Origin: a virus
Lineage: Duplodnaviria > Caudoviricetes
Reading direction: 5' to 3' (one strand)
DNA length: 64,000 nt
Virus record (IMG/VR): IMGVR_UViG_3300042139_000023
Part shown: piece by piece, positions 1 to 64,000 of the stretch
Numbering within the stretch: position 1 is the stretch's first letter
Layout: each line of letters opens with the position of its first letter
The notes under the pieces: generated by a model
What the model saw: the letters and a program-made list of their open reading frames with translations, nothing else
Told to the model about the DNA's origin: nothing
Database searches by the model: none
Translations under genes and position numbers: made by a program

Positions 1-10
1 CGTCCTGGCC

Positions 11-280
11 GTGCAGTACGCGAACGGCGCGGGCGGCGGGGAGCGGCGCATCGGCACGGCCCTGGCGTGGACCGACCACAAGCGGGAGTACGTGGTCTAC
101 ACCATCGACCCGTACGGCGAGGTGAGCAACGGGACGTACACCTTCGACGAGCAGCGGGCGCTGAACGCGTACATCGCCCGGTCGAACGACCACCTGTTCC
201 GCCACTTCAACGCCAAGCCCCCGGCCATCACGTACGCCCACGTGGCGGAGCGGGACGTCCTGAAGGGGGACAAGGCGTGA
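11..280 (+). CDS. hypothetical protein (start may lie outside window)
   Basis: ORF track; GTGA overlap with next gene. Confidence 0.6.
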   Translation: MQYANGAGGGERRIGTALAWTDHKREYVVYTIDPYGEVSNGTYTFDEQRALNAYIARSNDHLFRHFNAKPPAITYAHVAERDVLKGDKA

Positions 281-852
281 GCAGCGGACTGACGGGCCTG
301 CGGGTCAAGGTCGGGCTGGCCGAGCGGCCGGTCTACGGTGTCGCCCGGGTCCGGTACAACGAGGGCCACACGCACGCCGGGAAGTACGAGATCGAGACGG
401 CCGACGGGACGTCTTTCCTCGCCCCGTTCGACACGTGCAGGCCCGGCGACAACTGGGACGTCACGCCGGAAGAGGGGCGGTTCACGGGAGCGGAGATCTT
501 CCGGCCGAACTTCCTGGACGGCACCGGCAAGGAGTTCCTGAGCCGGAGCCCCGGAGTCATCGTGCCCGGGAGCATGGCGCAGATGTGGAAGCTGCTCGAC
601 CCGGTCCGCAAGGGCTGGACGGTCGAGTGGTTCGGCCGTGGCGCCAACGAGTTCCGGGGCACGCTCACGGTCGCCGAGCGGGAAGAGGCGGCGTTCCGGC
701 TGACCGGGAAGTACCCGTTCCACTACGTGTGGCCGCAGGTGGGAGAGGAGTTCGAGGTCGACGGCAACACGCTGCACGAGGTGCGGGTGCCGCCGAAGAG
801 GACCGGGAAGCACCCGTCCCGGTCCCTGTCGCTCACGTTCCACCGGCCCTGA
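277..852 (+). CDS. hypothetical protein
   Basis: GTG at 277 in frame with ORF 67..852; overlaps upstream stop. Confidence 0.7.
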   Translation: MSSGLTGLRVKVGLAERPVYGVARVRYNEGHTHAGKYEIETADGTSFLAPFDTCRPGDNWDVTPEEGRFTGAEIFRPNFLDGTGKEFLSRSPGVIVPGSMAQMWKLLDPVRKGWTVEWFGRGANEFRGTLTVAEREEAAFRLTGKYPFHYVWPQVGEEFEVDGNTLHEVRVPPKRTGKHPSRSLSLTFHRP

Positions 853-869
853 CGGAAAGAGGGAAGAGC

Positions 870-1148
870 ATGGAAAGCGGAAGCAGCCGATACCCGGCGA
901 TGTCGTACGACAAGCTGAACGAGGGGTGGGAGGTCCGGGCGGAGCCGATCACGCAGATCCGCATCGCCTCGGAGCTGGCCCCCTGCGTGAACGCCGGGAT
1001 GGCCGTGCGCGGCGGCCCGCTGCGGGCGCAGCTCCCCGACGGTTCGTCCGGCCGGGAGATCGGCGCCGTGTCGATCGTGTGGAGTCAGACCGAGCAGGAC
1101 GACGGCAGTCGTACGGTGCTCGGGTGGTACGAGTCCGGGCGGAACTGA
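870..1148 (+). CDS. hypothetical protein
   Basis: ATG after GAGGGAAGAG RBS. Confidence 0.7.
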   Translation: MESGSSRYPAMSYDKLNEGWEVRAEPITQIRIASELAPCVNAGMAVRGGPLRAQLPDGSSGREIGAVSIVWSQTEQDDGSRTVLGWYESGRN

Positions 1149-1179
1149 CACCCGGGTGGCGGCCCGTGCACGGTGCCGC

Positions 1180-1196
1180 TAGTCTGGCCTAGGCCG
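1180..1196 (+). promoter_or_regulatory. -10-like TAGTCT abutting operator-like TGGCCTAGGCCG
   Basis: Intergenic; same layout as at 14446, 24711 and 39948. Confidence 0.55.
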
Positions 1197-1282
1197 ACGG
1201 GTTCGGGAGCGGCCGGTCCTGCGGGATCGGCCGCTGACGTGCCGTGTCGGACGGCGGAGTTGAATCGGAGAGGGAGAAGAGC

Positions 1283-1633
1283 ATGGGGACGTACGTCACC
1301 GACGGTGAGAACGAGATCGGCGTTGCCCTGACGGACTCGTGGGCGGCCGTGTGGACCGTCGACACGCAGTACATCGAGGTCATCCGGCGCGACTTCTGGG
1401 ACGAGCACAGCGAGGCGATCAAGGCGGCGGCCAAGCGGGGCCGCGACTTCACCGACGAGGACGGCCACAACGGCACCGTCGCGGTGATCAGCACGGACGG
1501 CGACCTGGACGACGAGGGCTTCCCGAAGGAGTTCGACGACGCCTCGGAGTACGTCGCCGACGAGCTGTCCTCGTGGACCAGGTCGGACGGTGGCGCGTAC
1601 GAGCGGGCCACCGTTCAGGGCTACAGCTACTGA
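1283..1633 (+). CDS. hypothetical acidic protein
   Basis: ATG after GGAGAGGGAGAAGAG. Confidence 0.75.
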   Translation: MGTYVTDGENEIGVALTDSWAAVWTVDTQYIEVIRRDFWDEHSEAIKAAAKRGRDFTDEDGHNGTVAVISTDGDLDDEGFPKEFDDASEYVADELSSWTRSDGGAYERATVQGYSY

Positions 1634-1646
1634 CGGGAGCGGCGGG

Positions 1647-2099
1647 ATGCACGGGGAGCTGATCAGGTACACGTGGGCACCGAACCCCGGGATGGCCTGG
1701 GGTCTGGTCCATCTGTCGCAGGGCAGGGACGGCGACATGATCGGCGCCTTCGTGTACGAGGACCGCGATGCGGCCCTGAAGGGCGACAAGCGGGCCGGAT
1801 CCACGCTGTACCGGGTGGTGCGGCAGATCCGGCCCGCCGACCAGAGCACCGGAACCCCGGACGCCGGGGCCTACGCCTTCGTGTGCAGCTCAGCCACGGA
1901 GTACACCATCTGGACGAAGCCCACGGTGAACGACGTGGGCGGGAGCGAGTACGACGGGGTGTGGTCCTTCCGGGACGCACCGGCCGCCGTGGAACGCACC
2001 GGATGGGCGAACAAGGAGAACGCACGGTACGAGGGACCGGATAACCCCCGGTTCGCAACGTTCCTGCTCACGTGGGACGTGACGGAAGAGGAGAAGTGA
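1647..2099 (+). CDS. hypothetical protein
   Basis: ATG after GGGAG RBS; in frame with ORF 1590..2099. Confidence 0.65.
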   Translation: MHGELIRYTWAPNPGMAWGLVHLSQGRDGDMIGAFVYEDRDAALKGDKRAGSTLYRVVRQIRPADQSTGTPDAGAYAFVCSSATEYTIWTKPTVNDVGGSEYDGVWSFRDAPAAVERTGWANKENARYEGPDNPRFATFLLTWDVTEEEK

Positions 2100-2100
2100 C

Positions 2101-2661
2101 GTGGCTCAGACACTGCGCGGGATTCAGATGTTCGACCGGGGCGACCGGGTCGAGATCGGGGAGGGCGAACTGGCCACAGTCGAGCACGACATGGGCGGCG
2201 AGGTCGTCCATGTGCACCCGGACGGGAGCCGGAGCCGGTACCCGCACGACGCCATGCCGGTCGCCCGGGAGGGCGTGAAGCTGACCCGGCAGACCGAGAA
2301 CGGCGAAGAGGTTCAGGTCGAGATCTACTCGAACGGCTCCACGCACACGCTGTACGAGTGCTGCGGATACGACGAGTGCCGGGAGCTGATCCTGGTCAAG
2401 GGTCTCGGGATCGACCGGGCGGAGGCGTTCGCCGGGGACCGGTTCGTGGTCGAGGTCGAGGGTGAGCCGGTACGGATCACGGTCAAGCCGCTCGACGATC
2501 CGTCCTCGTGCATCTGGTGCTACGGGTGCGGCGACTTCCTCGCGCACGGCGAGGGCTGCGAGTGCGAAGACCGGGGCCACAACCCCGAGGCCGACCGGGA
2601 GCCGATGCGCCCGCTGGTCGTGGAGAAGGACGGGCGACTGGAACTGACGCCCTTCAACTGA
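2101..2661 (+). CDS. hypothetical protein with CxxCxD/HxxxC Cys motifs
   Basis: ORF track; tight packing. Confidence 0.7.
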   Translation: MAQTLRGIQMFDRGDRVEIGEGELATVEHDMGGEVVHVHPDGSRSRYPHDAMPVAREGVKLTRQTENGEEVQVEIYSNGSTHTLYECCGYDECRELILVKGLGIDRAEAFAGDRFVVEVEGEPVRITVKPLDDPSSCIWCYGCGDFLAHGEGCECEDRGHNPEADREPMRPLVVEKDGRLELTPFN

Positions 2662-2666
2662 GCGGA

Positions 2667-2730
2667 GACGCCCTAGGGTTCCCGGCCGCGCGCCGGGGGC
2701 CCGGGAGTGTCGCTGATCGGGCGATGCCGG
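2667..2730 (+). repeat. conserved intergenic long hairpin, copy 1 of 3
   Basis: GACGC-CCTA-GGGTTCCCGG..CCGGGGGCCC-GGGA-GTGTC; homologous to copies at 3976 and 4403. Confidence 0.65.
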
Positions 2731-2749
2731 AACGGAGAAGGAGAACGGG

Positions 2750-3340
2750 ATGACCGAGATGGACGTGCTGGAGACGGCGGGCCGCTACCGGGTGCGCCTG
2801 GTGGTTCAGCAGGACTCGCAGGACTGCAACCCCCGGACCGAACAGGACTGCAACCTGACGAACGTGATCACCCCGAAGGGTCAGCGGTACATCGACGTCG
2901 ACAAGGACGGCGGGCCGTTGGCGGAGGGGTGGGAGCGGATCGAGGACCGGTACGTGGACGCGGTCCCCGTCTTCACCCGGTGGGCCAAGATCTTCCACGG
3001 TGCCACGGTCGTCGAGGACCGGCCGCACGACGGTGCCTGGTCGATCTGGTACGTGATGCCGGAGAAGCTGGCCGAGACCACGTGGACCGCCGAGAAGGTC
3101 ATCGAGTCGGAGCAGACCGAGTACCGGCGATGGGCCGAGGGTGAGGTGTACGGCCACATCGTCGAGAAGGACGTGACCCGCATCCCCCGGGACGCCGAGG
3201 ATCGAGACGACCCGGAGCTGGACGACGAGACGCGCGAGTGGGAAGAGGTCGACTCGTGCTGGGGCTACATCGGCCGGGAGTACGCCGAGGAGGCGGCCCG
3301 CGAGGGGTTCGCCCCGTACGCCGAGGAGGCCGGGAAGTGA
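2750..3340 (+). CDS. hypothetical acidic protein (DSCWGYIG motif)
   Basis: ORF track with RBS. Confidence 0.75.
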   Translation: MTEMDVLETAGRYRVRLVVQQDSQDCNPRTEQDCNLTNVITPKGQRYIDVDKDGGPLAEGWERIEDRYVDAVPVFTRWAKIFHGATVVEDRPHDGAWSIWYVMPEKLAETTWTAEKVIESEQTEYRRWAEGEVYGHIVEKDVTRIPRDAEDRDDPELDDETREWEEVDSCWGYIGREYAEEAAREGFAPYAEEAGK

Positions 3341-3645
3341 AGCGGGAGACACGAGAGATCGCCCCGATGACGGTGACCCGGATCGTCCGGGGCAGGCCGC
3401 CGGGGCACATCGGACCGTACTGGTTCGGCTTCGACATCAAGGTGACCGGCCCGGCGGACGGAGCGTACGTGAGCGCCCGCGCCCGCGCCCTGGCCATGAC
3501 CGACGCGCAAGCCCTGTGCAACGAGGTGAACGCGCCGGGCCTGGTGCTCCAGTTCGAGCGGGCCGGTAACTGGGACGACCCGAGACAGTACGAGTGCACG
3601 ATCAGCTTCGGTACGAGCCTTTCCGTGGAGGAGGACCCGCTGTGA
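3337..3645 (+). CDS. hypothetical protein
   Basis: GTGA overlap. Confidence 0.65.
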   Translation: MKRETREIAPMTVTRIVRGRPPGHIGPYWFGFDIKVTGPADGAYVSARARALAMTDAQALCNEVNAPGLVLQFERAGNWDDPRQYECTISFGTSLSVEEDPL

Positions 3646-3968
3646 GCGGTGACAACGTGTGGACCCTGCCCGACGGGACGGAGCTGGTCTACCAGGACGG
3701 CGATCACGTCACGATCGACATCGACCCCGGTTCACCGTCGGCCCTGAGCCTGCCGTTCCTGAGCGGCTACGTGCGGGGGTACGACGCCGTGATCGAGGAC
3801 GGCGGCCCGGCGAAGGTGGCGTACACGCTGTACAACGTCGGGAACAACCCGCTGGTCGGCGTGCGGGAGGACCGGCTGAAGAAGACGGTCAGCCGGTTCG
3901 GCATCGGCCACGGCCGGGGTGCGCACGGGGACGGCAAGGCGTGCCACCTGTGCGGTGCGAATCTCTGA
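3642..3968 (+). CDS. hypothetical protein
   Basis: GTGA overlap. Confidence 0.65.
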   Translation: MSGDNVWTLPDGTELVYQDGDHVTIDIDPGSPSALSLPFLSGYVRGYDAVIEDGGPAKVAYTLYNVGNNPLVGVREDRLKKTVSRFGIGHGRGAHGDGKACHLCGANL

Positions 3969-3975
3969 GCGGGAG

Positions 3976-4032
3976 GCGCCCTAGGGTGACCGGCTGCGGC
4001 CGGTCACCCGGGAGTGCCGCTCGATCGAGCGG
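3976..4032 (+). repeat. conserved intergenic long hairpin, copy 2 of 3
   Basis: GGCGC-CCTA-GGGTGACCGG-CTGCGG-CCGGTCACCC-GGGA-GTGCC. Confidence 0.7.
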
Positions 4033-4047
4033 ACGGAGAGGGAGAAG

Positions 4048-4395
4048 ATGCTGACGAGTGAGGGTCTGGCCAAGGGACGCGCCTGGGTGGCGACGCCGGA
4101 GGAGTACGAGGAGGCGGCGCAGCCGCACGTCCGGCAGCGCAACGAGCGCCGCCTGCGGGGCTTCAACTTCGAGATCATGATCGGTGGCCTATGCCGGGAC
4201 GGGGACTTCTCGTACCCCTACCCGGGCTACTACGGCACGACGGCCCCGGTCGTGGGCCTGCGCCGGGACCAGGCCGAGCACCTGACGGCCGAGCTGCTGA
4301 AGAAGCTGGCCCCTGGCGGCGAACTGCCGACCGACGCGGCCGAGCTGTTGGACTTCGTGTCCACTGTGCTCCGCAACGGCTCCGCCCCTGCCTGA
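4048..4395 (+). CDS. hypothetical protein
   Basis: ORF with RBS. Confidence 0.7.
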   Translation: MLTSEGLAKGRAWVATPEEYEEAAQPHVRQRNERRLRGFNFEIMIGGLCRDGDFSYPYPGYYGTTAPVVGLRRDQAEHLTAELLKKLAPGGELPTDAAELLDFVSTVLRNGSAPA

Positions 4396-4402
4396 CGGGA
4401 GG

Positions 4403-4458
4403 CGCCCCAGGGTTTCCGGCTGCGACCGGAGGCCCGAGAGCGCCGCCCACGGGTGGCG
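4403..4458 (+). repeat. conserved intergenic long hairpin, copy 3 of 3
   Basis: GGCGC-CCCA-GGGTTTCCGG-CTGCGA-CCGGAGGCCC-GAGA-GCGCC. Confidence 0.65.
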
Positions 4459-4482
4459 CAAGTCGGAAGGGAGGTGAGTCGG

Positions 4483-4554
4483 ATGAGCAACGACGACGAG
4501 TGGGAGAAGGCGGGCCGGGAGGCCGAGGAGATCCTGCGGAGGCTGAAGGGCTGA
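4483..4554 (+). CDS. 23-aa micro-ORF MSNDDEWEKAGREAEEILRRLKG
   Basis: Strong GGAGGTGA RBS; below ORF-track cutoff. Confidence 0.55.
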   Translation: MSNDDEWEKAGREAEEILRRLKG

Positions 4555-4620
4555 CCCGCAGGCAGAAGCGCAGCACACCACGTGAGCACAGAGAACTGCA
4601 TCCGCGAGAAGGAGAAGAAC

Positions 4621-4749
4621 GTGACGCAGGAGACGCCCCAGACCCCGCCGGACATGATCAACGTCCCCGTCCCGGCCGACACGCCGCCGCCGGAGGCCAT
4701 CTCGGTCACCCCGGAGAACGCGCAGCAGATGGACGCCGACAAGAAGTAG
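4621..4749 (+). CDS. small Pro/Thr-rich peptide
   Basis: GTG after GGAGAAG; GC3-biased codons. Confidence 0.5.
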   Translation: MTQETPQTPPDMINVPVPADTPPPEAISVTPENAQQMDADKK

Positions 4750-4810
4750 CGGGCCGACGGCGCCGCTCGGGGCGGCCGGGAGACCGGCCGCCCTCCCGGA
4801 AGGGGGAGAC

Positions 4811-5179
4811 ATGCACGAACAGGATGTGTGGCGGGTGCGGTTCACCCGGGAGCACGGGGAGCTGTGGTCGCAGACCCTGGAAGGGCTGATGACCTTCCGG
4901 TACGGGTCCAGCGGGACGTGGGCGGCGCATGCGGCCCTGATCCACTGGACCCGGGCGTGCGGGGTGCCGGGCAGTGCCGACAACTACCCGATGCGGTACC
5001 TGGCCGAAGCCATCCGCATGAAGGACGGTGAGGAGATCGTTGCCGGGAAGGCGACCGCCGTCCGGGACTCCCTGAACGGGAAGTTCCTCAACGAGAACCA
5101 GGTCGACATTCTCCAGTTCACGCCGGAGGGGACGCTGATCCACACCCGGGAGAGCTGGACCGTAGCCGAAAGGCACTGA
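4811..5179 (+). CDS. hypothetical protein
   Basis: ORF with RBS. Confidence 0.7.
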   Translation: MHEQDVWRVRFTREHGELWSQTLEGLMTFRYGSSGTWAAHAALIHWTRACGVPGSADNYPMRYLAEAIRMKDGEEIVAGKATAVRDSLNGKFLNENQVDILQFTPEGTLIHTRESWTVAERH

Positions 5180-5195
5180 AGGAAGGGAGTGGGGC

Positions 5196-5420
5196 ATGGC
5201 TCTCACGCTCACGAAGGAACCGACGCCGGAGATCACCGGCCCGATCACGATCAGCGCCGAGTGGAACCACTCGTGCACGTCGCAGTGCCCGAACCCGTGC
5301 CCGGCGTCGTCCCGGTTGACGCAGCCGGGCGTCACGGCCCGCATCCCGCAGCAGCCGGGGCCGCAGTCGCCCCCGCCGAAGACGCCGAAGGTCCCGCAGC
5401 AGCCGGGCCCCCGGGACTGA
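5196..5420 (+). CDS. Pro-rich small protein with CxxxCxxxC and two PQQPGP repeats
   Basis: ORF track; RBS. Confidence 0.6.
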   Translation: MALTLTKEPTPEITGPITISAEWNHSCTSQCPNPCPASSRLTQPGVTARIPQQPGPQSPPPKTPKVPQQPGPRD

Positions 5421-5447
5421 GACCCGAACGAGGAGAGGGAGAAGATC

Positions 5448-5891
5448 ATGGGCGAGTGGACGATGCACGGCCAGGTGTGGGCCGACGACGGCGACGTGGG
5501 CGGGGACACGCAGATCGGGAAGGCGGCAAGCGTCCGGTTCGTGAACCCGGACTGCCCCGGCGCCCGGGTCACGGTGTACGCCTACGCCTCCGCTCCCGAG
5601 CGCTCGATCGAGGCCAAGGTCGGTTCGATCGAGGTGTTCATGGGCTACGACGCCGACCTGGGCAACCTCGGGATCGAGTCGCAGGTCTGGTTCGAGATCG
5701 ACGACGACGCCGAGGGCGACGCCGACGAGTGGGACCCGACCTGGTCGGAGATCAGGTACGAGTCGCTGGACTCGTACATCGCCCCCGGGCCGGACGAGAA
5801 GCGGGTGGCCGTGGCCGAGGCGGCGGCGCTCGCCTGGGTCCGGGCGTACGACCCCAAGAAATTCATCAACTGGGACGGCAAGCGGTTCTGA
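5448..5891 (+). CDS. hypothetical acidic protein
   Basis: ORF with RBS. Confidence 0.7.
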   Translation: MGEWTMHGQVWADDGDVGGDTQIGKAASVRFVNPDCPGARVTVYAYASAPERSIEAKVGSIEVFMGYDADLGNLGIESQVWFEIDDDAEGDADEWDPTWSEIRYESLDSYIAPGPDEKRVAVAEAAALAWVRAYDPKKFINWDGKRF

Positions 5892-5966
5892 GCCGGTGCG
5901 TTCGGGGCGGCGGGAGCTGTGGGTTCCCGCCGCCCAGTGCACATCGGACGGAAGGAGAGGGAGAGC

Positions 5967-6938
5967 GTGAAGAGGTTCGAGGACGCCGAGAAGGTCACCC
6001 CGCAGCAGCTCAAGGGCATGACCCCGACACAGGTGGACGAGCTGTTCGCCGTCGCCTGGGATCACCGGTACGAGCTGGTGGAAGAGGTGTACGCCGCCTG
6101 GAACGAGGTGCACTACGCCGTCGGTGACCGCCGGGTCAGCACGCAGACGTGGCGCCTGGGTCATCAGGAGGTGCAGGACAAGGCCGCCGGGACCGAGCGG
6201 GGCCGCAAGGCGCTCGACCGGGTGAACCGGGCGAAGGGTTCGGTCGCCGAGCTGGACGGCACCGTGCTGGCCAAGCTGGAAGCCGAGTTCGACAGCCGGG
6301 GCGGATGGTCCCGGGCCTACCTGGTCACCGATGGCCACGTGCACAGCTCGATGCACTGCTCGTCGTGCAACCGGGGCGAGTTCCCGACCCGCTTCTTCTG
6401 GATGATCGACTACTCCGGGAAGAGCATGGCGGAGATCGTCGAGGCCGCTGGGGAACGGGCCTGCACCATCTGCTACCCGGATGCGCCGGTCGCCCGCAAG
6501 GACAAGGGTGAGACGGTGAACGTACCGAAGTCGGTGATGCTGACTTCCGAGGAGATCCAACGCGACGAGGCCAGGGATGCGGAGGCCAAGCGCCGGGCGG
6601 AGAAGAAGGCCAAAGCCGCGCTGAACGCCATCACGCAGCCCGACGGCACTCCCCTGCGGGACGAGGTGGACCGGGACGGCAGGCAGAAGGGCTCGGTCGT
6701 GAAGACCGTGCGCACGGCCCGGACCGAGCTGAAGCGGCAGTGCTGGTACGCGTACGCCTGGGGCGACGACGACGGCGCTCACGAGCGGAACATCCAGCAC
6801 CTGGGCAGGGCCGTGGCCTGGAAGGAGAACGGCCTGGCGATCGGGGACGAGCCGACCGCCGAACAGATCGAAGCGGTGATCAAGCCGCTGCGGGACAAGG
6901 CCGTGAAGGAAGTCGACAAGGCCCGAGCAGAGGGCTGA
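5967..6938 (+). CDS. hypothetical protein with HCSSC and CTICYPDAP Zn-binding motifs
   Basis: GTG after GAGAGGGAGAG; motif pair recalled from uncharacterised actinophage proteins. Confidence 0.75.
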   Translation: MKRFEDAEKVTPQQLKGMTPTQVDELFAVAWDHRYELVEEVYAAWNEVHYAVGDRRVSTQTWRLGHQEVQDKAAGTERGRKALDRVNRAKGSVAELDGTVLAKLEAEFDSRGGWSRAYLVTDGHVHSSMHCSSCNRGEFPTRFFWMIDYSGKSMAEIVEAAGERACTICYPDAPVARKDKGETVNVPKSVMLTSEEIQRDEARDAEAKRRAEKKAKAALNAITQPDGTPLRDEVDRDGRQKGSVVKTVRTARTELKRQCWYAYAWGDDDGAHERNIQHLGRAVAWKENGLAIGDEPTAEQIEAVIKPLRDKAVKEVDKARAEG

Positions 6939-6952
6939 AGGGGAGCGAGAAG

Positions 6953-7489
6953 ATGAACGAGACCACCATCCGCATCATCCACTGGATCTGGGGCGAGCCG
7001 AAGCTGGCCGACTTCCTGCGCGGCATCGCCGAGGGGGAGAAGATCCCGCCGCATGACGAGGCGTTCGAGTACGGGGACGACCAGCTCGCCTGCTGGATCT
7101 CCGACCTCGTCTTCCCGGAGGACCGCAGCCGGGGGATCAAGGCGTGGATCGACCTGGGCGGCAGCGACGAGCGGGCCGACGCCCTGTACGAGGCGCTGAC
7201 CGAGGGCCGCAAGACGCCCGCCGGGCGCCTGAAGTGGCTCGACGAGATGGACATCGGCCTGATCCGGGACGCCCTGCTGGGGCACAAGGGAGGATCGGAC
7301 ATCTACGTCCACTCCCTGGTCAAGCCGTACCACCCGAACAACACCTACCGGGTGCACGACTTCGGGACGGTCTACGAGCGGGGATGGACGTCGGCCTCCG
7401 GCGCCTGGGGGCTGGCCGAGAAGGACCGGCAGGTCTGCCCCAACCCGACGGTCTCACCGTGCGGGTGCACGGTGGTGCAGCGTGGCTGA
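6953..7489 (+). CDS. hypothetical protein
   Basis: ATG in frame with ORF 6740..7489. Confidence 0.7.
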   Translation: MNETTIRIIHWIWGEPKLADFLRGIAEGEKIPPHDEAFEYGDDQLACWISDLVFPEDRSRGIKAWIDLGGSDERADALYEALTEGRKTPAGRLKWLDEMDIGLIRDALLGHKGGSDIYVHSLVKPYHPNNTYRVHDFGTVYERGWTSASGAWGLAEKDRQVCPNPTVSPCGCTVVQRG

Positions 7490-7826
7490 ACTGGCCTGCA
7501 CCTGCGGTCCCGGCGATTCGGTCGCCGGGACCCGGCGGGAGATCGTCGAGCAGCGGCTGGCCGGACTCTTCAATCTCACGGTTCCCGAGGTTCATGCTCT
7601 GCTGGATCTGCTGGACCGCGCGAACGAGGCTGCACTGGACATCCCGGATGATGAACGGGACCCGGAGGGCGGGGAGACCGAACGCCAGATGGCCCGGGAA
7701 TCCGGCCGCACCGAGGGCTGGATCAAGAACTTCCTGAGCGCCTGGGAGTTCACGTCCACCGCACTGGACCAGGAACTGCACGAGAAGCACGGCCCGTGGG
7801 GCGGGCTCTTCGGCAAACAGTCCTGA
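7482..7826 (+). CDS. hypothetical protein
   Basis: ORF track. Confidence 0.65.
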   Translation: MAELACTCGPGDSVAGTRREIVEQRLAGLFNLTVPEVHALLDLLDRANEAALDIPDDERDPEGGETERQMARESGRTEGWIKNFLSAWEFTSTALDQELHEKHGPWGGLFGKQS

Positions 7827-7841
7827 ACAACTGGAACTTCA

Positions 7842-7860
7842 CGGCCTAGGTCAGTAGTAT
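7842..7860 (+). promoter_or_regulatory. operator-like CGGCCTAGGTCA followed by -10-like TAGTAT
   Basis: Intergenic copy of motif family. Confidence 0.6.
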
Positions 7861-7902
7861 TCGAGGGCCCCGGGAGAACCGGGGCCCGGGAGGAGAGACG
7901 GG

Positions 7903-8250
7903 ATGCAGCAGATGGACGAGTACCGGCGTACGGCGGAGTTCGTGGACGTGGTGGCCGGTGAGCCGGGCCAGGTGCACACGGTGTACCGCTTCCCGAACAC
8001 GGAGCACGGTCACGGCCGGGCGGTCGAGTACCGCAACGCCTACAACGAGTCCCTGCGCGAGGCGATGGAGATCCCGAAGGCCGATCTGGAACTGGAGCGT
8101 CCCGACTGGGGCCAGCGCCGGGAGGAGTACGACCGGGCGGAGAAGGTCGAGCTGTACCGGTACAACCAGGCGGGCCTGTCGTACGTGCACCCGCCCAAGC
8201 TGATCGGGCCGAACGACCCGATGCCGACCGACTACCCGCACGAGTTCTGA
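7903..8250 (+). CDS. hypothetical protein
   Basis: ORF with RBS. Confidence 0.7.
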   Translation: MQQMDEYRRTAEFVDVVAGEPGQVHTVYRFPNTEHGHGRAVEYRNAYNESLREAMEIPKADLELERPDWGQRREEYDRAEKVELYRYNQAGLSYVHPPKLIGPNDPMPTDYPHEF

Positions 8251-8261
8251 GGAGATCCGGG

Positions 8262-8573
8262 ATGGCTGCTGGACTGACCCGCGAGACCACGCACTACATC
8301 GTCCATTCCACGGTCGTCGACCCGGGACCGAACTCCACCTTCGGCACCTCTCCCCCGTACTCGGGTGAGCGGGCGCTGGAGCGGGCCGTCAAGGCGGCCC
8401 ATCAGGAGTTGCGGGGGCGGCGCCGGGCGTTCGTGACGGCCCGAGACGACGCAAGCCGGATCCTCGCCGTGATCCCGGTCGTGGACTACCCGGTTTTCGG
8501 GGACACGCACGTCCCCGAGCATGCGCAGGACGCCATCACGGCCCTCTTCGAGGGGCTGGACTGGACGATCTGA
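8262..8573 (+). CDS. hypothetical protein
   Basis: ORF track. Confidence 0.65.
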   Translation: MAAGLTRETTHYIVHSTVVDPGPNSTFGTSPPYSGERALERAVKAAHQELRGRRRAFVTARDDASRILAVIPVVDYPVFGDTHVPEHAQDAITALFEGLDWTI

Positions 8574-8644
8574 CCCGGACGAAACCGGGCCCCTGGGAAG
8601 GGCTCCCGGTAGGCGGAACAGGACCGCCCTGACGAGTCCCGTCA
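8571..8644 (+). ncRNA. type II hammerhead ribozyme
   Basis: GGAC-GAAA-CCGGG..CCCGG-TA (GTA site 8609-8611)-GGCGG loop CCGCC-CTGACGA-GTCC; complete core and three stems. Confidence 0.9.
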
Positions 8645-8660
8645 GCACGGAGAGGAGAAG

Positions 8661-8981
8661 GTGAACGTGAATGCCGAGCTGCCCAAGTCGATCGAGACGG
8701 TGACTCTCGCCGACATGCCGGTGGGGATGACCGCCTACACCGTCCCCTGGGCCATGTATGCGGACCAGGACAGGAAGTTGTGGCTCGACCCCAACTTCAC
8801 CTTCGAGAGGAAGTCGGGTGGCACCGTTCAGATGCGGGTCACGCGCCTTGACGAGGGCTTCCGGGTGGGCTACGTGCCCGGGGAGACGTACGAACCCGGG
8901 AACGGTCGAGCCTCCGATAAGGACGGCCTGCCCGTCGTCGCACTGACCGGGGCACCCGAAGCCGACGACACGAACGCCTGA
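8661..8981 (+). CDS. hypothetical protein directly downstream of hammerhead 1
   Basis: GTG after GGAGAGGAGAAG. Confidence 0.7.
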   Translation: MNVNAELPKSIETVTLADMPVGMTAYTVPWAMYADQDRKLWLDPNFTFERKSGGTVQMRVTRLDEGFRVGYVPGETYEPGNGRASDKDGLPVVALTGAPEADDTNA

Positions 8982-9005
8982 CCCACGAACGGATCGGAGA
9001 AGAAC

Positions 9006-9359
9006 ATGCCGGTGAGCTACGCCTTCAAGAAGGACGACGGGACCGACCAGGACCCGGCCACCGACCTGAGTCCGGCACAGCAGGCGTTCCTGGCCCTGAG
9101 CGAGATGGGGATCGGGATCCCCCGGCTGGACCGCAGCACCCTGGACGAATTCGTACGCCGCGCCGACCTGTTGCAGGCGTACGTCGGCATCGTGTGGCGC
9201 AACGGTGACGGGACGCCCCGGATCTTCACCCGAGCCGACTTCGTCGAGCTGCTGCCCGGTGCCCGTACCAACTGGACGGCCCGTAGCAAGCGGGACTTCG
9301 ACCAGGCCATGAAGAAGGAGATCGACGCGTACTGGAGCAGCGTCGACAGCCGGAAGTGA
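9006..9359 (+). CDS. hypothetical protein, paralog of 17815..18150
   Basis: Shared DEFVRRADL motif. Confidence 0.75.
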   Translation: MPVSYAFKKDDGTDQDPATDLSPAQQAFLALSEMGIGIPRLDRSTLDEFVRRADLLQAYVGIVWRNGDGTPRIFTRADFVELLPGARTNWTARSKRDFDQAMKKEIDAYWSSVDSRK

Positions 9360-9368
9360 GGGACGCCC

Positions 9369-9671
9369 ATGGTGGCGGACGAGAAGGGTGACGAGTACGA
9401 GGAGACGGCGATCGGCTATGCCATCGGTGTCCTCACGTACATGCAGAACGGCGGGAAGCTGTCGAGCATCGAGGCGACCGCCTCGGAGATCGTCCGGCTG
9501 GCCGGTCGGGAGCTGGCACAGAAGATGCCCGGCCCGGAGAAGGCCCGGGTGCTGATGGAGTCGGTCGAGGAGATGCGGCTCCGGCACAACAACCTGAACG
9601 CCGACGCGGTGTTCGAGGACATGATGGCGCAGGCGAGGAATGCCGGGCGCCTTCGGAGTGAGGGGAAGTAG
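9369..9671 (+). CDS. hypothetical protein
   Basis: ORF track. Confidence 0.7.
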   Translation: MVADEKGDEYEETAIGYAIGVLTYMQNGGKLSSIEATASEIVRLAGRELAQKMPGPEKARVLMESVEEMRLRHNNLNADAVFEDMMAQARNAGRLRSEGK

Positions 9672-9674
9672 AAC

Positions 9675-10121
9675 GTGGACAGCTTCATCAACGTGGCCGC
9701 CGCCGTGGTGACGACGCACGAGAGCGGGATGTACCGGAAGGGCGCCAACGCCGCCGCCGATCACGTGGTCGAGGCGATCGGGAAGTACGGCAAGTGGGTG
9801 GTGCTCGCCGCCGCCGAGCTGCACGAGAACTGGCCCGACGCGTTCGAGAACATCCCGGCCGACAAGGTCATGGAGTTCCTGGAGGAGAACTACCTGCACG
9901 CCGGGGCCACCATCGCCCACGCGCTGGAGACCTACGCCAAGGACGCCGGGGACCACACCGAGCTGGGCCGCCTGTACAACGCGCTCGACAAGGCGGGCGG
10001 CGTGGACCGGTTCGACTGGGGCTCGTACGCCGACGACGGCATGACCCCGACGATCGGCCTGCACTTCGTGCAGATGCCCACTCCGGCCGATGAGAACTCC
10101 GTCTTCATCTTCGGGAGCTGA
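9675..10121 (+). CDS. possible ArdA-like antirestriction protein
   Basis: FLEENYLHAG..RFDWGSYADD..VFIF resembles the ArdA C-terminal YFDYEAYARD..GHVF pattern. Confidence 0.4.
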   Translation: MDSFINVAAAVVTTHESGMYRKGANAAADHVVEAIGKYGKWVVLAAAELHENWPDAFENIPADKVMEFLEENYLHAGATIAHALETYAKDAGDHTELGRLYNALDKAGGVDRFDWGSYADDGMTPTIGLHFVQMPTPADENSVFIFGS

Positions 10122-10124
10122 GCC

Positions 10125-10442
10125 GTGCCGTGGCAGTCCGACCGGGGCGCGGTCCGGGAAGCCCTCATCGAAGCGAAGAAGATCAACGGCGTCGACCTGG
10201 GTCCTGCGACGCTCACGGAACAGGCCGGGGCGAGTGACAGCAACACCTGGTTCTGCCTCACGGGAACGTGGCGCCTGTACGCCCGCTTCCTGGCATCCGT
10301 GGCGGCGATCGATCCGCAGACCTCGGACATTCTGGACTTCAACATGAACCCCCGGGAGGCCGGGGACGGGGTGATGCACTTCTTCTTCATGGGGTGCGAG
10401 CTGGTCGACATCAGAAAGGGGAACGGTGCGAGGAGCGAGTGA
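10125..10442 (+). CDS. hypothetical protein
   Basis: ORF track. Confidence 0.6.
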   Translation: MPWQSDRGAVREALIEAKKINGVDLGPATLTEQAGASDSNTWFCLTGTWRLYARFLASVAAIDPQTSDILDFNMNPREAGDGVMHFFFMGCELVDIRKGNGARSE

Positions 10443-10842
10443 CCTGCTCGACTGGTGGACGGTTCCGGGTGCCCGCTGGGGAGTCCGGAACATCGACTTC
10501 AAGATCGAGCTGAAGCGGGACGGGGTGGCCAGCCCGGTCCTGCTGGAGGGGTACAGCGAGGAAGACCTGGCCGCGTTCGACGGCGGGGACTGGCAGTTCG
10601 TCATCGTCCGGGTGGTGCCGGTGGACCGGGACCTGACGGACCTGGTCAGCGCCGAGCGGTTCATCCGGGGTGTGGACTGGGGCGACCTGCCCCAGGGCCG
10701 CATCGACCGGGAGGACGTGACCGACGCGCAGGCGAAGGAGCTGGCCATCGAGTCGGTCCGGGCGCTGCGCAGCTTCGGAGTCACCGTCGAGACGGAACGG
10801 GACAGCGAGTTCGCCATCCCGCGCATCACGGCACCGTTCTGA
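10426..10842 (+). CDS. hypothetical protein
   Basis: ORF track. Confidence 0.65.
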   Translation: MRGASDLLDWWTVPGARWGVRNIDFKIELKRDGVASPVLLEGYSEEDLAAFDGGDWQFVIVRVVPVDRDLTDLVSAERFIRGVDWGDLPQGRIDREDVTDAQAKELAIESVRALRSFGVTVETERDSEFAIPRITAPF

Positions 10843-10917
10843 ACGAGCCCTGCGGAGCCCTCGCTGAGGGCCCCGTGGAGTCCGGGTCAGCCGGTGGAAA
10901 CGGAAGGGAGAAGAGGG

Positions 10918-11139
10918 ATGTTCACACTGGTGCTGTGCTTCCCGAGGCAGGGGAAGCGCCCGCAGTCGCAGAACACGGTGACCGGGGGCCACGTGCCGCA
11001 GATCGGTTCGACGATCAACACGACCGGGATGCGCTCCGGCTGCTGGCGAGTAACCAGCGTCGGGCAGGACGCCAGCGAGGAGACCTTCAGCAGCACGGTC
11101 TACGTCTACCTGGCCGACACCTACGAGGAGAACGACTGA
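10918..11139 (+). CDS. hypothetical protein
   Basis: ATG after GGGAGAAGAGGG. Confidence 0.6.
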   Translation: MFTLVLCFPRQGKRPQSQNTVTGGHVPQIGSTINTTGMRSGCWRVTSVGQDASEETFSSTVYVYLADTYEEND

Positions 11140-11483
11140 TGGGCCACCACATCAAGGTCGAGCGGTACGGCCTGGACCACAAGCTGGAGAGCAGCGAGGA
11201 GTTCAACGCGCCCTCGTGGGAGGGCATCTGGCAGGCCGTCGAGGGCGAGATGGAGCGCACCGGCAAGACGCCGAGCGGGATGGAGGGCTGGGAAGAGGGC
11301 GGCTGTGTCCTGGACCCGGACCACGACTGCGACGCCGAGCCCAGCAAGTGCCAGGAGAACTTGAAGGAGGCGATCCGGGACTGGATCAAGTCGGCCTGGG
11401 AGCACAGCGAACTCCAGACCGGCAGCTTCCACTTCGGCGGCGCGGACTGGTCGTCGGTCACCTTCGGATGGGACGGGAAGTAG
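11139..11483 (+). CDS. hypothetical protein
   Basis: TGATG coupling. Confidence 0.65.
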   Translation: MGHHIKVERYGLDHKLESSEEFNAPSWEGIWQAVEGEMERTGKTPSGMEGWEEGGCVLDPDHDCDAEPSKCQENLKEAIRDWIKSAWEHSELQTGSFHFGGADWSSVTFGWDGK

Positions 11484-11486
11484 ATC

Positions 11487-11807
11487 ATGAGCAACGAGGA
11501 CAAGCTGCGCGTCAAGGAAACGCCGACCCGGGTGGAAGGCCAGCCCGTGATCAAGGGCAGCTTCCTGGGGTGGCAGCCGGACCTGGTCCTGGCGAAGACG
11601 CCGGGCTACTTCGCCTTCGTCGTCACGTACGACACGAGCCCCGAGCGCAACGGTGACCCGGACGCCTACAGCGTCCACCTGATGCGGGCCACCTCGCTCG
11701 ACGGCCGGTGGCTGCGCATCGACAGCCGCCGGAATCTGTTCTGGAGCGAGGCCGAGTCCGCGTTCAACGAGCACGACAAGCTGGCCATCCGGCCGGGGAG
11801 GATCTGA
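11487..11807 (+). CDS. hypothetical protein
   Basis: ORF track. Confidence 0.65.
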   Translation: MSNEDKLRVKETPTRVEGQPVIKGSFLGWQPDLVLAKTPGYFAFVVTYDTSPERNGDPDAYSVHLMRATSLDGRWLRIDSRRNLFWSEAESAFNEHDKLAIRPGRI

Positions 11808-11809
11808 AC

Positions 11810-12139
11810 ATGGCAGGCATCCGCATCGCCGAGCGTGACGGCACGAACGTCCTGCACCCGACGGTCTGGGTCGACCCGGACGAGGTGCCGGTCATCTTCG
11901 TGATCGTGAAGAGCGGGGCAATGGCGCTCGCTCACCCCGACTACATCGGCTCGACGCTGTACGACATCGAGCAGGGTGACCTCTCGATCGAGGAGGCGTG
12001 GGACTTCATCCAGGTGAAGACCCCGAAGATGCCGTTCCCGCAGCACTGCCACATCCGCAGGCTGACCGGGACCGGTGGCGGCGCCGAGATCGTCGTCAAG
12101 GGCCAGGTCGTGCACCGGATCGCGGGGGTGAACGAGTGA
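11810..12139 (+). CDS. hypothetical protein
   Basis: ATG in frame with 11708..12139. Confidence 0.65.
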   Translation: MAGIRIAERDGTNVLHPTVWVDPDEVPVIFVIVKSGAMALAHPDYIGSTLYDIEQGDLSIEEAWDFIQVKTPKMPFPQHCHIRRLTGTGGGAEIVVKGQVVHRIAGVNE

Positions 12140-12441
12140 GCCCCTTCGAGAGGCCCAAGGAGATCGGGGAGCGACCCGGGCCGGGCGAGCTGGACCTGAA
12201 GTGGACCTACCTCAACTGGACGAAGTCGTACTACTTCGACATGTGGCGGTCGGAGGGTCTGGACACCCTCAACTTCACGGACCCGCGCATGAACCCCCAG
12301 CCGCGCGAGCTGGAGGGCGGGTCGCTCGACATGATCCTCACCCGGCAGAGAATGGTCGAACTGCGGGACACGCTCACGTACCTGATCGACAACTGGGGCC
12401 AACCGTGGGCGCGCGAGTCCCACCCGGAGCAGCCGGAGTGA
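12136..12441 (+). CDS. hypothetical protein
   Basis: GTGA overlap. Confidence 0.65.
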   Translation: MSPFERPKEIGERPGPGELDLKWTYLNWTKSYYFDMWRSEGLDTLNFTDPRMNPQPRELEGGSLDMILTRQRMVELRDTLTYLIDNWGQPWARESHPEQPE

Positions 12442-12788
12442 GCGTCAAGATCAAGGACGCCATCGGACTGGGATGTGCGGTCGCCACGGTGGCCATCTGG
12501 GTCGCCGTGGCGTGCTCCGGAGGGGACGACGAGCCTCGCCTTCCTCCGGTGGGCGACACCTCGATCTCGGCTCCTGTCGAGACCGAGGTGGTGCGGGATC
12601 CTCTTCAGGACCAGTTCGACACCGCCTGGAGCGGGCTGGACGACGAGACCAGGGCTTCGTACTGCTGGGCCCTGGAGTCGATGACCCCGAGGGAGCTGGC
12701 CGAGTTCAGCGCCGAGCTGACCGGCCAGAACACGGACGACTGGGAAAAGGTCGCCGTCATGATCAACGAGAAGTGCTCGGGAGAGTGA
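12438..12788 (+). CDS. putative lipoprotein/membrane-anchored protein
   Basis: Basic N-terminus, hydrophobic stretch, AVAC then SGGDD linker. Confidence 0.55.
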   Translation: MSVKIKDAIGLGCAVATVAIWVAVACSGGDDEPRLPPVGDTSISAPVETEVVRDPLQDQFDTAWSGLDDETRASYCWALESMTPRELAEFSAELTGQNTDDWEKVAVMINEKCSGE

Positions 12789-12795
12789 GAAGAAG

Positions 12796-13131
12796 ATGGC
12801 CAAGCTGATCGAAATCCCCAACGTCACCTGCGGGAACGGCCTGCACATGCAGGCGCCCGTCCCGGAGCCGGTGTTCCACTTCACGCAGAACGACGGCTTC
12901 CACGGGATCATCTACCTGGACGCCGTGAAGGCGTGGGCGCGGGCCATGCGGGAGGACGGGGTGCCCCTGCGGGAGATGGCCCACGACCTCTACGTCCTGC
13001 TGCCGGGCAGCCGGGAGCTGATCCGCTGCACGCTGGTCGTGGCGGACGGCGAGGACGGGCCGGAGATGGAGGTCGAGGCCCTGCGCCCGACGGTCCTGGA
13101 GTCCAACACCCTGTTCACCTGCCCCATCTGA
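12796..13131 (+). CDS. hypothetical protein
   Basis: ORF with RBS. Confidence 0.7.
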   Translation: MAKLIEIPNVTCGNGLHMQAPVPEPVFHFTQNDGFHGIIYLDAVKAWARAMREDGVPLREMAHDLYVLLPGSRELIRCTLVVADGEDGPEMEVEALRPTVLESNTLFTCPI

Positions 13132-13206
13132 GCCGGTCGACTTCCGGGGAGCACGGGCTGCGGCCCGTGCCCCTCGGTGGACCATCGGAACGGAGAGTGA
13201 GAAGAG

Positions 13207-13524
13207 ATGCGGTATCGAGTGTGGACCTTCCAGGACGGCCAGCCGCCGTCCCTTCCCCGCCAGGAGGGCGGCCGACCGGCGTTTCCGGGCAGCTACCCGA
13301 ATGCGCAAGGGACGGCTGGCCGGGCTTCGCAGTCCGAGGAGGTCGACGGCCTGACGCAGGCGGTCGACCGGATCATGAGTCTGATGCGCAGCAACAGCCT
13401 GAACGACGAGGCCGAGGAGACGATCGTCCGGGGCCGGGCCACCGAGGCTCTGCGGGACCGGGGTGCCTATCGTACGGCGCTTCCGGCGCGGGGCCGCTGG
13501 GTTCTGGCCGAGAAGATCAAGTAG
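13207..13524 (+). CDS. hypothetical protein
   Basis: ORF with RBS. Confidence 0.65.
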   Translation: MRYRVWTFQDGQPPSLPRQEGGRPAFPGSYPNAQGTAGRASQSEEVDGLTQAVDRIMSLMRSNSLNDEAEETIVRGRATEALRDRGAYRTALPARGRWVLAEKIK

Positions 13525-13542
13525 GAGAGGGAGAGGAAGCAC

Positions 13543-14028
13543 ATGCGATACGGGCTGACGGTAAACAAGGGCCGCGTGATGGCGGCCGACCGGGCGGAAA
13601 CGAAGTCGATGATCATCGGCGTGCTGCTGGCCGCCGGGTTCAGCGAGCCGGTCTCCGTGCAGGCGAAGGCTGACGAGGTGCTGGACCGGGCCGACAAGCT
13701 GCCCTCGGACGAGGTGCAGGGCGTCAAGCTGAACGCCCTGGGTGAGCTGCTGGTCTGGCGGGAGCGGGGCCGTGAGGTCCCGGGCCGGGCCTATCACGTG
13801 AAGACCGGGGACCTCGGGCCGTCCTTCCGGGCCACCAGTGAGGCACCCCTGGTGGCCTACCTGATGGGCATCCTGGTCGGCAGCGAGGGCATCGGCCTGG
13901 AGCGGGCGGGAGCGCTCGCCGAGGGTGTGGCGCACTGCCTCTCGGAGGGCGGCAGCTACCCGGACCGGATCATCACGGAGCTGAAGGACGGCTCCGACCT
14001 GCTCGCCTGGTGGGAGGACGAAGCGTGA
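13543..14028 (+). CDS. hypothetical protein
   Basis: ORF with RBS. Confidence 0.7.
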   Translation: MRYGLTVNKGRVMAADRAETKSMIIGVLLAAGFSEPVSVQAKADEVLDRADKLPSDEVQGVKLNALGELLVWRERGREVPGRAYHVKTGDLGPSFRATSEAPLVAYLMGILVGSEGIGLERAGALAEGVAHCLSEGGSYPDRIITELKDGSDLLAWWEDEA

Positions 14029-14384
14029 CGCACAACTGGAGCTGGACCCTTCGGGTCAAGCAGGGCGACCCGGGATACCGGGTGCACAGCATCGAGGCCC
14101 TGATGGCGGCCGTGGCTGGTGCCCTGATGGCGGAGGGCACCGACTCCCGGATGGCCGACACGTTCGCGCGGTCGGTCCGGGAGCGGGCGCTGGAGCAGTG
14201 CGAGCGGCGCCGCATGAACCACTCGACGCCGCCTCTGGAGTACCAGCAGATCCTCACCGTCACGAAGGTGCTCCACATCGTCTCGGACGACCTCCCGGAG
14301 GATCCGGACCGGTACTGCGAGGGCCGGACCGAGTCCGGCAGCCGCTGCCCGAAGCACCTCAACCACCTCGGGGAGTGTCGGTGA
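14025..14384 (+). CDS. hypothetical protein, C-terminal C/H cluster
   Basis: GTGA overlap. Confidence 0.65.
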   Translation: MTHNWSWTLRVKQGDPGYRVHSIEALMAAVAGALMAEGTDSRMADTFARSVRERALEQCERRRMNHSTPPLEYQQILTVTKVLHIVSDDLPEDPDRYCEGRTESGSRCPKHLNHLGECR

Positions 14385-14414
14385 GCCGATCCGGCCGCAC
14401 CTGGCCGGATACTG

Positions 14415-14462
14415 GGGGCCCGCTTGACGGCGGGCCCCTTCGCTGTACGATGGCCTAGGTCA
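14415..14462 (+). promoter_or_regulatory. sigma70-type promoter TTGACG-16-TACGAT plus operator TGGCCTAGGTCA; -35 in loop of 9-bp hairpin
   Basis: Direct reading. Confidence 0.7.
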
Positions 14463-14477
14463 AGGAAAGGGAGAAGC

Positions 14478-14954
14478 GTGAAGGCCAGTGAATTCCCGGA
14501 TGCGCTCCGGGAGTTGAAGATCGAAGGCGCCACCGTGGGACCCGTGGTGAACAAGGACGGCGAGCCTGCCCCGGCAGGGTCCGGTGTGCAGCACGGCTTC
14601 CTGGTGACGGGCCAGCACGGCGCCCGCATCGCCTTCCAGGTGGCCACCCAGGAGGACGGCCTGCTGGCAGGTACGGGACCTTCGGTCGCCTACCCGTCCG
14701 CTGTCCCCATCGCTCCGGACCGGCTCGTCTGCGCCGAAGTCGAAGCGTCCATCGCCCACTGGATCGGCAAGAACCTGGGCGAACACATCAGCGAGATGGT
14801 CAGGTACAGCGAGACCCGGGACAAGGGCATCCGTTACGGCCTGCGCATCGACCTGTACAGCGGGGGCCGGGTATTCATCCAGGCCCTGTGGATCCTGGAG
14901 CCCGGAGAAGAGCCGAACCGGGACAACAAGTACCGCATGCGCGAAGCGGTCTGA
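14478..14954 (+). CDS. hypothetical protein
   Basis: GTG after RBS. Confidence 0.7.
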   Translation: MKASEFPDALRELKIEGATVGPVVNKDGEPAPAGSGVQHGFLVTGQHGARIAFQVATQEDGLLAGTGPSVAYPSAVPIAPDRLVCAEVEASIAHWIGKNLGEHISEMVRYSETRDKGIRYGLRIDLYSGGRVFIQALWILEPGEEPNRDNKYRMREAV

Positions 14955-14969
14955 AGAAGGAGAAGACGG

Positions 14970-15347
14970 GTGGCACGAGACGTCACGGTCCACATCGGGA
15001 CCAGCGAGAACGGCGCCGGAGTGAAGCGACCGGCAGCCTGGGTGGAAACGGCCCTGCTGCTGGAGCCCGAGCCCCACGACCTGATGAACGGGGTCGGGAG
15101 CCGGTTCCTGCGGCACGAGATCAGCGAGGACGACGAGCTGGTGGGCGACCGCCCGAAGGATCTGCCGGAGTCCATGACGCAGCGGGAGATCCTGAAGACC
15201 TACCGGGACGAGCTGCGCCACTACGGCGAAGAGGTCATGGGCATGTGGGGCAACGAGATGGGGACCGCCCGCCGTGCCGCCTGCGAGAAGTGGATCTACG
15301 AGGTCGTCCTGGCCGCCTTCCCCGCGATGAAGGGGTACGAGCTGTGA
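14970..15347 (+). CDS. hypothetical protein
   Basis: ORF with RBS. Confidence 0.7.
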   Translation: MARDVTVHIGTSENGAGVKRPAAWVETALLLEPEPHDLMNGVGSRFLRHEISEDDELVGDRPKDLPESMTQREILKTYRDELRHYGEEVMGMWGNEMGTARRAACEKWIYEVVLAAFPAMKGYEL

Positions 15348-15703
15348 GCGCCCCGTCCGCAGCGGCCGTGAGCCGCTTTCTGGGAGAGCGGTTCAACCGG
15401 TCCGAGCGCACCCACCGGGGACCGACTGGGATCACTGCCGGGTTCACGGTCAAGCGCGGGCTCGGTCACGGCCTGCGTGAAGTGGACTGGGTGGTCGTCG
15501 AGTTCGAGCCCGGCTACCACACGGTGGCCCGGTATGGCTTCGGGCGGGACGCCGAGGCCCTGCTGAAGTACACGCAGCGGGTGCTCGGCGACTACGAGCG
15601 GAACCTGAAGACCAGGTACAACGTCGCCCGCAACGACGAGGACGGCGAGGACCAGTGGAACTGCCTGCTGGTGCGGACGAAGACGGAACAGGAGAAGGGC
15701 TGA
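15344..15703 (+). CDS. hypothetical protein
   Basis: GTGA overlap. Confidence 0.65.
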   Translation: MSAPSAAAVSRFLGERFNRSERTHRGPTGITAGFTVKRGLGHGLREVDWVVVEFEPGYHTVARYGFGRDAEALLKYTQRVLGDYERNLKTRYNVARNDEDGEDQWNCLLVRTKTEQEKG

Positions 15704-16011
15704 TGACACAGACCCACATCGGCCGACTGGCCACCGAGTTGAAGCAGGCCGCCGCCACGCTGGAGCAGTTCGAGGACTTCCGCTCCCCCGTCAACCAGGA
15801 GGTCATCTCGGCCGTCTGGTGGGCCGCCAACAACTACTCGGACCGGATCGTCCGGGTCGCGGTCCGCGAGGAGCACGGCACCTTCTACCGGGGCCGGATC
15901 ACCGAGGTCGGCACCAAGGGAGGCTGGGAGGTGCTGGCCGACGACGGCGAGCTGGTCCCCAACGTGACGGCCGACATGTTCGTCTCCGTCATGCTGGTGC
16001 AGCAGCCGTGA
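15703..16011 (+). CDS. hypothetical protein
   Basis: TGATG coupling. Confidence 0.65.
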   Translation: MTQTHIGRLATELKQAAATLEQFEDFRSPVNQEVISAVWWAANNYSDRIVRVAVREEHGTFYRGRITEVGTKGGWEVLADDGELVPNVTADMFVSVMLVQQP

Positions 16012-16150
16012 ACGACGAGAGGATGCCCGAAAGGGATCCCACCGACCGCAGCAAACCGCCGAGGAGGCGCGTGATGGGCAACAGCGACGAAACCAAGCAC
16101 ACCCGCCCGCTGGAGAAGCGCAAGGACGGATCCAAGCCGCACCCGCAGTC

Positions 16151-16378
16151 GTGAACTCCGCCGACAAGGCGAAGGAGTTCGATGCGCTGTGGCGAGGATC
16201 CATCGCCCGAGCTGGGCGAAGACCGGACTGGAACGACCTGAGCCTGATCGAGCAGCAGGCGATGTCGTCGACCTTCCGGGCGGAGATGGACCGGTACGGG
16301 GACGAAGATCCCACCGCCGCGAACCGGACGGGGACCGGGCTGTACGCCTCGCCGACGAGTTCGAGGCATCCTGGCTGA
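16151..16378 (+). CDS. hypothetical protein
   Basis: ORF track. Confidence 0.55.
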   Translation: MNSADKAKEFDALWRGSIARAGRRPDWNDLSLIEQQAMSSTFRAEMDRYGDEDPTAANRTGTGLYASPTSSRHPG

Positions 16379-16441
16379 CCTCCTGGCTGAACGCCGGGAG
16401 CCGCACGACCACCACTTCGGGCCGCCTGGCGGCCCGCTGGG

Positions 16442-17032
16442 GTGATGACTATCGCAACGCACGAGACCGGGAACAAGGAGAAGATCACGATGGGTGCACG
16501 CATCATCACTCCGCTCAAGGGAGTGCGGAAGACCTCGGCGTGGCCGTACACGGAGATGCCGGAGAGCAAGAAGCCGCGCGTCCGTAAGGACGGCTGGGTC
16601 CTGGCGATGTCGATCGAGCCCGAGCTGAGCGGTCTGGTCACCTTCTACCCGGCCGGGACCGACTTCCCGGTCCCGATGGAGGACCGCACCAGCAAGCGCC
16701 AGATCCTGCACATCGACAACGGCTCGATCTGGGGCAAGAAGATCACCACCCGCCCCTTCTACCAGGTCGACACCAAGGAGCAGTGCGAGCGGTTCGCAAC
16801 CACGTTCTGCTCGCTCGGCTACACCACGAACGAGAAGCTGCTTCCGCACCAGGGCGGCGCCTTCTGGGGATTCAACTGGTCCTCGCTCACGGTCGCCACG
16901 GTGCACATCGCCTCGCAGGTCGCCGACCACTACTTCAACGACCGGTACGACGAGGCGTGGACCGTCGGCAAGGCGTTCGGCGACCAGATCCACGCCGCCG
17001 AGAACGCTTACTGGGAAGCCCAGGGGAAGTGA
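16442..17032 (+). CDS. hypothetical protein
   Basis: ORF track; start uncertain. Confidence 0.7.
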   Translation: MMTIATHETGNKEKITMGARIITPLKGVRKTSAWPYTEMPESKKPRVRKDGWVLAMSIEPELSGLVTFYPAGTDFPVPMEDRTSKRQILHIDNGSIWGKKITTRPFYQVDTKEQCERFATTFCSLGYTTNEKLLPHQGGAFWGFNWSSLTVATVHIASQVADHYFNDRYDEAWTVGKAFGDQIHAAENAYWEAQGK

Positions 17033-17352
17033 GCACCGAACGGAGCGCCGTCACACTGGACGGCGGAACGGTGATCGGCGAGATGGAGCCCTGGGACTCC
17101 GACCCCGCCCTCTTCGGCGGATGGCTGGCCGAAGGCTCGGGGGTCTCCTCGCTCGTGGCCGAAGGGATGGATCACGACCGCACGAAGCTGGAGATCGTCC
17201 GGCTGTTCCTGGTGCGCGAGATCAAGGTTCAGGAAAGGGCCGACCAGTCCAGTTCCGAGGGCGTGGAGCGCAACCGGCTGATCCAGGAGGGCTTCCGCAT
17301 GCAGAAGGCCCTCACGTCCAAGATCCTCCGAGAGCAAGGGGAGGTGGCTTGA
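17029..17352 (+). CDS. hypothetical protein
   Basis: GTGA overlap. Confidence 0.65.
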   Translation: MSTERSAVTLDGGTVIGEMEPWDSDPALFGGWLAEGSGVSSLVAEGMDHDRTKLEIVRLFLVREIKVQERADQSSSEGVERNRLIQEGFRMQKALTSKILREQGEVA

Positions 17353-17732
17353 TGATGGTCGGCGACCCCGGGACGGTGCAGCTCCCGTCATCGGGGGTGA
17401 ACGTCGGCCGGGTCGAACAGTGGGACGGTGACTCGACCACCTGGGACGGCTGGGCCGACATCCCCGGTGCGGCAACCGAGGAACTGGTCTGCAACGGCGG
17501 CAGCCGCAACTGGTGCATCTACATGGTGGTCAAGCGCTACCAGAAGCACCTGATCGACGAGCTGGCCGGGGCCACGTACTGGAGCGAGAACCCGCAGAAC
17601 GACCGGGACTTCACGGAGAAGGCCCGGATGATCAGCGAGTGCTTCGACGTGATGCGCAACGCGCTGCACGAGCACTACCAGGAGATCCGCAGGGAGCAGG
17701 CTCGGGTTCGCCGGGAACTGCATCGGAGCTGA
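17352..17732 (+). CDS. hypothetical protein
   Basis: TGATG coupling. Confidence 0.65.
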   Translation: MMVGDPGTVQLPSSGVNVGRVEQWDGDSTTWDGWADIPGAATEELVCNGGSRNWCIYMVVKRYQKHLIDELAGATYWSENPQNDRDFTEKARMISECFDVMRNALHEHYQEIRREQARVRRELHRS

Positions 17733-17814
17733 ACGGCTTCGGCTCGGCGGTGCACGGGCTCTGGTCCGTGCACCTGCCGTACTGCCGCCGGGCAGGACAT
17801 CGGAAGGGGAAGAG

Positions 17815-18150
17815 ATGCGAGCGTACTTCGAGACGGCCAGCGGCGAGACGGTTCCGCTGCCGGACCCGATGAGCCCCGAGCAGTCGGCCATCGTGTACCT
17901 CACGGGAGGGACCGGCATCCGCCGGATCGACAACGAGACGATCGACGAGTTCGTGCGCCGGGCCGACCTGTACGACACGTACATCGGCGGGATCGACCTG
18001 CGGGACATCGAGACCGGCAAGAGGGTTCCGATCACCCGGCAGATCATCACCGAGGCGATGGCCGGTCACCCGGCGCTCTGGACGAACGCCGGGCTCGTCA
18101 CGCCCGAGGCGTTCGACCGCATGATCCGCGTCGCCAAGTCGGCGCTGTAG
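17815..18150 (+). CDS. hypothetical protein, paralog of 9006..9359
   Basis: DEFVRRADL motif. Confidence 0.75.
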   Translation: MRAYFETASGETVPLPDPMSPEQSAIVYLTGGTGIRRIDNETIDEFVRRADLYDTYIGGIDLRDIETGKRVPITRQIITEAMAGHPALWTNAGLVTPEAFDRMIRVAKSAL

Positions 18151-18169
18151 ACCGGAGAGGAGAAGAACG

Positions 18170-18595
18170 ATGGGTGAGCCCGTGAACAAGGACGGCTGGG
18201 GCCAGGTGACGATCTTGTCACCGGGGGCGTTCGCCGATCCCCGCGAGATGAACGCGGTGATCCGTGAGCTGTTCTGCCACGACAGCGTTCTGGAGTACCA
18301 GCGCAGGGTCGCCGAGGCGGCCATGAGGGAGGCCGTGGCGGGCTGGCGCAGGGCGATGGCCAAGAAGGGCCTGAGTGCCGACAGTGACGCCGGTAAGGCG
18401 ATCCTGGAGGCCGTCAACTCGGTGCTGGACAGCTTCGACCCGGAGAGCGATGAGTGGGATGGCTTCTTCCCGCCGGTCATGCTCTGCACCGAGCACGACA
18501 GCCCCGTCAAGCCGAAGCACGGCAAGGGCATCGTCTTTACGGCCTGCCCCGGCGTCCCGTGGTGCCGGGCGCACGAGGGGGTGCGGGTCCAGTGA
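18170..18595 (+). CDS. hypothetical protein
   Basis: ORF with RBS. Confidence 0.7.
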   Translation: MGEPVNKDGWGQVTILSPGAFADPREMNAVIRELFCHDSVLEYQRRVAEAAMREAVAGWRRAMAKKGLSADSDAGKAILEAVNSVLDSFDPESDEWDGFFPPVMLCTEHDSPVKPKHGKGIVFTACPGVPWCRAHEGVRVQ

Positions 18596-18918
18596 GCTAC
18601 GGATGTCGTGGCTGCGACGGAACGTGCTGCACGGGCGTCGGGAGCGACCCCTGCACCTGTCCGCCGCCGCCCGTGCAGGAAGAGCAGCCGCTGTACCCCC
18701 GGCGGGCGCCGGGAGCGCACGGCAAGCACTGCACCTGGCCGGAGTGCGACGGTTCATGCCTGATCACGGTGACCGTCGAATGGCGGGCGCTGGAGTCGTT
18801 CTACGAGGCGGCCCGCTTCGGCCGGGCAATGAACCCCAGCACGGCGGGCGAGCGGACCGGGCTGGAGCTGATGCAGCAGATCATCGAGCAGGGCAAGAAG
18901 GGTGTGGGACGTGGCTGA
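18592..18918 (+). CDS. Cys-rich hypothetical protein (GCRGCDGTCCTG..PCTCP)
   Basis: GTGA overlap. Confidence 0.6.
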   Translation: MSYGCRGCDGTCCTGVGSDPCTCPPPPVQEEQPLYPRRAPGAHGKHCTWPECDGSCLITVTVEWRALESFYEAARFGRAMNPSTAGERTGLELMQQIIEQGKKGVGRG

Positions 18919-19011
18919 GGTGATCCGGGCGTTCGCCGGGGTCGTGGCACTGATCGCCATGAAGAAGACCGAGATCGACCGCCGGAAGGCGGCCGGAAAG
19001 GGGAAGCGAGC

Positions 19012-19308
19012 ATGACCACCCAGAGCGAGAAGCTGGACATGCGGAAGATCCACCTGCTGGCGGCGGCCAAGGAACTGGCCGACCTGCTCTACAAGTGGAA
19101 CGTCATCGACGAGTACGACCTGGTCATCCAGGACGGCCGCAACGGCGGCACCCCGTACCACCACGTGAACGAGGCGCTGGTGGCAGTGCTGAAGAAGCTC
19201 GGCACGGAGAACAAGGACGGCTTCTACGAGGGCCTGACCTCGGGCATGGACCCGCAGGAGGCGCTGGACAACGCCATCGCCTACGAGCACCGCTACGACG
19301 AGATCTGA
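19012..19308 (+). CDS. hypothetical protein
   Basis: ORF with RBS. Confidence 0.7.
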   Translation: MTTQSEKLDMRKIHLLAAAKELADLLYKWNVIDEYDLVIQDGRNGGTPYHHVNEALVAVLKKLGTENKDGFYEGLTSGMDPQEALDNAIAYEHRYDEI

Positions 19309-19338
19309 CCGGAAGACGCGGAGAGGGAGAAGAAGAGC

Positions 19339-20169
19339 ATGGGCGAGATCAGCAAGTACGAGGGCAGCGGTTCCGGTGCGGAGCTGAGCAAGCGGGACGG
19401 CCTGCCGGACCAGACGTTCTCCGGGAAGGGGAAGCACTCCGGCCCGGTCCTGCTGGACATCGAGGGCGACTCGATCAACGGCACCGTGACGGTGGGAGAC
19501 GTCGACTTCGCTTCGGTCCGGGTCTTCACCCGCTCCACGGTGCAGTCGGTGATCGACGCCGTCCGCAGGACGGAGATCCACCTGTCCGGCAGCACCCTGA
19601 CGGTGAAGGTGCCGAAGTTCCAGGTCCCCCCGACGGTGATCCAGGGTGGCGGCAGCCGGATGGTCTTCTCCGGGAACGTCTCCTTCGTGTCGGTCGGCAG
19701 GGGAACCACGGTGATCGGCGGCTCCAGCTCCGGCGAGGACGTGGTCCGGGTCGAGGTCACGCTGCCCCGGAACTCGGGCGTCCGGGCCGACCTGGGATCC
19801 GGCCTGCTCGATGTACACGGCGACCTCGTCGGGATCGACGGCGACCTCTCTTCCGGATCGATCGCGGTTCACGGTTCGGTCGGCAAGGCCCGCGCCGAAC
19901 TCTCCTCCGGCTCGTTCCAGATCGGTCGGGTGACCGAGGGGATCGAGGCCACCGCGTCCTCCGGCAGCCTGAACGTCGGCGAGTACACCGGATCCCACGC
20001 CAAGCTGCGGATCTCCTCCGGCAGCATGAACCTGAACGTCGGCCGGGCCGCCAGTGGAACCATCGACGTCCGGGTGTCCTCCGGATCGGCCAACATCGGC
20101 GGGACGCGCGGGCGCAGCGACCTGGACATCAGGACGAAGAAGTCCTCCGGCAGCATCAACCTCTACTGA
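19339..20169 (+). CDS. DUF4097-like beta-strand repeat protein
   Basis: Tandem SSGS-x-x-V repeats; VEVTLP motif. Confidence 0.7.
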   Translation: MGEISKYEGSGSGAELSKRDGLPDQTFSGKGKHSGPVLLDIEGDSINGTVTVGDVDFASVRVFTRSTVQSVIDAVRRTEIHLSGSTLTVKVPKFQVPPTVIQGGGSRMVFSGNVSFVSVGRGTTVIGGSSSGEDVVRVEVTLPRNSGVRADLGSGLLDVHGDLVGIDGDLSSGSIAVHGSVGKARAELSSGSFQIGRVTEGIEATASSGSLNVGEYTGSHAKLRISSGSMNLNVGRAASGTIDVRVSSGSANIGGTRGRSDLDIRTKKSSGSINLY

Positions 20170-20170
20170 C

Positions 20171-20653
20171 ATGCTGGACGCCGAACTCGTCCACGAGACA
20201 GGGCATTTCAGCTACGCTGATGCCGAGCACCTGGCGGACCTGTGGAACCGGGCCTACCCGGTGATGCGACAGATCGCCACGCTCTACATCGAAGGCATGC
20301 GGGCCTACATCGAGCGGGAGGGCTGGGTCATCGATCCGGCCCACCGGCACGCCGAAGTACTCCAGGCGTACACCACCCCGGAGAAGAAGGCCCGCCGCAA
20401 GCTGAAGCTGGCGGAGGAGCTGCGCCGGGACCTCGGCCAGCTCGACCGTGGGACGCACAAGCTGTGCACCCGCAGCCCCGGCGGCTTCACGGTGACGGGC
20501 GCCTACATGGCGGTCCGGAACCTGCTCAACATCAGCTCCCTCAGCAGTGAGGGACTGGCCTCGGTCTTCCGGCTGGCCGCCGAGCTGGCCGAGGCCGAGG
20601 AACGAGTCAACGAGGCCCGCAAGAAGTGGCACCAGGAACAGGAGAAGAAGTGA
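20171..20653 (+). CDS. hypothetical protein
   Basis: ATG in frame. Confidence 0.7.
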   Translation: MLDAELVHETGHFSYADAEHLADLWNRAYPVMRQIATLYIEGMRAYIEREGWVIDPAHRHAEVLQAYTTPEKKARRKLKLAEELRRDLGQLDRGTHKLCTRSPGGFTVTGAYMAVRNLLNISSLSSEGLASVFRLAAELAEAEERVNEARKKWHQEQEKK

Positions 20654-20892
20654 ACGCAGAGACCGAAGTCCCCGTCGCCGAGAACATCGCCGTGGGGCTG
20701 GCGATCGTCTTCCAGGGCCTCCCGCAGAGCACCATCACGTGGACGTCCGAGCTGATGGTGCGCACCTGGCACGAGGCGCCGGACCGCTCCGACGACCGGC
20801 TCTTCGAGGAGCTGGACAAAGAGGTCCGGGCGGGCAACGAGGACGCCATCCGCATGGTCGTCGCCGCCGCCAGGCGCGGCCTCAAGGTCTGA
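20650..20892 (+). CDS. hypothetical protein
   Basis: GTGA overlap. Confidence 0.65.
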   Translation: MNAETEVPVAENIAVGLAIVFQGLPQSTITWTSELMVRTWHEAPDRSDDRLFEELDKEVRAGNEDAIRMVVAAARRGLKV

Positions 20893-20936
20893 TCTACCAC
20901 ACCACGAGAACACCGGAAACAGGAGAAGAACTCATC

Positions 20937-21158
20937 ATGGAACTGCCCAACCGCGCCGCCGTGCGCAGCCAGATCAGCTCGAAGTTCCCGGGCCTGCCCA
21001 ACGACACCCTGGACTGGGTGGCGGGCATGCTCTCGGACAAGATCGAGGCCGACTGGGAGACCGCTGACGCCGAGTTCCACCGCGAGATGGAGCGCGCGAT
21101 CCGGGCCGGTGAGGAGCACGCGATCCTCGTGGCCCTCGCCGCGCTGAAGGCCGTCTGA
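20937..21158 (+). CDS. hypothetical protein
   Basis: ATG after GGAGAAG. Confidence 0.65.
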   Translation: MELPNRAAVRSQISSKFPGLPNDTLDWVAGMLSDKIEADWETADAEFHREMERAIRAGEEHAILVALAALKAV

Positions 21159-21173
21159 CCCACGGGTCACAGT

Positions 21174-21230
21174 GAAGGGGCTCCGGTTGCGACCGGAGCC
21201 CCTTCTGCGTATCGTCTTTGACCTAGGCCA
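21174..21230 (+). promoter_or_regulatory. terminator-like 13-bp hairpin with loop TTGCGA as -35, 17-nt spacer, -10 TATCGT, operator TGACCTAGGCCA
   Basis: GAAGGGGCTCCGG-TTGCGA-CCGGAGCCCCTTC. Confidence 0.7.
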
Positions 21231-21249
21231 TTCGGAGAGGGAGAGAGAC

Positions 21250-21564
21250 ATGAGGGAAGCGCCGCAGCACAAGGAGCACTCGGCCAGGATCGTGATGAAG
21301 GAGAACCTGGAGTCCTTCGTCACGGGAGTCATGGGCAAGGACTTCCGCCTCAAGACGGGTGACGGAGACCAGGAGCTGGGGGCGCGGATCGCCTTCGACT
21401 TCCGTCTGTGCACGCCGGACATCGGTGGCGCCATGGAGATCTCCGACTGGCTGGAGAGCGACGGACCGCAGCCCAGCAACGAGACGGTCCTGAACAACCT
21501 GGTCGTCACCGGCCGCATGGAAGGCGGCATCTACGTCGTCATAGCCCCGGCGAGCGAGTGGTGA
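21250..21564 (+). CDS. hypothetical protein
   Basis: ATG after RBS. Confidence 0.65.
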   Translation: MREAPQHKEHSARIVMKENLESFVTGVMGKDFRLKTGDGDQELGARIAFDFRLCTPDIGGAMEISDWLESDGPQPSNETVLNNLVVTGRMEGGIYVVIAPASEW

Positions 21565-21845
21565 GCGAGGACGAATTCGAGGCCCTGGCCGACGAGTTAC
21601 GGGCCTCCTGGAACGAGGACCGAGTTCGCTGGGACGGCATCCGCGAGGAACTGACGGAGAAGCTGCTCTGCCTGCGCTGGGACGGCGATCACCGCCTCCT
21701 CCTGGAGCAGCACACCAGCAAGCAGGCGGCGCTGATCGCCACCACGTACGGCCGCAGGCAGGACGACCGGATCCGGTACGCCGTGATCCTGGAGCGCAGC
21801 CTGGGGTCGGGCCGCATGGAGACGAAGAGGATGGAGCCCTCGTGA
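21561..21845 (+). CDS. hypothetical protein with in-frame TTA codon (21597-21599)
   Basis: GTG start; codon 13 is TTA. Confidence 0.65.
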   Translation: MSEDEFEALADELRASWNEDRVRWDGIREELTEKLLCLRWDGDHRLLLEQHTSKQAALIATTYGRRQDDRIRYAVILERSLGSGRMETKRMEPS

Positions 21846-22162
21846 ACCACCCCGACAACGCGGCGATCGACGTACCGGCACAGGACGGGACGCTGCTGCA
21901 CATCACCCTTCACCGGGAGTCCGACACCGGACGATTCACGTACTCCAGCCTGGTCGACGTGCAGCGGCACACGCCGCACGGCCTGCGGCCAGTCGCCTCG
22001 TACCGGATGGGCCCGATGGTGAGGGCGCCCCGGAACAAGGGCTTCGGTCTTCACGCCGAGGACCCGGGCCTGACGATCGAGGGTCACTGGATGATCGTGA
22101 TCGGCGACTGGATGGAGATGCTGAGCGAGGCCAGCGTCGACACATGGAAGGTGGATGCCTGA
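21842..22162 (+). CDS. hypothetical protein
   Basis: ORF track. Confidence 0.65.
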   Translation: MNHPDNAAIDVPAQDGTLLHITLHRESDTGRFTYSSLVDVQRHTPHGLRPVASYRMGPMVRAPRNKGFGLHAEDPGLTIEGHWMIVIGDWMEMLSEASVDTWKVDA

Positions 22163-22362
22163 TGGCGGAAGTTCGGATTGAGTTCGAGGACGGCGAGGCA
22201 TACGAGACCGGCGGCCCCCCGGAGCACCTGGGGACCGCCTTCGGGTACGGCAGCCTGGAGGGGTACCGGTTCGGTGAAGACGGCATGATCGTGCTGGACT
22301 TCGGCGCCGGGAGGCTCCGGAAGATCCCGGCCCGGCGTCTCCTGCGCATCACGGAGAAGTGA
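22162..22362 (+). CDS. hypothetical protein
   Basis: TGATG coupling. Confidence 0.6.
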   Translation: MAEVRIEFEDGEAYETGGPPEHLGTAFGYGSLEGYRFGEDGMIVLDFGAGRLRKIPARRLLRITEK

Positions 22363-22363
22363 C

Positions 22364-22825
22364 ATGCCGCTGATCTGGACGCAGGGAGATCTGCTGGAAT
22401 CCCGGGCACAGGGACTGGTCAACCCGGTCAACTGTGTCGGCGTGCCGGGCGCCGGGCTGGCCCGGCAGTTCCGGGACCGCTGGCCCGTGCAGGTCGACGA
22501 GTACGTGACCTTCTGCCGCGAGGGCCGGATGAAGCCCGGCCTGGTGCACGATGCCGTCCTGCCGGACGGCCGCCGGATTCTGAGCGTCGCCACTAAGCGG
22601 CACTGGCGGGACAACTCCCGGATCGAGGACGTGGATCTCGGCCTCTCGGGTCTGGCCACGTACCTGGACACCACGGGCCTGATCTCGGTCGCACTGCCCG
22701 CACTCGGTTGCGGGCTCGGCGGCCTGCCGAAGGCGCTGGTGGCCAGCCGGGTGAAGTTCTGGCTGGCCGACAACTTCTCCGTGGTCTACGCCTACGGACT
22801 CGATGCGCCGGAGGCGACGGTATGA
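22364..22825 (+). CDS. macrodomain protein (Poa1p/DarG-like ADP-ribosylhydrolase)
   Basis: GDLL..LVNPVNCVGVPGAGLARQF..TKRHWR..VALPALGCGLGGL. Confidence 0.9.
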   Translation: MPLIWTQGDLLESRAQGLVNPVNCVGVPGAGLARQFRDRWPVQVDEYVTFCREGRMKPGLVHDAVLPDGRRILSVATKRHWRDNSRIEDVDLGLSGLATYLDTTGLISVALPALGCGLGGLPKALVASRVKFWLADNFSVVYAYGLDAPEATV

Positions 22826-23019
22826 GCAAGGAGATCATCCGGGTCACCGTCGTCTTCGAGTACGAGGTCGACCCGGACCTGTACCCCGGGGCGAACACGC
22901 CTGGGGAGCGGGCGGAGATCGACCGGGAGAACTTCGCCAAGAACCCCGACCTGGTGGTGGAAACGCTCGCCGACAAGGGAGCGAAGTCCGTCACCCTCGG
23001 GTCTTTCACGATCAACTGA
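22822..23019 (+). CDS. hypothetical protein
   Basis: ATGA overlap. Confidence 0.6.
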   Translation: MSKEIIRVTVVFEYEVDPDLYPGANTPGERAEIDRENFAKNPDLVVETLADKGAKSVTLGSFTIN

Positions 23020-23039
23020 TCATCGGAACTGGAGAAGAC

Positions 23040-23645
23040 ATGGCGATGACCCGCGAAGAAGAGACGGCGCTGGCGAAGGAGATGGCCGAGGAGGTCGGTC
23101 TGAACCTTCCGTACGCCGCCCAGGTGGGCTTCGAGTACGACGTGAAGGCCGCCCGGCGGAAGGCGGAGGAGCTGCGGGACCTGGCCCGCAAGCGGGAGCA
23201 GGAGTCACGTGATTCCTTCGACCGGTGCGACACCGACGGTTCCCTTTCGCAGTGGGCGAGCGGGATCAACGCCGACAAGTACCGGATCCAGGCCGACATC
23301 GCCGAGAACGGCGGCATGTGGGTCTTCGCGGCCCTCTTCGACCTGGAGGGCAACCTGATCCCGGCGCGGGAGATGTACGGCCAGTACGGGTCCTTCTGGT
23401 CCCTGCTGGACGCCGACGGGAACCGCACGGGCGAGACCTTCAACGAGTCGAAGGCTCAGAACGACAAGGTGAAGATCCGCAACGACGCCCGGAAGGGCTA
23501 CTACGTCGGTTCGGTGCTGGCTCCGGCCCGGGTCGTGACGCGCGGGCAGTCCGTCACCTCGGTCGCCTGCTACGTCGACCGCAACGACGGCGGCTGGGAC
23601 CCGAACGTTCTGGTGATCGACAACGGGAAGGACGAGCAGGAGTGA
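23040..23645 (+). CDS. hypothetical protein
   Basis: ATG after RBS. Confidence 0.7.
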   Translation: MAMTREEETALAKEMAEEVGLNLPYAAQVGFEYDVKAARRKAEELRDLARKREQESRDSFDRCDTDGSLSQWASGINADKYRIQADIAENGGMWVFAALFDLEGNLIPAREMYGQYGSFWSLLDADGNRTGETFNESKAQNDKVKIRNDARKGYYVGSVLAPARVVTRGQSVTSVACYVDRNDGGWDPNVLVIDNGKDEQE

Positions 23646-23962
23646 AGCTGGTCAGCAACACACCCCGCATGGAGCTGCTGCGGATCGAGCTGACGACCGG
23701 CCAGTGCCCGCCGCAGTCCTGCCTGGAGTGGGACGAGTTCCTTCACCTGTACGCCCTGCTGCGGCGGCTCCCCGGAGCCGCCCCGGCGGTGCGCTCGGAG
23801 GTGCTGACGAAGCTGCTCGGCCGGGGTTTCGAGCACCGGTACGCCACGAACTTGATGGGCCTGGCCACGGCGGGAGTTCAGCCGTTGGCGATGCTGGTCC
23901 GACAGGCGGCGCTCCACTCGGAGATCCGGCCGCTTCGAGAAGAGGAGAAGGTGGACAAGTGA
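23642..23962 (+). CDS. hypothetical protein
   Basis: GTGA overlap. Confidence 0.6.
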   Translation: MKLVSNTPRMELLRIELTTGQCPPQSCLEWDEFLHLYALLRRLPGAAPAVRSEVLTKLLGRGFEHRYATNLMGLATAGVQPLAMLVRQAALHSEIRPLREEEKVDK

Positions 23963-24348
23963 GCGACGACCCTGACAGCAAGAACCCGGACTTCTGGCCG
24001 GGCAAGGACATTCAGGCTGCGGTCCGGCGCATGCAGCTCTGGCTGGAGCAGTACCCGGACGACGTGAGCGTGGCGAGCCAGATCGGAAGCTCGCAGGAGT
24101 TCGTCTCCCCGGGCTGGCCGTACCGGATGTACGCCGTGGACCGCCGGGACCTGGAAGCCGTGCTGAAGCTCGTGCAGAACCTGCCGAACTTCCAGATCTA
24201 CACGGCCGACGCGTCCACGGTGTGCGAGGCGTGCGACACGAACATCACCTGGGGGGACCAGGATCCCCGGCTGTACTCACTGGTCGAGGCGGCGGCGGCG
24301 CACGTATGTGACCCGGTGGAGAAGGCGAAGATCAGCGGAACTGCATGA
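23959..24348 (+). CDS. hypothetical protein
   Basis: GTGA overlap. Confidence 0.65.
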   Translation: MSDDPDSKNPDFWPGKDIQAAVRRMQLWLEQYPDDVSVASQIGSSQEFVSPGWPYRMYAVDRRDLEAVLKLVQNLPNFQIYTADASTVCEACDTNITWGDQDPRLYSLVEAAAAHVCDPVEKAKISGTA

Positions 24349-24414
24349 GGTGCTTCGGTGGGGCCCGGTTGCGGCCGGGCCTTCGCCGTGGGACCTCACG
24401 GAACTGGAGGAGAA

Positions 24415-24690
24415 ATGCACCACAGCGAGATCGATCACAAGGCCAAGGTGACGGATGCCCTGGCGGACCTGGACGAGGACGACCGGTACGGGTACCGGCC
24501 GGTGCTGATGGAGAGCTTCGTCATGGTCGACGGCACCGACGTTCTGGTTCCGGCGGAGGACTCGCCGGAGGGAATGATCGTGGCCCTCACCGAGACGCAG
24601 GCGGTTCAGGCCCTGCTGTGCCTGGCCGAGCAGATCGGTGACATCGTGGCCGTGAAGCTCATCCAGGAACAGATGGCAAAGCCCAAGTAG
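24415..24690 (+). CDS. hypothetical protein
   Basis: ATG after GGAGGAG. Confidence 0.7.
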   Translation: MHHSEIDHKAKVTDALADLDEDDRYGYRPVLMESFVMVDGTDVLVPAEDSPEGMIVALTETQAVQALLCLAEQIGDIVAVKLIQEQMAKPK

Positions 24691-24727
24691 CCAGGGCGAG
24701 TTCGATCAGATAGTGTGGCCTAGGTCA
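24688..24727 (+). promoter_or_regulatory. TAGCCA-17-TAGTGT promoter with abutting operator TGGCCTAGGTCA
   Basis: Direct reading. Confidence 0.6.
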
Positions 24728-24743
24728 GGGAAGGAGGAAAGAC

Positions 24744-24821
24744 ATGGCGGAGAAGCTGCCCCAGCGCGAGCCGGGCAAGGCCCTCAAGGAGGCGCGCGAG
24801 CGCGAGGAGGGCCAGCGCTGA
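24744..24821 (+). CDS. 25-aa micro-ORF MAEKLPQREPGKALKEAREREEGQR
   Basis: AAGGAGG RBS right after operator; followed by hairpin. Confidence 0.6.
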   Translation: MAEKLPQREPGKALKEAREREEGQR

Positions 24822-24885
24822 ACACCGAGGGGCGCCCACGGGCGCCCCTTCTGGCGTCACAGAAACCGGAACAGGAGAAGGATTC

Positions 24886-25320
24886 ATGGAGTTCCACGAG
24901 CGTTTTGCCACGGCTGCGGCCGACACCGACTACTCGCGCTACCCGCAGCTCCAGGCCCTGAGCAAGTACGACATCATCGCCACGGCCGAAGCCCTGCGCC
25001 TCACGGCCATCCGTCTCGGCACGCACGTCAAGGGCTGGGGCATGCTCGATGAGCTGATCCTGGACGAGCCGACCGTCACCACGGCCCTGCTGGCGCAGAA
25101 GCAGCGCTGGGACGACGAAGGACACCTGGTCTCCACTGAGTTCGAGGAGTACTGGGACGCGACCGACACCCACAACTTCCCCTCCTCGCTGCTGGAGGAG
25201 ATGAAGCGCCACCTGGTCCGCCAGTTCCTGGAGGGCAAGAAAGCGGAGCACGTCGCGGTCGACAACCCGTACGGCATCTGGCTGTTCGACAAGGCCGTCC
25301 TGGAGGGAATCTTCCAGTGA
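24886..25320 (+). CDS. hypothetical protein
   Basis: ORF with RBS. Confidence 0.7.
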   Translation: MEFHERFATAAADTDYSRYPQLQALSKYDIIATAEALRLTAIRLGTHVKGWGMLDELILDEPTVTTALLAQKQRWDDEGHLVSTEFEEYWDATDTHNFPSSLLEEMKRHLVRQFLEGKKAEHVAVDNPYGIWLFDKAVLEGIFQ

Positions 25321-25604
25321 TCGACCTCTTCGACAATCTGCCGATCGGGCAGAAGCTCGAACTGTTTCCCGACATCTGGGGCGCCTTCGCCGTCATCACT
25401 GTACGGCCGCGTCCGGACGGTGGCCGGAAGCCGGAGATGCCCCTGCTGTCCCGTGGCCACTTCTTCATGGACCACCAGCAAGAGGTCTGGACTGTCCTTC
25501 AGGCTGCCGTTCTGGCCGAGGTGGATCAAGGCAGTGGAGACGAGCTGCCGTACCGTTACGCGTACGAGTACGTGGTCGTGAACGGCAAGCGTCAGCTCGA
25601 CTGA
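25317..25604 (+). CDS. hypothetical protein
   Basis: GTGA overlap. Confidence 0.65.
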   Translation: MIDLFDNLPIGQKLELFPDIWGAFAVITVRPRPDGGRKPEMPLLSRGHFFMDHQQEVWTVLQAAVLAEVDQGSGDELPYRYAYEYVVVNGKRQLD

Positions 25605-25658
25605 GCCACCCGGGGGGCGGCCCCGGATCGGGGTCGCCCCTTCGCCGTGTTTCCAGCC

Positions 25659-25684
25659 TGACCTAGGCCGGTTGATGATAGACT
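25659..25684 (+). promoter_or_regulatory. operator TGACCTAGGCCG followed by -10-like TAGACT
   Basis: Intergenic copy of motif family. Confidence 0.55.
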
Positions 25685-25706
25685 CCCGTGCGCGGAAGGA
25701 GAGGAA

Positions 25707-26201
25707 ATGGCAAACGACTTGGTCAAGTTCCCGGAGGCCGGGGACCACTGGGAGGAAGTGCCGGGACCCGGCATGTACGTGCTGGCGATTCTCCCCCGGA
25801 AGGCCGAGCCCGATCAGTGTGCCGTGGGTGCCGCCATTCTCATGCTGCGCCCCCAGGGGCGTCTGCTCACCCCGGTCGACCCGCTGTGGCCGACGGAGGA
25901 GAGCCGGAACTACGACGCCAGCCTCCTGGAGGAAGCGGCCCAGCTCTTCGAGGAGAAGGGGGAGCGGGTCAAAGCCGCAACGATACGGGCCCAGTTCCCC
26001 GCCACGGATCTGTCGGTCGAGGTCGTTCAGGCGACGCACATGGGATCGACGGCGCGAACCCTGCGCAGCACGAAGACCGGCGAGTACTGGCAGGCACGGT
26101 GGGAAGACCTCACACCGTCCGGGATCCTGCACCTGCACCAGATTCACACCTGTTTCGTACGGCCGCCCGTACTGATCACGTTCCTGGGGGACGAGGACTG
26201 A
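25707..26201 (+). CDS. hypothetical protein
   Basis: ORF with RBS. Confidence 0.7.
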   Translation: MANDLVKFPEAGDHWEEVPGPGMYVLAILPRKAEPDQCAVGAAILMLRPQGRLLTPVDPLWPTEESRNYDASLLEEAAQLFEEKGERVKAATIRAQFPATDLSVEVVQATHMGSTARTLRSTKTGEYWQARWEDLTPSGILHLHQIHTCFVRPPVLITFLGDED

Positions 26202-26554
26202 TGAAGCTGTTCGGCAAGGAAGTTCCCGGCCCGAAGCCCCGCCTCTCCGGCGAGACGCAGCCGGTGTACGACGCCGGAGCCAAGAACGCCTTCGTCGCCG
26301 TACTCCAGCGGGCGCTCGACGTACAGATCCCGGGACGCCTGGGAGCCAGCAGCTACACCGACCCGGCGACCGCACTGGAGAACGCCGTCCAGGTCGCTTC
26401 GTCGTACTGCAACGACGAACTCCTCTCCCGGATGAACAACTTCCGGGACGCCGTCCTCGACGCCTCCCGGGGCGAAGGCGGAGAGCAGGAAGTCAACAGG
26501 GCCCGGGAGATCTTCACCAAGGGATGCCGGGAAGCACTCGGCAACGACCAGTAG
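26201..26554 (+). CDS. hypothetical protein
   Basis: TGATG coupling. Confidence 0.65.
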   Translation: MKLFGKEVPGPKPRLSGETQPVYDAGAKNAFVAVLQRALDVQIPGRLGASSYTDPATALENAVQVASSYCNDELLSRMNNFRDAVLDASRGEGGEQEVNRAREIFTKGCREALGNDQ

Positions 26555-26575
26555 GACCGGAAAGGGAGAAGAACA

Positions 26576-27091
26576 GTGCGACTCATGCACCAGCACGACC
26601 TGGGCGGCCCCGGCCGCGTGATCGTCATGGCCGGAGACCTCCCCGTCACCATCACGGTCGACGAGCGGGCCGAGTACCGATCGGTCGATGTCATGGCCGA
26701 CCGGGGGCTGGCCGCCTGGGCGGGGCCCATCGGCCCGGGAGGGGTCTCCTTCGGCGTCGAGGTCGGCAGGCCCAGCCTGATCAACACTCTGCGCGACAAG
26801 CTGGGTCTGCGCATGGGGACCTCGGTCTCCGGCGGGGGCTCGGTCGTGTCGTCCGGGCGGGACTCGATCGCGGCCGGAGGGAGCATCGTCAACTGCGCCA
26901 CCGGCCGGGGTGCGAAGGTAACAGTGGACGGCGTGGAGCAGAGGCTGCCGGAGATCGGCGTGCACCTGACCGCTCCCCCGCTGTGCACCTTCGAGATCCG
27001 CTCGCACGGCGGCATCACGGTGCTTCACGGCGACACCGAGTTGACCGTCCAGGCGGCCGAGGAGCGGGGCCTGCTGGCGGTGGCCCGATGA
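26576..27091 (+). CDS. hypothetical protein
   Basis: ORF with RBS. Confidence 0.65.
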   Translation: MRLMHQHDLGGPGRVIVMAGDLPVTITVDERAEYRSVDVMADRGLAAWAGPIGPGGVSFGVEVGRPSLINTLRDKLGLRMGTSVSGGGSVVSSGRDSIAAGGSIVNCATGRGAKVTVDGVEQRLPEIGVHLTAPPLCTFEIRSHGGITVLHGDTELTVQAAEERGLLAVAR

Positions 27092-27306
27092 TCTCGGCGG
27101 TCGGCGACTTCCTGGTGGAGCGCTTCCCGGGCGTCGGCCCGAACCGCAAGGTGGCACGGATCGTCAGCGACCAGCCGGAGGAGGGGCGCCTGCGGGTGTC
27201 CCGGACCGTCCAGGCGGGCGGCAGGCGCTACACCGTGGCCTTCCATTTCCCGCCGGGCATCCGGCAGGGCCGGGCCATCGCGTGGCCGAAGGAGAGGGAG
27301 AGCTGA
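27088..27306 (+). CDS. hypothetical protein
   Basis: ATGA overlap. Confidence 0.55.
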   Translation: MISAVGDFLVERFPGVGPNRKVARIVSDQPEEGRLRVSRTVQAGGRRYTVAFHFPPGIRQGRAIAWPKERES

Positions 27307-27734
27307 TGGGTCTGCGGCAAGAGGCGGAAGCGCTGTTCTTCGGGACCGGAGTCCAGGAGCTGTACCCGCACTGGCAGTCGGAGTACTCGCCGGGCCCGCA
27401 GTTCCAGCCGCACGGCGAGTGGGCGCGCGGTGAAGCACCCGACATCTGGGCCTACAAGATCCGGATCACCGATCCTCTCAACTGTGAACGCCTGATGGAT
27501 CGGATCATCACGTACTCGATCCTCTACAGCACCGCCGAGATGATCAGCGGGGACAAGGTCGACACCGAGAAACCGTTCCACCCGGTGGACGCCGAGACCG
27601 TTCGGGCCTGCGAGATGTGGGTCTACTCGGACGAACTCGGCATGTTCGACCCCCACACGCTGGACCAGGTTCTCCAGGTGGCCGTGTTCGGCGGCCTGCT
27701 GCACCCCCACTTCGAGCCCCGCAACCGGGGCTGA
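27306..27734 (+). CDS. hypothetical protein
   Basis: TGATG coupling. Confidence 0.7.
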   Translation: MGLRQEAEALFFGTGVQELYPHWQSEYSPGPQFQPHGEWARGEAPDIWAYKIRITDPLNCERLMDRIITYSILYSTAEMISGDKVDTEKPFHPVDAETVRACEMWVYSDELGMFDPHTLDQVLQVAVFGGLLHPHFEPRNRG

Positions 27735-27752
27735 CGGAAAGCGAGAAGAGAC

Positions 27753-28082
27753 GTGAAGCACGAGTTCGCCATCGACTACGCCGGGCTCACCCCGCAGCAG
27801 AAGATCCTGATCCTGGAGGAGATGGGCTTCAAGGAGATCCCGCCTCCCGAGCATGGCACGAACTGTCTGTCCCGGCAGGGCAGCGGCATGCGGTGCGACT
27901 GCCTTCAGGGTGTGACGACCTGGGGAGCGCCGCTCGACGTGAAGAAGTACCTGGGCGAGACGCACGAGGAGCGCGCGGAGTTCGCTGCCCGGCGCCAGAT
28001 GTACCTGAACGACGGCGAGGGTGAGAACCCCGGACCGTGGTGGGCCCACCTGGAGAAGAACGCCCCCCGCAACCGGCACTGA
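27753..28082 (+). CDS. hypothetical protein
   Basis: ORF track. Confidence 0.65.
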   Translation: MKHEFAIDYAGLTPQQKILILEEMGFKEIPPPEHGTNCLSRQGSGMRCDCLQGVTTWGAPLDVKKYLGETHEERAEFAARRQMYLNDGEGENPGPWWAHLEKNAPRNRH

Positions 28083-28092
28083 GGGAGTAGCC

Positions 28093-28431
28093 GTGACCGA
28101 CATCCGGGACATCTACACAGGCCGCCCGATCCGGAACGACCTTCTGGACAACGGCCATGCGCCGAAGTGCACCTGGGCTCCCGAGCAGGGAACGCTGTTC
28201 CCCAAGGGGATGCTCCCCAGCGGCTGGCCGGGTGACCGGCAGGGGCACGAGGCGGCACACGCCCTGTCGGCCCTGCTCGGGTCCGAGGGTATCCGGACCG
28301 ACATCGTGTTCTACCCGAACGGGCAGGTCGACCTGTACTGCCCCGGCGGGAAGCTGGAACTGTCCATGGGTGAGGCCATGAAGCTGGCCCGCCTGCTGGA
28401 CAGGGAGAAGCCGGACCGGCGTCCGGCCTGA
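28093..28431 (+). CDS. hypothetical protein
   Basis: GTG after GGGAG. Confidence 0.65.
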   Translation: MTDIRDIYTGRPIRNDLLDNGHAPKCTWAPEQGTLFPKGMLPSGWPGDRQGHEAAHALSALLGSEGIRTDIVFYPNGQVDLYCPGGKLELSMGEAMKLARLLDREKPDRRPA

Positions 28432-28446
28432 CGGAGAGGGAGAAGC

Positions 28447-28749
28447 ATGGCGAAGATCGACGTGAACGAGGTCCAGGGCCTGTTCCGGGTCGGCCTGGCG
28501 GCCGACCAGAAGGGCAACGAGGTCTACGTGCTGGAGATCCTGGGGATCCCGGTTCTGTACGCCGACGCCCACGAGTTCGAGGCTGGACACCAGGACGCCG
28601 AGGACTGGCAGGAGACCTTCGAGACGCGGCTGGCCCGGATGCTGGCCAAGGTGCTGACGGAGGGCTACGACCACGACTTCGTGAAGTGGCGCACCGAGTC
28701 CCCGACCGGCCGCGAGGTGTACCGCCTCGGCCCGTTCGGAGGTGAGTGA
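28447..28749 (+). CDS. hypothetical protein
   Basis: ORF with RBS. Confidence 0.7.
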   Translation: MAKIDVNEVQGLFRVGLAADQKGNEVYVLEILGIPVLYADAHEFEAGHQDAEDWQETFETRLARMLAKVLTEGYDHDFVKWRTESPTGREVYRLGPFGGE

Positions 28750-29021
28750 TGGACGCCATCCGGGTCGGGAAGACCGAGGAGTCCGGCCAGCCTCTGATCG
28801 TCGTCGAACTGTTCGGCGTTCCGCTGGCCAGCTCGACTCACAAGGTCGCCGAGTACGACGCGGATCCGGAAGGGTTCACGAAGTGGTGGCGGGAGTACTT
28901 CGCCCGTCAGATCGTCAGCATGCTGGCGGAGGAACTGCACCAGGAGCGGCGGGTCACCGGCTGGCTGATGGCCACCCGGCTGTCACCGGTACCTCCGGGT
29001 CTGCCGGTGGAGGAGGCGTGA
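28746..29021 (+). CDS. hypothetical protein
   Basis: ORF track. Confidence 0.65.
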   Translation: MMDAIRVGKTEESGQPLIVVELFGVPLASSTHKVAEYDADPEGFTKWWREYFARQIVSMLAEELHQERRVTGWLMATRLSPVPPGLPVEEA

Positions 29022-29299
29022 ACTCCGGACTGTTCGAAGCGGGGGTCGTCGAGCTGCCGAACGGCGGGCGCATCACCGTCGTGGAGTTCATGGGGCAGCC
29101 GATCGCCGAGGGCCCGGCCGAGGCACTGGACGGCGAGGGGGCGGTCGAGGAGATCCAGGAAGCCTTCTGCGCCGCTCTCGTCGCCACCCTGTCCCTGGTG
29201 ATGGGGAGCCAGGAGTTCGGCCGGTACGCGCCCAGGGAGTGGACGTACTGGCATCCGATGGCCCCGCCCCTGGCGAGGCTTCCGAAGGGAGAAGAGTGA
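29018..29299 (+). CDS. hypothetical protein
   Basis: GTGA overlap. Confidence 0.6.
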   Translation: MNSGLFEAGVVELPNGGRITVVEFMGQPIAEGPAEALDGEGAVEEIQEAFCAALVATLSLVMGSQEFGRYAPREWTYWHPMAPPLARLPKGEE

Positions 29300-29547
29300 T
29301 GAAGGGCATGGACGGGCTGATCGTCACGGCGGTCAACCGGATGCACGAGGACGAGCTGGAGATGCGGCGCCGCTGGGCCGAGCGCATCCGGGAGGAGTTC
29401 GGGAAGTACCACGAGCACTCCGGCGGCGGTGAGTGCGGCGCCTGCGGGGCGATCCAGGGGGCGAACTGGATGGACCCGGACTACGTCAAGGACGGCCCGG
29501 TCGCGGAGCCGTTCGGGACCTGGAAGGACCGCCAGCCCCAGGTGTGA
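29299..29547 (+). CDS. hypothetical protein
   Basis: TGATG coupling. Confidence 0.65.
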   Translation: MKGMDGLIVTAVNRMHEDELEMRRRWAERIREEFGKYHEHSGGGECGACGAIQGANWMDPDYVKDGPVAEPFGTWKDRQPQV

Positions 29548-29617
29548 CTGACCCGAGGCCGAAACGCCGCACCCAGCGGCGTCGCGCAGTGAGACTGCGC
29601 CTGACGATGGCCGTCAG
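29548..29617 (+). ncRNA. type II hammerhead ribozyme, variant with extra U between A9 and G10.1
   Basis: CTGAC-ccga-GGCC-GAAA-CGCCGC loop GCGGCG-TC (GTC site 29581-29583)-GCGCAG loop CTGCGC-CTGACGA-T-GGCC-GTCAG. Confidence 0.85.
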
Positions 29618-29635
29618 TGGAGGGAGGGGAGAGTA

Positions 29636-29842
29636 GTGAGGAAGCGGGATTCGACGGCCGACGAGGTCTACGACTGGGCGGTGAAGCAGAAGCTGCCCGC
29701 GCCGGACGCATTCGCCATGCGGTACTGGGATCTCGCCGGGGCGACGGTCAGGCTGGGTCTGGCTGCCAGGCTCTGGCGACGGCAGGTCAGGAACGGCACC
29801 ACGGGATTCCCACTGGTGGACGGGGATCGAACGGACGCGTAA
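29636..29842 (+). CDS. hypothetical protein downstream of hammerhead 2
   Basis: GTG after GGAGGGAGGGGGAG. Confidence 0.6.
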   Translation: MRKRDSTADEVYDWAVKQKLPAPDAFAMRYWDLAGATVRLGLAARLWRRQVRNGTTGFPLVDGDRTDA

Positions 29843-29890
29843 GCAGTCCGGAAGACAGGCGAAGCGGTTCGGAAGGGATGAGGAAGAGGC

Positions 29891-30367
29891 ATGGAATTCG
29901 TGGAACCGAAGCGCGGTGACCGGATCGCCAGCGGCGGCCGGATCACGACGATCGACAGCTTCAGCGAGGACGACGGGACGTTCCTGCGCAGCGGGCAGTG
30001 GGTCGACATCTCGGACTTCGAGAAGAACGAGGACGGAGTGTGGGTTCGCACCCATTCGCCCCGTACGTACGAGATCGGTGAGCCGTACAAAGTCAGCTCC
30101 CTGCGCAAGGGTGTCGCCGTCGTCCGGCCCGCCGTATTCGCCGGAGGAGTGAGCGGCAAGGACAAGGTGGTCACCACCTCGCCGTGCTGCCAGCTCTACA
30201 TGCGGCGCCTGGACTTCGGCGACCTCACGTCCGACCTGGCGGCCCGGCAGGGGGGCTGGTCGGAGCAGTGCAACTCCTGCAAGGCGTACTACAAGGTCAT
30301 GCTCATGTTCACCGGCAGCCCCCGGCTCGGCCTGTACGGCGTGCGCTGGGAATCCCTGGGGTTCTGA
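29891..30367 (+). CDS. hypothetical protein
   Basis: ORF with RBS. Confidence 0.7.
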   Translation: MEFVEPKRGDRIASGGRITTIDSFSEDDGTFLRSGQWVDISDFEKNEDGVWVRTHSPRTYEIGEPYKVSSLRKGVAVVRPAVFAGGVSGKDKVVTTSPCCQLYMRRLDFGDLTSDLAARQGGWSEQCNSCKAYYKVMLMFTGSPRLGLYGVRWESLGF

Positions 30368-30370
30368 ACC

Positions 30371-30856
30371 ATGGCAAACATGAACAACGTCACGGACTCC
30401 ACGCGCATCCGGGAAGCGGAGCGTCTGGGTGAAAAGCTCCTCCCCGACATGTCGTTCGAGGATCGCCTGAAGGTAGCCGAGGTCGCCCTGTCGAACTACG
30501 GGCGCGTGGCCCAGACCTACCCGGTGGATCACGAGCGGGTGCGTACGGACATCTCGCGCGAGCTGCGAATGCTGGCCAACGGTGGCGAGCGATGGGCGGG
30601 CCGGGCGCTGCTCGTCTACGTCTGCAAGGTCTGCTTCGACAGCCGGGCTGAAATGTACGAACCGGTCGGGCACCGTGCGGTGTGCGGGGTGACCAGTCTC
30701 CACGAGCCGATTCAGGGCCTGATGTACCACCGGGCCGCCCGGGTGCAGTACTACGGCGGGTCGTGGGATCTGAACGTGTACATCGCCGAGTGCGGCATCA
30801 CCAACCTGGTCAACGGCAGCAGGGGTTCGGTCCCCTGTCCCGAGTGCTTCCGATAG
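30371..30856 (+). CDS. hypothetical protein with Cys motifs
   Basis: ORF track. Confidence 0.7.
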   Translation: MANMNNVTDSTRIREAERLGEKLLPDMSFEDRLKVAEVALSNYGRVAQTYPVDHERVRTDISRELRMLANGGERWAGRALLVYVCKVCFDSRAEMYEPVGHRAVCGVTSLHEPIQGLMYHRAARVQYYGGSWDLNVYIAECGITNLVNGSRGSVPCPECFR

Positions 30857-30868
30857 GGGTGAATCGAC

Positions 30869-31402
30869 ATGAAGCCGACAGAACTGCAAGAAGCGGAGAT
30901 CTTCGACGTTGACGGCACGCTGTGCAACGTCACCAGCGTCCGCCACTACGTCACGCCGCCGAACCGGGACTTCCACTCCTTCCACATGGCTTCCGCCTTC
31001 TGCCCGCCGCACGAGGAGGTGGTCGAGCGGGTGCACGAGGCCAAGGCCAAGGGGCGAGCCGCCATCGTGGTGACCGCCCGCATGGCCCGGTACCGGACCC
31101 TCACCCGGAAGTGGCTTCAGAGCTGCGGGATCCCGTTCGACAGCCTCTGGATGCGAGCGAACGACGACTTCCGCAAGGACGCGATCGTGAAGCGGGAGAT
31201 CCTGGCCAAGATCCGAGCCAACGGATTCGTCGTGATGAAGGCGCACGACGACAACCCGGCCGTGATCGAGGTGTGGGAAGACGAGGGAATCGAGACCCAG
31301 ATCGTGCCCGGATGGGACGATCAGTTCACCGGCCTCCTGCTGCCGCAGGACGGCCTGACCGTGGTCCGTGAGACGGGCCACGCCGGAGAGGGGAAGCAGT
31401 GA
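30869..31402 (+). CDS. polynucleotide kinase-type 3'-phosphatase (HAD), stand-alone domain
   Basis: FDVDGTL, IVVTAR, MRANDDFRKDAIVK, DDN motifs as in the T4 Pnk phosphatase domain. Confidence 0.85.
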   Translation: MKPTELQEAEIFDVDGTLCNVTSVRHYVTPPNRDFHSFHMASAFCPPHEEVVERVHEAKAKGRAAIVVTARMARYRTLTRKWLQSCGIPFDSLWMRANDDFRKDAIVKREILAKIRANGFVVMKAHDDNPAVIEVWEDEGIETQIVPGWDDQFTGLLLPQDGLTVVRETGHAGEGKQ

Positions 31403-31671
31403 GTATCAGGATCAAGCCGCTCGGGAAGCGGCCCGACTACTTCGACGGCGAGTACGAGGCGACCGAGATCCGCCACGAGCCCACCGGGTGGGACACCTGG
31501 CCGACGGGACCCGTCTTCCCGGAAGGGCACATCTTCCAGGACAAGGACGGCAACGTCTACGAGGTCGTCGTTCCGCGCACCGTGCAGGAGCAGCGCATGG
31601 GCGACCCCTCCAGCGTCCGGTACATCCACGTGTACACCTGCCGCCCGGCCGACCCGAGGGACGCCGCCTGA
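31399..31671 (+). CDS. hypothetical protein
   Basis: ORF track. Confidence 0.6.
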   Translation: MSIRIKPLGKRPDYFDGEYEATEIRHEPTGWDTWPTGPVFPEGHIFQDKDGNVYEVVVPRTVQEQRMGDPSSVRYIHVYTCRPADPRDAA

Positions 31672-32162
31672 TGCTCTCGATCAAAGACGTCCTGACCCTC
31701 ATGGCCGAGGGAAAGCCGCTTCCGCAGCAGCAGTTCCCGGAGATCACCCAGAAGCAGATCGACGACCTTCAGGAGTTCGAGCCTGTCCTGCTGAACCGGC
31801 TGATCGAGTCGGAGGAGGGTGGCGAGGAGTCCGTCGACACCGTCCTGGCGGAGCTTCAGGAGAAGGTGGGTCAGCACGGCTGGTACCCGGTGGTCGCCGT
31901 GCTCTGCGTGGCGTTCTCCCGCCGGTACCACGAGGACATGGTCCCGGTGAACCTCCAGCTCTCCGACGACACGGTGGGCCTGCTGAAGATGCTCCCCATC
32001 GCGAGCCGGGCCGAGGGGCACGACGAGGGCGCCTGGACGATCCCATTCGCCATGCTCGTCAGCCTGGGCGAGGAGGACGCCCTGGCGTTCACCGTCGGCG
32101 CCGCCATGTGTGCGGCCGTCGGCTTCATCCAGTCCACCTTGGAAAAGGAGGCGCAGGCGTGA
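31671..32162 (+). CDS. hypothetical protein
   Basis: TGATG coupling. Confidence 0.65.
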   Translation: MLSIKDVLTLMAEGKPLPQQQFPEITQKQIDDLQEFEPVLLNRLIESEEGGEESVDTVLAELQEKVGQHGWYPVVAVLCVAFSRRYHEDMVPVNLQLSDDTVGLLKMLPIASRAEGHDEGAWTIPFAMLVSLGEEDALAFTVGAAMCAAVGFIQSTLEKEAQA

Positions 32163-32587
32163 GCGCCGACGGGGACACCTACCTCTGCCCGACCTGCGGC
32201 AAGCCGTTCGACAAGACGGATCGGCTCTTCGACTTCGCCATCGCGGCGCACGAGAAGGACCACACGCCGCAGCGCAACAACCCGGCGAACATGATCCGCT
32301 GGAACGAAGACGGCCTGATGTGGTGCTGCGTCCTGTGCGGCGCTCCGATCCACATCGGCGAGTACACGGCTCGGCAGATGATCATCGGTCACTGCCGGGT
32401 GGTGCACGACTCGGTGACCGCAGGCTCCTCTTCCGCCCCTGTTACGGCCAGGGGCGGCCGGGGATCCAGCAGGTCGCGCGGGTTCGGTGAGGCGGTCGGC
32501 GACATCGTCGAGGATGCCGCCGAGGGGATCGGCAAGGTCTTCAAGGCCATCGGCAACGCCATCGGCGACGCAAACCCCTTCGACTAA
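32159..32587 (+). CDS. hypothetical protein with C2H2-like fingers
   Basis: CPTCGK..H; CVLCG..H. Confidence 0.6.
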   Translation: MSADGDTYLCPTCGKPFDKTDRLFDFAIAAHEKDHTPQRNNPANMIRWNEDGLMWCCVLCGAPIHIGEYTARQMIIGHCRVVHDSVTAGSSSAPVTARGGRGSSRSRGFGEAVGDIVEDAAEGIGKVFKAIGNAIGDANPFD

Positions 32588-32687
32588 CCGAGGGACATCC
32601 CAATGGCGGCCGTCTCGACGATCGTCTTGACGGCCGCCACCCCCATCGTGTTCTATGTAGTCACGCACCCGGAAAGGTGAGGAAAAA

Positions 32688-33800
32688 GTGGCACGAGAAG
32701 AGAACCTTTCGACCATCGAGAGGATGCTGGGATTCGAGTTCGTCTCGGACCCCCGCAAGGCCCGGTTCCCGATCCCGGAGACCCCGAAGGAGTACCTGGA
32801 GAAGAACCCCGAGCGTCCGTACCCGCACCCCTCCATGAAGATCACCCCGGAGATGGCACGCGACGTGCTGAAGTACCGGGTGATCCGTGTCGAGCGGATG
32901 CCGCGCGAACTGCGCCACCCCGAGGTCACGGCCAACCGCCGCTTCCTCATCACGACGCTCAACGGCACGAAGAAGAGCAAGGGCCTGGTCTCCATCGTCG
33001 CCGACGGCGGCTGGGACGACCGGATCTCCACCTCCGTCGTCTTCACGGAGGACGGCTTCCTGCTCGACGGCCAGCACCGCTTCGCCGCGTGCGCCCTGTC
33101 GGGCAAGACGATCGAGGTCCCCGTCACCACCAACGGTCAGTGGGGCACGTTCTCCGTGCTCGACACCGGCCGTGGCCGCAACGCCGGTCAGCTCCTCGGT
33201 GACATCCCCTACCCGGACCAGTCGGCCGCCGCCGCCAAGCTCATCCTCCCGGTCATCCGGGGCACCGAGCGCACCGAGTGGGCCGTCACCGACGCCAGCA
33301 ACCAAGAGATCTACGAACTGGTCCACGGCTGGCCCTTCTTCCACGAGACGTGGGAGGGCTCCGGCTCCTGGATGAAGCACGTGCTCCAGGCGGCGGCCAG
33401 CCGGATCCCGCCGAGCGCACTGGCGGCTTCCGTCATGATGGCGCTGGCGGCCGGTGCCAACGCCTCGCACGTCCAGGAGTTCCTGAACGGACTGAAGCCG
33501 GGCTACCGCGACGGCTTCCCCCGGATCGGCCCCAAGGGTGAGGACCCGCGTCACCTGCTGCGCCGTCAGTACATGAACAAGGGCAACCGGAAGCCCACCG
33601 ACAAGGACCGCCGCGACCAGGTCAGCCACGTCCGCAAGGCGATGGACGTCTGGCTGGAGTGGAGGGCCCACGAGGAGGGTGACCCGAAGGCGAAGGTCAT
33701 CGAGCTGCTGAAGCTCCAGGCCGCCGCCGAGAACGCCGACCTGCCCGAGGTCTGGCACGCCGATCGAGTCCGCAAGTTCCACAGCGAGAGGGTTTCCTGA
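32688..33800 (+). CDS. ParB/Srx-fold DGQHR domain protein
   Basis: GFLLDGQHRFAA and LDTGRGR motifs. Confidence 0.7.
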   Translation: MAREENLSTIERMLGFEFVSDPRKARFPIPETPKEYLEKNPERPYPHPSMKITPEMARDVLKYRVIRVERMPRELRHPEVTANRRFLITTLNGTKKSKGLVSIVADGGWDDRISTSVVFTEDGFLLDGQHRFAACALSGKTIEVPVTTNGQWGTFSVLDTGRGRNAGQLLGDIPYPDQSAAAAKLILPVIRGTERTEWAVTDASNQEIYELVHGWPFFHETWEGSGSWMKHVLQAAASRIPPSALAASVMMALAAGANASHVQEFLNGLKPGYRDGFPRIGPKGEDPRHLLRRQYMNKGNRKPTDKDRRDQVSHVRKAMDVWLEWRAHEEGDPKAKVIELLKLQAAAENADLPEVWHADRVRKFHSERVS

Positions 33801-33802
33801 AC

Positions 33803-34213
33803 ATGGCCGAGATCTGGCTGCGCCCCGAGTTCCAGGGGCGTGAGAAGGAGCTGGAGACCCGGGTCGACTTCGAACGGCGTACGGGCATCTCCGCCCAGTC
33901 CCTGTCCTCCAAGTTCTCCAACTACGCCGACCGGCTGCCGAAGCTGGTCAAGCGCAACGGCAAGCTGAAGTACTTCGTCGCCGTCGAACTCGACGAGTTC
34001 GTGGGCTGGATCGAGGCCAACGCGGGCACCCGCTCCGAGGCCGATGTCCGCCGCGCCGAGCTGGCCCGGGTTCAGAACGCGATCGAGGACACGATGGAGC
34101 GCGTCGCCGACCGGCAGCGCGACCTCGACAAGGCGAAGCGCGACCTGGCCAAGTACCAGCGCCAGGCGAAGACCCTGAAGTCCGACATCGAGTTCCTGGA
34201 CCAGGTCGAGTAA
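33803..34213 (+). CDS. putative DNA-binding protein (HTH-like N-terminus plus coiled coil)
   Basis: DFERRTGISAQSLS; heptad-rich C-terminus. Confidence 0.5.
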   Translation: MAEIWLRPEFQGREKELETRVDFERRTGISAQSLSSKFSNYADRLPKLVKRNGKLKYFVAVELDEFVGWIEANAGTRSEADVRRAELARVQNAIEDTMERVADRQRDLDKAKRDLAKYQRQAKTLKSDIEFLDQVE

Positions 34214-34224
34214 CACCGCAGAAT

Positions 34225-34283
34225 CCAGCCGCTTTTCGGTGGCTGGCGAACAGCGAGAGAGGGCCCTTCGGGGCCCTCTTTTC
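34225..34283 (+). terminator. tandem hairpins, the second with UUCG loop and T-tract
   Basis: CCAGCCG..TGGCTGG; AGAGGGCCC-TTCG-GGGCCCTCTTTT. Confidence 0.7.
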
Positions 34284-34317
34284 GTGGTACCGTATTGCTC
34301 AAGGGAAGGAGAATACC

Positions 34318-34518
34318 GTGGAGTTCACGGTCGAGGTATTCGACTACGGACGGTACGGCTGCACGGTGAAGGAGCCCCGCACGGGGCTCTCTGGTGAGGG
34401 TGACACCAAGGAAGAAGCGATGGACGATCTCCGGAGGAAACTCTGGAGCCACATCGAGTACGACTTCGTCCCGCCCGAAGAGGGTCCGACCCGCAGCATC
34501 GAGAAGATCACCATCTGA
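34318..34518 (+). CDS. HicB-like small protein
   Basis: GLSGEGDTKEEAMDDL matches the HicB N-terminal GxTxEEA pattern. Confidence 0.55.
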   Translation: MEFTVEVFDYGRYGCTVKEPRTGLSGEGDTKEEAMDDLRRKLWSHIEYDFVPPEEGPTRSIEKITI

Positions 34519-34529
34519 AGGAGACCGTC

Positions 34530-34817
34530 GTGTACACCCTGGTCAGGCACAACCTCTGGACGTTCGAATGCTTCCCCCGCTTCCGGCGGGGGCTGGAGCC
34601 GCTGTTCGTCAGCCCGCTGACGGCGCGGCGCGTGCGCGAGGAGGGCGGAGTCCTCTTCGACACCTCGGAGGAGGCGTGGGACGCAGCCGAGGGGTTCATG
34701 TACCCGGCCGGGGACATGACGGTTCCGGCGAATCCGGTCGGATCTTTCAAGGACATCTTCTTCCTGCGCCAGCCGCTTTTCGTTCCAGAGTTTTCCGGCG
34801 ATCTCATCGCGGCATAG
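34530..34817 (+). CDS. hypothetical protein
   Basis: ORF track. Confidence 0.6.
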   Translation: MYTLVRHNLWTFECFPRFRRGLEPLFVSPLTARRVREEGGVLFDTSEEAWDAAEGFMYPAGDMTVPANPVGSFKDIFFLRQPLFVPEFSGDLIAA

Positions 34818-34869
34818 GCTGGGTGCAGGTGCAGGTCAACGCGGGTAACATCCTGCACTGTTTCCGGCA

Positions 34870-35358
34870 GTGAAGGAGTTGAGCAAAATGGCACGCGTTC
34901 ACGGTGTATATCTGAGGAAGCCTCCGAAGGGCCCCTCGTCCTACACCTCGAAGGAAGCGGCACTGGCCGCTTCGCCCACGCTGGTCGTGCCGGATGCGGC
35001 CTTCCCGAAGAACAAGGTCGAGTCGGTCAGGAACGCGGCCTTCCGGGTGAACTCGGGAGGCCGTGGCGACTGGTCGCCGGGGCAGTTCTTCGCCATCTGG
35101 GACTACGCGCAGGATGTCGTCCTGCGGGTGCGCCGGGACGAGGACGGTGACGGACCTGTCGAGGTCATCGGCTTCGTCAAGGAGGGCGAGGTCATCGGGA
35201 GCACCGGGGAATCCGTCGGCTCCCTGGAGGCGGTCCTGAAGGAAGAGGACGTCGAGACCGGCGGATGGGTGTTGCTGATCGGCATCCACCCGAACGTGCC
35301 CGAGGGCTGGGAGGAAGTGGTGAGCGCCCCGGGCAGCCGGAAGCGCAAGAAGAGCTGA
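34870..35358 (+). CDS. hypothetical protein
   Basis: ORF track. Confidence 0.65.
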   Translation: MKELSKMARVHGVYLRKPPKGPSSYTSKEAALAASPTLVVPDAAFPKNKVESVRNAAFRVNSGGRGDWSPGQFFAIWDYAQDVVLRVRRDEDGDGPVEVIGFVKEGEVIGSTGESVGSLEAVLKEEDVETGGWVLLIGIHPNVPEGWEEVVSAPGSRKRKKS

Positions 35359-35400
35359 AGGGCGGGGCCGGACGGGGCCCCGCCATGGAGGGGAGACAGG

Positions 35401-35565
35401 GTGGAAACGCGTGTCGTGATCAGGGACAACCTGACCGAGAAGACGATCGAACTGATCGCCGACCTCACCCCGGAGGATGCCCGGGTGGTCAACGAGATCG
35501 GCGAACGGGTGGCGCAGGGCACCGGCTGGGATGTGACGGTCCTGGCAGTTGAGGCGGAGAAGTGA
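35401..35565 (+). CDS. small hypothetical protein (54 aa)
   Basis: GTG after GGAGGGGAG; GTGA overlap with next gene. Confidence 0.55.
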   Translation: METRVVIRDNLTEKTIELIADLTPEDARVVNEIGERVAQGTGWDVTVLAVEAEK

Positions 35566-36074
35566 ACCTCGATCCTCACGAGCTGGGCTGGCACGAGTTC
35601 TGGCTGAGGATCGGGGTGATCTTCTTCGTGCTGTCGCTCCTGATGCTTGCGGTGCTGATCGTGGGCCGGATCCTGCTGACGGCCTGCGACCTGGTCCGCT
35701 GGGTGAAGAAGAAGATTCACGGAGAGGAAGAAGAGATGTCGCCTGTGCGCATGCACCGCGCCCTGCTGAAGCTGGTCCCGGCCTCCCACCGGGGTCAGGC
35801 GGAGAAACTGCTGAAGGGCCTTCTCGCGGCCGATGAGAACGGTCGCGAGGTCTTCGTCGCCGAGTACGACGGCCAGCCCGCCAGCGTCCACGTGAGCGCC
35901 GAGGCTGCGATGGGCGCCTGCGCCCGGCACCTGTCGGCCGAGCCCGGTCCCGACATCCCCTGGGACTGGTTCGAGGACGAGTTCGGCTGGGTGATGCGCC
36001 GGATCGACCTCGACACCGACAAGCCGCTCAGCCTGCTGGCGGGCAAGGTCACCCGGACCGAGGTGAAGGCATGA
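35562..36074 (+). CDS. membrane-anchored hypothetical protein
   Basis: N-terminal hydrophobic helix. Confidence 0.65.
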   Translation: MNLDPHELGWHEFWLRIGVIFFVLSLLMLAVLIVGRILLTACDLVRWVKKKIHGEEEEMSPVRMHRALLKLVPASHRGQAEKLLKGLLAADENGREVFVAEYDGQPASVHVSAEAAMGACARHLSAEPGPDIPWDWFEDEFGWVMRRIDLDTDKPLSLLAGKVTRTEVKA

Positions 36075-36559
36075 GCCACCCGGATCCCGCTTTCCGCCAG
36101 ATCGCCGAAGCGGAGCGCAAGATCGTCAAGTACTTCAAGTATGAGGCGTTCGCAGGGGCCGAGAGACTTCCGGCCCCCCTGAAGGGAATCGACGGCGTCC
36201 CCTTCACCACGATTCAGGTCGAGTGCGACGAGCAGTTCTCGTTGCAGCACCGAATCAACGAACTGATCGTGCGCCGGGACGCCGACGGGAATCCGTTCTG
36301 CCTTCTGGTGGCCCGGAGCAAGGGGAAAGTGCCGGAATTCTGGGATGCATACCTGCCGCCCATGTGGGATCTGGACTACGGTCCCGAGCCAACTCCGGAG
36401 AACGAGGCGTGGACGTGGGTCCGCATGGATCTGCGGCTCGCCGTCATCCACCTGAGCAGCGCGATCCGCACCTGGGGATTCGCTCAGATGTACTCGCTGG
36501 TCACGGAGAAGCCGCCCACGCTGAGCGGCATACAGGCGTGGCTGGCGCGGCCGAGCTGA
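36071..36559 (+). CDS. hypothetical protein
   Basis: ATGA overlap. Confidence 0.65.
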   Translation: MSHPDPAFRQIAEAERKIVKYFKYEAFAGAERLPAPLKGIDGVPFTTIQVECDEQFSLQHRINELIVRRDADGNPFCLLVARSKGKVPEFWDAYLPPMWDLDYGPEPTPENEAWTWVRMDLRLAVIHLSSAIRTWGFAQMYSLVTEKPPTLSGIQAWLARPS

Positions 36560-36583
36560 CCGGCCGGATCCGCCGAGATACCT

Positions 36584-36613
36584 GAAGGGGCGCCCCGTGA
36601 GGGGCGCCCCTTC
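36584..36613. terminator. bidirectional terminator between convergent genes
   Basis: GAAGGGGCGCCCC-GTGA-GGGGCGCCCCTTC. Confidence 0.75.
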
Positions 36614-36630
36614 TTGCGTTGTGGCCCTGC

Positions 36631-36921
36631 TCAGACGCCGTGCACCGACATCCCGGGAATCCAGAAGCGGGTGTCTCCCGTCTCGGTGTGCTGGAGCTGC
36701 ACCCGATCGGCCAGGACAAGCAGGTCGTCCGCGTGGCGGTACTGCACCGCCAGAGCCACCAGGAAGGCGCTGTACTCCCTGACGTCGGCTTCCAGGTAGA
36801 CGCAGTCGGTCCCGTTGTCGGGGTGCGGTCCGCGCTTGATCCCCTGCCACGTCAGGTTGGCGTAGGTCAGAGCCCGGCCGACCGCGTCCCGGCTGAGGCT
36901 TATCCGCATATCCGAGTCCAC
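36631..36921 (-). CDS. hypothetical protein
   Basis: ORF track; purine-rich RBS on - strand. Confidence 0.65.
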   Translation of the reverse strand: MDSDMRISLSRDAVGRALTYANLTWQGIKRGPHPDNGTDCVYLEADVREYSAFLVALAVQYRHADDLLVLADRVQLQHTETGDTRFWIPGMSVHGV

Positions 36922-37001
36922 TTTTTACCCCCTCGTTTCTTCTCTTTTCCTGCCTGTATTCTACTCCTATCCCCTGGTCAGAGCGATAGAAGAGGTTCAA
37001 G

Positions 37002-37247
37002 TTGCAACCGCTGAACGTGGTGGAGCAGGAGTTCGAAGGGACTGCGATGATGGTGGCAGTCCCCCAGACCGGCACCCTTCCCCAGGATCCCCACGTGCCC
37101 ATGCCGTCGCCCCTGCGCGCCATCCTGTACGCCGTCATCGCCACCGTCCTGGCCGCCTCCCTGTACGTATGCATCGAAGCGGCCGTCATGATCTACGACT
37201 TCTACCAGATCATCCAGTGGTTGGGGGCGCTCGCGGAGCACTCCTGA
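37002..37247 (+). CDS. small membrane protein
   Basis: Hydrophobic C-terminal half. Confidence 0.55.
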   Translation: MQPLNVVEQEFEGTAMMVAVPQTGTLPQDPHVPMPSPLRAILYAVIATVLAASLYVCIEAAVMIYDFYQIIQWLGALAEHS

Positions 37248-37281
37248 GACACTGTCCGTACGAACTGAAGGGGAGGTCGAG

Positions 37282-37458
37282 ATGGCCACGCAAGCCAGCT
37301 CCAGCGGGTGCAGCAGCACCACAACGGGGATCCGTGGATCCCTGACCGGCCGTGTCACCCGCGAGCCGGTGCGCAACTACTGGCCAGATCACGACATGAC
37401 CCCGAGGACCGACTTCATCAGCGAGCGGAATCGCACCGCTCTGATGTGGCGACTCTGA
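37282..37458 (+). CDS. small hypothetical protein (58 aa)
   Basis: ATG after GGGGAGGT. Confidence 0.5.
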   Translation: MATQASSSGCSSTTTGIRGSLTGRVTREPVRNYWPDHDMTPRTDFISERNRTALMWRL

Positions 37459-37512
37459 CGGACCTTTCCCGGTAGGATTTCTCCAGGAAAACGGAGAAGA
37501 AGGGACCGGGAA

Positions 37513-38019
37513 ATGTCGAAGTGGCCACAGCCGCATGAAGGTGTCGCCGGAGTCAAGCGGACCCGGGACGACCTGCTCAGCCTGGACCCGGCAGCACTGC
37601 GCCGCCGGGTCATCATCCTCGACATCGCCCGGTCCTTGTGGCAGGCGACTCTGCGGGGAGCCCACAACGAGTACGGCCGGAGCGCGTACGAGCGCATGAG
37701 CAAGCCGCGCATGGGTGATCTGGTCGTCGAGACGATGGGCATGGCGCACCCCTCGAAGGCCGATCGCGACGGCAGCGCGCTCGCCATCCACAGCTTCGGA
37801 ATCATGCTCGGCGAGCGCACCGAGTGGGCCTGCACGAACGAGAAGTGGCAGGAGTACGTCGAGGAGGATCCCGATCTCACCGACGACGACCGGGCCACCG
37901 ACACGGCGATCTATGTCCAGTACGGTCCGGAGCCTGAAGACGTCTGCCGCTGGGTGAACTGCTCCGTCATCGCCCTGCCGACCGGGGCGCTGTACCACAC
38001 GGCCGATCAGAATCCTTGA
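37513..38019 (+). CDS. hypothetical protein
   Basis: ORF with RBS. Confidence 0.7.
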   Translation: MSKWPQPHEGVAGVKRTRDDLLSLDPAALRRRVIILDIARSLWQATLRGAHNEYGRSAYERMSKPRMGDLVVETMGMAHPSKADRDGSALAIHSFGIMLGERTEWACTNEKWQEYVEEDPDLTDDDRATDTAIYVQYGPEPEDVCRWVNCSVIALPTGALYHTADQNP

Positions 38020-38187
38020 GTTCTTCCACTCCGTTCGGCATCCATCGAAACGCTTGCCTCGGCAGTCCCCCAGAAGAGACGATGGACTTGCTCACGAGGC
38101 GCCTTCACCGACCCGGACTGGCCCCTCCAGGACCCCGCTGCCCGGCTCTTGCCCAGCCGACTTCACCGGCAGCGGGGTTCGCCCATC

Positions 38188-38952
38188 TCAGCTCACGTCC
38201 ATGTTCGGGTACCGCTTCTTCACGGCCGCCCGCACCTTGCGCTTGTCCTCGTCGGAACCGAACTGCTCGACCCGGGACAGGGCGCTGCGAGCCCGAGCCG
38301 GGGTGTCGATGGGGTACTTGCGGCCCGGCAGAGCGAAGGCGGAGTCCGGCAGCTTGTTGCGCTTGTCGGCGTTCAGAGGCGCTTCCTGGAGGTCGCTCTC
38401 CCCCATGTAGCTGTACTCGTCCTCGTCGGGATCGCCGTACTCGTAGTCGTCGACCGGCGGCTCGGCCATCGGATCGCCGTACTGGTCCTCGATCGCCTGC
38501 TGAAGGTCGTCGAGGGTGTCGCCGTCCACGAACTGGCTCAGCACGGCGAGCGCCATGCGGGCGTCCTCCTCGCAGGGGAAGGACGACATGTTCTCGCGTA
38601 CGAACTCGACCGCCGCCTCCTTCTGCTCCTCCTTGTCGCCCTCTCCCTTCTTCTGGAGCCATGGCGGCAGGGCTTCCAGCAGGCCGGACTTCTCCAGGGT
38701 GGCACGCGGCTTGATCTGCGGGCTGGTCGCCTCCTGGGCGGTCTCCCAGGGCCGCTGCGACTCGTCCATGCCGCGCTTGCGGGTGGCCGTGCCGCCCGGG
38801 TAGTCAGCCTCCTGCTGGGTGCGGAAGCCGATCCCGTTCCGGGTGTATCGCTTGTCCTTCACTGCCGTGCGCAGACCCATCGGCATGTCCGAGCTGGCTG
38901 CCTCGCGCAGACCGGTCGTCTTCAGGCTGTGACTGTCGTATCCGTTGGCCAC
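38188..38952 (-). CDS. acidic protein with C-terminal DUF6582-like domain
   Basis: LNADKRNKLPDSAFALPGRKYPIDTPARARSALSR. Confidence 0.65.
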   Translation of the reverse strand: MANGYDSHSLKTTGLREAASSDMPMGLRTAVKDKRYTRNGIGFRTQQEADYPGGTATRKRGMDESQRPWETAQEATSPQIKPRATLEKSGLLEALPPWLQKKGEGDKEEQKEAAVEFVRENMSSFPCEEDARMALAVLSQFVDGDTLDDLQQAIEDQYGDPMAEPPVDDYEYGDPDEDEYSYMGESDLQEAPLNADKRNKLPDSAFALPGRKYPIDTPARARSALSRVEQFGSDEDKRKVRAAVKKRYPNMDVS

Positions 38953-39011
38953 TGCTCCACCTCATTTCCGGGCGTGCCCGTATCCAGAAGAGCGTATCCG
39001 TGGGAACGGCG

Positions 39012-39048
39012 AACGGCCCGCCTCCAGGGTCTGGGGAGGCGGGCCGTT
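39012..39048 (-). terminator. GC-rich hairpin after TerD gene
   Basis: AACGGCCCGCCTCC..GGAGGCGGGCCGTT. Confidence 0.6.
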
Positions 39049-39067
39049 CTGTCCTGCGCGGTGTAGG

Positions 39068-39751
39068 TCAGCCGTTGTTGACGGCGGCGGCCTGACGGAT
39101 GAGGTCCATCTGGTCACCGTGCTTGACGCGCACGCGGGTGTTCTTCTTCTCCATCGTCCACTGCGTGGTGTTGCCGACGCGGTCGAGGACCGTGACGATC
39201 ACGCAGTTCTCGGTTCCGAGCAGGGAGGGGCGGATGCAGAACTCCGGCTTGGCACCGGGGCCGCCGGTCCCGTCGTAGACGGAGGTGAGGACGTTGTTGG
39301 CACCCTGGAAGCCCTGGTCGCCGAGCTTCTTGTTCTTGTCCTTGAAGGCGGCGACCATGATGACGATCCGGTGGAACTCCCCGGGGATCTTGTCGAGGTG
39401 GAAGGTGACCGTCTCGTCGTCGCCCTCACCCTCACCGGTCTGGTTGTCGCCGGAGTGCGTGACCGACCCGTCGCCGGGCTGGCCGTGCAGCGGGTTCACG
39501 AGGCTGTCCCACCCGGCACACAGCACCACGGGCTCGTTGTCCTGGAAGAGGACGGCGACCACGTCGAGGTCGCTGCCCGCCTTCTTGAAGACCTTCCCGA
39601 GCAGGCCGCCCTTGCCTCGGGACGACGCGTCCCAGGAGACTCCGACCGACACGGTGCCGGTGATGTCCAGCTTCTGGCCGACGCCGAGCACCGGCACACC
39701 GGCCGGAGCGAGCTGCGCGTCCGACAGGGTCTCCTTGGTCATGTCCGCCAT
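39068..39751 (-). CDS. terD: TerD-domain protein
   Basis: GVSWD, SDLDV, HSGDNQTGEGEGDDE motifs. Confidence 0.85.
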   Translation of the reverse strand: MADMTKETLSDAQLAPAGVPVLGVGQKLDITGTVSVGVSWDASSRGKGGLLGKVFKKAGSDLDVVAVLFQDNEPVVLCAGWDSLVNPLHGQPGDGSVTHSGDNQTGEGEGDDETVTFHLDKIPGEFHRIVIMVAAFKDKNKKLGDQGFQGANNVLTSVYDGTGGPGAKPEFCIRPSLLGTENCVIVTVLDRVGNTTQWTMEKKNTRVRVKHGDQMDLIRQAAAVNNG

Positions 39752-39906
39752 TACTTGGTCCTCCCGACCCGGAACCCGTTCAGGGTGCCGTCGTTGTCCG
39801 GCCCCTTGCCCCGGTCGCCCGCCGGGATGCCGCTGCTGCCGTTGCCGGACCCACTGGATCCGGAACCGCCGGAGCTTCCACTTCCGTTCTGGAATTCGAG
39901 CGTCAC
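39751..39906 (-). CDS. 51-aa Gly/Ser-rich peptide
   Basis: GTG after AAAGGGAAGAG; TAATG coupling to terD. Confidence 0.6.
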   Translation of the reverse strand: MTLEFQNGSGSSGGSGSSGSGNGSSGIPAGDRGKGPDNDGTLNGFRVGRTK

Positions 39907-39947
39907 GCTCTTCCCTTTCCTCGGCTTATTCTGCCGTTTTTCCGTTG

Positions 39948-39988
39948 CTGCCTAGGCCAGTCTATCCACATCAACATGTTTGCCGCAA
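39948..39988 (-). promoter_or_regulatory. TTGCGG-18-TAGACT promoter with abutting operator TGGCCTAGGCAG
   Basis: Read on - strand. Confidence 0.65.
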
Positions 39989-40133
39989 GCCTGTCTTGGC
40001 GATCTGCATCACAGAGTGTTCCCATGTTTCCAGGCATTCGGTGAACGATGAACCGAGAGTGACACGTGCAGGTCAACGGCGATATGATGCCTATCATGAT
40101 CCCCGTGTTCCGGGGACAAGGAAGGGAGAGAAC

Positions 40134-40895
40134 GTGAACGAGAAGCAGCCCTGGACGGGCATCGCCCCGTCGCCGACGGTTCTCGGTCAGCTCGACTACG
40201 AAGAGATGGCGGTCCTGGCCCTGCTCTCCTGGTCGACCGCCACGAACAGGCCCGTGACGTCGCTCGACGTGGCCAACCTCGAAGACCGCGACGGCAAGAA
40301 GCTCGGCCCGGCCGAGGCGAAGGACATCGTGCGCCAGCTCGGCGACCTGAAGATCGCGTCGGTGTACGGCATGGGCAACGACCGTCCCATGTCGGTGCGG
40401 CTCGGCGGCTTCGTGCCCAGGATGCCCCGTAAGTTCGACGACCGGCGCCCGGCACCCCAGCGCACCTCCTCCGCCGCCCCCCGCAGTGCACCCGCAGCGG
40501 CCCGGCGTCCGGAGTCCCGCAGCAAGCCGCCGCAGGGCAAGCGGGGCGGCACTCCCCCGTGGGTGCTGAAGGAGCGCCGGGTGGAGACCGGCCTGGCCGT
40601 CAGCCCGCGCACCCCCGACTACGTCCTGCCGGAGGCGACGCGCCTGCGTGAGGAGCAGATCCGGATCGAGAGCGGCGAGTTCTCGGGCACGCTCGTCGAG
40701 CAGGCGCAGGCCCGTCTCGCTGTGCTGGAAGGGCGCATCCGGCTGTACGAGAAGTGGCTGCGCGACGAGCCCCGGCACCCGGCCCTCCCGGGCGCCCTGG
40801 AGAAGAAGCGCAAGGCGGTGCCGGAGATGAAGTTCCAGATCGAGCGGGCCGCCGTGAAGCAGGCCGAGATGGCGGCGGAGGCGAGCGGTGAATGA
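40134..40895 (+). CDS. hypothetical protein, possible winged-helix N-terminus
   Basis: GTG after GGGAGAG. Confidence 0.6.
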   Translation: MNEKQPWTGIAPSPTVLGQLDYEEMAVLALLSWSTATNRPVTSLDVANLEDRDGKKLGPAEAKDIVRQLGDLKIASVYGMGNDRPMSVRLGGFVPRMPRKFDDRRPAPQRTSSAAPRSAPAAARRPESRSKPPQGKRGGTPPWVLKERRVETGLAVSPRTPDYVLPEATRLREEQIRIESGEFSGTLVEQAQARLAVLEGRIRLYEKWLRDEPRHPALPGALEKKRKAVPEMKFQIERAAVKQAEMAAEASGE

Positions 40896-41328
40896 CGGCC
40901 TGAACGAGGAGTTCCAGCGGTCGCGGGCGGAGAGAAGGCGGCTGGCCGAGATGAGCCAGCGAATGCGGATGGAGAACGAGCGGGCCGTCCGGCTGGTGCT
41001 CGACGAGTACTTCCCCGAGGGGGTACCGACCGACCTGCTGGAACGGATCTGCATGATCCAGAACTCCCTGATCAGGGAGATCGTGACGGCAGACAAGGTC
41101 ACCCGCGAACTGCACGACGGCATCAACCGGATCGGCGAGGAGGCGGCTCAGCGCTGGGTGAACGGCTTCAAGGAGTGCGCCGACCAGGTGCGCACCTTCG
41201 CAGCCGAGCTGAACCTGAGTCAGGCGGTCGTGGACAGCCTGCTGCGCAACGACTCCAGCGTGCGTGAGACGGAGGCGGCGGCCAGAGACCAGGCCGCCAC
41301 CCAGCAGGTGGAGTGGTCGCGGACCTGA
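40888..41328 (+). CDS. hypothetical coiled-coil protein
   Basis: ORF track. Confidence 0.65.
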   Translation: MNDGLNEEFQRSRAERRRLAEMSQRMRMENERAVRLVLDEYFPEGVPTDLLERICMIQNSLIREIVTADKVTRELHDGINRIGEEAAQRWVNGFKECADQVRTFAAELNLSQAVVDSLLRNDSSVRETEAAARDQAATQQVEWSRT

Positions 41329-41486
41329 CACCCTTGCCGGGTGGCGAAGTTCCGGCCCCCGTCCTGGGCCGAGCCCGAGTCGGGCGAGGACACGATCGAG
41401 ATCGAGTACACCGACGGGTCAACAACGAAGGAGCTGCACCTTCCGCTCTCGTGGCGGATCGGGTGCAGCTCCTTCCGGCGTCTGTG

Positions 41487-41759
41487 TCAGGCCGTGGCGT
41501 CGGCCTGGGCCTCGATCTCCTGCTTCTTGCCGACGAAGAAGTAGCCGTTCTTGCGCGGCGTCCCCTTGCCGGTGTTCCGGTCCTCGTGCAGGTACTTCAC
41601 GTTGATCGAGCGGTGGTTCTTCCCGCTCGGGTAGCTGACGATGTTGGCGTTGGCGTAGCCCGTGTAGAACGAGGTAACGAGGATGCGGCGCCCACCGTCA
41701 CGCGGGTCGGCCGACTCGTAGATGTTGTCCTTCTCGATCTTGTAGTCCTGGTCGCTCAC
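41487..41759 (-). CDS. hypothetical protein
   Basis: GTG after GGAAGAGGAGA. Confidence 0.6.
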   Translation of the reverse strand: MSDQDYKIEKDNIYESADPRDGGRRILVTSFYTGYANANIVSYPSGKNHRSINVKYLHEDRNTGKGTPRKNGYFFVGKKQEIEAQADATA

Positions 41760-42544
41760 GTACTCTCCTCTTCCGAAGGGATGGCGGAGACCGCCCTGAT
41801 CTCCAGCCGCTGGCCGCACATGGCCAGGATCTTCTCTGCCCACGACAGGGTCAGCGTCGCCTTTCCGGTGAGCATCTGACTCATGTGCTTGGTGGACACC
41901 CCGAGCCTGCGGGCCGCCGCCGCCTGACTGATCCCGGATTCCTCCAAGGCCGCCCGCACCTGACCCCGCAGGCTGTCCTGCACGCCGGGCGAACCGCGAC
42001 CGGCCAGCACGTCCGACAGCTCACCGCGCCGCTCCTCCCACCACCAGCTCTGCGGCGGTCCGAACGGCGCGGTCAGGGTGTTCCAGTATTCCAGCAGGCC
42101 GTAGACGCGTTCGATGAATTCCTCGGCCTGCTGGGCGTTCTCGAACCGCCGCATGTACCGGACCCCCGGCAGGATCTCCTTCCCGGCCAGCGCACCGATC
42201 ACCTTCAGGCTGTCGTACGGCACGTAGGTGCCGTCGTCGCGGATCATCCACTCGGCGACGGCCGCCCTGTACCGCTCGATCGTCGACTCGGCGGCCTGTG
42301 CCCGGCGGTTCAGGTTCCGGTTGGTCTGCCGGGCTTCCGCCAGCTCGGCCGCCATCTGGACGGGGTCGCCGACGTGCATGATCTTCGATATCTCGGTGTA
42401 CAGCCTGCTGCGGGCCGCTCCGTCCTCGATCACGTCGCTGATCACGTGATTGACCTCGGACATCAGCGCGGCCAGGGCGGGGTCGCATCGGTGGCACCAG
42501 CCGTGGTCCACGCAGTGCCGGGTCTGCTTGCAGGGGCTACTCAT
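41756..42544 (-). CDS. protein with C-terminal XRE/Cro-type HTH
   Basis: ISQAAAARRLGVSTKHMSQMLTGKATLT. Confidence 0.75.
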   Translation of the reverse strand: MSSPCKQTRHCVDHGWCHRCDPALAALMSEVNHVISDVIEDGAARSRLYTEISKIMHVGDPVQMAAELAEARQTNRNLNRRAQAAESTIERYRAAVAEWMIRDDGTYVPYDSLKVIGALAGKEILPGVRYMRRFENAQQAEEFIERVYGLLEYWNTLTAPFGPPQSWWWEERRGELSDVLAGRGSPGVQDSLRGQVRAALEESGISQAAAARRLGVSTKHMSQMLTGKATLTLSWAEKILAMCGQRLEIRAVSAIPSEEEST

Positions 42545-42836
42545 CACCCTCGCCGACCATCTCGTAGAGGTGCCAGACCAGACCGGCTGGGTCGCGGTCG
42601 GTGGTGCCACGCCACTTCGCCTTCTCGGGCAGGGGGTGGCCGGTCCCGAAGACCTGGAAGGTCCGTTGGAGCAGCGTGCCGTTCGGCGCCGGGGTGACGT
42701 CCTCGGCCCAGAACTCCACGACCGGCATCTTCCCGGGTGCCCACTCCTGGGTGGCCACCTTCTTCACGATTCCGTACACCACGTGCCGGTGCTCCCGGTC
42801 ATCGACCGGAACCTCGTACCTGAACATCCGCCTCAT
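42537..42836 (-). CDS. hypothetical phage protein
   Basis: GTGHP..GT..LVWHLYE pattern seen in small phage proteins. Confidence 0.65.
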   Translation of the reverse strand: MRRMFRYEVPVDDREHRHVVYGIVKKVATQEWAPGKMPVVEFWAEDVTPAPNGTLLQRTFQVFGTGHPLPEKAKWRGTTDRDPAGLVWHLYEMVGEGDE

Positions 42837-43042
42837 CGCTTCTTCCTCTCCGCTCTGGCGCACATCCACGCCATCAGTCGTCCCGGAACCAGGTGGATCC
42901 GGTGTCCCATCCTGTGCTTGACCTCGTACAGATCCTGCCATCCCCAGTCAGCCGGTTCGCGGAGCCAGTGCACCAGCTCGTGGCGCCACCCCATATCGCG
43001 GTGGTCCTCGTGCCGCTCGCGCCAGCTCCGCATCCGCCTCAC
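42833..43042 (-). CDS. small Trp/His/Arg-rich protein
   Basis: ORF track. Confidence 0.5.
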   Translation of the reverse strand: MRRMRSWRERHEDHRDMGWRHELVHWLREPADWGWQDLYEVKHRMGHRIHLVPGRLMAWMCARAERKKR

Positions 43043-43869
43043 CGGATTCCCATCTCCTTGCGCAGCCTGTCGGCCGTCTCCTGTGCCGTGCGGGCCGTCC
43101 GGTCCAGCTCCCTGACGGCAGACTCCGCCCGATCCTTTGCCCTGTCCAGGCTGAGTTGCCCCTGAACGAGGGCCTGAAGGACTTCAGCGGCCCCCTCCGG
43201 CTCCAGCTTGCCCTCCCAGGAGTACTCGGCCAGGCCGACCCCCAGCGCCGCTTCCAGGCGGTCCAGAAGCTCCAGGCGGCGCTTGTCCTTCTCGTTGAAG
43301 GTGCCCCGCTGGCGCTGGGTCTGCCGCTCCTGCTCGTAGAACTTCTGCCGAAGCTCCCGCTCCAGGCGCTGGAGTGCATTCGTCCGGGTCGTCTCGGTGT
43401 TCTTCAGCAGGGTGATGAGCAGGGGAATGGTGAGCCTGAAGTCCTCCTCGCTGCGCTCCTCGGGCTTGACCAGCACCTTGAAGCGGCGCCCGCGCGGACC
43501 GGGCATCATCAGGCCCCACCCCTTGGGCAGCTCCCCGTCCTTGACGATCCCCTCGTGCGGCACGACCAGCCAGAAGTGGTGGCAGTACGACCACCAGGCT
43601 TCCGCCTTCTTCGGCTCCTTCAGCTCCCGGAGCCAGTCGGCACGGCTCACCTTCAGCTCGCAGACCTCGATCGTCCCGGCACCCCGCGAGTTCCACAGGC
43701 CGATGTGCACCGCGTCGGCCCGGCGGCCGGAGTGCCCCGGTGCGGTGACTTCCGTCAGGTACACGGCCCCGGCCCCGGCCAGGGCGAGCTGGTCCTTGTC
43801 GCTGATGAAGTGCTGGCGGAGCCTGTCATCCAGCTCCGCCGTGGTCATCCCGTTGGGCGTGGCCATCAC
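43039..43869 (-). CDS. MmcB-like PD-(D/E)xK nuclease-fold protein
   Basis: RADAV..ELKVSRADW..EL..CHHFWLV. Confidence 0.6.
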   Translation of the reverse strand: MMATPNGMTTAELDDRLRQHFISDKDQLALAGAGAVYLTEVTAPGHSGRRADAVHIGLWNSRGAGTIEVCELKVSRADWLRELKEPKKAEAWWSYCHHFWLVVPHEGIVKDGELPKGWGLMMPGPRGRRFKVLVKPEERSEEDFRLTIPLLITLLKNTETTRTNALQRLERELRQKFYEQERQTQRQRGTFNEKDKRRLELLDRLEAALGVGLAEYSWEGKLEPEGAAEVLQALVQGQLSLDRAKDRAESAVRELDRTARTAQETADRLRKEMGIR

Positions 43870-44576
43870 GCTTCCCCTTCCCTGACAAGGCCCTTCGGCC
43901 GAGCCTTCGGATCCCTCAGATCCTCTTCATTCCATGCGGCCGGAGGAGCCCAGCCCGCCTTCTTTGCCCACGCTTTCGCCCGGTTGGAGTCCGGCTCGGC
44001 GATCCCGTAATCCAAGGGATCGGCGTCCCACATTCTGCGGTAGGCGTGGAAGATCGCGCTCTCCATCGAGACCCGGATGGTGGTCCGGCGCCCCTGCCTG
44101 ATGGCCCCGATCGTCTCGGTCGTTGTGCCGTCCACCTCACGAGCCAGCACAGGGAGGGAGAACCCACGGGCGCTGAGCGCCTGAAGGATGCGCCGAGCGG
44201 CCGTCGCGTCGGTCATGCCATCCAGCTCTGGTCGGTAGGTTTTCGGCGGAATCTCGATCGCCAGAATGGCGCGCTCGGTGTCCCGGTGGATGCGCTCGAT
44301 TCGGTTGGCCACCAGGTGTCCGACCGTGCCGCGCGCCAGTCCCGACTTCCTGGCGATGTCCGCGAGCGACATGCCCGCATCCCGCAGGAGGCGGCAATGG
44401 GCTCCAGCCGGGGCAGCGCTGACGTTCGCGCGCTGGCCCCGGTGAACGTTGACCTTGCTCCGCTTCTGCTGACGGAAGAGCGCCAGCCGACACTCCTCCC
44501 GGTCGCACCCGTACCTCCCGCAAGAGGCAGACCCGTGCTCGACCTTCGACCTGACCGGCCGCTCCACGCTCTTCAC
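43866..44576 (-). CDS. HTH DNA-binding protein with N-terminal Cys cluster
   Basis: MSLADIARKSGLARGTV; second HTH-like GFSLPVLAREV. Confidence 0.7.
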   Translation of the reverse strand: MKSVERPVRSKVEHGSASCGRYGCDREECRLALFRQQKRSKVNVHRGQRANVSAAPAGAHCRLLRDAGMSLADIARKSGLARGTVGHLVANRIERIHRDTERAILAIEIPPKTYRPELDGMTDATAARRILQALSARGFSLPVLAREVDGTTTETIGAIRQGRRTTIRVSMESAIFHAYRRMWDADPLDYGIAEPDSNRAKAWAKKAGWAPPAAWNEEDLRDPKARPKGLVREGEA

Positions 44577-44586
44577 CCTTTCCGCT

Positions 44587-45150
44587 TCAGCCGTAGTACG
44601 ACTGGTTCATCTCCTCGTAGTACGCGTCGATCTGCTCCTGCTGCTCTCGGTCGAAGTCGGCCTCGGTGCAGCCCTCCTCCCCGCAGGGCCAGGGCAAGAT
44701 CTTCCGGCCGTCCGGGTAACACGCCTTGCACCAGCGGTGGTCGGCGCAGATGTGACCCGGTACACCCGGCATGTCACAGGGCGGCGGCGGGAGCTGGCAG
44801 GTGTGCTCAACCGGCTCGGCCTCGATCAGCTTGATCCCGTGAGGGCAGTACACGCCCCACTCCGGCCGCCGGGCGGCCGACAGGCCGCACTCGTAGACGC
44901 CTCCACTGGCCGTCTCGATCCGCACGACCTCCTCGTCCCGGTGGACGACCGTACCGGTGCGCTCCCGGTCACCGTCGGGAACCGTGATCATCCCCCGCAG
45001 GCGGGGCCACTGGCACTGGGGCTGCGGGCACTTCTCGACGTCGCCCTCGTGCATGACGATGGCGCCGCTCTCGTCGGCGTCGTGGAACTGCCGGATGCCG
45101 AGCCCCTTCAGACCCGTCACAAAGGGGCTCTCACCGAATACGGCGTCCAT
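44587..45150 (-). CDS. Cys-rich hypothetical protein
   Basis: ORF track. Confidence 0.65.
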   Translation of the reverse strand: MDAVFGESPFVTGLKGLGIRQFHDADESGAIVMHEGDVEKCPQPQCQWPRLRGMITVPDGDRERTGTVVHRDEEVVRIETASGGVYECGLSAARRPEWGVYCPHGIKLIEAEPVEHTCQLPPPPCDMPGVPGHICADHRWCKACYPDGRKILPWPCGEEGCTEADFDREQQEQIDAYYEEMNQSYYG

Positions 45151-45563
45151 CAGACGAGTCCCTTCCGGCGCCGGATGTCATAGACCCACGCCGCGATGAC
45201 GGCGCCGCACTGGATCAGCTCGGTCTCCAGCTTGTCCAGGTCCCCGGCGGCGGCCTCGGTCAGGGCCTCGTAGACCTCCTCCAGCAGGATGAAGTCCCAG
45301 GCGGTGTGCTTGTGGTCGCCTTCCGGCTGGCACCGGCTGCACCGGCCGACGGTCCGGCTGGGCGTCTCGCGCTCGTCGTTGACGCCCTTCATGATCCCGG
45401 CTTTGTACTCGTAATGGTGGTGCGTCACGAAGGCGATGTCACGGGGATCGATGTCGGGGTGGATCTGGTCGCCCCACTTCTTGAGCTGGCGGGCGCGCTC
45501 GTCGTCCACCTTCTCCGCGAAGTCCTTCATGCCGGGCACCGCCAGCAGGATGGGGTAGCTCAC
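45150..45563 (-). CDS. MazG-like NTP pyrophosphohydrolase
   Basis: LLEEVYEA..ETELIQCGAV. Confidence 0.65.
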   Translation of the reverse strand: MSYPILLAVPGMKDFAEKVDDERARQLKKWGDQIHPDIDPRDIAFVTHHHYEYKAGIMKGVNDERETPSRTVGRCSRCQPEGDHKHTAWDFILLEEVYEALTEAAAGDLDKLETELIQCGAVIAAWVYDIRRRKGLV

Positions 45564-46030
45564 GTCGGTTCCTCCTCGTTCACCGAGCCGCCAGGCAGCA
45601 GCTCCTTCAGAATGTCGACCGGTCCGGGCTTGCCCTTGCCCCACTCGGCCATGCCCTTCATCGACATGGCCAGGAAGTCGGCATCGTTCGCCGACATGCG
45701 CACCTCGACCCGGCGGCCGACCGCGCCCTTCGTGCCGTCCGTGATGCGCACCTCGAAGCAGAGAGCCGTGTCGGGCTCACGCTCCCGGTACCAGGCGATC
45801 TCCTGCGGCCAGACCGCACTGACCGGCTGGGCCAGCCAGGTGGCCGGGCGCCGCTCGCGCCGCATGGACTGCATCCGGAGCTTCGCGTACGCCAGGTGCA
45901 GGATGTGGTCGATCTCCTGCGCCGGATTCGTGTGGCTCCAGTCGGACCCGGCCCACTCGTCGAGCACCTTGCGCACTTCGGCCAGCGCGTCCAGCGCCAC
46001 GTCGGCGCGCGTCGGCTCACCCTTCTTCAT
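45560..46030 (-). CDS. hypothetical protein
   Basis: ORF track. Confidence 0.65.
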   Translation of the reverse strand: MKKGEPTRADVALDALAEVRKVLDEWAGSDWSHTNPAQEIDHILHLAYAKLRMQSMRRERRPATWLAQPVSAVWPQEIAWYREREPDTALCFEVRITDGTKGAVGRRVEVRMSANDADFLAMSMKGMAEWGKGKPGPVDILKELLPGGSVNEEEPT

Positions 46031-46187
46031 CGCCGGGCTCCTTCGACAGGCTCGTGACCACCGGCCCCTGCTCCGGCTTCATGCCGAGCTGGGACAGCTT
46101 CTTGTACAGCTCGGCCGAACCGACGAGCAGGCCCGACAGGATCGCCGAACCTGCCACGCCGACACCGAGCACCTGGCCTGCGTCCAT
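46017..46187 (-). CDS. small membrane peptide (56 aa)
   Basis: MDAGQVLGVGVAGSAILSGLLVG; TGATG coupling. Confidence 0.5.
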   Translation of the reverse strand: MDAGQVLGVGVAGSAILSGLLVGSAELYKKLSQLGMKPEQGPVVTSLSKEPGDEEG

Positions 46188-46477
46188 CAGTCCTCCCGCC
46201 TGGTCACGACCATGACGCCCCGGGCGTCGAAGCGCACGACGTTCCGGCCGTCCGCCCGCATGACCTCCATCAGGCCGTTGCGCTGCTCCTGTTCGCTCTG
46301 CCGTGAGCGCAGGAGATGGGCCGCCTCGTCGGCCACGGCGAACTCCATCACCGCGCCGGTCTCCAGCCGAACTCCGGGCAGGGTGCGCCCGAGGAAGCAG
46401 TCCTTGTTCTGGCAGCGGGAGATCGTCGGGTACATCAGCCCGTGCAGCAGCCGGACCATGCTGACGCGCTCGCTCAC
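46187..46477 (-). CDS. hypothetical protein
   Basis: GTG in frame with 46187..46849. Confidence 0.6.
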   Translation of the reverse strand: MSERVSMVRLLHGLMYPTISRCQNKDCFLGRTLPGVRLETGAVMEFAVADEAAHLLRSRQSEQEQRNGLMEVMRADGRNVVRFDARGVMVVTRRED

Positions 46478-46674
46478 GGGGTCACCTCGATCTCGTTCAG
46501 CGGCCGGGCGTCGTGGATCTGGTCGTACAGCTCCCGCAAGCGCTCGGCCGCCAGGTTGTCGGTCTTCTTCAGGGCGTTCTTCACCCACACCCGGAGCTGG
46601 TCCCAGCAGGATGTGCACAGGTACTGGCGGCGCCTGCGGGCTGCCCCGCAGCAGGGGCACGGAGTGGTGTTCAC
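46474..46674 (-). CDS. small Zn-finger protein
   Basis: CPCCG..LCTSCW. Confidence 0.6.
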   Translation of the reverse strand: MNTTPCPCCGAARRRRQYLCTSCWDQLRVWVKNALKKTDNLAAERLRELYDQIHDARPLNEIEVTP

Positions 46675-47198
46675 TGCCTCTCCCCCGTCGCCACGGCCTT
46701 GTAGGCGCGCTCGGCCAGGATCTGGAGGTGGTCGAGGATGTCCTGCGGGGCGCCCTCCTCCTCGGCCTGCCGGATGGTGTGCGCCACGGCGGCCGGGTCC
46801 TCGCGGTTCTCCCGGACCCGGCGCACGAACCGGTGCTGCCAGTAGGCATTCTCCTGCTTCATCCGCCACTCGCGCAGGGCGCGGAGCTGGCGCCTGGCCC
46901 GGGTGCGGCAGTTCATGTCCGGGCATTCGCCGTCGTGGGCGAATTCGTGCAGCACGTCGATGCCGCTCGTCACCTTCGGCGCCTTCTGGTCCTGCGGCGC
47001 CGGGATGATGTTCACCTCGGTCGACTCGCCGATCCGCCAGCCCTGGCCCCAGTCGAGCAGCACCGTGCGCACCGGGTGCGGGATGTAGTCGACCTCGTCG
47101 TAGATCTTCACGAGGAAACCGCCCGCGCCTTCGCCGTCCGGGTCGATCAGCTCGACGTACTTCCCGAGGTACTGATCGAGGTCGTTGATGTCGGTCAT
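46671..47198 (-). CDS. hypothetical protein
   Basis: ORF track. Confidence 0.7.
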   Translation of the reverse strand: MTDINDLDQYLGKYVELIDPDGEGAGGFLVKIYDEVDYIPHPVRTVLLDWGQGWRIGESTEVNIIPAPQDQKAPKVTSGIDVLHEFAHDGECPDMNCRTRARRQLRALREWRMKQENAYWQHRFVRRVRENREDPAAVAHTIRQAEEEGAPQDILDHLQILAERAYKAVATGERQ

Positions 47199-47458
47199 GC
47201 GTCCCTCCGGTTCAGGATCGCGAGCCGCGCCTGCGAGGCCCAGTTCCTCTCGCCGGGCACGACCTCCGCGTGCATGCGGTCGGAGAACGCCTCACCCAGA
47301 CTCACGCCCTCCGGGCGGTTGTCGAGCAGTTCGATCGCCACGGTGGCGAGCTTCAGGGCCTCCTCGTCGGTAAGGCCGGGGTAGATCTTCCGGACCTCGT
47401 CCGTGATCGTCCCGAGCAGCTTGATCACCGGCCACCCGTCGTCCGGCCCGGTGTTCAC
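47195..47458 (-). CDS. hypothetical protein
   Basis: ORF track. Confidence 0.65.
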   Translation of the reverse strand: MNTGPDDGWPVIKLLGTITDEVRKIYPGLTDEEALKLATVAIELLDNRPEGVSLGEAFSDRMHAEVVPGERNWASQARLAILNRRDA

Positions 47459-47898
47459 AGGCGGTCCACGGTGAGGCCGACGACCGTCTCTCCGGCCGCC
47501 ACGACGTCGAGCTGCTGGATCACGGTCAGGTGGCCGTTGCGGACCTCCTGGCGGGTGCCCGGCGTGATCGGGTGGACCAGGGCGGCGCCGGTCGTACCGA
47601 CGTAGACGATGCGGTCGGCGGCGTACGAGAGGTTGGTGAGGCGGCCGTCGAAGGCGCTCCGGTCCAGACGTCCCTCGACTTCCGGCATGGAAGCGAAGAC
47701 GACGATGGGCCGGTCCTCACGAACCGTCTCCGCCTTGAGCGCGTCCACGTCCACGTCGGCGCTGAAGTGCCGCATGTCGAAGGCGATGGCCGCCTTCGAG
47801 ACGATCTCGCGGATCCGGGCGTAGTCCGGTCCGGCCATCAGGATCAGGGCCGGTCGGCTCGCGTCGCCGAGCAGGTGGTACGGGGCAACCTGTCCCAT
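47455..47898 (-). CDS. hypothetical protein
   Basis: ATG after GGAGAGGGAAG. Confidence 0.65.
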   Translation of the reverse strand: MGQVAPYHLLGDASRPALILMAGPDYARIREIVSKAAIAFDMRHFSADVDVDALKAETVREDRPIVVFASMPEVEGRLDRSAFDGRLTNLSYAADRIVYVGTTGAALVHPITPGTRQEVRNGHLTVIQQLDVVAAGETVVGLTVDRL

Positions 47899-47947
47899 GT
47901 TCTTCCCTCTCCGAAGTTCCTTGCCAATAAGGCTAGTTGGTTCTTCC

Positions 47948-47968
47948 ATTCTAACATGGCCCAGGCCA
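47948..47968 (-). promoter_or_regulatory. operator TGGCCTGGGCCA followed by -10 TAGAAT
   Basis: Read on - strand. Confidence 0.55.
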
Positions 47969-48014
47969 CTCGGGATACGAGAACGGGCCCCTCCTTCAGG
48001 GAGAGGCCCGTCAC

Positions 48015-48527
48015 TCAGCCGATCCGGCCGCCCGGCCAGACGAACGTCTTGATCTCGGTGTTCTTCAGGATCTTCAGACAACCGGCGCAGGGCTGCTCGG
48101 TGATGTACATCGTGGCGCCGACCAGTCGGCTGCGGTCCGAGACGTCCAGCAGGGCATTCATCTCGGCATGCACCGCGATGCACGTGCCCGGCCCGGTGTC
48201 GTACGAACTGCCGGGGGCCACCGAGAAGGCGCAGGGCCACGTCTCGCCGCAGGCACACCAGCCGGTGAAGACCCGGCACTTGCAGTCCGGCGGGTGTGGC
48301 GGCCCGGGGCACTGCGAGGTCTCGTAGTGCCTGCCGCGTGGGCACTCACCGGCCAGGCAGCTCTCACCGCCACGCGGGCCACCGTTGTAGCCGCAGCCGA
48401 TGACCCGGTGCGCCTCATCCAGCAGAACGGCCCCGACTTGGCGCCTGGTGCAGTCACCCCGGAGGGAGACGGCCTCGGCAATGCCGAGTGCCCAGGCGTC
48501 CCAGTCGGGGCGCTCCGCCGTTCTCAC
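48015..48527 (-). CDS. dCMP deaminase
   Basis: [24 protein letters not shown]. Confidence 0.9.
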
Positions 48528-48730
48528 GAAGTGACCGTGACGCCCTGCGCCTCGATCCCCTTCTTCCCCTGCTGCGTCTCGAAGATCACTCGCTGGCCCT
48601 CTTCCAGGCTGCGGTAGCCCTGGGCGTTGATCTGCGAGTAGTGCACGAAGACGTCGGGCCCGCCGCCGTCCTGCTCGATGAAGCCGAAACCCTTCTCGGC
48701 GTTGAACCACTTCACGGTGCCCAGCGGCAT
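48524..48730 (-). CDS. csp: cold-shock domain protein
   Basis: [22 protein letters not shown]. Confidence 0.95.
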
Positions 48731-48798
48731 GTTTCTCTCCGGTCTCTCTGCTGTCTTGCCGGAGGAAATCTACCCTGTTTTTCAGCCCCGTGGCGGGC

Positions 48799-49041
48799 TC
48801 ACTTCTCGTCGGGAAGTCGGTCCACGTAGGCGGCCTTCGTGCGCCAGCGGGTCGGGCAGGCCGTGCACCGGACCTCGGAGTAGTCACTGGGGGTGCGGTG
48901 GTAACCGTTGAAGGCGGAGTAGTTCGCCCGGCGCACCGTCACCACCCAGTGCTCGAAGTGCTCCTTGCGGTTCCGGCAGGCCGTTCCCGATCGGCCACGG
49001 TCACTGACATGACCATGGCTGTCCCAGCCAGAACCCGTCAC
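48799..49041 (-). CDS. hypothetical protein
   Basis: ORF track; CxxC. Confidence 0.6.
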   Translation of the reverse strand: MTGSGWDSHGHVSDRGRSGTACRNRKEHFEHWVVTVRRANYSAFNGYHRTPSDYSEVRCTACPTRWRTKAAYVDRLPDEK

Positions 49042-49466
49042 TTCATCTCCCCTGTCTCGTCGGTGTGCTTCAGGGCGTCGGCCGCGCGAAGGGCACGGGT
49101 TGCGTCCTTCAGGAACTGGTCGACGTCGTCGTTGCCCTCCAGGAACTCGATATCGCCGAGGTCGCGCAGTTCCTGGATGTTGCGCTGGGCGGCCTTGATG
49201 CGCCGCAGCGCCTCCTCCAGGTTGCCGTGCAGGCTGCGCGCGGCCTGGCGCATGAGCCGGTTCGTCCCGGCGATCTCGGTGGCCTCGTTGAAGATGTACT
49301 CGGCCTCACTGTCGCCGCCCTCGGGCGCCTCGCCGAAGTCCAGCTCGGGTCCGAACGAGTGCCCGGTGCCGCCCTTGCGGATGGCCTCGCGAACCTCGGG
49401 CCAGCGTGCGGTATCGAGCGAACCGAGGATCGTGGCGACGTCGTACTCGCTCTCGATCTTCGTCAC
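49038..49466 (-). CDS. hypothetical protein
   Basis: GTG overlap. Confidence 0.65.
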   Translation of the reverse strand: MTKIESEYDVATILGSLDTARWPEVREAIRKGGTGHSFGPELDFGEAPEGGDSEAEYIFNEATEIAGTNRLMRQAARSLHGNLEEALRRIKAAQRNIQELRDLGDIEFLEGNDDVDQFLKDATRALRAADALKHTDETGEMK

Positions 49467-49675
49467 TGGCCACCGCCGTGGCCGAAGTTGCGCAGCGTGT
49501 GACCGTTGCCGCCGTTCTTGTAGGGATCCGGGGTGACGGCTCGCTTCATGGTGCCGGTGGTCTCGTCGCGGACCATCGGCGCCGGGGCCGGGTGTGCCTC
49601 GCCACTCTTGCCGCTGGTCGGCTGCTTCCAGGTCGAGCTGTCCACGGGCGCCTGCCCGCCGTCGTACGTACCCAT
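49463..49675 (-). CDS. small disordered protein
   Basis: ATG after GAGGAGAG. Confidence 0.55.
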   Translation of the reverse strand: MGTYDGGQAPVDSSTWKQPTSGKSGEAHPAPAPMVRDETTGTMKRAVTPDPYKNGGNGHTLRNFGHGGGQ

Positions 49676-49696
49676 CGCTTCTCTCCTCATCCGATG

Positions 49697-49730
49697 ACGG
49701 AGCCCCCAATCGCCAGACCGGGGGCTCCGT
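49697..49730 (-). terminator. GC-rich hairpin
   Basis: ACGGAGCCCCC..GGGGGCTCCGT. Confidence 0.55.
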
Positions 49731-49772
49731 GGGTTGCGATTCTTCAACTGTACCGAACTGGAGCGGAGTTGC

Positions 49773-50009
49773 CTACCCGAAGTGCATGACAGCCCGGATC
49801 GCCTGGACGTCGAACTCGGGGCCGCCGTCGAGTTCCTTCACGAAGGTGCGCACTTCCACTGCCGTCGCCTTCGGGTACTTCTCGATCGCTTCGCGGATCA
49901 GTTCAGCCGTCGCCTCGTCCGGCATGTCGTCAGCCGTCGGCGGCCTTCGCTTCACCGGCCGATGCGGGCGCCTGCCGAGGTTCCCGTCGTACCCGCCGAG
50001 CCATGTCAT
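49773..50009 (-). CDS. hypothetical protein
   Basis: ORF track. Confidence 0.6.
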   Translation of the reverse strand: MTWLGGYDGNLGRRPHRPVKRRPPTADDMPDEATAELIREAIEKYPKATAVEVRTFVKELDGGPEFDVQAIRAVMHFG

Positions 50010-50020
50010 CGCGCGCCCCC

Positions 50021-50296
50021 TTACGCCGTGAAGACGCTGATGGCGATCTTCTCGCCGGAGGCGATCAGCGCCTGGGCGAAGTCCTCCATGTAGACCGGCG
50101 GGAAGTCGGACCCGAACAGGTCGTCCACCGTGATCTTCTGGAACTGATCGGCGTGGCGCGGGATGATCCGGTACGTCGGGCCCTTCAGGTCGGCCCTGCC
50201 CGCGAAGATTTCCTTCCCGCCCGCGCGGTCCAGCGTCATCACCACGTCGCGGAACTCGATCGAACCCACGACCGTGACCGTGTTCTGTCCCATCAC
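50021..50296 (-). CDS. hypothetical protein
   Basis: ORF track. Confidence 0.65.
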   Translation of the reverse strand: MMGQNTVTVVGSIEFRDVVMTLDRAGGKEIFAGRADLKGPTYRIIPRHADQFQKITVDDLFGSDFPPVYMEDFAQALIASGEKIAISVFTA

Positions 50297-50790
50297 TTCT
50301 CCCCCTTCTTCAGCTCGGCCTCGACCTGGTCGACCAGGCCCTTCGTGCCCTTGTAGACCTGGCGCCGCTGGCTGAACTCGCGCAGGGCCTCACCGCTCGC
50401 GTACGCCTCCCTGGCGAGACGGCGCAGCTCGTCCTCCTCGTTGGGCAGCAGGCGCCGCATGACCTCGGAGCCGTACCCCACGGCGAGCTGGCCGTTGGTG
50501 CCGTCGTCCCAGGAGACGAGGAGGTTACCGGTTCCCGCGTGGATGCCGGTAACGACGCCGTGCTTCAGGGTGATGTAGCCGTTGTTCTTCGACTCGACCT
50601 TCGTGAAGGGGACGTTGACGGCCTTTTTCTTCAGGCGCATCACGCGTTCGATGTCGGCGAGCAGCTTGGCCCGCGTCGGGTGCTTCAGGTCCCGGCCGTC
50701 GAACTCGGTCAGCCAGTCACCGTCGTCGTTCACGCGCAGCTTGAACCAGGCTCCGGCGTGCTTGATGATCCCGGCCTTGTACTCCGCCAC
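50293..50790 (-). CDS. hypothetical protein
   Basis: In frame with 50293..50844. Confidence 0.65.
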   Translation of the reverse strand: MAEYKAGIIKHAGAWFKLRVNDDGDWLTEFDGRDLKHPTRAKLLADIERVMRLKKKAVNVPFTKVESKNNGYITLKHGVVTGIHAGTGNLLVSWDDGTNGQLAVGYGSEVMRRLLPNEEDELRRLAREAYASGEALREFSQRRQVYKGTKGLVDQVEAELKKGEK

Positions 50791-50795
50791 GCCGT

Positions 50796-51125
50796 TCACC
50801 GCCCGAACTGGGAGGCACCGAAGGGGCTGCGGTCCTCGTCCCACGGCTCAGGGTCGTCCGAGGTGTCGCGCGTGGCCGTGTAGACCCACATCCACTGGAC
50901 GTGTTCCTTCTTCACGACGGGTACTTGCTTGGCGCTCTCCACCCAGTACGTCCGGCCGTCCGGCACGGTGATGCCGTCCTCCTTGTGCAGGAAGGGCAGC
51001 TCGGGCATGATCCGGCCGCGCGCCGCAGGGGCGACCGTGATCCGGTACTGCTGAGGCCAGCCGGACGACATGCCGGTCCGCTTCGGCAGCTCAACCACCG
51101 TGATCTCATCGATGTCGTAGTCCAC
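50796..51125 (-). CDS. hypothetical protein
   Basis: GTG after GGAGAGGAAAAGG. Confidence 0.6.
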   Translation of the reverse strand: MDYDIDEITVVELPKRTGMSSGWPQQYRITVAPAARGRIMPELPFLHKEDGITVPDGRTYWVESAKQVPVVKKEHVQWMWVYTATRDTSDDPEPWDEDRSPFGASQFGR

Positions 51126-51271
51126 TTTTCCTTTTCCTCTCCGAGACAAGAACGCGGGGGCCGTATAGCCTCGACCGTGCGAGATCTTTTTCCAGGAGGG
51201 CCGCCACGCGGATCACTGGAGTTGGCCTCATCGCACCCATTCGCGCCCGGCGTGACGCGGTGGCACCGCCG

Positions 51272-51363
51272 TGGGCTGGAAGGGATTCGAACCCCTCTGC
51301 GCGGTTCCTGCATTCACTCGACACGACATCGTTGCAGGCAATCCTTTTCGGGGGCCGCAGCCC
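51272..51363 (-). ncRNA. atypical tRNA-like RNA (acceptor stem and T arm, no canonical D or anticodon arm)
   Basis: GGGCUG/CAGCCC acceptor; AGGGG-UUCGAAU-CCCUU T arm; internal CCUGCA/UGCAGG helix. Confidence 0.6.
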
Positions 51364-51496
51364 CACACCCCTGCCACGGGGACGACTGGAATTGAACCGG
51401 TCTACGCTCTCCGTTCAGCCCTTGATGGAGTTTTCATCGGCAGGACCTCCAGTCGGGTCTCTCTCCCGCTTTGGTCGGTACTCCAAACCCGCGCCG

Positions 51497-51569
51497 TGCT
51501 CCTGGCAGGATTCGAACCTGCGACATCCGGATCCGGAATCCGGTGCTCTATCCCCTGAGCTACAGAAGC
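51497..51569 (-). tRNA. tRNA-Arg(CCG)
   Basis: Full cloverleaf; loop TT-CCG-GA. Confidence 0.95.
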
Positions 51570-51580
51570 GTTTTCCGATC

Positions 51581-51976
51581 TCACCAGATGTCGTACAGCA
51601 TCCGGCGAGGAACCTTCTCGGCCTTCTCGTACAGCCGACGTTCGAGTTCACCCTTCGTTCGGCGCCCGGCCTCCAGCTTGCCCTTCACGTACCGCCGGTT
51701 GGCCCGCTCGTGCTTCTGGGCCCAGTAGGTACGGCTGGAGCTGGGTGTCCAGGCCCCGGTGTAGGTCCACCAGCGAGCGGTGCGCCTCACCTTCCGGGGC
51801 TGCGGCCTGCGGCCCTGCTCCTCGGCATCGCGGAGTTCCGCAGCGCTGTAGCGCAGGTCGTAGACCGTGTGCTCACGGACGGGGATGACGGGGCGGCCCC
51901 GCCAGTACATGCAGTACCCGTCCGGCCACTCCCGGATGTCGAACTTGCCCTTCAGGTGATGTGCCGTCTTGCCCAT
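51581..51976 (-). CDS. basic hypothetical protein within tRNA cluster
   Basis: ORF track; GGAGG RBS. Confidence 0.65.
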   Translation of the reverse strand: MGKTAHHLKGKFDIREWPDGYCMYWRGRPVIPVREHTVYDLRYSAAELRDAEEQGRRPQPRKVRRTARWWTYTGAWTPSSSRTYWAQKHERANRRYVKGKLEAGRRTKGELERRLYEKAEKVPRRMLYDIW

Positions 51977-52077
51977 CGGAATGCATCCTCCTAGGGCCGC
52001 GAGTTTCGCGGACCTAGGTGAAGCCGGTGGAGAATCCCATCATCACTCCAGACTGTTCAGGTACGGATGTTCCTGAG

Positions 52078-52175
52078 TGCGCGAGGCAGGGATCGAACCT
52101 GCACTGGACGTCTCCTCAGAGCCTTTCCGAGTGCCCTGTTCGCCGGGCTCTGACTCGGAGTACTCTTGCACGCGC
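52078..52175 (-). ncRNA. tRNA-like RNA with H-type pseudoknot replacing D and anticodon arms
   Basis: GCGCGUG/CUCGCGC acceptor; GCAGG-UUCGAUC-CCUGC T arm; UCCGAGU/ACUCGGA crossed with CAGAGCC/GGCUCUG. Confidence 0.65.
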
Positions 52176-52266
52176 GACCGCACTGCGCAATGCGGCCCTT
52201 TACCACCGACTGTAATTCCGACCGGGTTTTTCAGACCACGGAAGGACATAGTGTCGTCGGCACACG

Positions 52267-52339
52267 CTCTCCTGACTGGACTTGAACCAGTAACATCCGC
52301 ATTAACAGTGCGGCGCTCTGCCGGTTGAGCTACAGGAGA
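52267..52339 (-). tRNA. tRNA-Asn(GTT)
   Basis: Cloverleaf; CT-GTT-AA. Confidence 0.95.
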
Positions 52340-52478
52340 TCGAATCTGAAATTGTTTTCGTGGGCCTCATCCCTAGCACCACGCGGCGCACCGACCTTGT
52401 TCTGCTGCGCTTCTCAACTGTCCTGGCCGTCGGGCGGATGGCGACCAGGCAGTACTCCTATCTCCGCCACGTACTACG

Positions 52479-52550
52479 CTCCCCAGCCTGGATTTGAACC
52501 AAGAACGCCTGACCCAGAATCAGGTGTTTTGCCAGTTAAACTACCGGGGA
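52479..52550 (-). tRNA. tRNA-Gln(CTG)
   Basis: Cloverleaf; TT-CTG-GG. Confidence 0.93.
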
Positions 52551-52663
52551 TCGCTATGTAATTGTTGGCAACCGGACGGCAATGTTTCCGCTCTCGGGAT
52601 GCTTCCACTCGTATATCCTGCCCGCCACAGCAGAACCGTGTCCACATCTTACCGTCCGGCCAG

Positions 52664-52738
52664 TGGCCCCGACTGGACTCGAACCAGTGACCTCTGGGAT
52701 TTCACTCCAGCGCTCTTACACACCTGAGCTACAGGGCC
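52664..52738 (-). tRNA. tRNA-Phe(GAA)
   Basis: Cloverleaf; GT-GAA-AT. Confidence 0.9.
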
Positions 52739-52889
52739 TTGCACCCCTTGATGTATAGCTGGGCAGGGGCCGCCCTCCACTCACCTTCCGGAGAAGGTTG
52801 GCTCATGGACTCGCTTTGCCTCACTCTCTGCCCCGTGGATAGTGGTCTCGTGAACCACGAACTCCACGGGAATCCGCCTCCGAAGCCAG

Positions 52890-52967
52890 CGCACCTGACG
52901 GGATTTGAACCCGCGAAAATCTCCGCCTTGACAGGGCGGCGAGGACTCCAGACTCCTCCACAGGTGC
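52890..52967 (-). tRNA. tRNA-Asp(GTC)
   Basis: Cloverleaf; CT-GTC-AA; G73. Confidence 0.93.
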
Positions 52968-52974
52968 ATGTTTC

Positions 52975-53418
52975 TTATTCTTCTAGGCTAGACCACCATC
53001 CGAACTGAATGCCAGTCCTTTTCAGATGACAGTTCGCGCATCGAACGTCACATTTTTCGATCTCCTTCAGAACCGACTCCCATTTCATTGCATTCTTGAT
53101 CATGGTGGAAATCGGGTACAGCTTTTCCGAAGGCTCTCGATGGTCGAACTGTAAGACTCGGATGTCTGATTCACCGCAATCGACACAAGGCTTATCCTTC
53201 AGGTACTCCACGATCTTCTCGCGAAGCTCCTTCATGATTCTTTTGTTGCGTGTTCTCGCCTTGTCGACGTAAGCCTGTTTATTGTTGCTGTAGTGATTTC
53301 GAACGTACTCGCGCTGACAGTCGTGGCAGTGCTTGTACGTATACGGCTTTCCCTCCTTTACTGTCGTTCTGAACTCTGAATCAGGCTTGTCTTCATCGCA
53401 CTTGGTACAAATAGGCAT
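52975..53418 (-). CDS. HNH/His-Me endonuclease, likely homing
   Basis: CxxC..CxxC, CVDCG..FDHR..CANCH; AT-rich relative to flanks. Confidence 0.8.
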   Translation of the reverse strand: MPICTKCDEDKPDSEFRTTVKEGKPYTYKHCHDCQREYVRNHYSNNKQAYVDKARTRNKRIMKELREKIVEYLKDKPCVDCGESDIRVLQFDHREPSEKLYPISTMIKNAMKWESVLKEIEKCDVRCANCHLKRTGIQFGWWSSLEE

Positions 53419-53432
53419 TGATAGCTTTCAGG

Positions 53433-53507
53433 TCGAGGTGGCGAGATTTGAACTCGCGTCCTTCCGATCCGTAGTCGGCTGCCCCATCCGAACTGGGCCA
53501 CACCTCG
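53433..53507 (-). tRNA. tRNA-Arg(ACG) with C1:G72 Pro-like acceptor
   Basis: Cloverleaf; CT-ACG-GA. Confidence 0.9.
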
Positions 53508-53597
53508 TTCAGCCTTTCACCCTTCGCGCCAAGCGTGACCAAGGCAGGATCCAGGCCGACCACACCCAAGCCCCAGGAAGCCGTGAGGATGCGGCAG

Positions 53598-53670
53598 TAC
53601 GCCCTACTGGACTTGAACCAGTGACACGAGGATTAAGAATCCCCTGCTCTGCCAACTGAGCTAAGGGCGC
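53598..53670 (-). tRNA. tRNA-Lys(CTT)
   Basis: Cloverleaf; TT-CTT-AA. Confidence 0.95.
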
Positions 53671-53677
53671 GCGTTCT

Positions 53678-53800
53678 TCAGTTCTGCTTGTCGTCCTTGG
53701 GGCCCCAGTAGTGGCCCGTGTAGACGTGGACGGGATATCCGTCCTGCTGCACCTTCTTCAGGTGCCCTTCGTACGTCCGAGCTTTGCACTTACAGCTCAC
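53678..53800 (-). CDS. 40-aa hypothetical protein
   Basis: GTG after AAAGAAGGTG. Confidence 0.5.
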   Translation of the reverse strand: MSCKCKARTYEGHLKKVQQDGYPVHVYTGHYWGPKDDKQN

Positions 53801-53956
53801 GATCGCACCTTCTTTCTTGTCCCGATTTTCACAGGAACCCCTGGCTTCCCGGGACAGCGTTTCACCAGGGGTCTGCCTAACATCCAGCCGGGTCTGTCCT
53901 CCCGAGCCTTCCGCTGGCATACAGCTAACGGATTATGAGTCCGCGCTGCACCTTCG

Positions 53957-54030
53957 TATCCCTGACTGGACTTGAACCAGTGGCCTTTCCCTTATGAGGG
54001 GAGTGCTCTGACCAACTGAGCTACAGGGAC
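53957..54030 (-). tRNA. tRNA(CAT): elongator Met or Ile2
   Basis: Cloverleaf; CT-CAT-AA; G1 paired, so not initiator. Confidence 0.9.
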
Positions 54031-54035
54031 CTGCG

Positions 54036-54108
54036 AGCCTCCGACCGGAATTGAACCGATGGCATCCGACTTACGAAGACGGCGCTCTACCGACTGAGCT
54101 ACGGAGGC
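54036..54108 (-). tRNA. tRNA-Thr(CGT)
   Basis: Cloverleaf; TT-CGT-AA. Confidence 0.93.
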
Positions 54109-54295
54109 ATTCGGGGAAACCGCCCTGCTACTACCGACCCTCCCGCTCCGACCGGCAGACGCTTTCCCCTACGCAAGATGCCATCCTTGCACTCTTCGGC
54201 TCGCGAAACCGATGGCGCGGGAACTGCGGTTTCCTGGCGGAGTGGACGACGTCGTAAAGGAAAGAGGTACTTCCAGTACGCCGCCAGGAAACCAG

Positions 54296-54370
54296 TCGGA
54301 ATGACAGGATTTGAACCTGCGAACCTCTCCGTCCCGAACGGAGCGCTCTACCAAGCTGAGCTACATTCCG
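54296..54370 (-). tRNA. tRNA-Pro(CGG)
   Basis: Cloverleaf; C1:G72, A73. Confidence 0.95.
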
Positions 54371-54418
54371 GTAAAGGTTCCCCAGGGTGACGGGGGGATT
54401 GTAACCCCGGGGAACCAG

Positions 54419-54493
54419 CAGGGACAGCAGGATTTGAACCTGCGACACGCGGCTTTGGAGACCGCTGCTCTGGCCAAGCTGAGCTATATCCCT
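54419..54493 (-). tRNA. tRNA-Trp(CCA)
   Basis: Cloverleaf; CT-CCA-AA; G73. Confidence 0.95.
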
Positions 54494-54582
54494 TTGCCTG
54501 CCGAGAAGGTTTCCCCTCTCGGCTACAAGTACTACTCTACCGCAGAACTTCGCTATCTCATAGCGGTTTTCGGTGATGAGCC

Positions 54583-55230
54583 TCACGCACGGCGAAGGAA
54601 GGAGAACCCCGTTCCCGTGCTCGTGCAGGTCTGAAGCGCGACCGAGGCGCCGAAACCGGCCGACGGAAAGGTGCCGCCCTGACTGCCGCGCTTCGCCCAG
54701 CCGTGGCCGTACACCCGGTACGTCCCGGCCAGGCCACCCGACGTGATGACGACCTTCCGGCCCACGGGCAGGTCGTCCATCCAGGCCCAGCCCATGTAGT
54801 TGTGGCCCGCCAGCGTCTTCACCCCGGCCGGGTAGTACAGCGTCAGCTTCCCGGCGTCGATGCAGCGCTGGGCCGCCGCCACGGCCGAGCCGCAGAAGGC
54901 GTACCCACCGATCCTGGTGACCTTCTCGACCGGCTTCTTCTTCACCGGTCTCGTCGGCTTCGGCCGGGGCTTGGCGGCGGGCTTCGGTTTCACCACGGAC
55001 TTCCGCACGACGGGCGCCTTCGTCCGAACGGGCGGCGTGAAGGACGGCCTGGCTTCCGGCTTCGGCCCTTCGGTCCGGCCGAGTGGCGGAAGTTCGATGC
55101 GGATGGAGGGTACGACTGCTGCCGCCATGGCGGGTCGGCGCTCATCGGCACCAGCCGCTCCGGCGGCCGTACAGGTCGAGGCCACCAGTGCCCCAGCAGC
55201 GCCCAGCGCCAGCAGTCGTCTCCGTCTCAC
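54583..55230 (-). CDS. exported sortase-fold protein
   Basis: RRRR plus hydrophobic signal; Pro/Lys linker; LAGHN and ALQTC motifs. Confidence 0.6.
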   Translation of the reverse strand: MRRRRLLALGAAGALVASTCTAAGAAGADERRPAMAAAVVPSIRIELPPLGRTEGPKPEARPSFTPPVRTKAPVVRKSVVKPKPAAKPRPKPTRPVKKKPVEKVTRIGGYAFCGSAVAAAQRCIDAGKLTLYYPAGVKTLAGHNYMGWAWMDDLPVGRKVVITSGGLAGTYRVYGHGWAKRGSQGGTFPSAGFGASVALQTCTSTGTGFSFLRRA

Positions 55231-55249
55231 GTCGTTCCGCCTTCCTTGA

Positions 55250-55714
55250 TCACCGCACGTCGGCGATCTCGATGTCGTAGGGCAGCGCCTTCACGGCCTC
55301 TTCGATGTCGTACTCGACGAGGTTCGCATCGGCGTCCCGGCCGATCTTCACCTTCACCACGACCAGCAGTTCCCGATGCCGGGGCTCGGGCTCCGGCTGG
55401 GGGTTGCCCCACCCGCGCTCCTGGAGGGCCGTCAGCAACGGCAGCTCCTTGGCCCAGGCAACCGGGTTGCTGCGGCACGCCTCCAGCCGGGCCAGTTCGC
55501 CTTCGTAGGCGTCCGTCGCGGCGTCCCCGCTCGGACCGGGGCCCAGCAGGTAGGAGGAGATCAGCAGATCGAGGTGAGCCAGTGCGCGGTCGCGGTCGGT
55601 CAGGTATCGGTAGACGTTCTGCGCGTGCCGGATATCCATGTCGGCGACCCGGTGGATCCGGTTCTGACCGTCCACCCAGTACTCGCCCTGGAATAGCAGC
55701 TCCCTGCGGTCCAT
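55250..55714 (-). CDS. hypothetical protein
   Basis: ATG after GGAGGGGAGAG. Confidence 0.7.
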   Translation of the reverse strand: MDRRELLFQGEYWVDGQNRIHRVADMDIRHAQNVYRYLTDRDRALAHLDLLISSYLLGPGPSGDAATDAYEGELARLEACRSNPVAWAKELPLLTALQERGWGNPQPEPEPRHRELLVVVKVKIGRDADANLVEYDIEEAVKALPYDIEIADVR

Positions 55715-56133
55715 CACTCTCCCCTCCTTCCCAGCAGCTTGCCCAGCAGGTTCCAGCCCCGGCCACCGGATTCCGTCTCGCCCGGGTACGGTTCCCTCCC
55801 CGGGGTGTCGTCGCTGATCTGCCATCCCGGCATACCGGCGAAGCGCGGATCCATGGCCTCGTCGTGCATCCGGGGCGGGCTCGTCACGAGGACCGTGTAC
55901 AGCCGCCTCGGCGCCAGTTTGTCCAGGTGCAGCCAGTACACGGGGAAGCCCCGGTCGTGCTCGATCCGCATCAGACGGTCCTCCAGGATCGGCTGCATGC
56001 CGACACCCTTGAGGTACAGCCCCATCTCGATCGTGCGGCCCGTGTGCACCAGCTTGATCGACGATCCGCCGGTCGTGATGGTGCAGGGCTCCCCGACATT
56101 CAGGCTCTTCAGGTCGAGGCGTCCGCTGTTCAC
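55714..56133 (-). CDS. hypothetical protein
   Basis: In frame with 55714..56262. Confidence 0.6.
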   Translation of the reverse strand: MNSGRLDLKSLNVGEPCTITTGGSSIKLVHTGRTIEMGLYLKGVGMQPILEDRLMRIEHDRGFPVYWLHLDKLAPRRLYTVLVTSPPRMHDEAMDPRFAGMPGWQISDDTPGREPYPGETESGGRGWNLLGKLLGRRGE

Positions 56134-56522
56134 CCGCACTGGATCCGCCTCCACGAGTCGGCGGGGATCGGCCAGTACCACCGGTAGCTGCTGCCGTCCG
56201 AGTCGGCCCGTTCCACCCTGACGCCACCGAGCGGGTCCAACTCCAGCCAGTACTCCCGCCACGGCGTGAGCATGGCGACATCGAGCCAGCCGTCCCGGTC
56301 GACGGGCGACCGGTGCTCGTCGTACCCGCGCGTGGTGCAGTGGATGGTCACCCAGGGGCCGGGCGTGCCGATCCCGATACCTGCCTGGTCCGGGTGGCCG
56401 AGTTCGCTGACGATCACCATGTCGCCACCGACTCCGAGATGCCGACGGCCGCCGATGAGTGGCGTGCTGCCCGGCCGATCGGCCATCGTGCGCAAGTCCA
56501 GCAGGGTGCCATCGATCCTCAT
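56130..56522 (-). CDS. hypothetical protein
   Basis: ATGA overlap. Confidence 0.6.
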   Translation of the reverse strand: MRIDGTLLDLRTMADRPGSTPLIGGRRHLGVGGDMVIVSELGHPDQAGIGIGTPGPWVTIHCTTRGYDEHRSPVDRDGWLDVAMLTPWREYWLELDPLGGVRVERADSDGSSYRWYWPIPADSWRRIQCG

Positions 56523-56752
56523 GCGCTCACCGGCCGCATGTCCTCGATCGCGTCGCCGACGGCTTCGATCACGCTCTTGAGCGCGTCGGCCGCGCTGGCG
56601 TAGGCGCCGTCGCGCAGGTCGGCGGGTAGTCGCTTCACGTCGGCCGCGAGCTTGCTGCGCAACACCTCGAAGGTCTCCTTCGGGGATGCGGCTTCGTCCA
56701 GCAGCTCCTCGTAGTAGCGCTGGCGGTTCTCCGTATTTCCCGTGCGTGCCAC
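56519..56752 (-). CDS. hypothetical protein
   Basis: GTG after GGAAGGAG. Confidence 0.65.
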   Translation of the reverse strand: MARTGNTENRQRYYEELLDEAASPKETFEVLRSKLAADVKRLPADLRDGAYASAADALKSVIEAVGDAIEDMRPVSA

Positions 56753-56807
56753 ATCGTCTCCTTCCGAAAGCCCCGGTTCTCAACCGGGGCTCCGTTTCCT
56801 TCTGTTG

Positions 56808-56836
56808 AGAATATCAGATGGCCTGGGCCATGTCAG
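56808..56836 (-). promoter_or_regulatory. CTGACA-17-TATTCT promoter with operator TGGCCCAGGCCA in the spacer
   Basis: Read on - strand. Confidence 0.65.
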
Positions 56837-58356
56837 CCGCCCTGGACCGCCTTCGGCCGGTACGTCACGCCCTGCTTCTGCTGGCGCATCGGCGTGACGT
56901 TCGTCTTCTCCTGCTCGATCTCCTCCATGACGATCTCTTCGAGAACGTCCCCGGTGAACACGTCGCCGACCGGCTCGCAGTACTCGCGCTCCAGCGAGGC
57001 GTACTCCTCGTTCATCCGTTCCGCCGTCCGGCCGACCTCGGCCAGGATCTGGTCCAGCGGCCTCTTCTCGTCCTGGGCCGCCGACTCGGTGGCCCGGCTG
57101 ACGAGCGCCAGCATCCGGCGCATGGTGCGCTCCCGCAGGATGCGCGCCGCGACGAGCGGCTTGGTGGTGTCGTCGAAGGCGACGGCCTCCAGCTCAAGGG
57201 CGTAGGGCAGCACCTTCTCGAAGGTGCTCACCCCCATCTCCTCGACCTCGGCGGCCACCATCTCCGGCGTGATCACGTTCTCCTGCCGGGCCAGCCGGGC
57301 AGCAGCCTTGATGATCACGTTCATGCGGCTGTCGGTCTGGATGTCCACCTCGGCGATCCCGTACGAGTGGCCGTACCGCAGGATCGATCCGATCAGACTC
57401 CGCTCGACGGACTCCTGGCTGAAGCCGTTGAAGAACACCGGCTTCTCGCGGTGCTCCTCCTCGACCAGGATCACCATCTCAGGCCGCTTCTTGATCGGCT
57501 CGAAGGGAACGATCTCGAACTCGTCGAGACCGAACCCGTGGTCCCGGTGGTCGGAGAAGTCCGCGCCGTCGGCCATGAGCGGCGAGCAGACCACCTTCAC
57601 CTTGGTCACCACGTTGCTCAGGTGCTTGTGCACCTCCTCGGCGAACTCCAGGCCCGTCTTGTCGCAGTCGGCCACGATGATGACCTCGGAGGCGCCCTTG
57701 AAGTACCGGCCGTACTCCAGCCGCCACTTGCTCTTGCCCGCACCCGAGACGATGGTCGTCACCGCTTCGTCGGGGAAGTCCCGCCTCATCCGGTCGGCGT
57801 CCTTCTCGCCCTCCATGAGCCAGATCCGGCGCCCGGCCTTCGCCGCCTCGATCACCTTCACCAGGTTGTAGAGCACCCGGCGGACCGAGGAGGGAAGCCC
57901 CCATTTCTTGCCGAACTTCTTGCTGGCGTCGGGCACCCACTGCGCGAACGGCTGCGGGCATCCGTCACCCTTGCGCGAGCAGCGCGCCACCGCGTAGAGG
58001 AGGTTCCCGTTCTCGTCGGTATACCGGTATTCCGCCGACTTGTGGCCGCCGCAGCCGTTCTTCTGGCAGGGCATCCACAGATCGGCGGCGAGCTGGCGGT
58101 CTTCCTCTCCCATCTGGCCGCCGTTGTCGAACAGGTCGGGCCAGTTGAGGTCGAGCGCGATGCGGATGTCGTCGGTGGCGCAGCGGGCGTGGCAGTTGAG
58201 CACCGCACCCTTCTCACCCTGGGTGATGCTGAGCGATGCGTTGCGGTCCTCGTGCGCCGGGCACTGGGCGGTGTAGTACCCACCGTGCTGCTTGACCCGG
58301 CTTCCGCTCCTGTCCAGCGCCGCGAGTACGTTCCTGAGTCCTGACCCTCGTGCCAT
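56833..58356 (-). CDS. DNA primase (Zn finger plus TOPRIM) with DnaB-N-like C-terminal domain
   Basis: AQCPAHEDRNASLSI..CHARC; MEGEKDAD; IIVADCDKTG. Confidence 0.85.
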   Translation of the reverse strand: MARGSGLRNVLAALDRSGSRVKQHGGYYTAQCPAHEDRNASLSITQGEKGAVLNCHARCATDDIRIALDLNWPDLFDNGGQMGEEDRQLAADLWMPCQKNGCGGHKSAEYRYTDENGNLLYAVARCSRKGDGCPQPFAQWVPDASKKFGKKWGLPSSVRRVLYNLVKVIEAAKAGRRIWLMEGEKDADRMRRDFPDEAVTTIVSGAGKSKWRLEYGRYFKGASEVIIVADCDKTGLEFAEEVHKHLSNVVTKVKVVCSPLMADGADFSDHRDHGFGLDEFEIVPFEPIKKRPEMVILVEEEHREKPVFFNGFSQESVERSLIGSILRYGHSYGIAEVDIQTDSRMNVIIKAAARLARQENVITPEMVAAEVEEMGVSTFEKVLPYALELEAVAFDDTTKPLVAARILRERTMRRMLALVSRATESAAQDEKRPLDQILAEVGRTAERMNEEYASLEREYCEPVGDVFTGDVLEEIVMEEIEQEKTNVTPMRQQKQGVTYRPKAVQGG

Positions 58357-58419
58357 TCGCACAACCTCTCTCACCGGGCGCCGCGTACGCCCCACCGGTA
58401 GCGGGGCGTGCGACGACCA

Positions 58420-58956
58420 TCATGCCGGGCGATAGACCGGACCGCTCGGGTCGAACACGACAGGAACCTCGAAGCCCTCGGCGTCGTAGACGATCGTGTC
58501 GCCGCCGACGCGGATCACTTCGCTGGACAGCCGCTTCGCCGTCTCGCTTTCGAGGTCGGCGAGGGTCAGGATCGGAGCCGTCGTCTCACTGCTGAGGCGG
58601 CTGAGTTCGGAGGGGCTGAGTCCAGGAGCGTACACCAGCTCAGCCTTGTCGACGTGCTCCCGGCCAGTGCCGGAGGCGTACATGACGAGGCGCAGATGAC
58701 GCATCTCCCGGGCCGCCACACGCCCGTCCCCGCCGCCCAGAATCTGGCCGACCGAGGACCACACCTCATCGTCGGAACGCAGCCCCGGCAGGAGCACGAG
58801 CACCTTCATTCCGCAGATCGCCGCATTCAGCAGCATCTGCGCGCAGAGCACGTCCGGCCTGCCTCCCGAGTCGTTCGACACGAGCGACGTGACGGCGCCC
58901 TCCTTCAGTCCCCAGCCGGGCCGCGCCAGAGCGATGGGCCCTACAGACACAACCAT
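58420..58956 (-). CDS. degenerate DnaB/RecA-fold-like protein lacking Walker A
   Basis: Weak DnaB C-terminal-like layout; adjacent to helicase and primase. Confidence 0.4.
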   Translation of the reverse strand: MVVSVGPIALARPGWGLKEGAVTSLVSNDSGGRPDVLCAQMLLNAAICGMKVLVLLPGLRSDDEVWSSVGQILGGGDGRVAAREMRHLRLVMYASGTGREHVDKAELVYAPGLSPSELSRLSSETTAPILTLADLESETAKRLSSEVIRVGGDTIVYDAEGFEVPVVFDPSGPVYRPA

Positions 58957-59005
58957 CTCTTCACCCTTTCCGAGGGGTGAACCAACATCAACTTGGCTCA
59001 CCCAC

Positions 59006-59028
59006 AGCCTACTACATGGCCTGGGCCA
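59006..59028 (-). promoter_or_regulatory. operator TGGCCCAGGCCA followed by -10-like TAGGCT
   Basis: Read on - strand. Confidence 0.55.
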
Positions 59029-59164
59029 CTTCTACTGGCAAGCCCCTCGAAAGGGGCTTGCCGCCCGTCACCCATGGCTGCCATACTCTACATGCCGCCC
59101 CACGAGGGGCCGGAAGTGGGGCCAGGTCATCCGGTGGACACCGGACGCCTGGCCTTCGCGCTGT

Positions 59165-59611
59165 CTACCGGAGCTTCGCCCGGAACCGGGCGCCTCCGAT
59201 GATCTCCTCGTCGGTCGCCTCGACGACCTGCTTCGTCAGCTCGCGGATCGGGCCGAAGCCGTTGTACGAGAAGTCCTTCGGCACGTTCATCGCCTGCTGC
59301 TTGCCCATCTCCAGCAGGCCGACGACCGACAGCAGCCAGCCATCACAGACGGCGTACTTCGCCGCCTCGATGGTCCAGATGTCGAACCACTCCCGGATCG
59401 CGTCACGGCGTCCGCGCAGGTGGGCCGTCTTCAGCCACTTCCGGTACCTCTCGGCCTTCTCGTCGGCCTCCAGGTACCTTTCGTTGATCCACCTGCGTTC
59501 GGCGATCACGATGTTGACGTCCCGGGGCTCCATCACGAACAGGTCGCCGGGCGGCGCGAGGCGGCCGAGCGGACCGAGGTCGTCGCAGACCAGAAACTCC
59601 CCCGTGATCAC
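59165..59611 (-). CDS. hypothetical protein
   Basis: ORF track. Confidence 0.7.
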   Translation of the reverse strand: MITGEFLVCDDLGPLGRLAPPGDLFVMEPRDVNIVIAERRWINERYLEADEKAERYRKWLKTAHLRGRRDAIREWFDIWTIEAAKYAVCDGWLLSVVGLLEMGKQQAMNVPKDFSYNGFGPIRELTKQVVEATDEEIIGGARFRAKLR

Positions 59612-60969
59612 GACGACATCCCCGCCAGCATGTCGGAGGGGTTGAGGAAGCGGCTGTGGGCGCCGTCGAACAGCATCACCCGTTCGGCCGTCTTGCCCCC
59701 TCGGTTCTTCGCGAGGATCAGGTCCGCATCCTTGCCCCGCGCCGTGTCAGGGTCGATCTTGAACGGCAGGTGAACCAGGACCACCACGTTCGCGTCCTGC
59801 TCGATCTGGCCGGACTGGCGCAGGTCGGTCAGCTTGGGCTTGCCGTCATCGCGACCGGCCGACTCACGGTTGAGCTGAGCCAGCGCGATGATGATCACCC
59901 GGAGCGTACGGGCCAGCCTGCGCAGGCCCTCCGAGACGATCGCCACGTCCACCGTCGGGTTGCCGGTCGGCTTGTCCGGCTTGACGAGCTGGAGGTAGTC
60001 GATGACGAAGACCTTCGCGCCCTTCTCGCGCGCCGACTTGCGCACCTTCAGAGCGATCTCGCCAAGGGTCTGGCCCGGGTCGTCGTCGACCGTCATCGGG
60101 TAGTCCGCCTGGTTGGCGTCGTACTCGATCAGGCGCTCGATCGCCTCAGCGTCCACCCGGCCGTCACGGATGTCCTCGAAGGGGATGCCCGTCTCGGCCG
60201 ACGCGTTGCGCTGGCCCAGCTCCTCCTTCGGCATCTCCAGCGAGAAGATCTCCGTGGCGATGCCCTGGTGCGCGACGTTCCGGGCGACCTGGGCACCCAG
60301 GGTGGTCTTGCCATGGCCGGGGCGCCCGGCGATCACGATGAACTGGCCCAGCCGCATGCCGCCGGTCAGCTCGTCGATGTCGTGCAGCCCCATCGGGATG
60401 CCCTTTTCCATCGTGCGCCCGTGCAGGATGTGGCCCAGCGCCGCCTCCGAGACCTGCGACGCGGAGAAGGTGGTCTCCACCTTCGTGGAGGCGTCGATGA
60501 CCTCCGACACCACCACCGAGACCTCCCCGGCGATCTCCCCGTAGGAGCCGCCACCCGCCTGCACCCGGCCCGAGGACTCCACCAGCACCTTGTGCAGCAG
60601 GCGCCGCCGGTACAGGTCGAGCAGGGTCCGGGCGCCTCCGTGCGAGGCCGCCAGGTTCCCGGCCTTCGCGGGCAGGCTGTGCACGTGGTCGAACAGCTCG
60701 GCGGTCAGCTCACCTTCCTGCCGCAGCGCCCCGACGACAGCCACCGGGTGAGTGTTGCCGCCGTCGATGAAGCAGGACAGGAACGCCTCGTAGACCTTGC
60801 GGTTCAGCGGGTCGTGGAACACCTCCGGCCCGGCGTCCCGCAGGATCTCGGTGACCTCGTCACGGCAGTCGAGCGGGTGGCCGTCGGAGACGAGCAGTTC
60901 CCCTAGAACCGCCGTCTCCGCGTGCGGGTCGACCATCGTGCCGCCCGCAATGGCGCGTACTTCACCCAC
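59608..60969 (-). CDS. dnaB: replicative DnaB-family helicase
   Basis: GRPGHGKT, FSLEM, IDYLQL, AQLNRE, DLRQSGQIEQDA, AKNRGG. Confidence 0.95.
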   Translation of the reverse strand: MGEVRAIAGGTMVDPHAETAVLGELLVSDGHPLDCRDEVTEILRDAGPEVFHDPLNRKVYEAFLSCFIDGGNTHPVAVVGALRQEGELTAELFDHVHSLPAKAGNLAASHGGARTLLDLYRRRLLHKVLVESSGRVQAGGGSYGEIAGEVSVVVSEVIDASTKVETTFSASQVSEAALGHILHGRTMEKGIPMGLHDIDELTGGMRLGQFIVIAGRPGHGKTTLGAQVARNVAHQGIATEIFSLEMPKEELGQRNASAETGIPFEDIRDGRVDAEAIERLIEYDANQADYPMTVDDDPGQTLGEIALKVRKSAREKGAKVFVIDYLQLVKPDKPTGNPTVDVAIVSEGLRRLARTLRVIIIALAQLNRESAGRDDGKPKLTDLRQSGQIEQDANVVVLVHLPFKIDPDTARGKDADLILAKNRGGKTAERVMLFDGAHSRFLNPSDMLAGMSS

Positions 60970-60992
60970 GTTTGTTCTCCTTATCCGTTTCT

Positions 60993-61937
60993 TCAGCTCT
61001 TCAGCAGGTTGGCCCGCTCACGCTGGGCCTGGTACTCGCGCAGCCTTGCGTCGATCTTCTCCTGCTCCTCGGGGCTGATCTCCAGGCCGGGCCGCTGGTG
61101 GAACTGCTTCGGCGGCACGTACCGGTTGAGCTGTTCGTCCTCCTTCGGCGCCTCGGGCATCGCGATGCGCGCCTTCGGGGGCTTGCCCAGGTCTCCGGCC
61201 TTGCTGATCAGCAGCCGTTCCGGAGCGTTGACCCGGGGGTTCAGCTCGGCCGCCATCCGCAGCGCCAGCTCGCGCGGGTTCCATCCGGCCTCCAGCGCCG
61301 GGCGCACCGCAGCGGCGACCCGCTCACAGGCGGCCGACATCAGCCGCAGCCGGGGCTCGATGTTCCGCGCGGTGATCTCTTCCAGCTCGACAGCGAACTC
61401 GGCCTCGGCCCCGCTCGGCACGGGGGCCTGAAGGCCCGACATGTCGAACTCGGGCTCCGGCTCCTCGGTCTCCTCGTCCATGAGGACGATCGCCTGAGCC
61501 TGCGCCTCCTGCTGGCGGGCACCCTTGCGGGGCCTGCGGTTCAGCGGCACCGTCACGAAGACCACGCTGCGGCTCTTTTTCTTGCTGATCGCGGCGGCCT
61601 CGGCCATCACGCTCTTGGGGCCCGCGTACTCCTCCGGCGGCACCACGACGAACTCGAAGTCGGCACCCTCGCCCGACTGCGGGTTGTTCAGCCTGCGCAG
61701 GATCCCCTTCTTGGCCAGGGACTGCATCGCCTTGTGCGCGGTGCTCACCGAGACGAGGCCACCCGAGATCTCGTTGACCCAGGCTGCGGTCGCGCGGAAG
61801 CCGGTCTCGGGCACGCCGCCGTGCGTGTGCTTGAGGTTGCCCTTGATGATCGAGTAGATCCGGTACTCGGTGGACGTCACGTCCGGGTGCAGCAGCACCC
61901 AGTCGTCGACCACGGTGAAGTGCCTTGAATCCGACAT
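60993..61937 (-). CDS. phage replication initiator-like wHTH protein
   Basis: FTVVDDWVL..EYRIYSII N-terminus; directly upstream of helicase. Confidence 0.65.
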   Translation of the reverse strand: MSDSRHFTVVDDWVLLHPDVTSTEYRIYSIIKGNLKHTHGGVPETGFRATAAWVNEISGGLVSVSTAHKAMQSLAKKGILRRLNNPQSGEGADFEFVVVPPEEYAGPKSVMAEAAAISKKKSRSVVFVTVPLNRRPRKGARQQEAQAQAIVLMDEETEEPEPEFDMSGLQAPVPSGAEAEFAVELEEITARNIEPRLRLMSAACERVAAAVRPALEAGWNPRELALRMAAELNPRVNAPERLLISKAGDLGKPPKARIAMPEAPKEDEQLNRYVPPKQFHQRPGLEISPEEQEKIDARLREYQAQRERANLLKS

Positions 61938-62008
61938 GGCTTCCGCTGTAACCTTTCAGTCAGTTTGCTTGATCGAGGCCCCAGTTCACGCTGGGGCCTT
62001 CTCCTTTC

Positions 62009-62404
62009 TCAGGAGAAGGCTGCCACCAGCTTGCCGTTCGGGCGCCGGTAAGCGTCCAGCTCGTCGCGGATGTCGGGCGGGTACGCCTCCATCTGGAGCC
62101 GGACCTTGCCGCTGCGGTAGACCGCGACCTTCGTGATCGCCTCGATCTCCAGCAGGAACTGCATCGGCTTCTTCCACTCGCCGTTCTCACCGAACAGCGC
62201 TTCCGCCCAGTCCTTCGAGATGGTGACGCGCATCCTGTCGGAGTCCTCCATCGTCGCGGCGGAGGCGATCCGCGCGTACAGGCCCAGGGCCTCGAACTCC
62301 TCGCTGAGCTTCGCCACCACCCAGATGGGGAACGGCGCCGTCTGGGCGTACTGCCCGAACTCGTTCATCAGGGTCGCGTCGATGACGCTGGCCTCGTGTC
62401 CCAT
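62009..62404 (-). CDS. Rep N-terminal-like hypothetical protein
   Basis: PFPIWVV..ALGLYARI. Confidence 0.5.
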   Translation of the reverse strand: MGHEASVIDATLMNEFGQYAQTAPFPIWVVAKLSEEFEALGLYARIASAATMEDSDRMRVTISKDWAEALFGENGEWKKPMQFLLEIEAITKVAVYRSGKVRLQMEAYPPDIRDELDAYRRPNGKLVAAFS

Positions 62405-62479
62405 GCCGGTCACTCCTTTCCGTAGTTGCGACTCTAGCAGAACGATCTCGGCAGTGCAGCTAGAAGTCGCCCCCTTGTC

Positions 62480-62720
62480 CACCAGAAGGTACTCCCTCTA
62501 TCCGCGTATGAGAAGGGTGCGACAGGGAGACCGGGGTCACATCGTTGACATGTTCATGCTCATCGAGATGTCCAACTTCACCCCGGAATACCCTTGACCT
62601 CTCGTTGCCAAAGTAGGCCATATGGTTGACCATATGAGGTCAACGTCCCTGGCAGAAAATGACAGAGTCGGTAGCCCACCTGACCTGGGGAAACGTCGAT
62701 TTTCCACCCCCTATAGAAGT
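62480..62720. promoter_or_regulatory. AT-richer divergent control region with palindrome GTTGACC-ATATGA-GGTCAAC
   Basis: Several TTGAC hexamers and two CATATG units; between divergent arms. Confidence 0.5.
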
Positions 62721-63110
62721 ATCTAGAAGTCCTCCTCTTCAGGCTTGGCTCCAGCCATGCCAGGCACATGCCGGAGTGGGTTCCCCACCCACCGGCCCGC
62801 ACCTGACCTGTCTTCCGCCAAGCCTTCATCGTCGTCCTCAGCGCGTCGGCGCTCCGCGCCGCCGGAGGACGGATGGACTCGCTTCGCTCGAAAGACCTCG
62901 GGGCTTCTGTGGTCTGCCGGGTGCGGGGCGTCGGCCGGGGTCGCGCTTCGGGTGCGGCGGGAAGGTGGCTGGGCGCCCGGCTGCGGGCCCGCACGGGGTT
63001 CGGCGCCCCTCGGGTGGTCGGCGGGCGCCGTCGGCCGCCTGCGGGTCGCAGGAGCCTGGGGAGGTACGTGAGAAGTAGGGTGGCCGGGTTTCCCTACCTG
63101 GAGGTGGATC

Positions 63111-63386
63111 ATGGCGATCCCGAGTGGCGCCTACGCCGTCACGTACAAGCTGTGGCTGTTCGCCGACACGGACCCCGAGAACCCGGTGGACACCGGCATC
63201 GAGCAGACCTTCCCGTTCACGAACGGGTTCGGCGCGACGGTGACGGAGAACGAGGACGCGGCGGCCGAGGCGGCGATGGGTGCCTGGAAGGCAGCGATGG
63301 AGGCGGCGTACCCCGGCGTGACGGTGAATGCCCGCCGCGAGTACCTGATCCGGTCGGAGCCCGACACCTGGCCCTGGTCTTCCTGA
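63111..63386 (+). CDS. hypothetical protein
   Basis: GGAGGTG RBS. Confidence 0.7.
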   Translation: MAIPSGAYAVTYKLWLFADTDPENPVDTGIEQTFPFTNGFGATVTENEDAAAEAAMGAWKAAMEAAYPGVTVNARREYLIRSEPDTWPWSS

Positions 63387-63388
63387 AC

Positions 63389-63400
63389 CGGCCCAGGCCA
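63389..63400 (+). promoter_or_regulatory. operator-like CGGCCCAGGCCA
   Basis: Intergenic; TATCCT downstream. Confidence 0.45.
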
Positions 63401-63458
63401 TCAAGGTTCGCTGATATCCTCTCCGTTGGGGAATCACCCCATCGGAGAGGAGCAGGGG

Positions 63459-63833
63459 ATGGCGAGGATGGACGCGGCGGACCGCAAGGCGAACACGGTG
63501 AAAGATCTGCTGTACAGCGAGGGGATCCGCAACAACGAGTACGTCCACCTGGACGTGTATCCCTCGGCGGACCGCGAGAAGGTCATGGTCACCGTGCACC
63601 GGCACCACTACGACTGCGAGGGCTGCCGCAGCAAGACGCTCGGGGCGAAGATCCTGGAGGGGCTGAAGCACGGCATCCCGCCGGTCTGCCCGCAGTGCCG
63701 GATCCACAACGAGTCGATGGAGTTCGAGCAGCGGGCGCTCCTCAAGCGGATCACCGCTGCGCTGCGCCGGGAGTTCACCGTCACCGACGAGTACGCCGGT
63801 TCGGTGCTCGCCTCCGTGGACATCGCCGTCTGA
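63459..63833 (+). CDS. hypothetical protein with two CxxC motifs
   Basis: ATG after GGAGAGGAG. Confidence 0.7.
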   Translation: MARMDAADRKANTVKDLLYSEGIRNNEYVHLDVYPSADREKVMVTVHRHHYDCEGCRSKTLGAKILEGLKHGIPPVCPQCRIHNESMEFEQRALLKRITAALRREFTVTDEYAGSVLASVDIAV

Positions 63834-64000
63834 TGGCGGCCGACGGGTCGGCGAGCCTGCGGGCGGACCAGAAGAGGGCCGAAGACCTGGGCATCCGCCT
63901 CGCCCCGTGAACTTGTTGCGATGGCAGCCAAGTTCACGATAGGCTCCTCATAGGAGGTGGGCGCGGCCCACCAGTGGGAGGGAGAGACCATGGTCATCCT

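What the first reader, a model, noticed from the sequence alone, without database searches (positions are those of the whole stretch)
2660..31402. Possible RNA-punctuation system for the early arm: ribozymes, long hairpins and a 3'-phosphatase
The ~36-kb co-directional arm has few promoters, but many intergenic gaps hold RNA structures: two hammerheads, three homologous long hairpins, and other UNCG/GNRA-capped stems (1208, 4763, 5907, 7866, 13146, 17749). A stand-alone Pnk-type HAD phosphatase lies about 1.3 kb past hammerhead 2. Established: hammerhead cleavage leaves a 2',3'-cyclic phosphate, and T4 Pnk phosphatase removes such ends. Inference: the phage may cut long early transcripts into separately stabilised units with ribozymes plus host RNase III, as T7 does with RNase III sites, and may heal the ends with its own enzyme. 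The phosphatase could equally serve tRNA repair.
Basis: inference. Interest (0 to 1): 0.8.

Follow-up and report, generated by a model that had tools for sequence, protein, structure and literature searches.

The report
Ribozymes and hairpins between phage genes
Two self-cutting hammerhead RNAs and a conserved family of long hairpins do sit between the small genes of this soil Streptomyces phage, but nothing links the nearby Pnk-type phosphatase to them, so this is a new example of a known phenomenon, not a new system.

Summary
The window is a cluster-BM-like Streptomyces phage (88% to Frankenweenie). Its + arm (1 to ~38 kb) is about 100 co-directional small genes.

- **Hammerheads:** there are exactly two type II hammerheads, at 8570-8645 and 29548-29617. 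Each runs from the upstream stop codon to the next ribosome-binding site. The catalytic cores are intact and stems I and III covary across relatives.
- **Long hairpins:** three homologous 58-nt, ~22-bp hairpins (2660, 3968, 4394) are conserved in the relatives on the same strand, with compensatory changes and fixed G-U pairs.
- **Other hairpins:** 12 of 20 mid-sized gaps hold a stem of 9 bp or more, against 6% of coding windows.
- **Phosphatase:** gene 30869-31402 is a stand-alone HAD_PNKP phosphatase.

Ribozyme processing of phage polycistronic mRNA was proposed in 2011. The phosphatase link fails a co-occurrence test. Only 4 of 21 complete viral genomes with this hammerhead subtype carry HAD_PNKP. 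Actinophages outside the clade with the stand-alone enzyme show no convincing type II hammerhead. One hammerhead of the relatives is simply missing here. A conserved CCTAGG palindrome in six gaps suggests internal regulated promoters. No RNA-end data exist.

Verdict: new members of known kinds, moderate interest.

The parts
8570..8645 (+). Hammerhead 1 (type II). Order: 5' CUGAC, stem II GGAC/GUCC, GAAA, stem III with an extended loop, GUA (predicted cut after 8611), stem I GGCGG/CCGCC, core CUGACGA, 3' GUCAG. The UGA at 8571-8573 is the stop codon of gene 8262-8573.
   Evidence: 30.2 bits, E 5e-6; homologues in four relatives
29548..29617 (+). Hammerhead 2 (type II). Stem II is GGCC/GGCC with one extra U after A9. 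Stem III has 7 bp. The triplet is GUC (predicted cut after 29583). Stem I has 7 bp. The core is CUGACGA. A 5' CUGAC / 3' GUCAG helix closes the structure.
   Evidence: (Rfam 33.8 bits); covariation
2660..2718 (+). Long hairpin 1 (58-nt family, about 22 bp, conserved A bulges, G-U pairs). It starts at the stop codon of gene 2101-2661.
3968..4026 (+). Long hairpin 2, same family, UGCG loop
4394..4451 (+). Long hairpin 3, same family. Together with hairpin 2 it flanks the single gene 4048-4395.
21174..21205 (+). 14-bp UGCG-capped hairpin that matches only the apical part of the long-hairpin model (27 bits). A CCTAGG palindrome follows at 21219-21230.
1208..1235 (+). 12-bp hairpin, UGCG loop
4769..4794 (+). 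11-bp hairpin, GAGA loop
5905..5935 (+). 14-bp hairpin; the loop is not UNCG or GNRA
7865..7887 (+). 9-bp all-GC hairpin, GAGAA loop
13146..13177 (+). Hairpin with UGCG loop (contiguous core 13151-13170)
14414..14439 (+). 11-bp hairpin, directly followed by a promoter-like TTGACG-16-TACGAT and the palindrome at 14451-14462
17749..17774 (+). 11-bp hairpin, UCUG loop
24360..24383 (+). 10-bp hairpin, UGCG loop
34255..34282 (+). UUCG-capped hairpin with a U-rich tail. It is the one gap hairpin in the arm that I saw with the shape of a canonical intrinsic terminator.
30869..31402 (+). Stand-alone Pnk-type HAD phosphatase, 177 aa, with DVDGT (motif I) and HDDN (motif IV)
20893..20936 (+). Gap homologous to the site of the third hammerhead of Frankenweenie, Kela and JustBecause. 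There is no hammerhead and no hairpin here.
14451..14462 (.). One of six copies in the arm of the palindrome TGRCCTAGGYCA. The others are at 1185, 7842, 21219, 24716 and 25659. It is a candidate operator or promoter mark.

Best explanation
The + arm of this cluster-BM-like Streptomyces phage carries several independent kinds of cis-acting RNA element in its intergenic gaps. It does not carry one integrated system.

(1) Two type II hammerhead ribozymes. They most likely cut the polycistronic mRNA between the upstream stop codon and the next ribosome-binding site, after 8611 and after 29583. The upstream product would end in the stem III hairpin with a 2',3'-cyclic phosphate. The downstream product would begin with a 5'-OH and the stem I hairpin. 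The downstream product can then fold its CUGACG core strand onto the conserved 3' CGUCAG. The cuts are inferred from an intact core and covariation. Cleavage itself has not been shown.

(2) Three copies of a conserved 58-nt hairpin of about two helical turns. It acts as RNA on the + strand. It is most likely a processing site for a host double-strand RNase or a 3'-end stabiliser, in the manner of the phage T7 early sites (inferred).

(3) Shorter GC-rich capped hairpins. They are most likely tail-less terminators, attenuators or 3'-end protectors. Several are followed by a palindromic operator/promoter module, so the arm is probably a chain of units of about 1 to 9 kb (inferred).

The HAD_PNKP protein is a true Pnk-type 3'-phosphatase. 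It has no demonstrable tie to the ribozymes. Its substrate could be RNA ends made by host nucleases, or DNA or nucleotide 3'-phosphates, and remains open.
For: Hammerheads:
- The core CUGACGA, the GAAA and the A15.1-U16.1 pair are invariant.
- H17 is A, U or C across homologues and never G.
- In 6 homologues of hammerhead 2, 100% of cells are paired. Eight pairs show changes on both sides. No shuffle of 500 reaches the observed covariation score.
- Stem II covaries between the subfamilies: GGAC/GUCC, GGCC/GGCC and GACC/GGUC.
- The same subtype, including its flanks, occurs in Burkholderia phages. It also occurs in 64 IMG/VR stretches.
- An extra nucleotide after A9 is a known natural variant, and U at that position was the most active form tested (PMC3705267).

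Long hairpins:
- They score 76-81 bits on + against 24-34 on -.
- The four relatives have 2-4 copies each, on the same strand at homologous sites.
- 92.6% of cells are paired, 7 pairs have double changes, and G-U pairs are fixed at three positions.

Hairpin enrichment: 60% of gaps against 6% of coding windows.

Operator/promoter motif: 10 hits against 0.28 expected, conserved in Frankenweenie. A TTGACG-16-TACGAT abuts one copy.

No link to the phosphatase:
- It is absent from most genomes that carry this hammerhead.
- It is present in phages without a convincing type II hammerhead.

The relatives have no RtcB, no AAA_33 kinase, no RNase III and no 2H phosphoesterase. An RNA ligase domain is found only in Kela.
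Against: - No RNA ends were observed. One low-depth metatranscriptome contig (29495-29723) runs across the hammerhead 2 cut site. This means either uncut RNA or carried-over DNA.
- Rfam scores are below the gathering score.
- The stem I loop to 3' tail pseudoknot, common in type II hammerheads (PMC3088659), is not evident here.
- In the nearest-neighbour model, a hairpin that sequesters the core is nearly as stable as the active fold: -31.2 against -34.0 kcal/mol, and -33.1 against -35.0. Activity could therefore be low or conditional.
- RNase III cutting of the long hairpins is untested.
- The co-occurrence test covers only one hammerhead subtype and one Pfam model. It cannot rule out a lineage-specific use of the phosphatase.
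- Within cluster BM, the order hammerhead 2, then three or four genes, then the phosphatase is conserved.
Confidence: 0.6

Rival explanations
1. Hammerheads and RNase III-type hairpins cut long early transcripts into stabilised units. The phage's own stand-alone Pnk-type phosphatase removes the 2',3'-cyclic phosphate from the ribozyme products.
For: - All the parts exist.
- The phosphatase lies 1.25 kb downstream of hammerhead 2, on the same strand. This order is kept in Frankenweenie, Kela and Satis.
- The closest solved relatives are the T4 Pnkp phosphatase domain and Pnkp1 of an RNA-repair complex. From my own knowledge, T4 Pnkp acts on 2',3'-cyclic phosphate ends.
- In one unrelated 125-kb viral contig, a full-length Pnkp lies about 4 kb from a hammerhead of this subtype.
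Against: - 17 of 21 complete genomes with this hammerhead subtype lack HAD_PNKP, including genomes of 199-260 kb.
- BcepGomr and Bm1 lack it.
- Homologues occur in 1480 phage records, mostly in groups where I know of no hammerheads.
- E3, Basquiat and GTE6 have the stand-alone form but no convincing type II hammerhead.
- The conserved gene order within one clade is a single evolutionary observation.
- The relatives have no ligase or kinase that would make healing productive, except one ligase domain in Kela.
- Removing a terminal cyclic phosphate would expose the end to 3' exonucleases and tailing rather than protect it (inference).
Confidence: 0.07
2. The hammerheads are horizontally spreading, largely neutral passengers of intergenic gaps. 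They have no role in the expression of this phage's genes.
For: - They vary by presence or absence. The third hammerhead of the relatives is missing here, with no replacement structure.
- Satis has two copies around a gene that is not homologous to the gene after hammerhead 2 here.
- Nearly identical flanks occur in phages of Actinobacteria and Proteobacteria.
Against: - Hammerheads 1 and 2 are kept at homologous gaps in five diverged phages. Compensatory changes maintain the fold, and the core is invariant.
- They always sit precisely between a stop codon and the next RBS, on the coding strand.
Confidence: 0.13
3. The long hairpins are not nuclease sites. They are binding sites for a phage RNA-binding regulator, or cis-acting antitermination RNAs that let RNA polymerase read through the many downstream hairpins.
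For: - Sequence is conserved inside the stems and at the unpaired A residues, beyond what pairing alone needs. Many pairs never vary.
- The copies cluster in the promoter-proximal part of the arm, with a further copy upstream in the relatives.
- The relatives encode no RNase III of their own.
Against: - No candidate binding protein was identified.
- The hairpins sit after stop codons between genes, as the T7 sites do.
- Two of them flank a single gene.
Confidence: 0.2

Closest known systems
Type II hammerhead ribozymes in phage and prophage intergenic regions (Perreault et al. 2011, PMC3088659; Rfam RF02276)
   Same: The catalytic core is the same, and so is the permuted topology with stem II open. 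Several copies per genome flank single genes or short gene blocks in co-directional arrays. That paper showed cleavage of such polycistronic RNAs in vitro and in vivo for other examples.
   Different: - The scores are below the Rfam gathering score.
- No stem I loop to 3' tail pseudoknot is evident.
- Stem II is instead extended by a CUGAC/GUCAG helix. Its 5' strand usually holds the upstream stop codon.
- The 3' strand can alternatively pair with the core.
- Hammerhead 2 has one extra U after A9.
- The two genome announcements I checked for cluster BM phages (Satis/JustBecause and Frankenweenie) do not mention ribozymes.
RNase III processing sites of the phage T7 early mRNA (R0.3 to R1.3).
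   Same: They are intercistronic, irregular hairpins of about two helical turns, repeated along one co-directional early transcript. In T7, the upstream product keeps a protective 3' hairpin.
   Different: Cleavage has not been shown here. The host is Streptomyces. The helix has single-nucleotide bulges rather than a large internal loop. Only three copies lie in the window.
T4 polynucleotide kinase-phosphatase, phosphatase domain (PDB 5uj0, 1ltq), and Pnkp1 (4xrp)
   Same: It matches the HAD_PNKP family. The DxDGT nucleophile motif and the DD motif align with the T4 enzyme.
   Different: There is no kinase domain (177 aa). The closest relatives have no kinase, and an RNA ligase domain was found only in Kela. 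Similar stand-alone forms are common in actinophages. Streptomyces phage Stanimal has the full enzyme next to an RNA ligase and tRNA genes.
Rho-independent terminators without poly-U tails in the early region of actinophage phiC31 (Ingham, Hunter and Smith 1995).
   Same: They are GC-rich hairpins without U tracts, between early genes of a Streptomyces phage.
   Different: This is a lead only. Termination at the hairpins of this window has not been tested.

Membership tests
Hammerhead ribozyme, type II (RF02276) | Conserved core C3 U4 G5 A6 N7 G8 A9, and G12 A13 A14 with the A15.1-U16.1 pair | tested here: met
   CUGACGA and GAAA are present in both copies and invariant in all homologues
Hammerhead ribozyme, type II (RF02276) | The cleavage-site nucleotide H17 is not G | tested here: met
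   GUA in hammerhead 1 and GUC in hammerhead 2. It is A, U or C in the relatives and never G
Hammerhead ribozyme, type II (RF02276) | Three helices around the core, supported by covariation, with stem II open | tested here: met
   100% of cells paired. Eight pairs with double changes in stems I and III. Stem II covaries between subfamilies.
Hammerhead ribozyme, type II (RF02276) | Score at or above the Rfam gathering score | tested here: not met
   Hammerhead 2 scores 33.8 bits against 37. Hammerhead 1 is not reported at E up to 10. My own model gives 30.2 bits, E 5e-6, for hammerhead 1.
Hammerhead ribozyme, type II (RF02276) | [quoted passage not shown] | tested here: inconclusive
   I saw no complementarity between the stem I loop and the tail. 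The GUCAG tail is kept in 46 of 63 subtype members. It can pair with the 5' CUGAC or with the core.
Hammerhead ribozyme, type II (RF02276) | Self-cleavage | not testable with these tools
   The RNA contigs are uninformative
HAD_PNKP (PF25109), Pnk-type 3'-phosphatase | Profile match over the curated cut-off | tested here: met
   67.6 bits against a cut-off of 27.6, E 1.7e-18, covering profile positions 2-135 of 143. PHROG 415 at 1e-39.
HAD_PNKP (PF25109), Pnk-type 3'-phosphatase | HAD catalytic motifs (DxDxT nucleophile, acidic DD motif) | tested here: met
   DVDGT at residues 13-17. HDDN aligns with the DD motif of T4 Pnkp.
Bifunctional Pnkp / tRNA-repair module (kinase + phosphatase + ligase) | A P-loop kinase domain and a partner RNA ligase | tested here: not met
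   The protein has 177 aa and no kinase domain. Frankenweenie, Kela and Satis have no AAA_33 and no RtcB. RNA_ligase is found only in Kela. The rest of the window's own genome could not be searched.
HAD_PNKP (PF25109), Pnk-type 3'-phosphatase | Activity on 2',3'-cyclic phosphate RNA ends | not testable with these tools
   -
T7-type RNase III processing site | An intercistronic hairpin of about 20 bp or more, conserved as RNA | tested here: met
   22 modelled pairs, 92.6% of cells paired, fixed G-U pairs, strand-specific scores
T7-type RNase III processing site | Cleavage by RNase III | not testable with these tools
   The relatives encode no RNase III of their own, so a host enzyme would be needed
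Canonical intrinsic terminator | A GC-rich stem followed by a U tract | tested here: not met
   The consensus scan lists none of the gap hairpins, and its counts equal those of the shuffles. Only 34255-34282 has a U-rich tail.

The most novel reading that the evidence does not exclude
In cluster-BM Streptomyces phages, the stand-alone Pnk-type phosphatase has been recruited to act on the 2',3'-cyclic phosphate ends left by the hammerheads. Ribozymes, two-turn hairpins and an end-modifying enzyme would then form one phage-encoded mRNA maturation system.

A second, more modest reading is also not excluded. In this widespread hammerhead subtype, which starts at the upstream stop codon, the conserved 3' GUCAG tail may work as a switch. 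It would pair with the 5' CUGAC in the active fold. It would pair with the catalytic core when a terminating ribosome covers the 5' strand, or after the cut.
Probability: 0.07. Interest if true: 0.75.

Novelty: new member of a known kind. Interest (0 to 1): 0.35.

Why it matters
The biological role of bacterial and phage hammerheads is still unproven, 15 years after they were found in prophages (PMC3088659, PMC6765202). Cluster-BM Streptomyces phages are cultivable on laboratory hosts. They carry three conserved hammerheads each, and the phage of this window lacks one of them naturally. They also have a conserved two-turn hairpin family in the same arm. That makes them a practical system for asking whether ribozyme cuts set different stabilities or translation rates for neighbouring genes. 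The negative result also matters. The appealing ribozyme-phosphatase link should not be carried forward without biochemical evidence.

Tried and rejected
- The Rfam gathering-threshold scan gave only tRNAs.
- No whole genome is held for the window, so genome-wide searches for ligase or kinase genes used relatives only.
- RNAalifold on the plain MAFFT alignment of all nine hammerheads recovered only the core-sequestering hairpin, because the stems were misaligned. I therefore wrote the structure by hand on a clean subfamily alignment.
- Metatranscriptome contigs from two soil runs cover the arm thinly (depth 2-5). One contig bridges the hammerhead 2 cut site. DNA carry-over cannot be excluded, and contigs cannot show RNA ends, so they give no evidence either way.
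- I tested whether the UGA inside the 5' CUGAC ends an upstream reading frame. It does in 22 of the 26 IMG/VR members that have the 5' CUGAC. The test is weak, because long open frames are common in all frames of GC-rich DNA. It holds in 9 of the 12 annotated or mapped cases.
- I looked by eye for a stem I loop to tail pseudoknot and found none.
- I asked whether hammerhead 2 always precedes the same gene. It does in the window, Frankenweenie and Kela (55-61% identity). The Satis gene flanked by two hammerheads is not clearly homologous.
- The first inverted-repeat scan failed on a parameter limit. I replaced it with my own scan.

Full report
**What the window is.** The DNA is about 67% G+C. 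Its closest record is Streptomyces phage Frankenweenie: 88% identity over 90% of a 6-kb query. Kela, JustBecause, Satis, Kradal, EhyElimayoE and Quantum follow. These are cluster BM phages of 184-200 kb with prolate heads and 1-kb terminal repeats (PMC6687918, PMC10652959). The window is not one of those records. It is found in soil and rhizosphere metagenomes of many studies.

The window's + strand is the record's - strand. A GC3-based gene map gives about 100 small co-directional genes from 1 to ~38 kb, with one minus-strand ORF. The arm that follows runs the other way and holds 11 tRNA genes. In Frankenweenie the homologous arm starts near the right genome end. Almost all of it is annotated as hypothetical, apart from a phosphatase, an ADP-ribosyltransferase and a helix-turn-helix protein. 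That the arm is "early" is an inference from this layout. It has not been shown.

**Hammerheads.**
- *Detection.* At the gathering threshold Rfam reports none. With the permissive threshold, Hammerhead_II appears at 29557-29619 with 33.8 bits against 37. The permuted core pattern occurs twice, both times in gaps on the + strand.
- *Layout.* Both elements share one layout. In order it is: 5' CUGAC, a short internal loop, a 4-bp stem II and GAAA. Then come the stem III hairpin, the U-H cut site and the stem I hairpin. It ends with CUGACGA, the other strand of stem II and 3' GUCAG.
- *Covariation.* Six homologues of hammerhead 2 from five phages pair in every cell. Eight pairs in stems I and III have changes on both sides. 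Sliding the partners by one to three columns destroys the signal. Stem II covaries between subfamilies. H17 is A, U or C.
- *Number.* A covariance model built from these sequences finds exactly two hits in the window. It finds three in each of four relatives.
- *Variation.* The third hammerhead lies in Frankenweenie, Kela and JustBecause at the gap homologous to window 20893-20936. Here that gap holds 44 unrelated, unstructured bases. Satis has two copies around one small gene.
- *Core variant.* The extra U after A9 in hammerhead 2 is a known tolerated variant. U was the most active base there in a viroid hammerhead (PMC3705267).

**The subtype is widespread.** The hammerhead 2 region matches Burkholderia phages BcepGomr and Bm1 at about 79%, with identical flanks. 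An exact-pattern scan of IMG/VR found 47 stretches. A scan without the 3' tail found 64. When the tail is not required, 46 of 63 members still have GUCAG directly after stem II.

That tail can pair with the 5' CUGAC where it exists (26 of 46 members). It can also pair with CUGAC(G) of the catalytic core. The two folds are nearly isoenergetic: -34.0 against -31.2 kcal/mol for hammerhead 2, and -35.0 against -33.1 for hammerhead 1.

In 9 of the 12 annotated or mapped cases, the UGA inside the 5' CUGAC is the stop codon of the upstream gene. In the other three, the stop codon lies within two bases of it. Two consequences follow, both inferred. First, a terminating ribosome would cover the 5' strand. 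Second, after the cut the downstream product could refold its core strand into a hairpin. That would release the upstream product and give the new 5' end two adjacent hairpins just before the RBS.

**Long hairpins.** Direct-repeat search and gap folding show three homologous elements at 2660, 3968 and 4394.
- A second covariance model scores them at 76-81 bits on the + strand and 24-34 bits on the - strand.
- The relatives have two to four copies each, on the same strand at homologous sites, plus one further upstream of the region the window covers.
- Across 19 distinct sequences, 92.6% of cells pair. Seven pairs change on both sides. Three positions keep G-U pairs, which would be A-C mismatches on the other strand. 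Three of those 19 rows are opposite-strand hits, which lowers the figures.
- The element therefore works as RNA. It has about 22 pairs, conserved single-A bulges, and a base that includes the upstream stop codon.
- Hairpins 2 and 3 flank a single gene.

**Other hairpins.** Three have true UNCG or GNRA tetraloops, one has a GAGAA pentaloop and two have other loops. Twelve of 20 gaps of 40-140 nt hold a contiguous stem of 9 bp or more, against 6% of length-matched coding windows. Almost none has a U tract. The exception is 34255-34282, near the end of the arm.

**Promoters.** The sigma-70 consensus scan finds few sites. However, the palindrome TGRCCTAGGYCA occurs 10 times against 0.28 expected. 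Six copies lie in gaps of the arm, at 1185, 7842, 14451, 21219, 24716 and 25659. They are conserved in Frankenweenie. They sit beside -10-like hexamers, and several come just after a hairpin. Earlier notes of this scan, made on other windows of the same genome, read this palindrome as the operator of a phage GntR-type repressor on about 15 promoters. I checked only the enrichment and the context. If those notes are right, the arm is a chain of units of about 1 to 9 kb. That weakens the premise of very long transcripts.

**Phosphatase.** The 177-aa product of 30869-31402 matches HAD_PNKP at E 1.7e-18 and has the DVDGT and DD motifs. Its best solved relatives are the T4 Pnkp phosphatase domain and Pnkp1. 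It has no kinase domain. Frankenweenie, Kela and Satis have no AAA_33 kinase, RtcB, RNase III or 2H phosphoesterase. An RNA ligase domain is found only in Kela. So "stand-alone, Pnk-type" is correct.

**Test of the link.**
- HAD_PNKP is present in the three BM relatives tested and absent from BcepGomr and Bm1.
- Of 34 IMG/VR records with this hammerhead subtype, 7 carry it. Of the 21 that are at least 90% complete, 4 do. By protein size and score, 3 of those 4 look like the window's own clade.
- Homologues of the protein occur in 1480 phage records.
- Stand-alone forms occur in Rhodococcus phage E3, Mycobacterium phage Basquiat and Gordonia phage GTE6. These genomes give no type II hammerhead hit, or only a weak one of 18 bits.
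- Streptomyces phage Stanimal has the full enzyme beside an RNA ligase and tRNA genes, which is the classical repair layout.

The distribution therefore gives no support for a functional dependence. The sample is small, it covers one hammerhead type, and it cannot exclude a lineage-specific use.

**How it most likely works.** See the best explanation. These steps are shown by sequence analysis:
- the fold, the conservation and the placement of the ribozymes and long hairpins;
- the family membership of the phosphatase;
- the lack of co-distribution.

These steps are inferred:
- self-cleavage;
- the fate of the products;
- the nuclease or factor that recognises the long hairpins;
- termination at the short hairpins;
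- promoter activity at the palindromes.

**Comparison and novelty.** Several hammerheads flanking single genes in prophage arrays, and their cleavage of polycistronic RNA, were described in 2011 (PMC3088659). A 2019 review lists processing into transcripts of different stability as a suggested but unproven role (PMC6765202). The ribozymes here are unannotated new members with a distinctive closing helix. The hairpin family resembles the T7 RNase III sites in form only. The phosphatase is an ordinary member of a large phage family.

**Limits.**
- The gene map is my own.
- The rest of this phage's genome could not be searched.
- No RNA-end data exist.

Noticed in passing
window 1185, 7842, 14451, 21219, 24716, 25659 (12 nt each): The palindrome TGRCCTAGGYCA is strongly over-represented: 10 hits against 0.28 expected. 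It lies in intergenic gaps beside -10-like hexamers and is conserved in Frankenweenie. It is probably an operator or promoter mark that divides the arm into units.
   Followed up: partly
window 20893-20936 versus L017:1501-1573 (-): Frankenweenie, Kela and JustBecause have a third hammerhead at this homologous gap. The window has 44 unrelated, unstructured bases instead.
   Followed up: yes
window 21250-21564: This gene has no counterpart at the same place in Frankenweenie. The alignment jumps from window 21246 to 21561. It is an inserted or lost small gene right after a hairpin-plus-palindrome module.
   Followed up: no
window 8629-8645 and 29601-29617; IMG/VR loci L047-L110: The 3' tail GUCAG follows stem II in 46 of 63 members of this hammerhead subtype, even where the 5' CUGAC partner is missing. 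It can form a 6-bp hairpin with the catalytic core strand. That hairpin is nearly as stable as the active fold.
   Followed up: partly
window 8571-8573; homologues in L002, L006, L007, L004, L005, L003: The stop codon of the upstream gene is the UGA inside the 5' CUGAC of the hammerhead in 9 of 12 annotated or mapped cases. In the other three it lies within two bases of it.
   Followed up: partly
L005:2659-2729 and L005:2971-3040 (Satis): Two hammerheads of the same subtype flank one 72-aa gene. That gene is not clearly homologous to the gene after hammerhead 2 in the window.
   Followed up: partly
window 9012-9671 and 17352-18150: Two pairs of paralogous small genes lie within the arm. DNA repeats of 81 nt and 43 nt show 73-77% identity (9108/17908 and 9535/17614).
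   Followed up: no
window 34255-34282: A UUCG-capped hairpin with a U-rich tail. It is the one canonical-looking intrinsic terminator I saw in the + arm, about 4 kb before the arm ends.
   Followed up: no
window 51496-54493 (-): A cluster of 11 tRNA genes on the opposite arm, syntenic with Frankenweenie. The region has lower G+C (0.56).
   Followed up: no
window 4484-4556: A small ORF of about 23 codons, with a strong RBS, lies directly after long hairpin 3. Frankenweenie has a short gene annotated in the corresponding region.
   Followed up: no
IMG/VR contig of L088 (124,744 bp): A full-length Pnkp (332-aa open frame, 174 bits) lies about 4 kb from a hammerhead of this subtype in a phage contig outside the BM clade. 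A 134-kb contig with a similar hammerhead (L091) has no HAD_PNKP.
   Followed up: no

What the first reader, a model, noticed from the sequence alone, without database searches (positions are those of the whole stretch)
8571..8644. Textbook type II hammerhead ribozyme between two early genes
Seen in sequence: stem II GGAC(8577-80)/GTCC(8636-39), extended by TGAC/GTCA; GAAA at 8581-84; stem III CCGGG/CCCGG; triplet GTA (predicted cut after 8611); stem I GGCGG/CCGCC with loop AACAGGA; core CTGACGA at 8629-35. It begins at the upstream stop codon and ends just before the next RBS. Established: this matches the hammerhead consensus. Inference: it cuts the polycistronic early mRNA, and the downstream cistron then has a 5'-OH end, which 5'-monophosphate-preferring RNase E/J attack poorly. 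The loop I GG may pair with the CC bulge of stem II as the tertiary contact.
Basis: partly seen in the sequence, partly recalled or inferred. Interest (0 to 1): 0.88.

Follow-up and report, generated by a model that had tools for sequence, protein, structure and literature searches.

The report
Hammerhead ribozyme between two phage genes
A small self-cutting RNA motif (a type II hammerhead ribozyme) fills the gap between two tiny genes of a large soil Streptomyces phage and probably cuts their shared message in two; such elements are already known in phages, so this is a clean new example, not a new kind of thing.

Summary
Window 8570-8645 (+) carries a complete type II hammerhead: core CUGACGA, GAAA, the A15.1-U16.1 pair, cleavage-site A8611 and three helices. 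The element alone folds into exactly this junction. A permissive descriptor finds it once in the window and never in 300 shuffles. It is conserved in at least seven Streptomyces phages and in Xanthomonas phage Xp15, and is better conserved than the flanking genes. Across 15 family members only the two free core positions vary (N7 = C/U; H17 = A/U/C, never G), and the helices covary strongly. Each related phage genome carries three such elements, each running from a stop codon to the next ribosome-binding site. It scores below Rfam's threshold (16.6 versus 37 bits) and is unannotated in GenBank relatives.

Cleavage itself is untested. The claim that a 5'-OH end protects against RNase J conflicts with the glmS/RNase J1 precedent. 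The proposed GG-CC contact is not kept in the nearest orthologues. "Early genes" is unverified. A predicted competing hairpin (the 3' arm pairing with the core) is nearly isoenergetic with the active fold.

Type II hammerheads between phage genes were described in 2011, and this scan has already found them on other genomes. Verdict: new member of a known kind, modest interest.

The parts
8262..8573 (+). Upstream small gene (103 aa, no known family). Its stop codon UGA (8571-73) lies inside the outer 5' arm of stem II.
   Evidence: orthologues are annotated as hypothetical proteins in Frankenweenie, JustBecause and Kela
8570..8574 (+). Outer helix of stem II, 5' arm CUGAC (pairs with 8641-8645)
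   Evidence: invariant in 15 of 17 family elements
8575..8576 (+). Internal loop CC of stem II, opposite C8640. Candidate docking site for loop I; C8576 is invariant, C8575 is not.
8577..8580 (+). Inner helix of stem II, 5' arm GGAC (C8580 = C11.1)
8581..8583 (+). Core G12 A13 A14
   Evidence: invariant in all 15 aligned elements
8584..8610 (+). Stem III hairpin (A15.1-U16.1, then CCGGG/CCCGG, then an inner CCC/GGG helix). It would become the 3'-terminal hairpin of the upstream fragment.
   Evidence: helix 3 is 100% paired, with 5 pairs showing double-sided changes
8611..8611 (+). H17 (A). The predicted scissile bond lies between 8611 and 8612.
   Evidence: standard hammerhead numbering; this column is A, U or C, never G, in 15 of 15 elements
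8612..8628 (+). Stem I hairpin GGCGG-AACAGGA-CCGCC. It would become the flush 5'-terminal hairpin of the downstream fragment.
   Evidence: helix 4 is 100% paired, with 4 pairs showing double-sided changes
8629..8635 (+). Core C3 U4 G5 A6 C7 G8 A9
   Evidence: only N7 varies (C/U)
8636..8645 (+). 3' arm of stem II (GUCC, C, GUCAG). It can also pair with the core 8629-8634 to form a competing hairpin.
8649..8660 (+). Purine-rich ribosome-binding site of the downstream gene
   Evidence: sequence inspection
8661..8981 (+). Downstream small gene (106 aa), found only in close relatives and absent from Frankenweenie
29546..29620 (+). Paralogous second type II hammerhead of the same design. It has the same CUGAC/GUCAG outer helix, different stems I, II-inner and III, and an extra U between A9 and G10.1.
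   Evidence: (56.7 bits, E 8e-14 with model R2)

Best explanation
Window 8570-8645 (+) encodes a genuine type II hammerhead self-cleaving ribozyme. It occupies the whole spacer between two co-oriented small genes of a large (about 185-200 kb class) Streptomyces phage.

Shown: the sequence has every conserved core nucleotide and the three helices, the family covaries, and the element is under stronger constraint than its flanking genes.

Inferred: when the genes are transcribed as one RNA, the ribozyme folds and cuts between A8611 and G8612 by internal transesterification. The upstream message then ends in the stem III hairpin plus one nucleotide carrying a 2',3'-cyclic phosphate. The downstream message starts with a 5'-OH guanosine already paired in the stem I hairpin, followed by a free ribosome-binding site. 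The type II topology therefore caps both new ends with hairpins and uncouples the two cistrons, in stability and perhaps in translation. It is one of two such elements in this window and of three in each complete relative.
For: - Exact anatomy at the stated coordinates, and the MFE fold equals the hammerhead junction.
- One descriptor hit in the window against 0 in 300 shuffles.
- Rfam's Hammerhead_II model aligns the whole core, though below threshold.
- Orthologues occur in Frankenweenie, JustBecause, Kela, Satis, Quantum, Kradal and EhyElimayoE, and a look-alike in Xanthomonas phage Xp15.
- The element is 96/89/88/87% identical to the first four, while the upstream gene is 84/84/83/56%.
- In 15 family members, 96.6% of pair cells are paired against 33-50% with slid partners. 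14 of 23 pairs show double-sided changes, and the covariation score is 0.387 against at most 0.06.
- The only variable core positions are N7 and H17, and H17 is never G.
- There are three hammerheads per complete relative genome, all on the gene strand. The two extra ones checked in Frankenweenie also run from stop codon to RBS.
- The published precedent is hammerheads flanking single genes in prophages that cleave in vitro and in vivo (PMC3088659). Type II hammerheads have also been shown to be active in vivo in Desulfovibrio (PMC8782182).
Against: - No cleavage data exist for this element.
- The Rfam score is far below the gathering threshold (16.6 versus 37 bits).
- No clear tertiary contact is present: the loop I/3'-tail pseudoknot typical of type II hammerheads is absent, and the proposed GG-CC pair is not conserved.
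- A competing hairpin (core CUGACG with CGUCAG of the 3' arm) lies only 2 kcal/mol above the active fold in the isolated element. It is predicted to dominate completely in 200-720 nt contexts, and even in isolation in Frankenweenie, JustBecause, Satis and L019.
- Three orthologues (JustBecause, Kela, L019) carry a U-U mismatch at 10.1/11.1, which the 2011 survey treated as disqualifying.
- A soil metatranscriptome contig runs uncut across the site. This shows only that uncut RNA or contaminating DNA exists.
Confidence: 0.78

Rival explanations
1. It is a hammerhead, but a gated one. The element is bistable, and the 3' arm GUCAG pairs either with the 5' arm CUGAC (active) or with the identical CUGAC of the catalytic core (inactive). 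The upstream gene's stop codon sits inside the 5' arm, so a terminating ribosome would block the active fold. Cleavage would then depend on how the upstream gene is being translated, or on co-transcriptional timing.
For: - Active fold -35.5 versus alternative fold -33.5 kcal/mol. Stem II probability falls to about 0 and the alternative hairpin rises to 0.6-1.0 in longer contexts.
- The alternative fold is predicted dominant in four orthologues.
- CUGAC/GUCAG is invariant across three paralogue classes whose other helices all differ.
- The stop codon is embedded in or abuts the 5' arm in HH1, HH2 and HH3.
- The 3' product is predicted to refold into stem I plus this hairpin with the RBS free.
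Against: - If the 5' arm is CUGAC for any reason (stop codon, common descent), complementarity of the 3' arm to the core follows automatically, so it need not be selected.
- Nearest-neighbour energies ignore Mg2+ and tertiary docking and are unreliable for long GC-rich RNAs.
- Xp15 and the four hammerheads of L020 lack the outer helix altogether.
- There are no experimental data.
Confidence: 0.15
2. It is a hammerhead-derived sequence that is now catalytically weak or silent. It would be kept as a structured spacer (end-protecting hairpins, an RNase entry site) or as a conserved linker at which gene cassettes are exchanged between phages.
For: - U-U at 10.1/11.1 in three orthologues.
- The predicted dominance of the inactive fold.
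- A gene (8661-8981) present or absent exactly at the 3' edge of the element, with RBS-like direct repeats at both joints.
- Satis-group phages share the element but not the flanking genes.
Against: A mere spacer or recombination linker would not keep every catalytic nucleotide invariant while letting only N7 and H17 drift, with H17 never G. It would also not keep pairing through compensatory changes in paralogues with unrelated helices.
Confidence: 0.06
3. It is a chance resemblance, or another kind of RNA signal such as an intrinsic terminator or an RNase III hairpin.
For: The DNA is GC-rich and folds readily; the fold z-score is only -1.2. Rfam's b55 sRNA model gave a weak partial match.
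Against: 0 of 300 shuffles give a hit. No U-tract follows any hairpin, and no terminator-like site was found here. Covariation supports the three-way junction.
Confidence: 0.01

Closest known systems
Type II hammerhead ribozymes of bacteria, prophages and phages (Perreault et al. 2011, PMC3088659; Rfam RF02276)
   Same: Identical catalytic core, A15.1-U16.1, H17 and G10.1-C11.1. [quoted passage not shown] The location is intergenic between small same-strand phage genes, with several copies per genome.
   Different: Stem II is long and bipartite (4 bp, a CC/C internal loop, then 5 bp) instead of the 2-bp stem typical of the consensus. No loop I/3'-tail pseudoknot of 4 or more pairs is present. 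The upstream stop codon sits inside stem II. It scores only 16.6 bits against a gathering score of 37. The hosts are Streptomyces phages, for which no hammerhead report was found.
Triple hammerhead arrangement flanking ardA in an Agrobacterium tumefaciens prophage (PMC3088659)
   Same: Multiple hammerheads cut a polycistronic phage transcript into gene-length pieces. In that case cleavage was shown in vitro and in E. coli.
   Different: The ribozyme sequences differ. The genes flanking the present element have no recognisable function, and nothing has been tested here.
Three type II hammerheads of Desulfovibrio vulgaris, shown active in vivo by cyPhyRNA-seq (PMC8782182)
   Same: Same ribozyme type in a bacterial setting. 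They show that such predictions usually hold in cells.
   Different: A different lineage, with no sequence relationship examined here.
glmS ribozyme / RNase J1 decay pathway (Collins et al. 2007, as summarised in PMC3328962)
   Same: Self-cleavage leaves a 5'-OH on the downstream mRNA fragment.
   Different: Here the 5'-OH nucleotide is base-paired in a flush hairpin, which may change the outcome.

Membership tests
Hammerhead ribozyme (class) | Core strand C3-U4-G5-A6-N7-G8-A9 | tested here: met
   CUGACGA at 8629-35. Invariant except N7 (C/U) in 15 elements.
Hammerhead ribozyme (class) | Core strand G12-A13-A14 followed by the A15.1-U16.1 pair | tested here: met
   GAA at 8581-83 and A8584-U8610. 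AU in 15 of 15 elements (pair 21-64).
Hammerhead ribozyme (class) | Cleavage-site nucleotide H17 is not G and is followed directly by stem I | tested here: met
   A8611 then G8612. The column is A, U or C in 15 of 15 elements.
Hammerhead ribozyme (class) | Three helices radiating from the core, supported by covariation | tested here: met
   96.6% of cells paired, 14 pairs with double-sided changes, and slid controls at 33-50%. Caveat: the alignment was fitted to the model.
Hammerhead ribozyme (class) | G10.1-C11.1 pair next to the core | tested here: met
   G8636-C8580 in the window. Not met in the orthologues JustBecause, Kela and L019, which have U-U.
Hammerhead ribozyme (class) | Mg2+-dependent self-cleavage giving 2',3'-cyclic phosphate and 5'-OH ends | not testable with these tools
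   Only assembled contigs of RNA libraries were available, and these cannot show RNA ends.
Type II topology | Stems I and III closed by loops, with the 5' and 3' ends leaving through stem II | tested here: met
Rfam RF02276 Hammerhead_II | Score at or above the curated gathering threshold (37 bits) | tested here: not met
   16.6 bits, E 0.55 in a 221-base search, and no hit at gathering over the window. This is a threshold of one curated model, not a defining property of the ribozyme class.
Rfam RF02276 Hammerhead_II / Perreault type II consensus | Pseudoknot of 4 or more pairs between loop I and the tail 3' of stem II (present in a majority, not all) | tested here: not met
   There is no complement of loop I AACAGGA in 8640-8660. 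Only a 2-bp GG/CC match to the 5' internal loop is possible. The paper says about 40% of hammerheads use a pseudoknot, so this feature is typical, not defining.

The most novel reading that the evidence does not exclude
The ribozyme is a translation-gated, bistable switch. The upstream gene's stop codon lies in the 5' arm of stem II, and that arm (CUGAC) duplicates the catalytic core's C3-C7. The 3' arm can therefore close either the active junction or a hairpin that buries the core. Ribosome occupancy at the stop codon, or co-transcriptional timing, would decide whether the message is cut. After cutting, the same hairpin would make the reaction irreversible and leave the RBS free. This would be a natural hammerhead whose activity reads out translation of the preceding gene.
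Probability: 0.15. Interest if true: 0.7.

Novelty: new member of a known kind. Interest (0 to 1): 0.35.

Why it matters
It adds an unannotated ribozyme family to a group of cultured Streptomyces phages whose deposited records name S. lividans, S. scabiei and S. griseofuscus as hosts. Each genome has two or three copies, and standard Rfam-based annotation misses them. The open question of what phage hammerheads are for could therefore be tested by ordinary genetics in this system.

Natural variants provide ready-made comparisons. These include H17 = A, U or C; a U-U mismatch at 10.1/11.1; an extra nucleotide after A9 in the paralogues; and presence or absence of the downstream gene. The stop-codon-in-stem-II design and the competing hairpin suggest a testable link between translation and cleavage. 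Beyond that, the finding is an expected instance of a phenomenon described in 2011.

Tried and rejected
- Rfam at gathering threshold over the whole window found only 11 tRNAs.
- The window's whole genome is not held, so other copies could be sought only in relatives.
- RNA evidence: the public runs that hold this stretch are kept only as assembled contigs. Laying four RNA or RNA-labelled runs gave contigs that bridge the cut site (X16, 8532-8733) and contigs of a relative lacking gene 8661-8981. Contigs cannot show RNA ends, so nothing can be said about cleavage, and transcription is only weakly suggested.
- Weak CM hits at window 54636-54699 and L022 3645-3714 lack the core and were rejected.
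- In the viral scan for the stem I + core word, most of the 27 hits had no GAAA or stem III and were rejected as chance hairpins. In the genome scan 12 of 13 hits were chance; only L051 is a hammerhead.
- Pfam and PHROGs gave nothing for eight neighbouring proteins, including no ArdA match for 9675-10121.
- The 'inactive Xanthomonas phage hammerhead-like RNA' of Perreault's Figure S7 could not be identified from the text held. It is said to deviate from the core at more than one position, which the Xp15 element found here does not.
- A permutation test of loop I/internal-loop complementarity was not run, because nearly all elements contain CC and GG by composition and the test would have no power.
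- Terminator and promoter scans of 5000-12000 found nothing between the two genes.

Full report
**1. The observation**

Reading window 8400-8800 confirms each element at the coordinates given.
- The upstream ORF (8262-8573) ends in UGA at 8571-73.
- A CC/C internal loop follows, then GGAC 8577-80 pairs with GUCC 8636-39.
- G12-A13-A14 are at 8581-83. A8584 pairs with U8610 and closes stem III (CCGGG/CCCGG plus an inner CCC/GGG helix).
- H17 is A8611.
- Stem I is GGCGG/CCGCC with loop AACAGGA.
- The core CUGACGA is at 8629-35.

In standard hammerhead numbering every invariant position is present, G10.1-C11.1 included, and the scissile bond lies between 8611 and 8612.

The MFE structure of 8571-8644 is exactly this junction. 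The energy z-score (-1.2) is unremarkable, as expected in 67% GC DNA, so the fold energy alone proves nothing.

The better chance test is a descriptor. It requires GAAA, U-H, CUGANGA and three stems of at least 4 pairs with G-U allowed. It gives one hit in the window on both strands and none in 300 dinucleotide shuffles of the whole window.

**2. Database status**

Rfam at gathering thresholds reports only the tRNA array at 51.5-54.5 kb. With permissive settings, Hammerhead_II aligns the entire core but scores 16.6 bits against a threshold of 37. The loss comes from the long stem III loop and the long bipartite stem II, where the model expects a 2-bp stem followed by a pseudoknot tail. The GenBank records of the relatives annotate nothing at this position.

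**3. Relatives**

blastn against phage records finds the element in Streptomyces phages Frankenweenie, JustBecause, Kela, Satis, Quantum, Kradal and EhyElimayoE (184-200 kb genomes). An 80%-identical core occurs in Xanthomonas phage Xp15, again between two small same-strand genes.

In the Satis group only the element matches; the flanking genes do not. By global alignment the element is 96/89/88/87% identical to Frankenweenie/JustBecause/Kela/Satis, while the upstream gene is 84/84/83/56%.

Viral metagenome contigs add further orthologues (L013, L016, L018, L019, L022) and two more divergent sources:
- L015 has an entirely different stem III.
- L020 is a 38.5-kb contig with four type II hammerheads in 3 kb.

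**4. Covariation**

A covariance model built from eight orthologues recovers all of these, plus a second element in the window at 29546-29620. On the 15-member alignment:
- 96.6% of pair cells are standard pairs, against 33-50% when partners are slid by 1-3 columns.
- 14 of 23 pairs show changes on both sides.
- The covariation score is 0.387, against at most 0.06 in the controls.

The alignment was fitted to the model, which favours the structure. However, the stems of the paralogues are plainly different sequences that still pair. In the core only N7 (C or U) and H17 (A, U or C, never G) vary, which are exactly the two positions the hammerhead consensus leaves free.

**5. Family design**

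A second model finds three hammerheads in each of Frankenweenie, JustBecause and Satis. All lie on the gene strand within 20-30 kb. Xp15 has one and L020 has four. The window has two.

In Frankenweenie the other two also run from the stop codon of one small gene to just before the RBS of the next. In L020 each hammerhead starts at a UAG.

The paralogues carry an extra nucleotide between A9 and G10.1: U in most, C in JustBecause HH3. From my own recollection, an extra residue at this position is tolerated in some viroid hammerheads (De la Pena and Flores 2001). I did not check this here.

**6. How it most likely works**

The two genes are co-oriented, with no promoter-like or terminator-like site between them. 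Published work on prophage hammerheads shows cleavage of polycistronic transcripts into gene-length pieces in vitro and in E. coli (PMC3088659). Type II hammerheads are active in vivo in Desulfovibrio (PMC8782182).

I therefore infer cleavage between 8611 and 8612. The type II topology has a specific consequence that can be read from the sequence:
- The upstream fragment ends in the stem III hairpin plus one nucleotide carrying a cyclic phosphate.
- The downstream fragment begins with G8612 already paired in stem I, followed by an unpaired RBS (fold of 8612-8700).

From general knowledge of bacterial mRNA decay, terminal hairpins hinder 3' exonucleases and 5'-end-dependent RNases, and a cyclic phosphate cannot be polyadenylated. 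Stabilisation of both products is thus plausible but unproven.

There the 5'-OH product is the preferred substrate of RNase J1 (PMC3328962).

**7. Caveats and an unexpected feature**

The 5' arm of the outer helix (CUGAC) is identical to core positions C3-C7. The 3' arm (C8640 + GUCAG) can therefore pair with the core to give the hairpin CUGACG/CGUCAG.
- In the isolated 81-nt element the active fold is -35.5 and this alternative -33.5 kcal/mol, giving 0.8 versus 0.17 occupancy.
- In 200-720 nt contexts the predicted probability of stem II drops to about 0 and the alternative rises to 0.6-1.0.
- In Frankenweenie, JustBecause, Satis and L019 the alternative fold is predicted to dominate even in isolation.

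These energies ignore Mg2+ and tertiary docking, so they do not show inactivity. They do mean that cleavage probably depends on folding kinetics. Because the stop codon lies in the 5' arm, it may also depend on ribosome traffic.

The outer helix sequence is invariant across the three paralogue classes, whose other helices all differ. This is consistent with a dual-pairing constraint. It is equally explained by the embedded stop codon or by common descent.

An earlier follow-up in this scan (e1-3485193) noted a competing helix in type II hammerheads of an unrelated phage. I did not examine that case.

**8. Tertiary contact**

The loop I/3'-tail pseudoknot typical of type II hammerheads is absent. 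However, Frankenweenie, L022, JustBecause and Kela have AC, and Satis and L019 have AGC. Only C8576 and G8621 are invariant.

Among the paralogues, loop I and the 5' internal loop do change together in several cases: UGG/CCA twice, UGGA/UCCG and UGGG/CCCG. The window's own second element (UGAGA/CCGA) cannot form two pairs. The idea of a loop I/internal-loop contact is reasonable for the family, but it is not established for this copy.

**9. Other points**
- JustBecause, Kela and L019 have U-U at 10.1/11.1 with both sides changed. The 2011 survey would have rejected such hits, and their activity is an open question.
- The gene after the ribozyme differs between close relatives. Frankenweenie's post-ribozyme gene is the orthologue (93% aa) of window 9006-9359. 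Metagenomic contigs join 8654 directly to 8996. Both joints carry similar ACGGA...GGAGAAG strings. So the cassette 8661-8981 was gained or lost at the ribozyme's 3' edge.
- No paper on hammerheads in Streptomyces phages or in Xp15 was found in the library searched.
- The window's DNA occurs in many rhizosphere and soil metagenomes.

**10. Verdict**

This is a real, conserved type II hammerhead and a new member of a known kind. The scan has already reported type II hammerheads between phage genes on other genomes. Interest is modest. The most interesting open reading is the translation-gated switch.

Noticed in passing
window 29546-29620 (+): Second type II hammerhead of the same design, between ORFs 29239-29547 and 29617-29919. 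It has an extra U between A9 and G10.1. The extra nucleotide is conserved in all HH2/HH3-type copies of relatives (C in one). Its isolated fold has z = -3.45.
   Followed up: partly
window 8654-8996: The gene 8661-8981 immediately after the ribozyme is missing in Frankenweenie and in metagenomic relatives, whose contigs join 8654 to 8996. Similar RBS-like strings (ACGGA..GGAGAAG) flank both joints, suggesting cassette gain or loss at the ribozyme's 3' edge.
   Followed up: partly
L005 1501-1562 (Xanthomonas phage Xp15, record 396-457, minus strand): An unannotated canonical type II hammerhead, 80% identical to the Streptomyces-phage element, with the same stem I and nearly the same loop I. It lies between gp02 and gp01. 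This similarity between phages of an actinobacterium and a gammaproteobacterium is striking.
   Followed up: partly
L020 519-3503 (IMG/VR contig of 38.5 kb): Four type II hammerheads within 3 kb. Each begins at or just after a UAG stop codon, and all have 4-bp GGCC- or GGUC-type stem II without an outer helix.
   Followed up: no
L002 1509-1588, L004 1509-1588, L019 2271-2352 (-): Orthologues in JustBecause, Kela and a metagenomic Satis-like phage have U at both 10.1 and 11.1. This is a two-sided change to a U-U mismatch next to the core, seen in JustBecause/Kela and again in a Satis-like contig.
   Followed up: no
L041/L042 (Frankenweenie 165383-165460, JustBecause 150536-150613): A third hammerhead class, present about 11 kb from HH1 in relatives, has no counterpart in this window at E <= 1.
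   Followed up: no
L051 about 560-640 (gammaproteobacterial MAG contig): It was the only real hammerhead among the 13 hits, in about 185,000 species genomes, to the word for the cleavage triplet, this stem I and the core. It is followed directly by an RBS and ATG.
   Followed up: no
window 51497-54493 (-): An array of 11 tRNA genes on the minus strand.
   Followed up: no
window 9675-10121 (+): This ORF was proposed elsewhere in the scan as ArdA-like. It gave no ArdA or other significant match in Pfam (E <= 0.1) or PHROGs (E <= 0.01).
   Followed up: partly

What the first reader, a model, noticed from the sequence alone, without database searches (positions are those of the whole stretch)
29548..29617. 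Second type II hammerhead of the same architecture, with an extra core nucleotide
Seen in sequence: CTGAC-ccga-GGCC / GGCC-GTCAG stem II; GAAA at 29561-64; stem III CGCCGC/GCGGCG; GTC triplet (cut after 29583); stem I GCGCAG/CTGCGC; core CTGACGA followed by an extra T at 29608. The helices differ in sequence from hammerhead 1 but all pairings are kept. It has the same UGAC..GUCA closure and the same position between stop codon and RBS, 21 kb away. Established: an extra nucleotide between A9 and G10.1 is tolerated in a natural viroid hammerhead (CChMVd). The compensatory divergence argues for selection on function.
Basis: partly seen in the sequence, partly recalled or inferred. Interest (0 to 1): 0.86.

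Follow-up and report, generated by a model that had tools for sequence, protein, structure and literature searches.

The report
Phage hammerhead ribozyme between two genes
This 70-base stretch is a genuine self-cutting RNA (a type II hammerhead ribozyme) placed between two genes of a large soil Streptomyces-type phage. It belongs to a widespread phage subfamily that carries one extra U in the catalytic core and a 3' tail able to pair with that core.

Summary
Window 29548-29617 (+) has the full hammerhead core, three helices, a GUC cleavage site (cut after 29583) and one extra U (29608) between A9 and G10.1.

- **Rfam:** Hammerhead_II is the only credible match, at 33.8 bits against a gathering score of 37.
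- **Relatives:** the element lies at the same intergenic place in Streptomyces phages Frankenweenie, Kela, JustBecause and Satis. Eight base pairs carry compensatory changes, all cells stay paired, and the core and extra U are invariant.
- **Extra U:** it is not an oddity. It is the usual inserted base (68 U, 2 C, 1 A, 0 G) in many viral-contig hammerheads, and experiments on a viroid hammerhead found U there tolerated or beneficial.
- **New here:** Across independent phage hammerheads the first tail base matches N7 in 40 of 40 cases. This points to an alternative core-tail hairpin, which I infer traps the cleaved product or acts as a switch.

Most likely role: cutting a polycistronic phage transcript between a stop codon and the next ribosome-binding site. 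Cleavage itself is untested.

The parts
29299..29547 (+). Upstream ORF (open from 29239; probable start ATG 29299); stop codon TGA at 29545-47 directly abuts the ribozyme
   Evidence: ORF list. 79% amino-acid identity to Frankenweenie gp270 up to the C-terminus.
29548..29552 (+). 5' closure strand CUGAC; pairs with the tail 29613-17 and extends stem II
   Evidence: Sequence and MFE fold. Invariant in the six Streptomyces-phage copies. Adds about 3.8 kcal/mol in favour of the catalytic fold.
29553..29556 (+). Asymmetric internal loop CCGA ((A)CCNA in relatives)
29557..29560 (+). Stem II, 5' strand GGCC (positions 11.4-11.1)
   Evidence: Covaries to GACC/GGUC in a paralogous family.
29561..29564 (+). 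Core G12 A13 A14 plus A15.1
29564..29582 (+). Stem III hairpin: the A15.1-U16.1 pair plus 6 bp, with loop ACCCA
   Evidence: Three pairs carry changes on both sides among relatives.
29583..29583 (+). C17; predicted self-cleavage between 29583 and 29584
   Evidence: Follows from the hammerhead numbering. H17 is C, A or U and never G in 81 relatives.
29584..29600 (+). Stem I hairpin (6-7 bp, loop UGAGA)
   Evidence: Five pairs carry changes on both sides among relatives.
29601..29607 (+). Core C3 U4 G5 A6 C7 G8 A9 (CUGACGA)
   Evidence: invariant in relatives.
29608..29608 (+). Extra U between A9 and G10.1
   Evidence: Scored as an insertion against the Rfam model. Invariant in orthologues. U in 68 of 71 inserted relatives.
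29609..29612 (+). Stem II, 3' strand GGCC (positions 10.1-10.4)
29613..29617 (+). 3' tail GUCAG. Complementary both to 5' CUGAC (29548-52) and to core C3-N7 (29601-05). With C29612 it can form a 6-bp hairpin CUGACG/CGUCAG.
   Evidence: The first tail base is Watson-Crick to N7 in 78 of 78 tail-bearing hammerheads overall, and in 40 of 40 in scans that fixed neither base.
29620..29842 (+). Ribosome-binding site (GGAGG-rich, 29620-34) and downstream ORF (GTG 29636 to 29842, 68 aa)
   Evidence: 55% amino-acid identity to Frankenweenie gp269. The site is left single-stranded in the predicted fold of the 3' product.
8570..8645 (+). Hammerhead 1: a paralogous type II hammerhead with a GUA site, no extra U and the same CUGAC/GUCAG ends
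   Evidence: Orthologues in all four relatives.

Best explanation
Window 29548-29617 (+) encodes a functional type II hammerhead ribozyme embedded in a long co-directional phage transcript.

**How it most likely works.** As the RNA is made, stems III and I fold as hairpins. Stem II (GGCC/GGCC), extended by CUGAC/GUCAG, then closes the three-way junction, and the RNA cuts itself after C29583.
- The 5' product carries the upstream ORF with its stop codon. It ends in the stem III hairpin with a 2',3'-cyclic phosphate.
- The 3' product starts with a 5'-OH at the stem I hairpin. It carries the next ribosome-binding site and ORF.

**The extra U.** The U after A9 is a normal, selected feature of this phage subfamily. 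It is not a defect.

**Inferred, about 0.4-0.5 likely.** After cleavage the freed core CUGACG pairs with CGUCAG (29612-17). This displaces the 5' fragment, makes cleavage irreversible, and gives the new mRNA two 5' hairpins with a free ribosome-binding site.

**What is shown and what is inferred.**
- Shown: motif, fold, synteny, covariation, family-wide regularities.
- Inferred: cleavage in vivo, the effect on expression, and the role of the tail.
For: - **Core and helices:** complete core and three helices at the stated bases.
- **Fold:** the MFE fold equals the hammerhead fold, z -3.65.
- **Rfam:** Hammerhead_II is the only credible match.
- **Synteny:** copies sit at the same place in 4 related phages whose flanking proteins are only 55-79% identical.
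- **Covariation:** 22 pairs, 100% of cells paired, 8 pairs changed on both sides, 0 of 500 shuffles as good, and the signal collapses when partners are slid.
- **Cleavage site:** H17 is never G in 81 relatives.
- **Extra nucleotide:** U 68, C 2, A 1, G 0. This matches the biochemistry: at that position U raises the rate while C and G are detrimental (PMC3705267).
- **Placement:** 80% of 225 related phage hammerheads begin within -1 to 6 nt of the stop of a 50-codon-or-longer open frame, against 4.3% of random positions. 69% have an SD-like tetramer within 30 nt after stem II.
- **No competing signal:** no promoter-like or terminator-like site nearby.
- **Tail-core helix:** 27% of 188 independently sampled hammerheads have a fully complementary tail against 1.4% expected. 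N7 and the first tail base are Watson-Crick in 40 of 40 (C-G 20, U-A 18, A-U 1, G-C 1; permutation p <= 5e-6). G-U wobble variants also occur.
- **3' product:** it folds into two hairpins and leaves the ribosome-binding site free.
- **Published precedent:** type II hammerheads near phage genes cleave in vivo and in vitro (PMC8782182). Processing of long phage transcripts by multiple hammerheads has been proposed (PMC3088659).
Against: - No cleavage assay exists for this sequence or any orthologue.
- The Rfam score is below the gathering threshold.
- No loop I-to-tail pseudoknot of 4 bp or more, the tertiary contact typical of type II hammerheads, is present (3 bp at most). No other tertiary contact could be identified.
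- A 229-nt contig from a soil metatranscriptome library spans the cleavage site uncut (29495-29723). It may be DNA carry-over or uncleaved precursor.
- Nearest-neighbour energies put the inactive core-tail hairpin within about 3 kcal/mol of the active fold. The fraction that cleaves is therefore uncertain.
- The post-cleavage role of the tail rests on covariation and folding predictions only.
Confidence: 0.82

Rival explanations
1. The core-tail hairpin is a pre-cleavage OFF state, making the element a regulated ribozyme. The tail sequesters C3-G8 unless the 5' CUGAC captures the tail. Because the 5' CUGAC abuts or contains the upstream stop codon, a terminating ribosome would strip it off. 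This would couple cleavage to translation of the upstream gene.
For: - The tail-core complementarity is conserved with covariation.
- Without the 5' CUGAC the hairpin (-31.2) slightly beats the hammerhead fold (-30.2). With it the hammerhead fold wins at -34.0.
- The stop codon lies directly before the 5' CUGAC here. It lies inside the CUGAC in hammerhead 1 and in Kela.
- It ends a 50-codon-or-longer open frame inside the closure in 23 of 29 closed relatives.
Against: - 49 of 78 tail-bearing relatives have no 5' competitor at all. On this model they would be mostly off.
- Secondary-structure energies ignore tertiary stabilisation of the active fold.
- Open frames of 50 codons are common by chance in high-GC DNA, so the embedded-stop count is soft.
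- There is no experimental hint of regulation.
Confidence: 0.2
2. An inactive or crippled hammerhead-like relic. The extra U or a missing tertiary contact abolishes catalysis, and the conserved hairpins act only as passive mRNA structure, for example stabilisers or an RNase site.
For: - Below the Rfam gathering score.
- No recognisable tertiary contact.
- An RNA-library contig bridges the site.
Against: - Passive hairpins would not keep 14 unpaired core nucleotides invariant while the stems drift by compensatory change.
- The inserted base is almost always U, the one base reported to raise activity (PMC3705267).
- H17 is never G.
- Canonical phage relatives without the U also mostly miss the Rfam threshold, so the low score is a model limitation.
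Confidence: 0.06
3. Cleavage followed by ligation. Because stem II and its closure are the same in several hammerheads of one genome, the 5' end left by one ribozyme and the 3' end left by the next could reassemble a hybrid hammerhead. That would circularise or splice the intervening RNA.
For: - Satis has two copies with identical stem II and closure flanking one 72-aa gene, about 311 nt apart.
- This possibility was raised for prophage hammerhead arrays (PMC3088659).
Against: - In this window the two hammerheads are 21 kb apart and their stems II (GGAC/GUCC and GGCC/GGCC) do not match.
- Perreault et al. looked for such products and found none (PMC3088659).
- No back-joined contigs were seen (table 5).
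Confidence: 0.04

Closest known systems
Type II hammerhead ribozymes of bacteria and prophages (Rfam RF02276; Perreault et al. 2011, PMC3088659)
   Same: - Same permuted topology: stems I and III capped, stem II open.
- Same core.
- Intergenic position among phage genes, several copies per genome.
- Same proposed role in cutting long phage transcripts.
   Different: - One extra U between A9 and G10.1.
- A 4-bp GGCC stem II extended by a second helix across an internal loop.
- No loop I-to-tail pseudoknot of 4 bp or more.
- A tail complementary to the core.
- Scores below the Rfam gathering threshold.
CChMVd (+) hammerhead with extra A10 (De la Pena and Flores 2001, as cited in PMC1636495 and PMC3705267)
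   Same: A single extra nucleotide at exactly the same place, between A9 and G10.1. Mutating that A to U raised the cleavage rate 3-4 fold.
   Different: It is a type III viroid hammerhead in a circular replicating RNA, and the natural base is A. Here the base is U, in a type II ribozyme within a DNA phage mRNA.
Desulfovibrio vulgaris type II hammerheads shown active by cyPhyRNA-seq (PMC8782182)
   Same: Type II hammerheads next to hypothetical and phage-like genes. Cleavage was demonstrated in vivo and during in vitro transcription.
   Different: Different host. I did not compare their sequences with this subfamily (extra U, tail).
Burkholderia phage BcepGomr / Bm1 intergenic element (NC_009447 43868-43948)
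   Same: Same detailed architecture: CUGAC-CCGA-GGCC-GAAA ... CUGACGA-U-GGCC-GUCAG. 79% identity over 70 nt to the window.
   Different: Proteobacterial host and a longer stem III. The matched stretch lies under the CDS BcepGomrgp59; the match row names no RNA feature.

Membership tests
Hammerhead ribozyme (clan CL00010) | Conserved core C3 U4 G5 A6 N7 G8 A9 and G12 A13 A14 | tested here: met
   CUGACGA at 29601-07 and GAA at 29561-63. Invariant in 6 orthologous or paralogous copies.
Hammerhead ribozyme (clan CL00010) | A15.1-U16.1 pair and a non-G nucleotide 17 at the cleavage site | tested here: met
   A29564-U29582 and C29583. H17 is C 73, A 5, U 3, G 0 in relatives.
Hammerhead ribozyme (clan CL00010) | Three helices around the core, supported by covariation | tested here: met
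   100% of cells paired. 8 pairs changed on both sides in stems I and III. 0 of 500 shuffles as good. Stem II covaries (GGCC/GGCC to GACC/GGUC, GCCC/GGGC) in the wider set.
Hammerhead ribozyme (clan CL00010) | G10.1-C11.1 pair directly following A9 | tested here: not met
   One U (29608) lies between A9 and G10.1. This deviation is documented as compatible with catalysis in CChMVd and its U mutant (PMC1636495, PMC3705267).
Hammerhead_II (RF02276) | Type II topology: stems I and III closed by loops, stem II open | tested here: met
Hammerhead_II (RF02276) | Score at or above Rfam's gathering threshold (37 bits) | tested here: not met
   33.8 bits. Control: none of the 16 extra-U relatives scanned reached the threshold, and only 3 of about 26 canonical relatives with the same stem II did. 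The threshold is insensitive for this whole phage group.
Hammerhead_II (RF02276) | Pseudoknot of 4 bp or more between loop I and the 3' tail (Perreault et al. 2011) | tested here: not met
   Longest complementarity is 3 bp for both window hammerheads. In 187 relatives it is no more frequent than with shuffled tails.
Hammerhead ribozyme (clan CL00010) | Site-specific self-cleavage giving a 2',3'-cyclic phosphate and a 5'-OH | not testable with these tools
The only RNA data are low-depth contigs, which cannot show RNA ends.

The most novel reading that the evidence does not exclude
A sizeable fraction of phage type II hammerheads (about a quarter of those sampled), including this one, carry a built-in second conformation. 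A 3' tail NUCAG sits immediately after stem II and pairs with the catalytic core C3-N7, plus G8 with the last stem II base. In the Streptomyces and Burkholderia phage versions a third strand, the 5' CUGAC that overlaps or abuts the upstream stop codon, competes for the same tail. This three-strand exchange would act either as a product-release and anti-ligation trap or as a translation-sensitive on/off switch for mRNA cutting. I found no description of this helix in the papers I could search.
Probability: 0.4. Interest if true: 0.68.

Novelty: new variant of a known kind. Interest (0 to 1): 0.5.

Why it matters
What bacterial and phage hammerheads do biologically is still an open question. This locus gives three things.

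1. **A tractable system.** Cultured Streptomyces phages (Kela, JustBecause, Satis, Frankenweenie) each carry three or four orthologous ribozymes in one transcription arm.
2. **A general placement rule.** In the phage hammerheads sampled, the order stop codon, ribozyme, ribosome-binding site is the norm.
3. **A testable structural idea.** The core-tail helix could explain how cleavage is made irreversible or is regulated.

It also shows that the standard Rfam threshold misses most members of this phage group, with or without the extra U. Phage genome annotations therefore under-report ribozymes.

Tried and rejected
- **Default Rfam scan (gathering):** no hammerhead in the window. It appeared only with E-value thresholds.
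- **Own genome:** none is held for this window.
- **Genome-contig scan with the 17-mer CTGACGATGGCCGTCAG:** 120 loci, but only 3 hold a real hammerhead. The rest are chance matches at that database size, so the scan gives no host range.
- **Viral-contig scan with GCCTGACGATGGCC:** the 114 distinct matches in newly fetched loci (113 of the 120 stretches returned) were mostly coding-sequence chance hits. None was a type II hammerhead lacking the GUCAG tail. Nineteen were type I hammerheads.
- **Reads:**
  - Two soil metatranscriptome runs hold parts of the region only as short low-depth contigs.
  - One contig bridges the cleavage site (29495-29723).
  - This cannot separate uncleaved RNA from DNA carry-over, and contigs cannot show RNA ends.
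  - There were no joints.
- **Loop I-to-tail pseudoknot:** not enriched over shuffled tails.
- **Loop I to the 5' internal loop:** looked at by eye for complementarity; nothing consistent.
- **Constrained-fold comparison of active and alternative folds across 78 relatives:** differences scatter around zero (medians +1.0 and +2.2 kcal/mol). Energies alone do not say which state dominates.
- **De la Pena and Flores 2001:** the paper itself is not held. Its results are cited through PMC1636495 and PMC3705267.
- **Promoter and terminator scan:** nothing near the element.
- **Pfam and PHROGs on five of the ORFs nearest the ribozyme:** no hits.

Full report
**1. The observation**

In order:
- CUGAC, then the internal loop CCGA
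- stem II strand GGCC
- G12 A13 A14 and A15.1
- a 6-bp stem III (CGCCGC/GCGGCG, loop ACCCA) closed by A15.1-U16.1
- C17 at 29583
- a 6-7 bp stem I (GCGCAG/CUGCGC)
- the core CUGACGA
- one extra U (29608)
- GGCC, then GUCAG

The minimum-free-energy fold of the 70 nt is this three-way junction. It scores -34.0 kcal/mol, z = -3.65, and no shuffle of 200 folds as well.

Rfam's default scan found only 11 tRNAs. With E-value thresholds the only credible match is Hammerhead_II (RF02276). It scores 33.8 bits against a gathering score of 37, with E 1.5e-5 locally and 0.0048 for the whole window. The U, together with the following G, is scored as an insertion.

A structural scan of my own over both strands found just two type II hammerheads. 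These are this one and hammerhead 1 at 8570-8645, which has a GUA site, stem II GGAC/GUCC, no extra U and the same CUGAC...GUCAG ends.

**2. Context**

The window is a large Streptomyces-type phage, 77-84% identical over this region to Frankenweenie, Kela, JustBecause and Satis, which have genomes of 184-200 kb. It recurs in soil and rhizosphere metagenomes.

The upstream ORF ends with TGA at 29545-47 and is 79% identical to Frankenweenie gp270. The downstream ORF starts at GTG 29636 behind a GGAGG-rich site and is 55% identical to gp269. There is no promoter-like or terminator-like site within about 1 kb. The element therefore lies inside a polycistronic unit.

**3. Conservation**

All four relatives have an 87-94 nt gap at the same place, and each holds the same ribozyme. 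Satis has two, in adjacent gaps. Across the six copies:
- The 14 core nucleotides, the extra U, stem II and the outer CUGAC/GUCAG are invariant.
- Stems III and I change by paired substitutions.

The counts are 22 pairs, 100% of cells paired, 8 pairs with changes on both sides, and 0 of 500 shuffles as good. The signal collapses when partners are slid by 1-3 columns.

A covariance model built from these copies finds three or four strong hammerheads per relative genome, all on the gene strand of one arm. They fall into three families:
- the family of this element
- a second family with U or C inserted and stem II GACC/GGUC
- the hammerhead 1 family

The order and spacing match the window. The hammerhead 1 orthologues of Kela and JustBecause have U10.1-U11.1. 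That is a natural variant already reported as active (PMC3088659).

**4. The extra U is the rule in a large subfamily**

- A pattern scan of IMG/VR that left the inserted base free gave 77 model-confirmed hammerheads in 118 loci. Among 81 parsed copies the inserted base is U 68, C 2, A 1, G 0, and ten have none.
- A second scan returned 87 further stretches with N7 not C and the U insertion.
- Nineteen type I hammerheads with the same CUGACGA-U-GGCC junction turned up incidentally.

This bias fits the biochemistry reported for the CChMVd (+) hammerhead. There the extra A10 lowers the rate moderately, C or G is strongly detrimental, and U raises it 3-4 fold (PMC3705267, PMC1636495).

The low Rfam score is not caused by the U alone. 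None of the 16 extra-U relatives scanned reached the gathering score, and only 3 of about 26 canonical relatives with the same stem II did.

**5. The tail pairs with the core**

In the wider family the picture changes.

Of 228 validated, non-identical type II hammerheads, 78 have a tail NUCAG directly after stem II. In all 78 the first tail base is the Watson-Crick partner of N7.

The tighter test uses only the two scans that fixed neither N7 together with the tail. These give 188 hammerheads:
- 40 of 40 NUCAG tails match N7 (C-G 20, U-A 18, A-U 1, G-C 1; permutation p <= 5e-6).
- 27% have a fully complementary tail at offsets 0-3, against 1.4% expected.
- G-U variants (AUCGG, GUUAG) occur, as expected for an RNA helix.

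Only 29 of the 78 have a complementary 5' flank. The conserved partner of the tail is therefore the core C3-N7, which cannot be paired in the active ribozyme.

For this window:
- With the 5' CUGAC, the hammerhead fold scores -34.0 kcal/mol.
- Without it, a 6-bp hairpin CUGACG/CGUCAG scores -31.2 and edges out the hammerhead fold at -30.2.
- The free 3' product folds into the stem I hairpin plus this second hairpin, leaving the ribosome-binding site unpaired.

My preferred reading is a post-cleavage refolding that expels the 5' fragment, which is otherwise held by 9 bp at -11.1 kcal/mol, and blocks re-ligation. A pre-cleavage off-state coupled to translation termination is the main rival. I found no description of this helix in the literature I could search.

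**6. Position rule**

In 80% of 225 related hammerheads the stop codon of an open frame of 50 codons or more ends within -1 to 6 nt of stem II. At random positions of the same contigs the figure is 4.3%. In 69% an SD-like tetramer follows within 30 nt.

This supports the proposal of Perreault et al. that phage hammerheads cut long transcripts into gene-length mRNAs (PMC3088659). Type II hammerheads near phage-like genes have been shown to cleave in vivo (PMC8782182).

**7. What is missing**

- There are no cleavage data for this sequence.
- The loop I-to-tail pseudoknot typical of type II hammerheads is absent, and I could not identify the tertiary contact.
- An RNA-library contig bridges the site, which is uninformative at this depth.

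**8. Verdict**

This is a genuine, conserved type II hammerhead. It is a member of a widespread but under-annotated phage subfamily with a U insertion after A9. The added value is the family-wide evidence and the core-tail alternative helix.

Noticed in passing
window 8570-8645 (+): Hammerhead 1: a type II hammerhead with a GUA site, stem II GGAC/GUCC and no extra U. The upstream stop codon TGA (8571-73) lies inside its 5' CUGAC. Orthologues occur in all four relatives.
   Followed up: partly
window 30869-31402 (+): A 177-aa protein with the phosphatase domain of polynucleotide kinase/phosphatase (PF25109, 67.6 bits; phrog_415, E 1e-39) and no kinase domain, 1.25 kb downstream of the ribozyme. 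Such enzymes act on 2',3'-cyclic or 3'-phosphate RNA ends, which is what a hammerhead leaves. Any link is speculative.
   Followed up: partly
window 51497-54493 (-): A cluster of 11 tRNA genes on the minus strand (Rfam, 51.6-70 bits).
   Followed up: no
L010, L011, L012 (1501-1581, -): A third hammerhead family in Frankenweenie, JustBecause and Kela, lying between the orthologues of hammerheads 1 and 2. The inserted base is U or C and stem II covaries (GGCC/GGCC versus GACC/GGUC). No counterpart was found in the window.
   Followed up: partly
L013, L014 (1501-1583, -): The hammerhead 1 orthologues of Kela and JustBecause have a U10.1-U11.1 mismatch and a GUU site in place of G-C and GUA.
   Followed up: no
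L004 1717-1795 and 2028-2106 (+): Satis (and Quantum, Kradal, EhyElimayoE) has two copies of this ribozyme flanking a single 72-aa gene, with identical stem II and closure. The excised RNA of about 311 nt would have ends able to rebuild a hybrid hammerhead.
   Followed up: no
L256 4141-4197 and 7245-7302 (+): Two twister-P5 ribozymes (49.2 and 46.8 bits, above gathering) on the same viral contig as an extra-U hammerhead.
   Followed up: no
L145, L159, L166, L175, L192, L221 and others: Nineteen type I hammerheads (stem II capped) in viral contigs carry the same CUGACGA-U-GGCC junction. The extra U is therefore not tied to the type II topology.
   Followed up: partly
tails of relatives, e.g. 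L077, L134, L267, L293, L319: Beyond NUCAG many tails continue with N-AAC (GUCAGCAAC, AUCAGAAAC, CUCAGUAAC). This further conserved stretch is unexplained.
   Followed up: no
window 29635: An A-to-C difference one base before the GTG start appears in both a DNA contig and an RNA-library contig of one soil study. No differences fall inside the ribozyme in those contigs.
   Followed up: no
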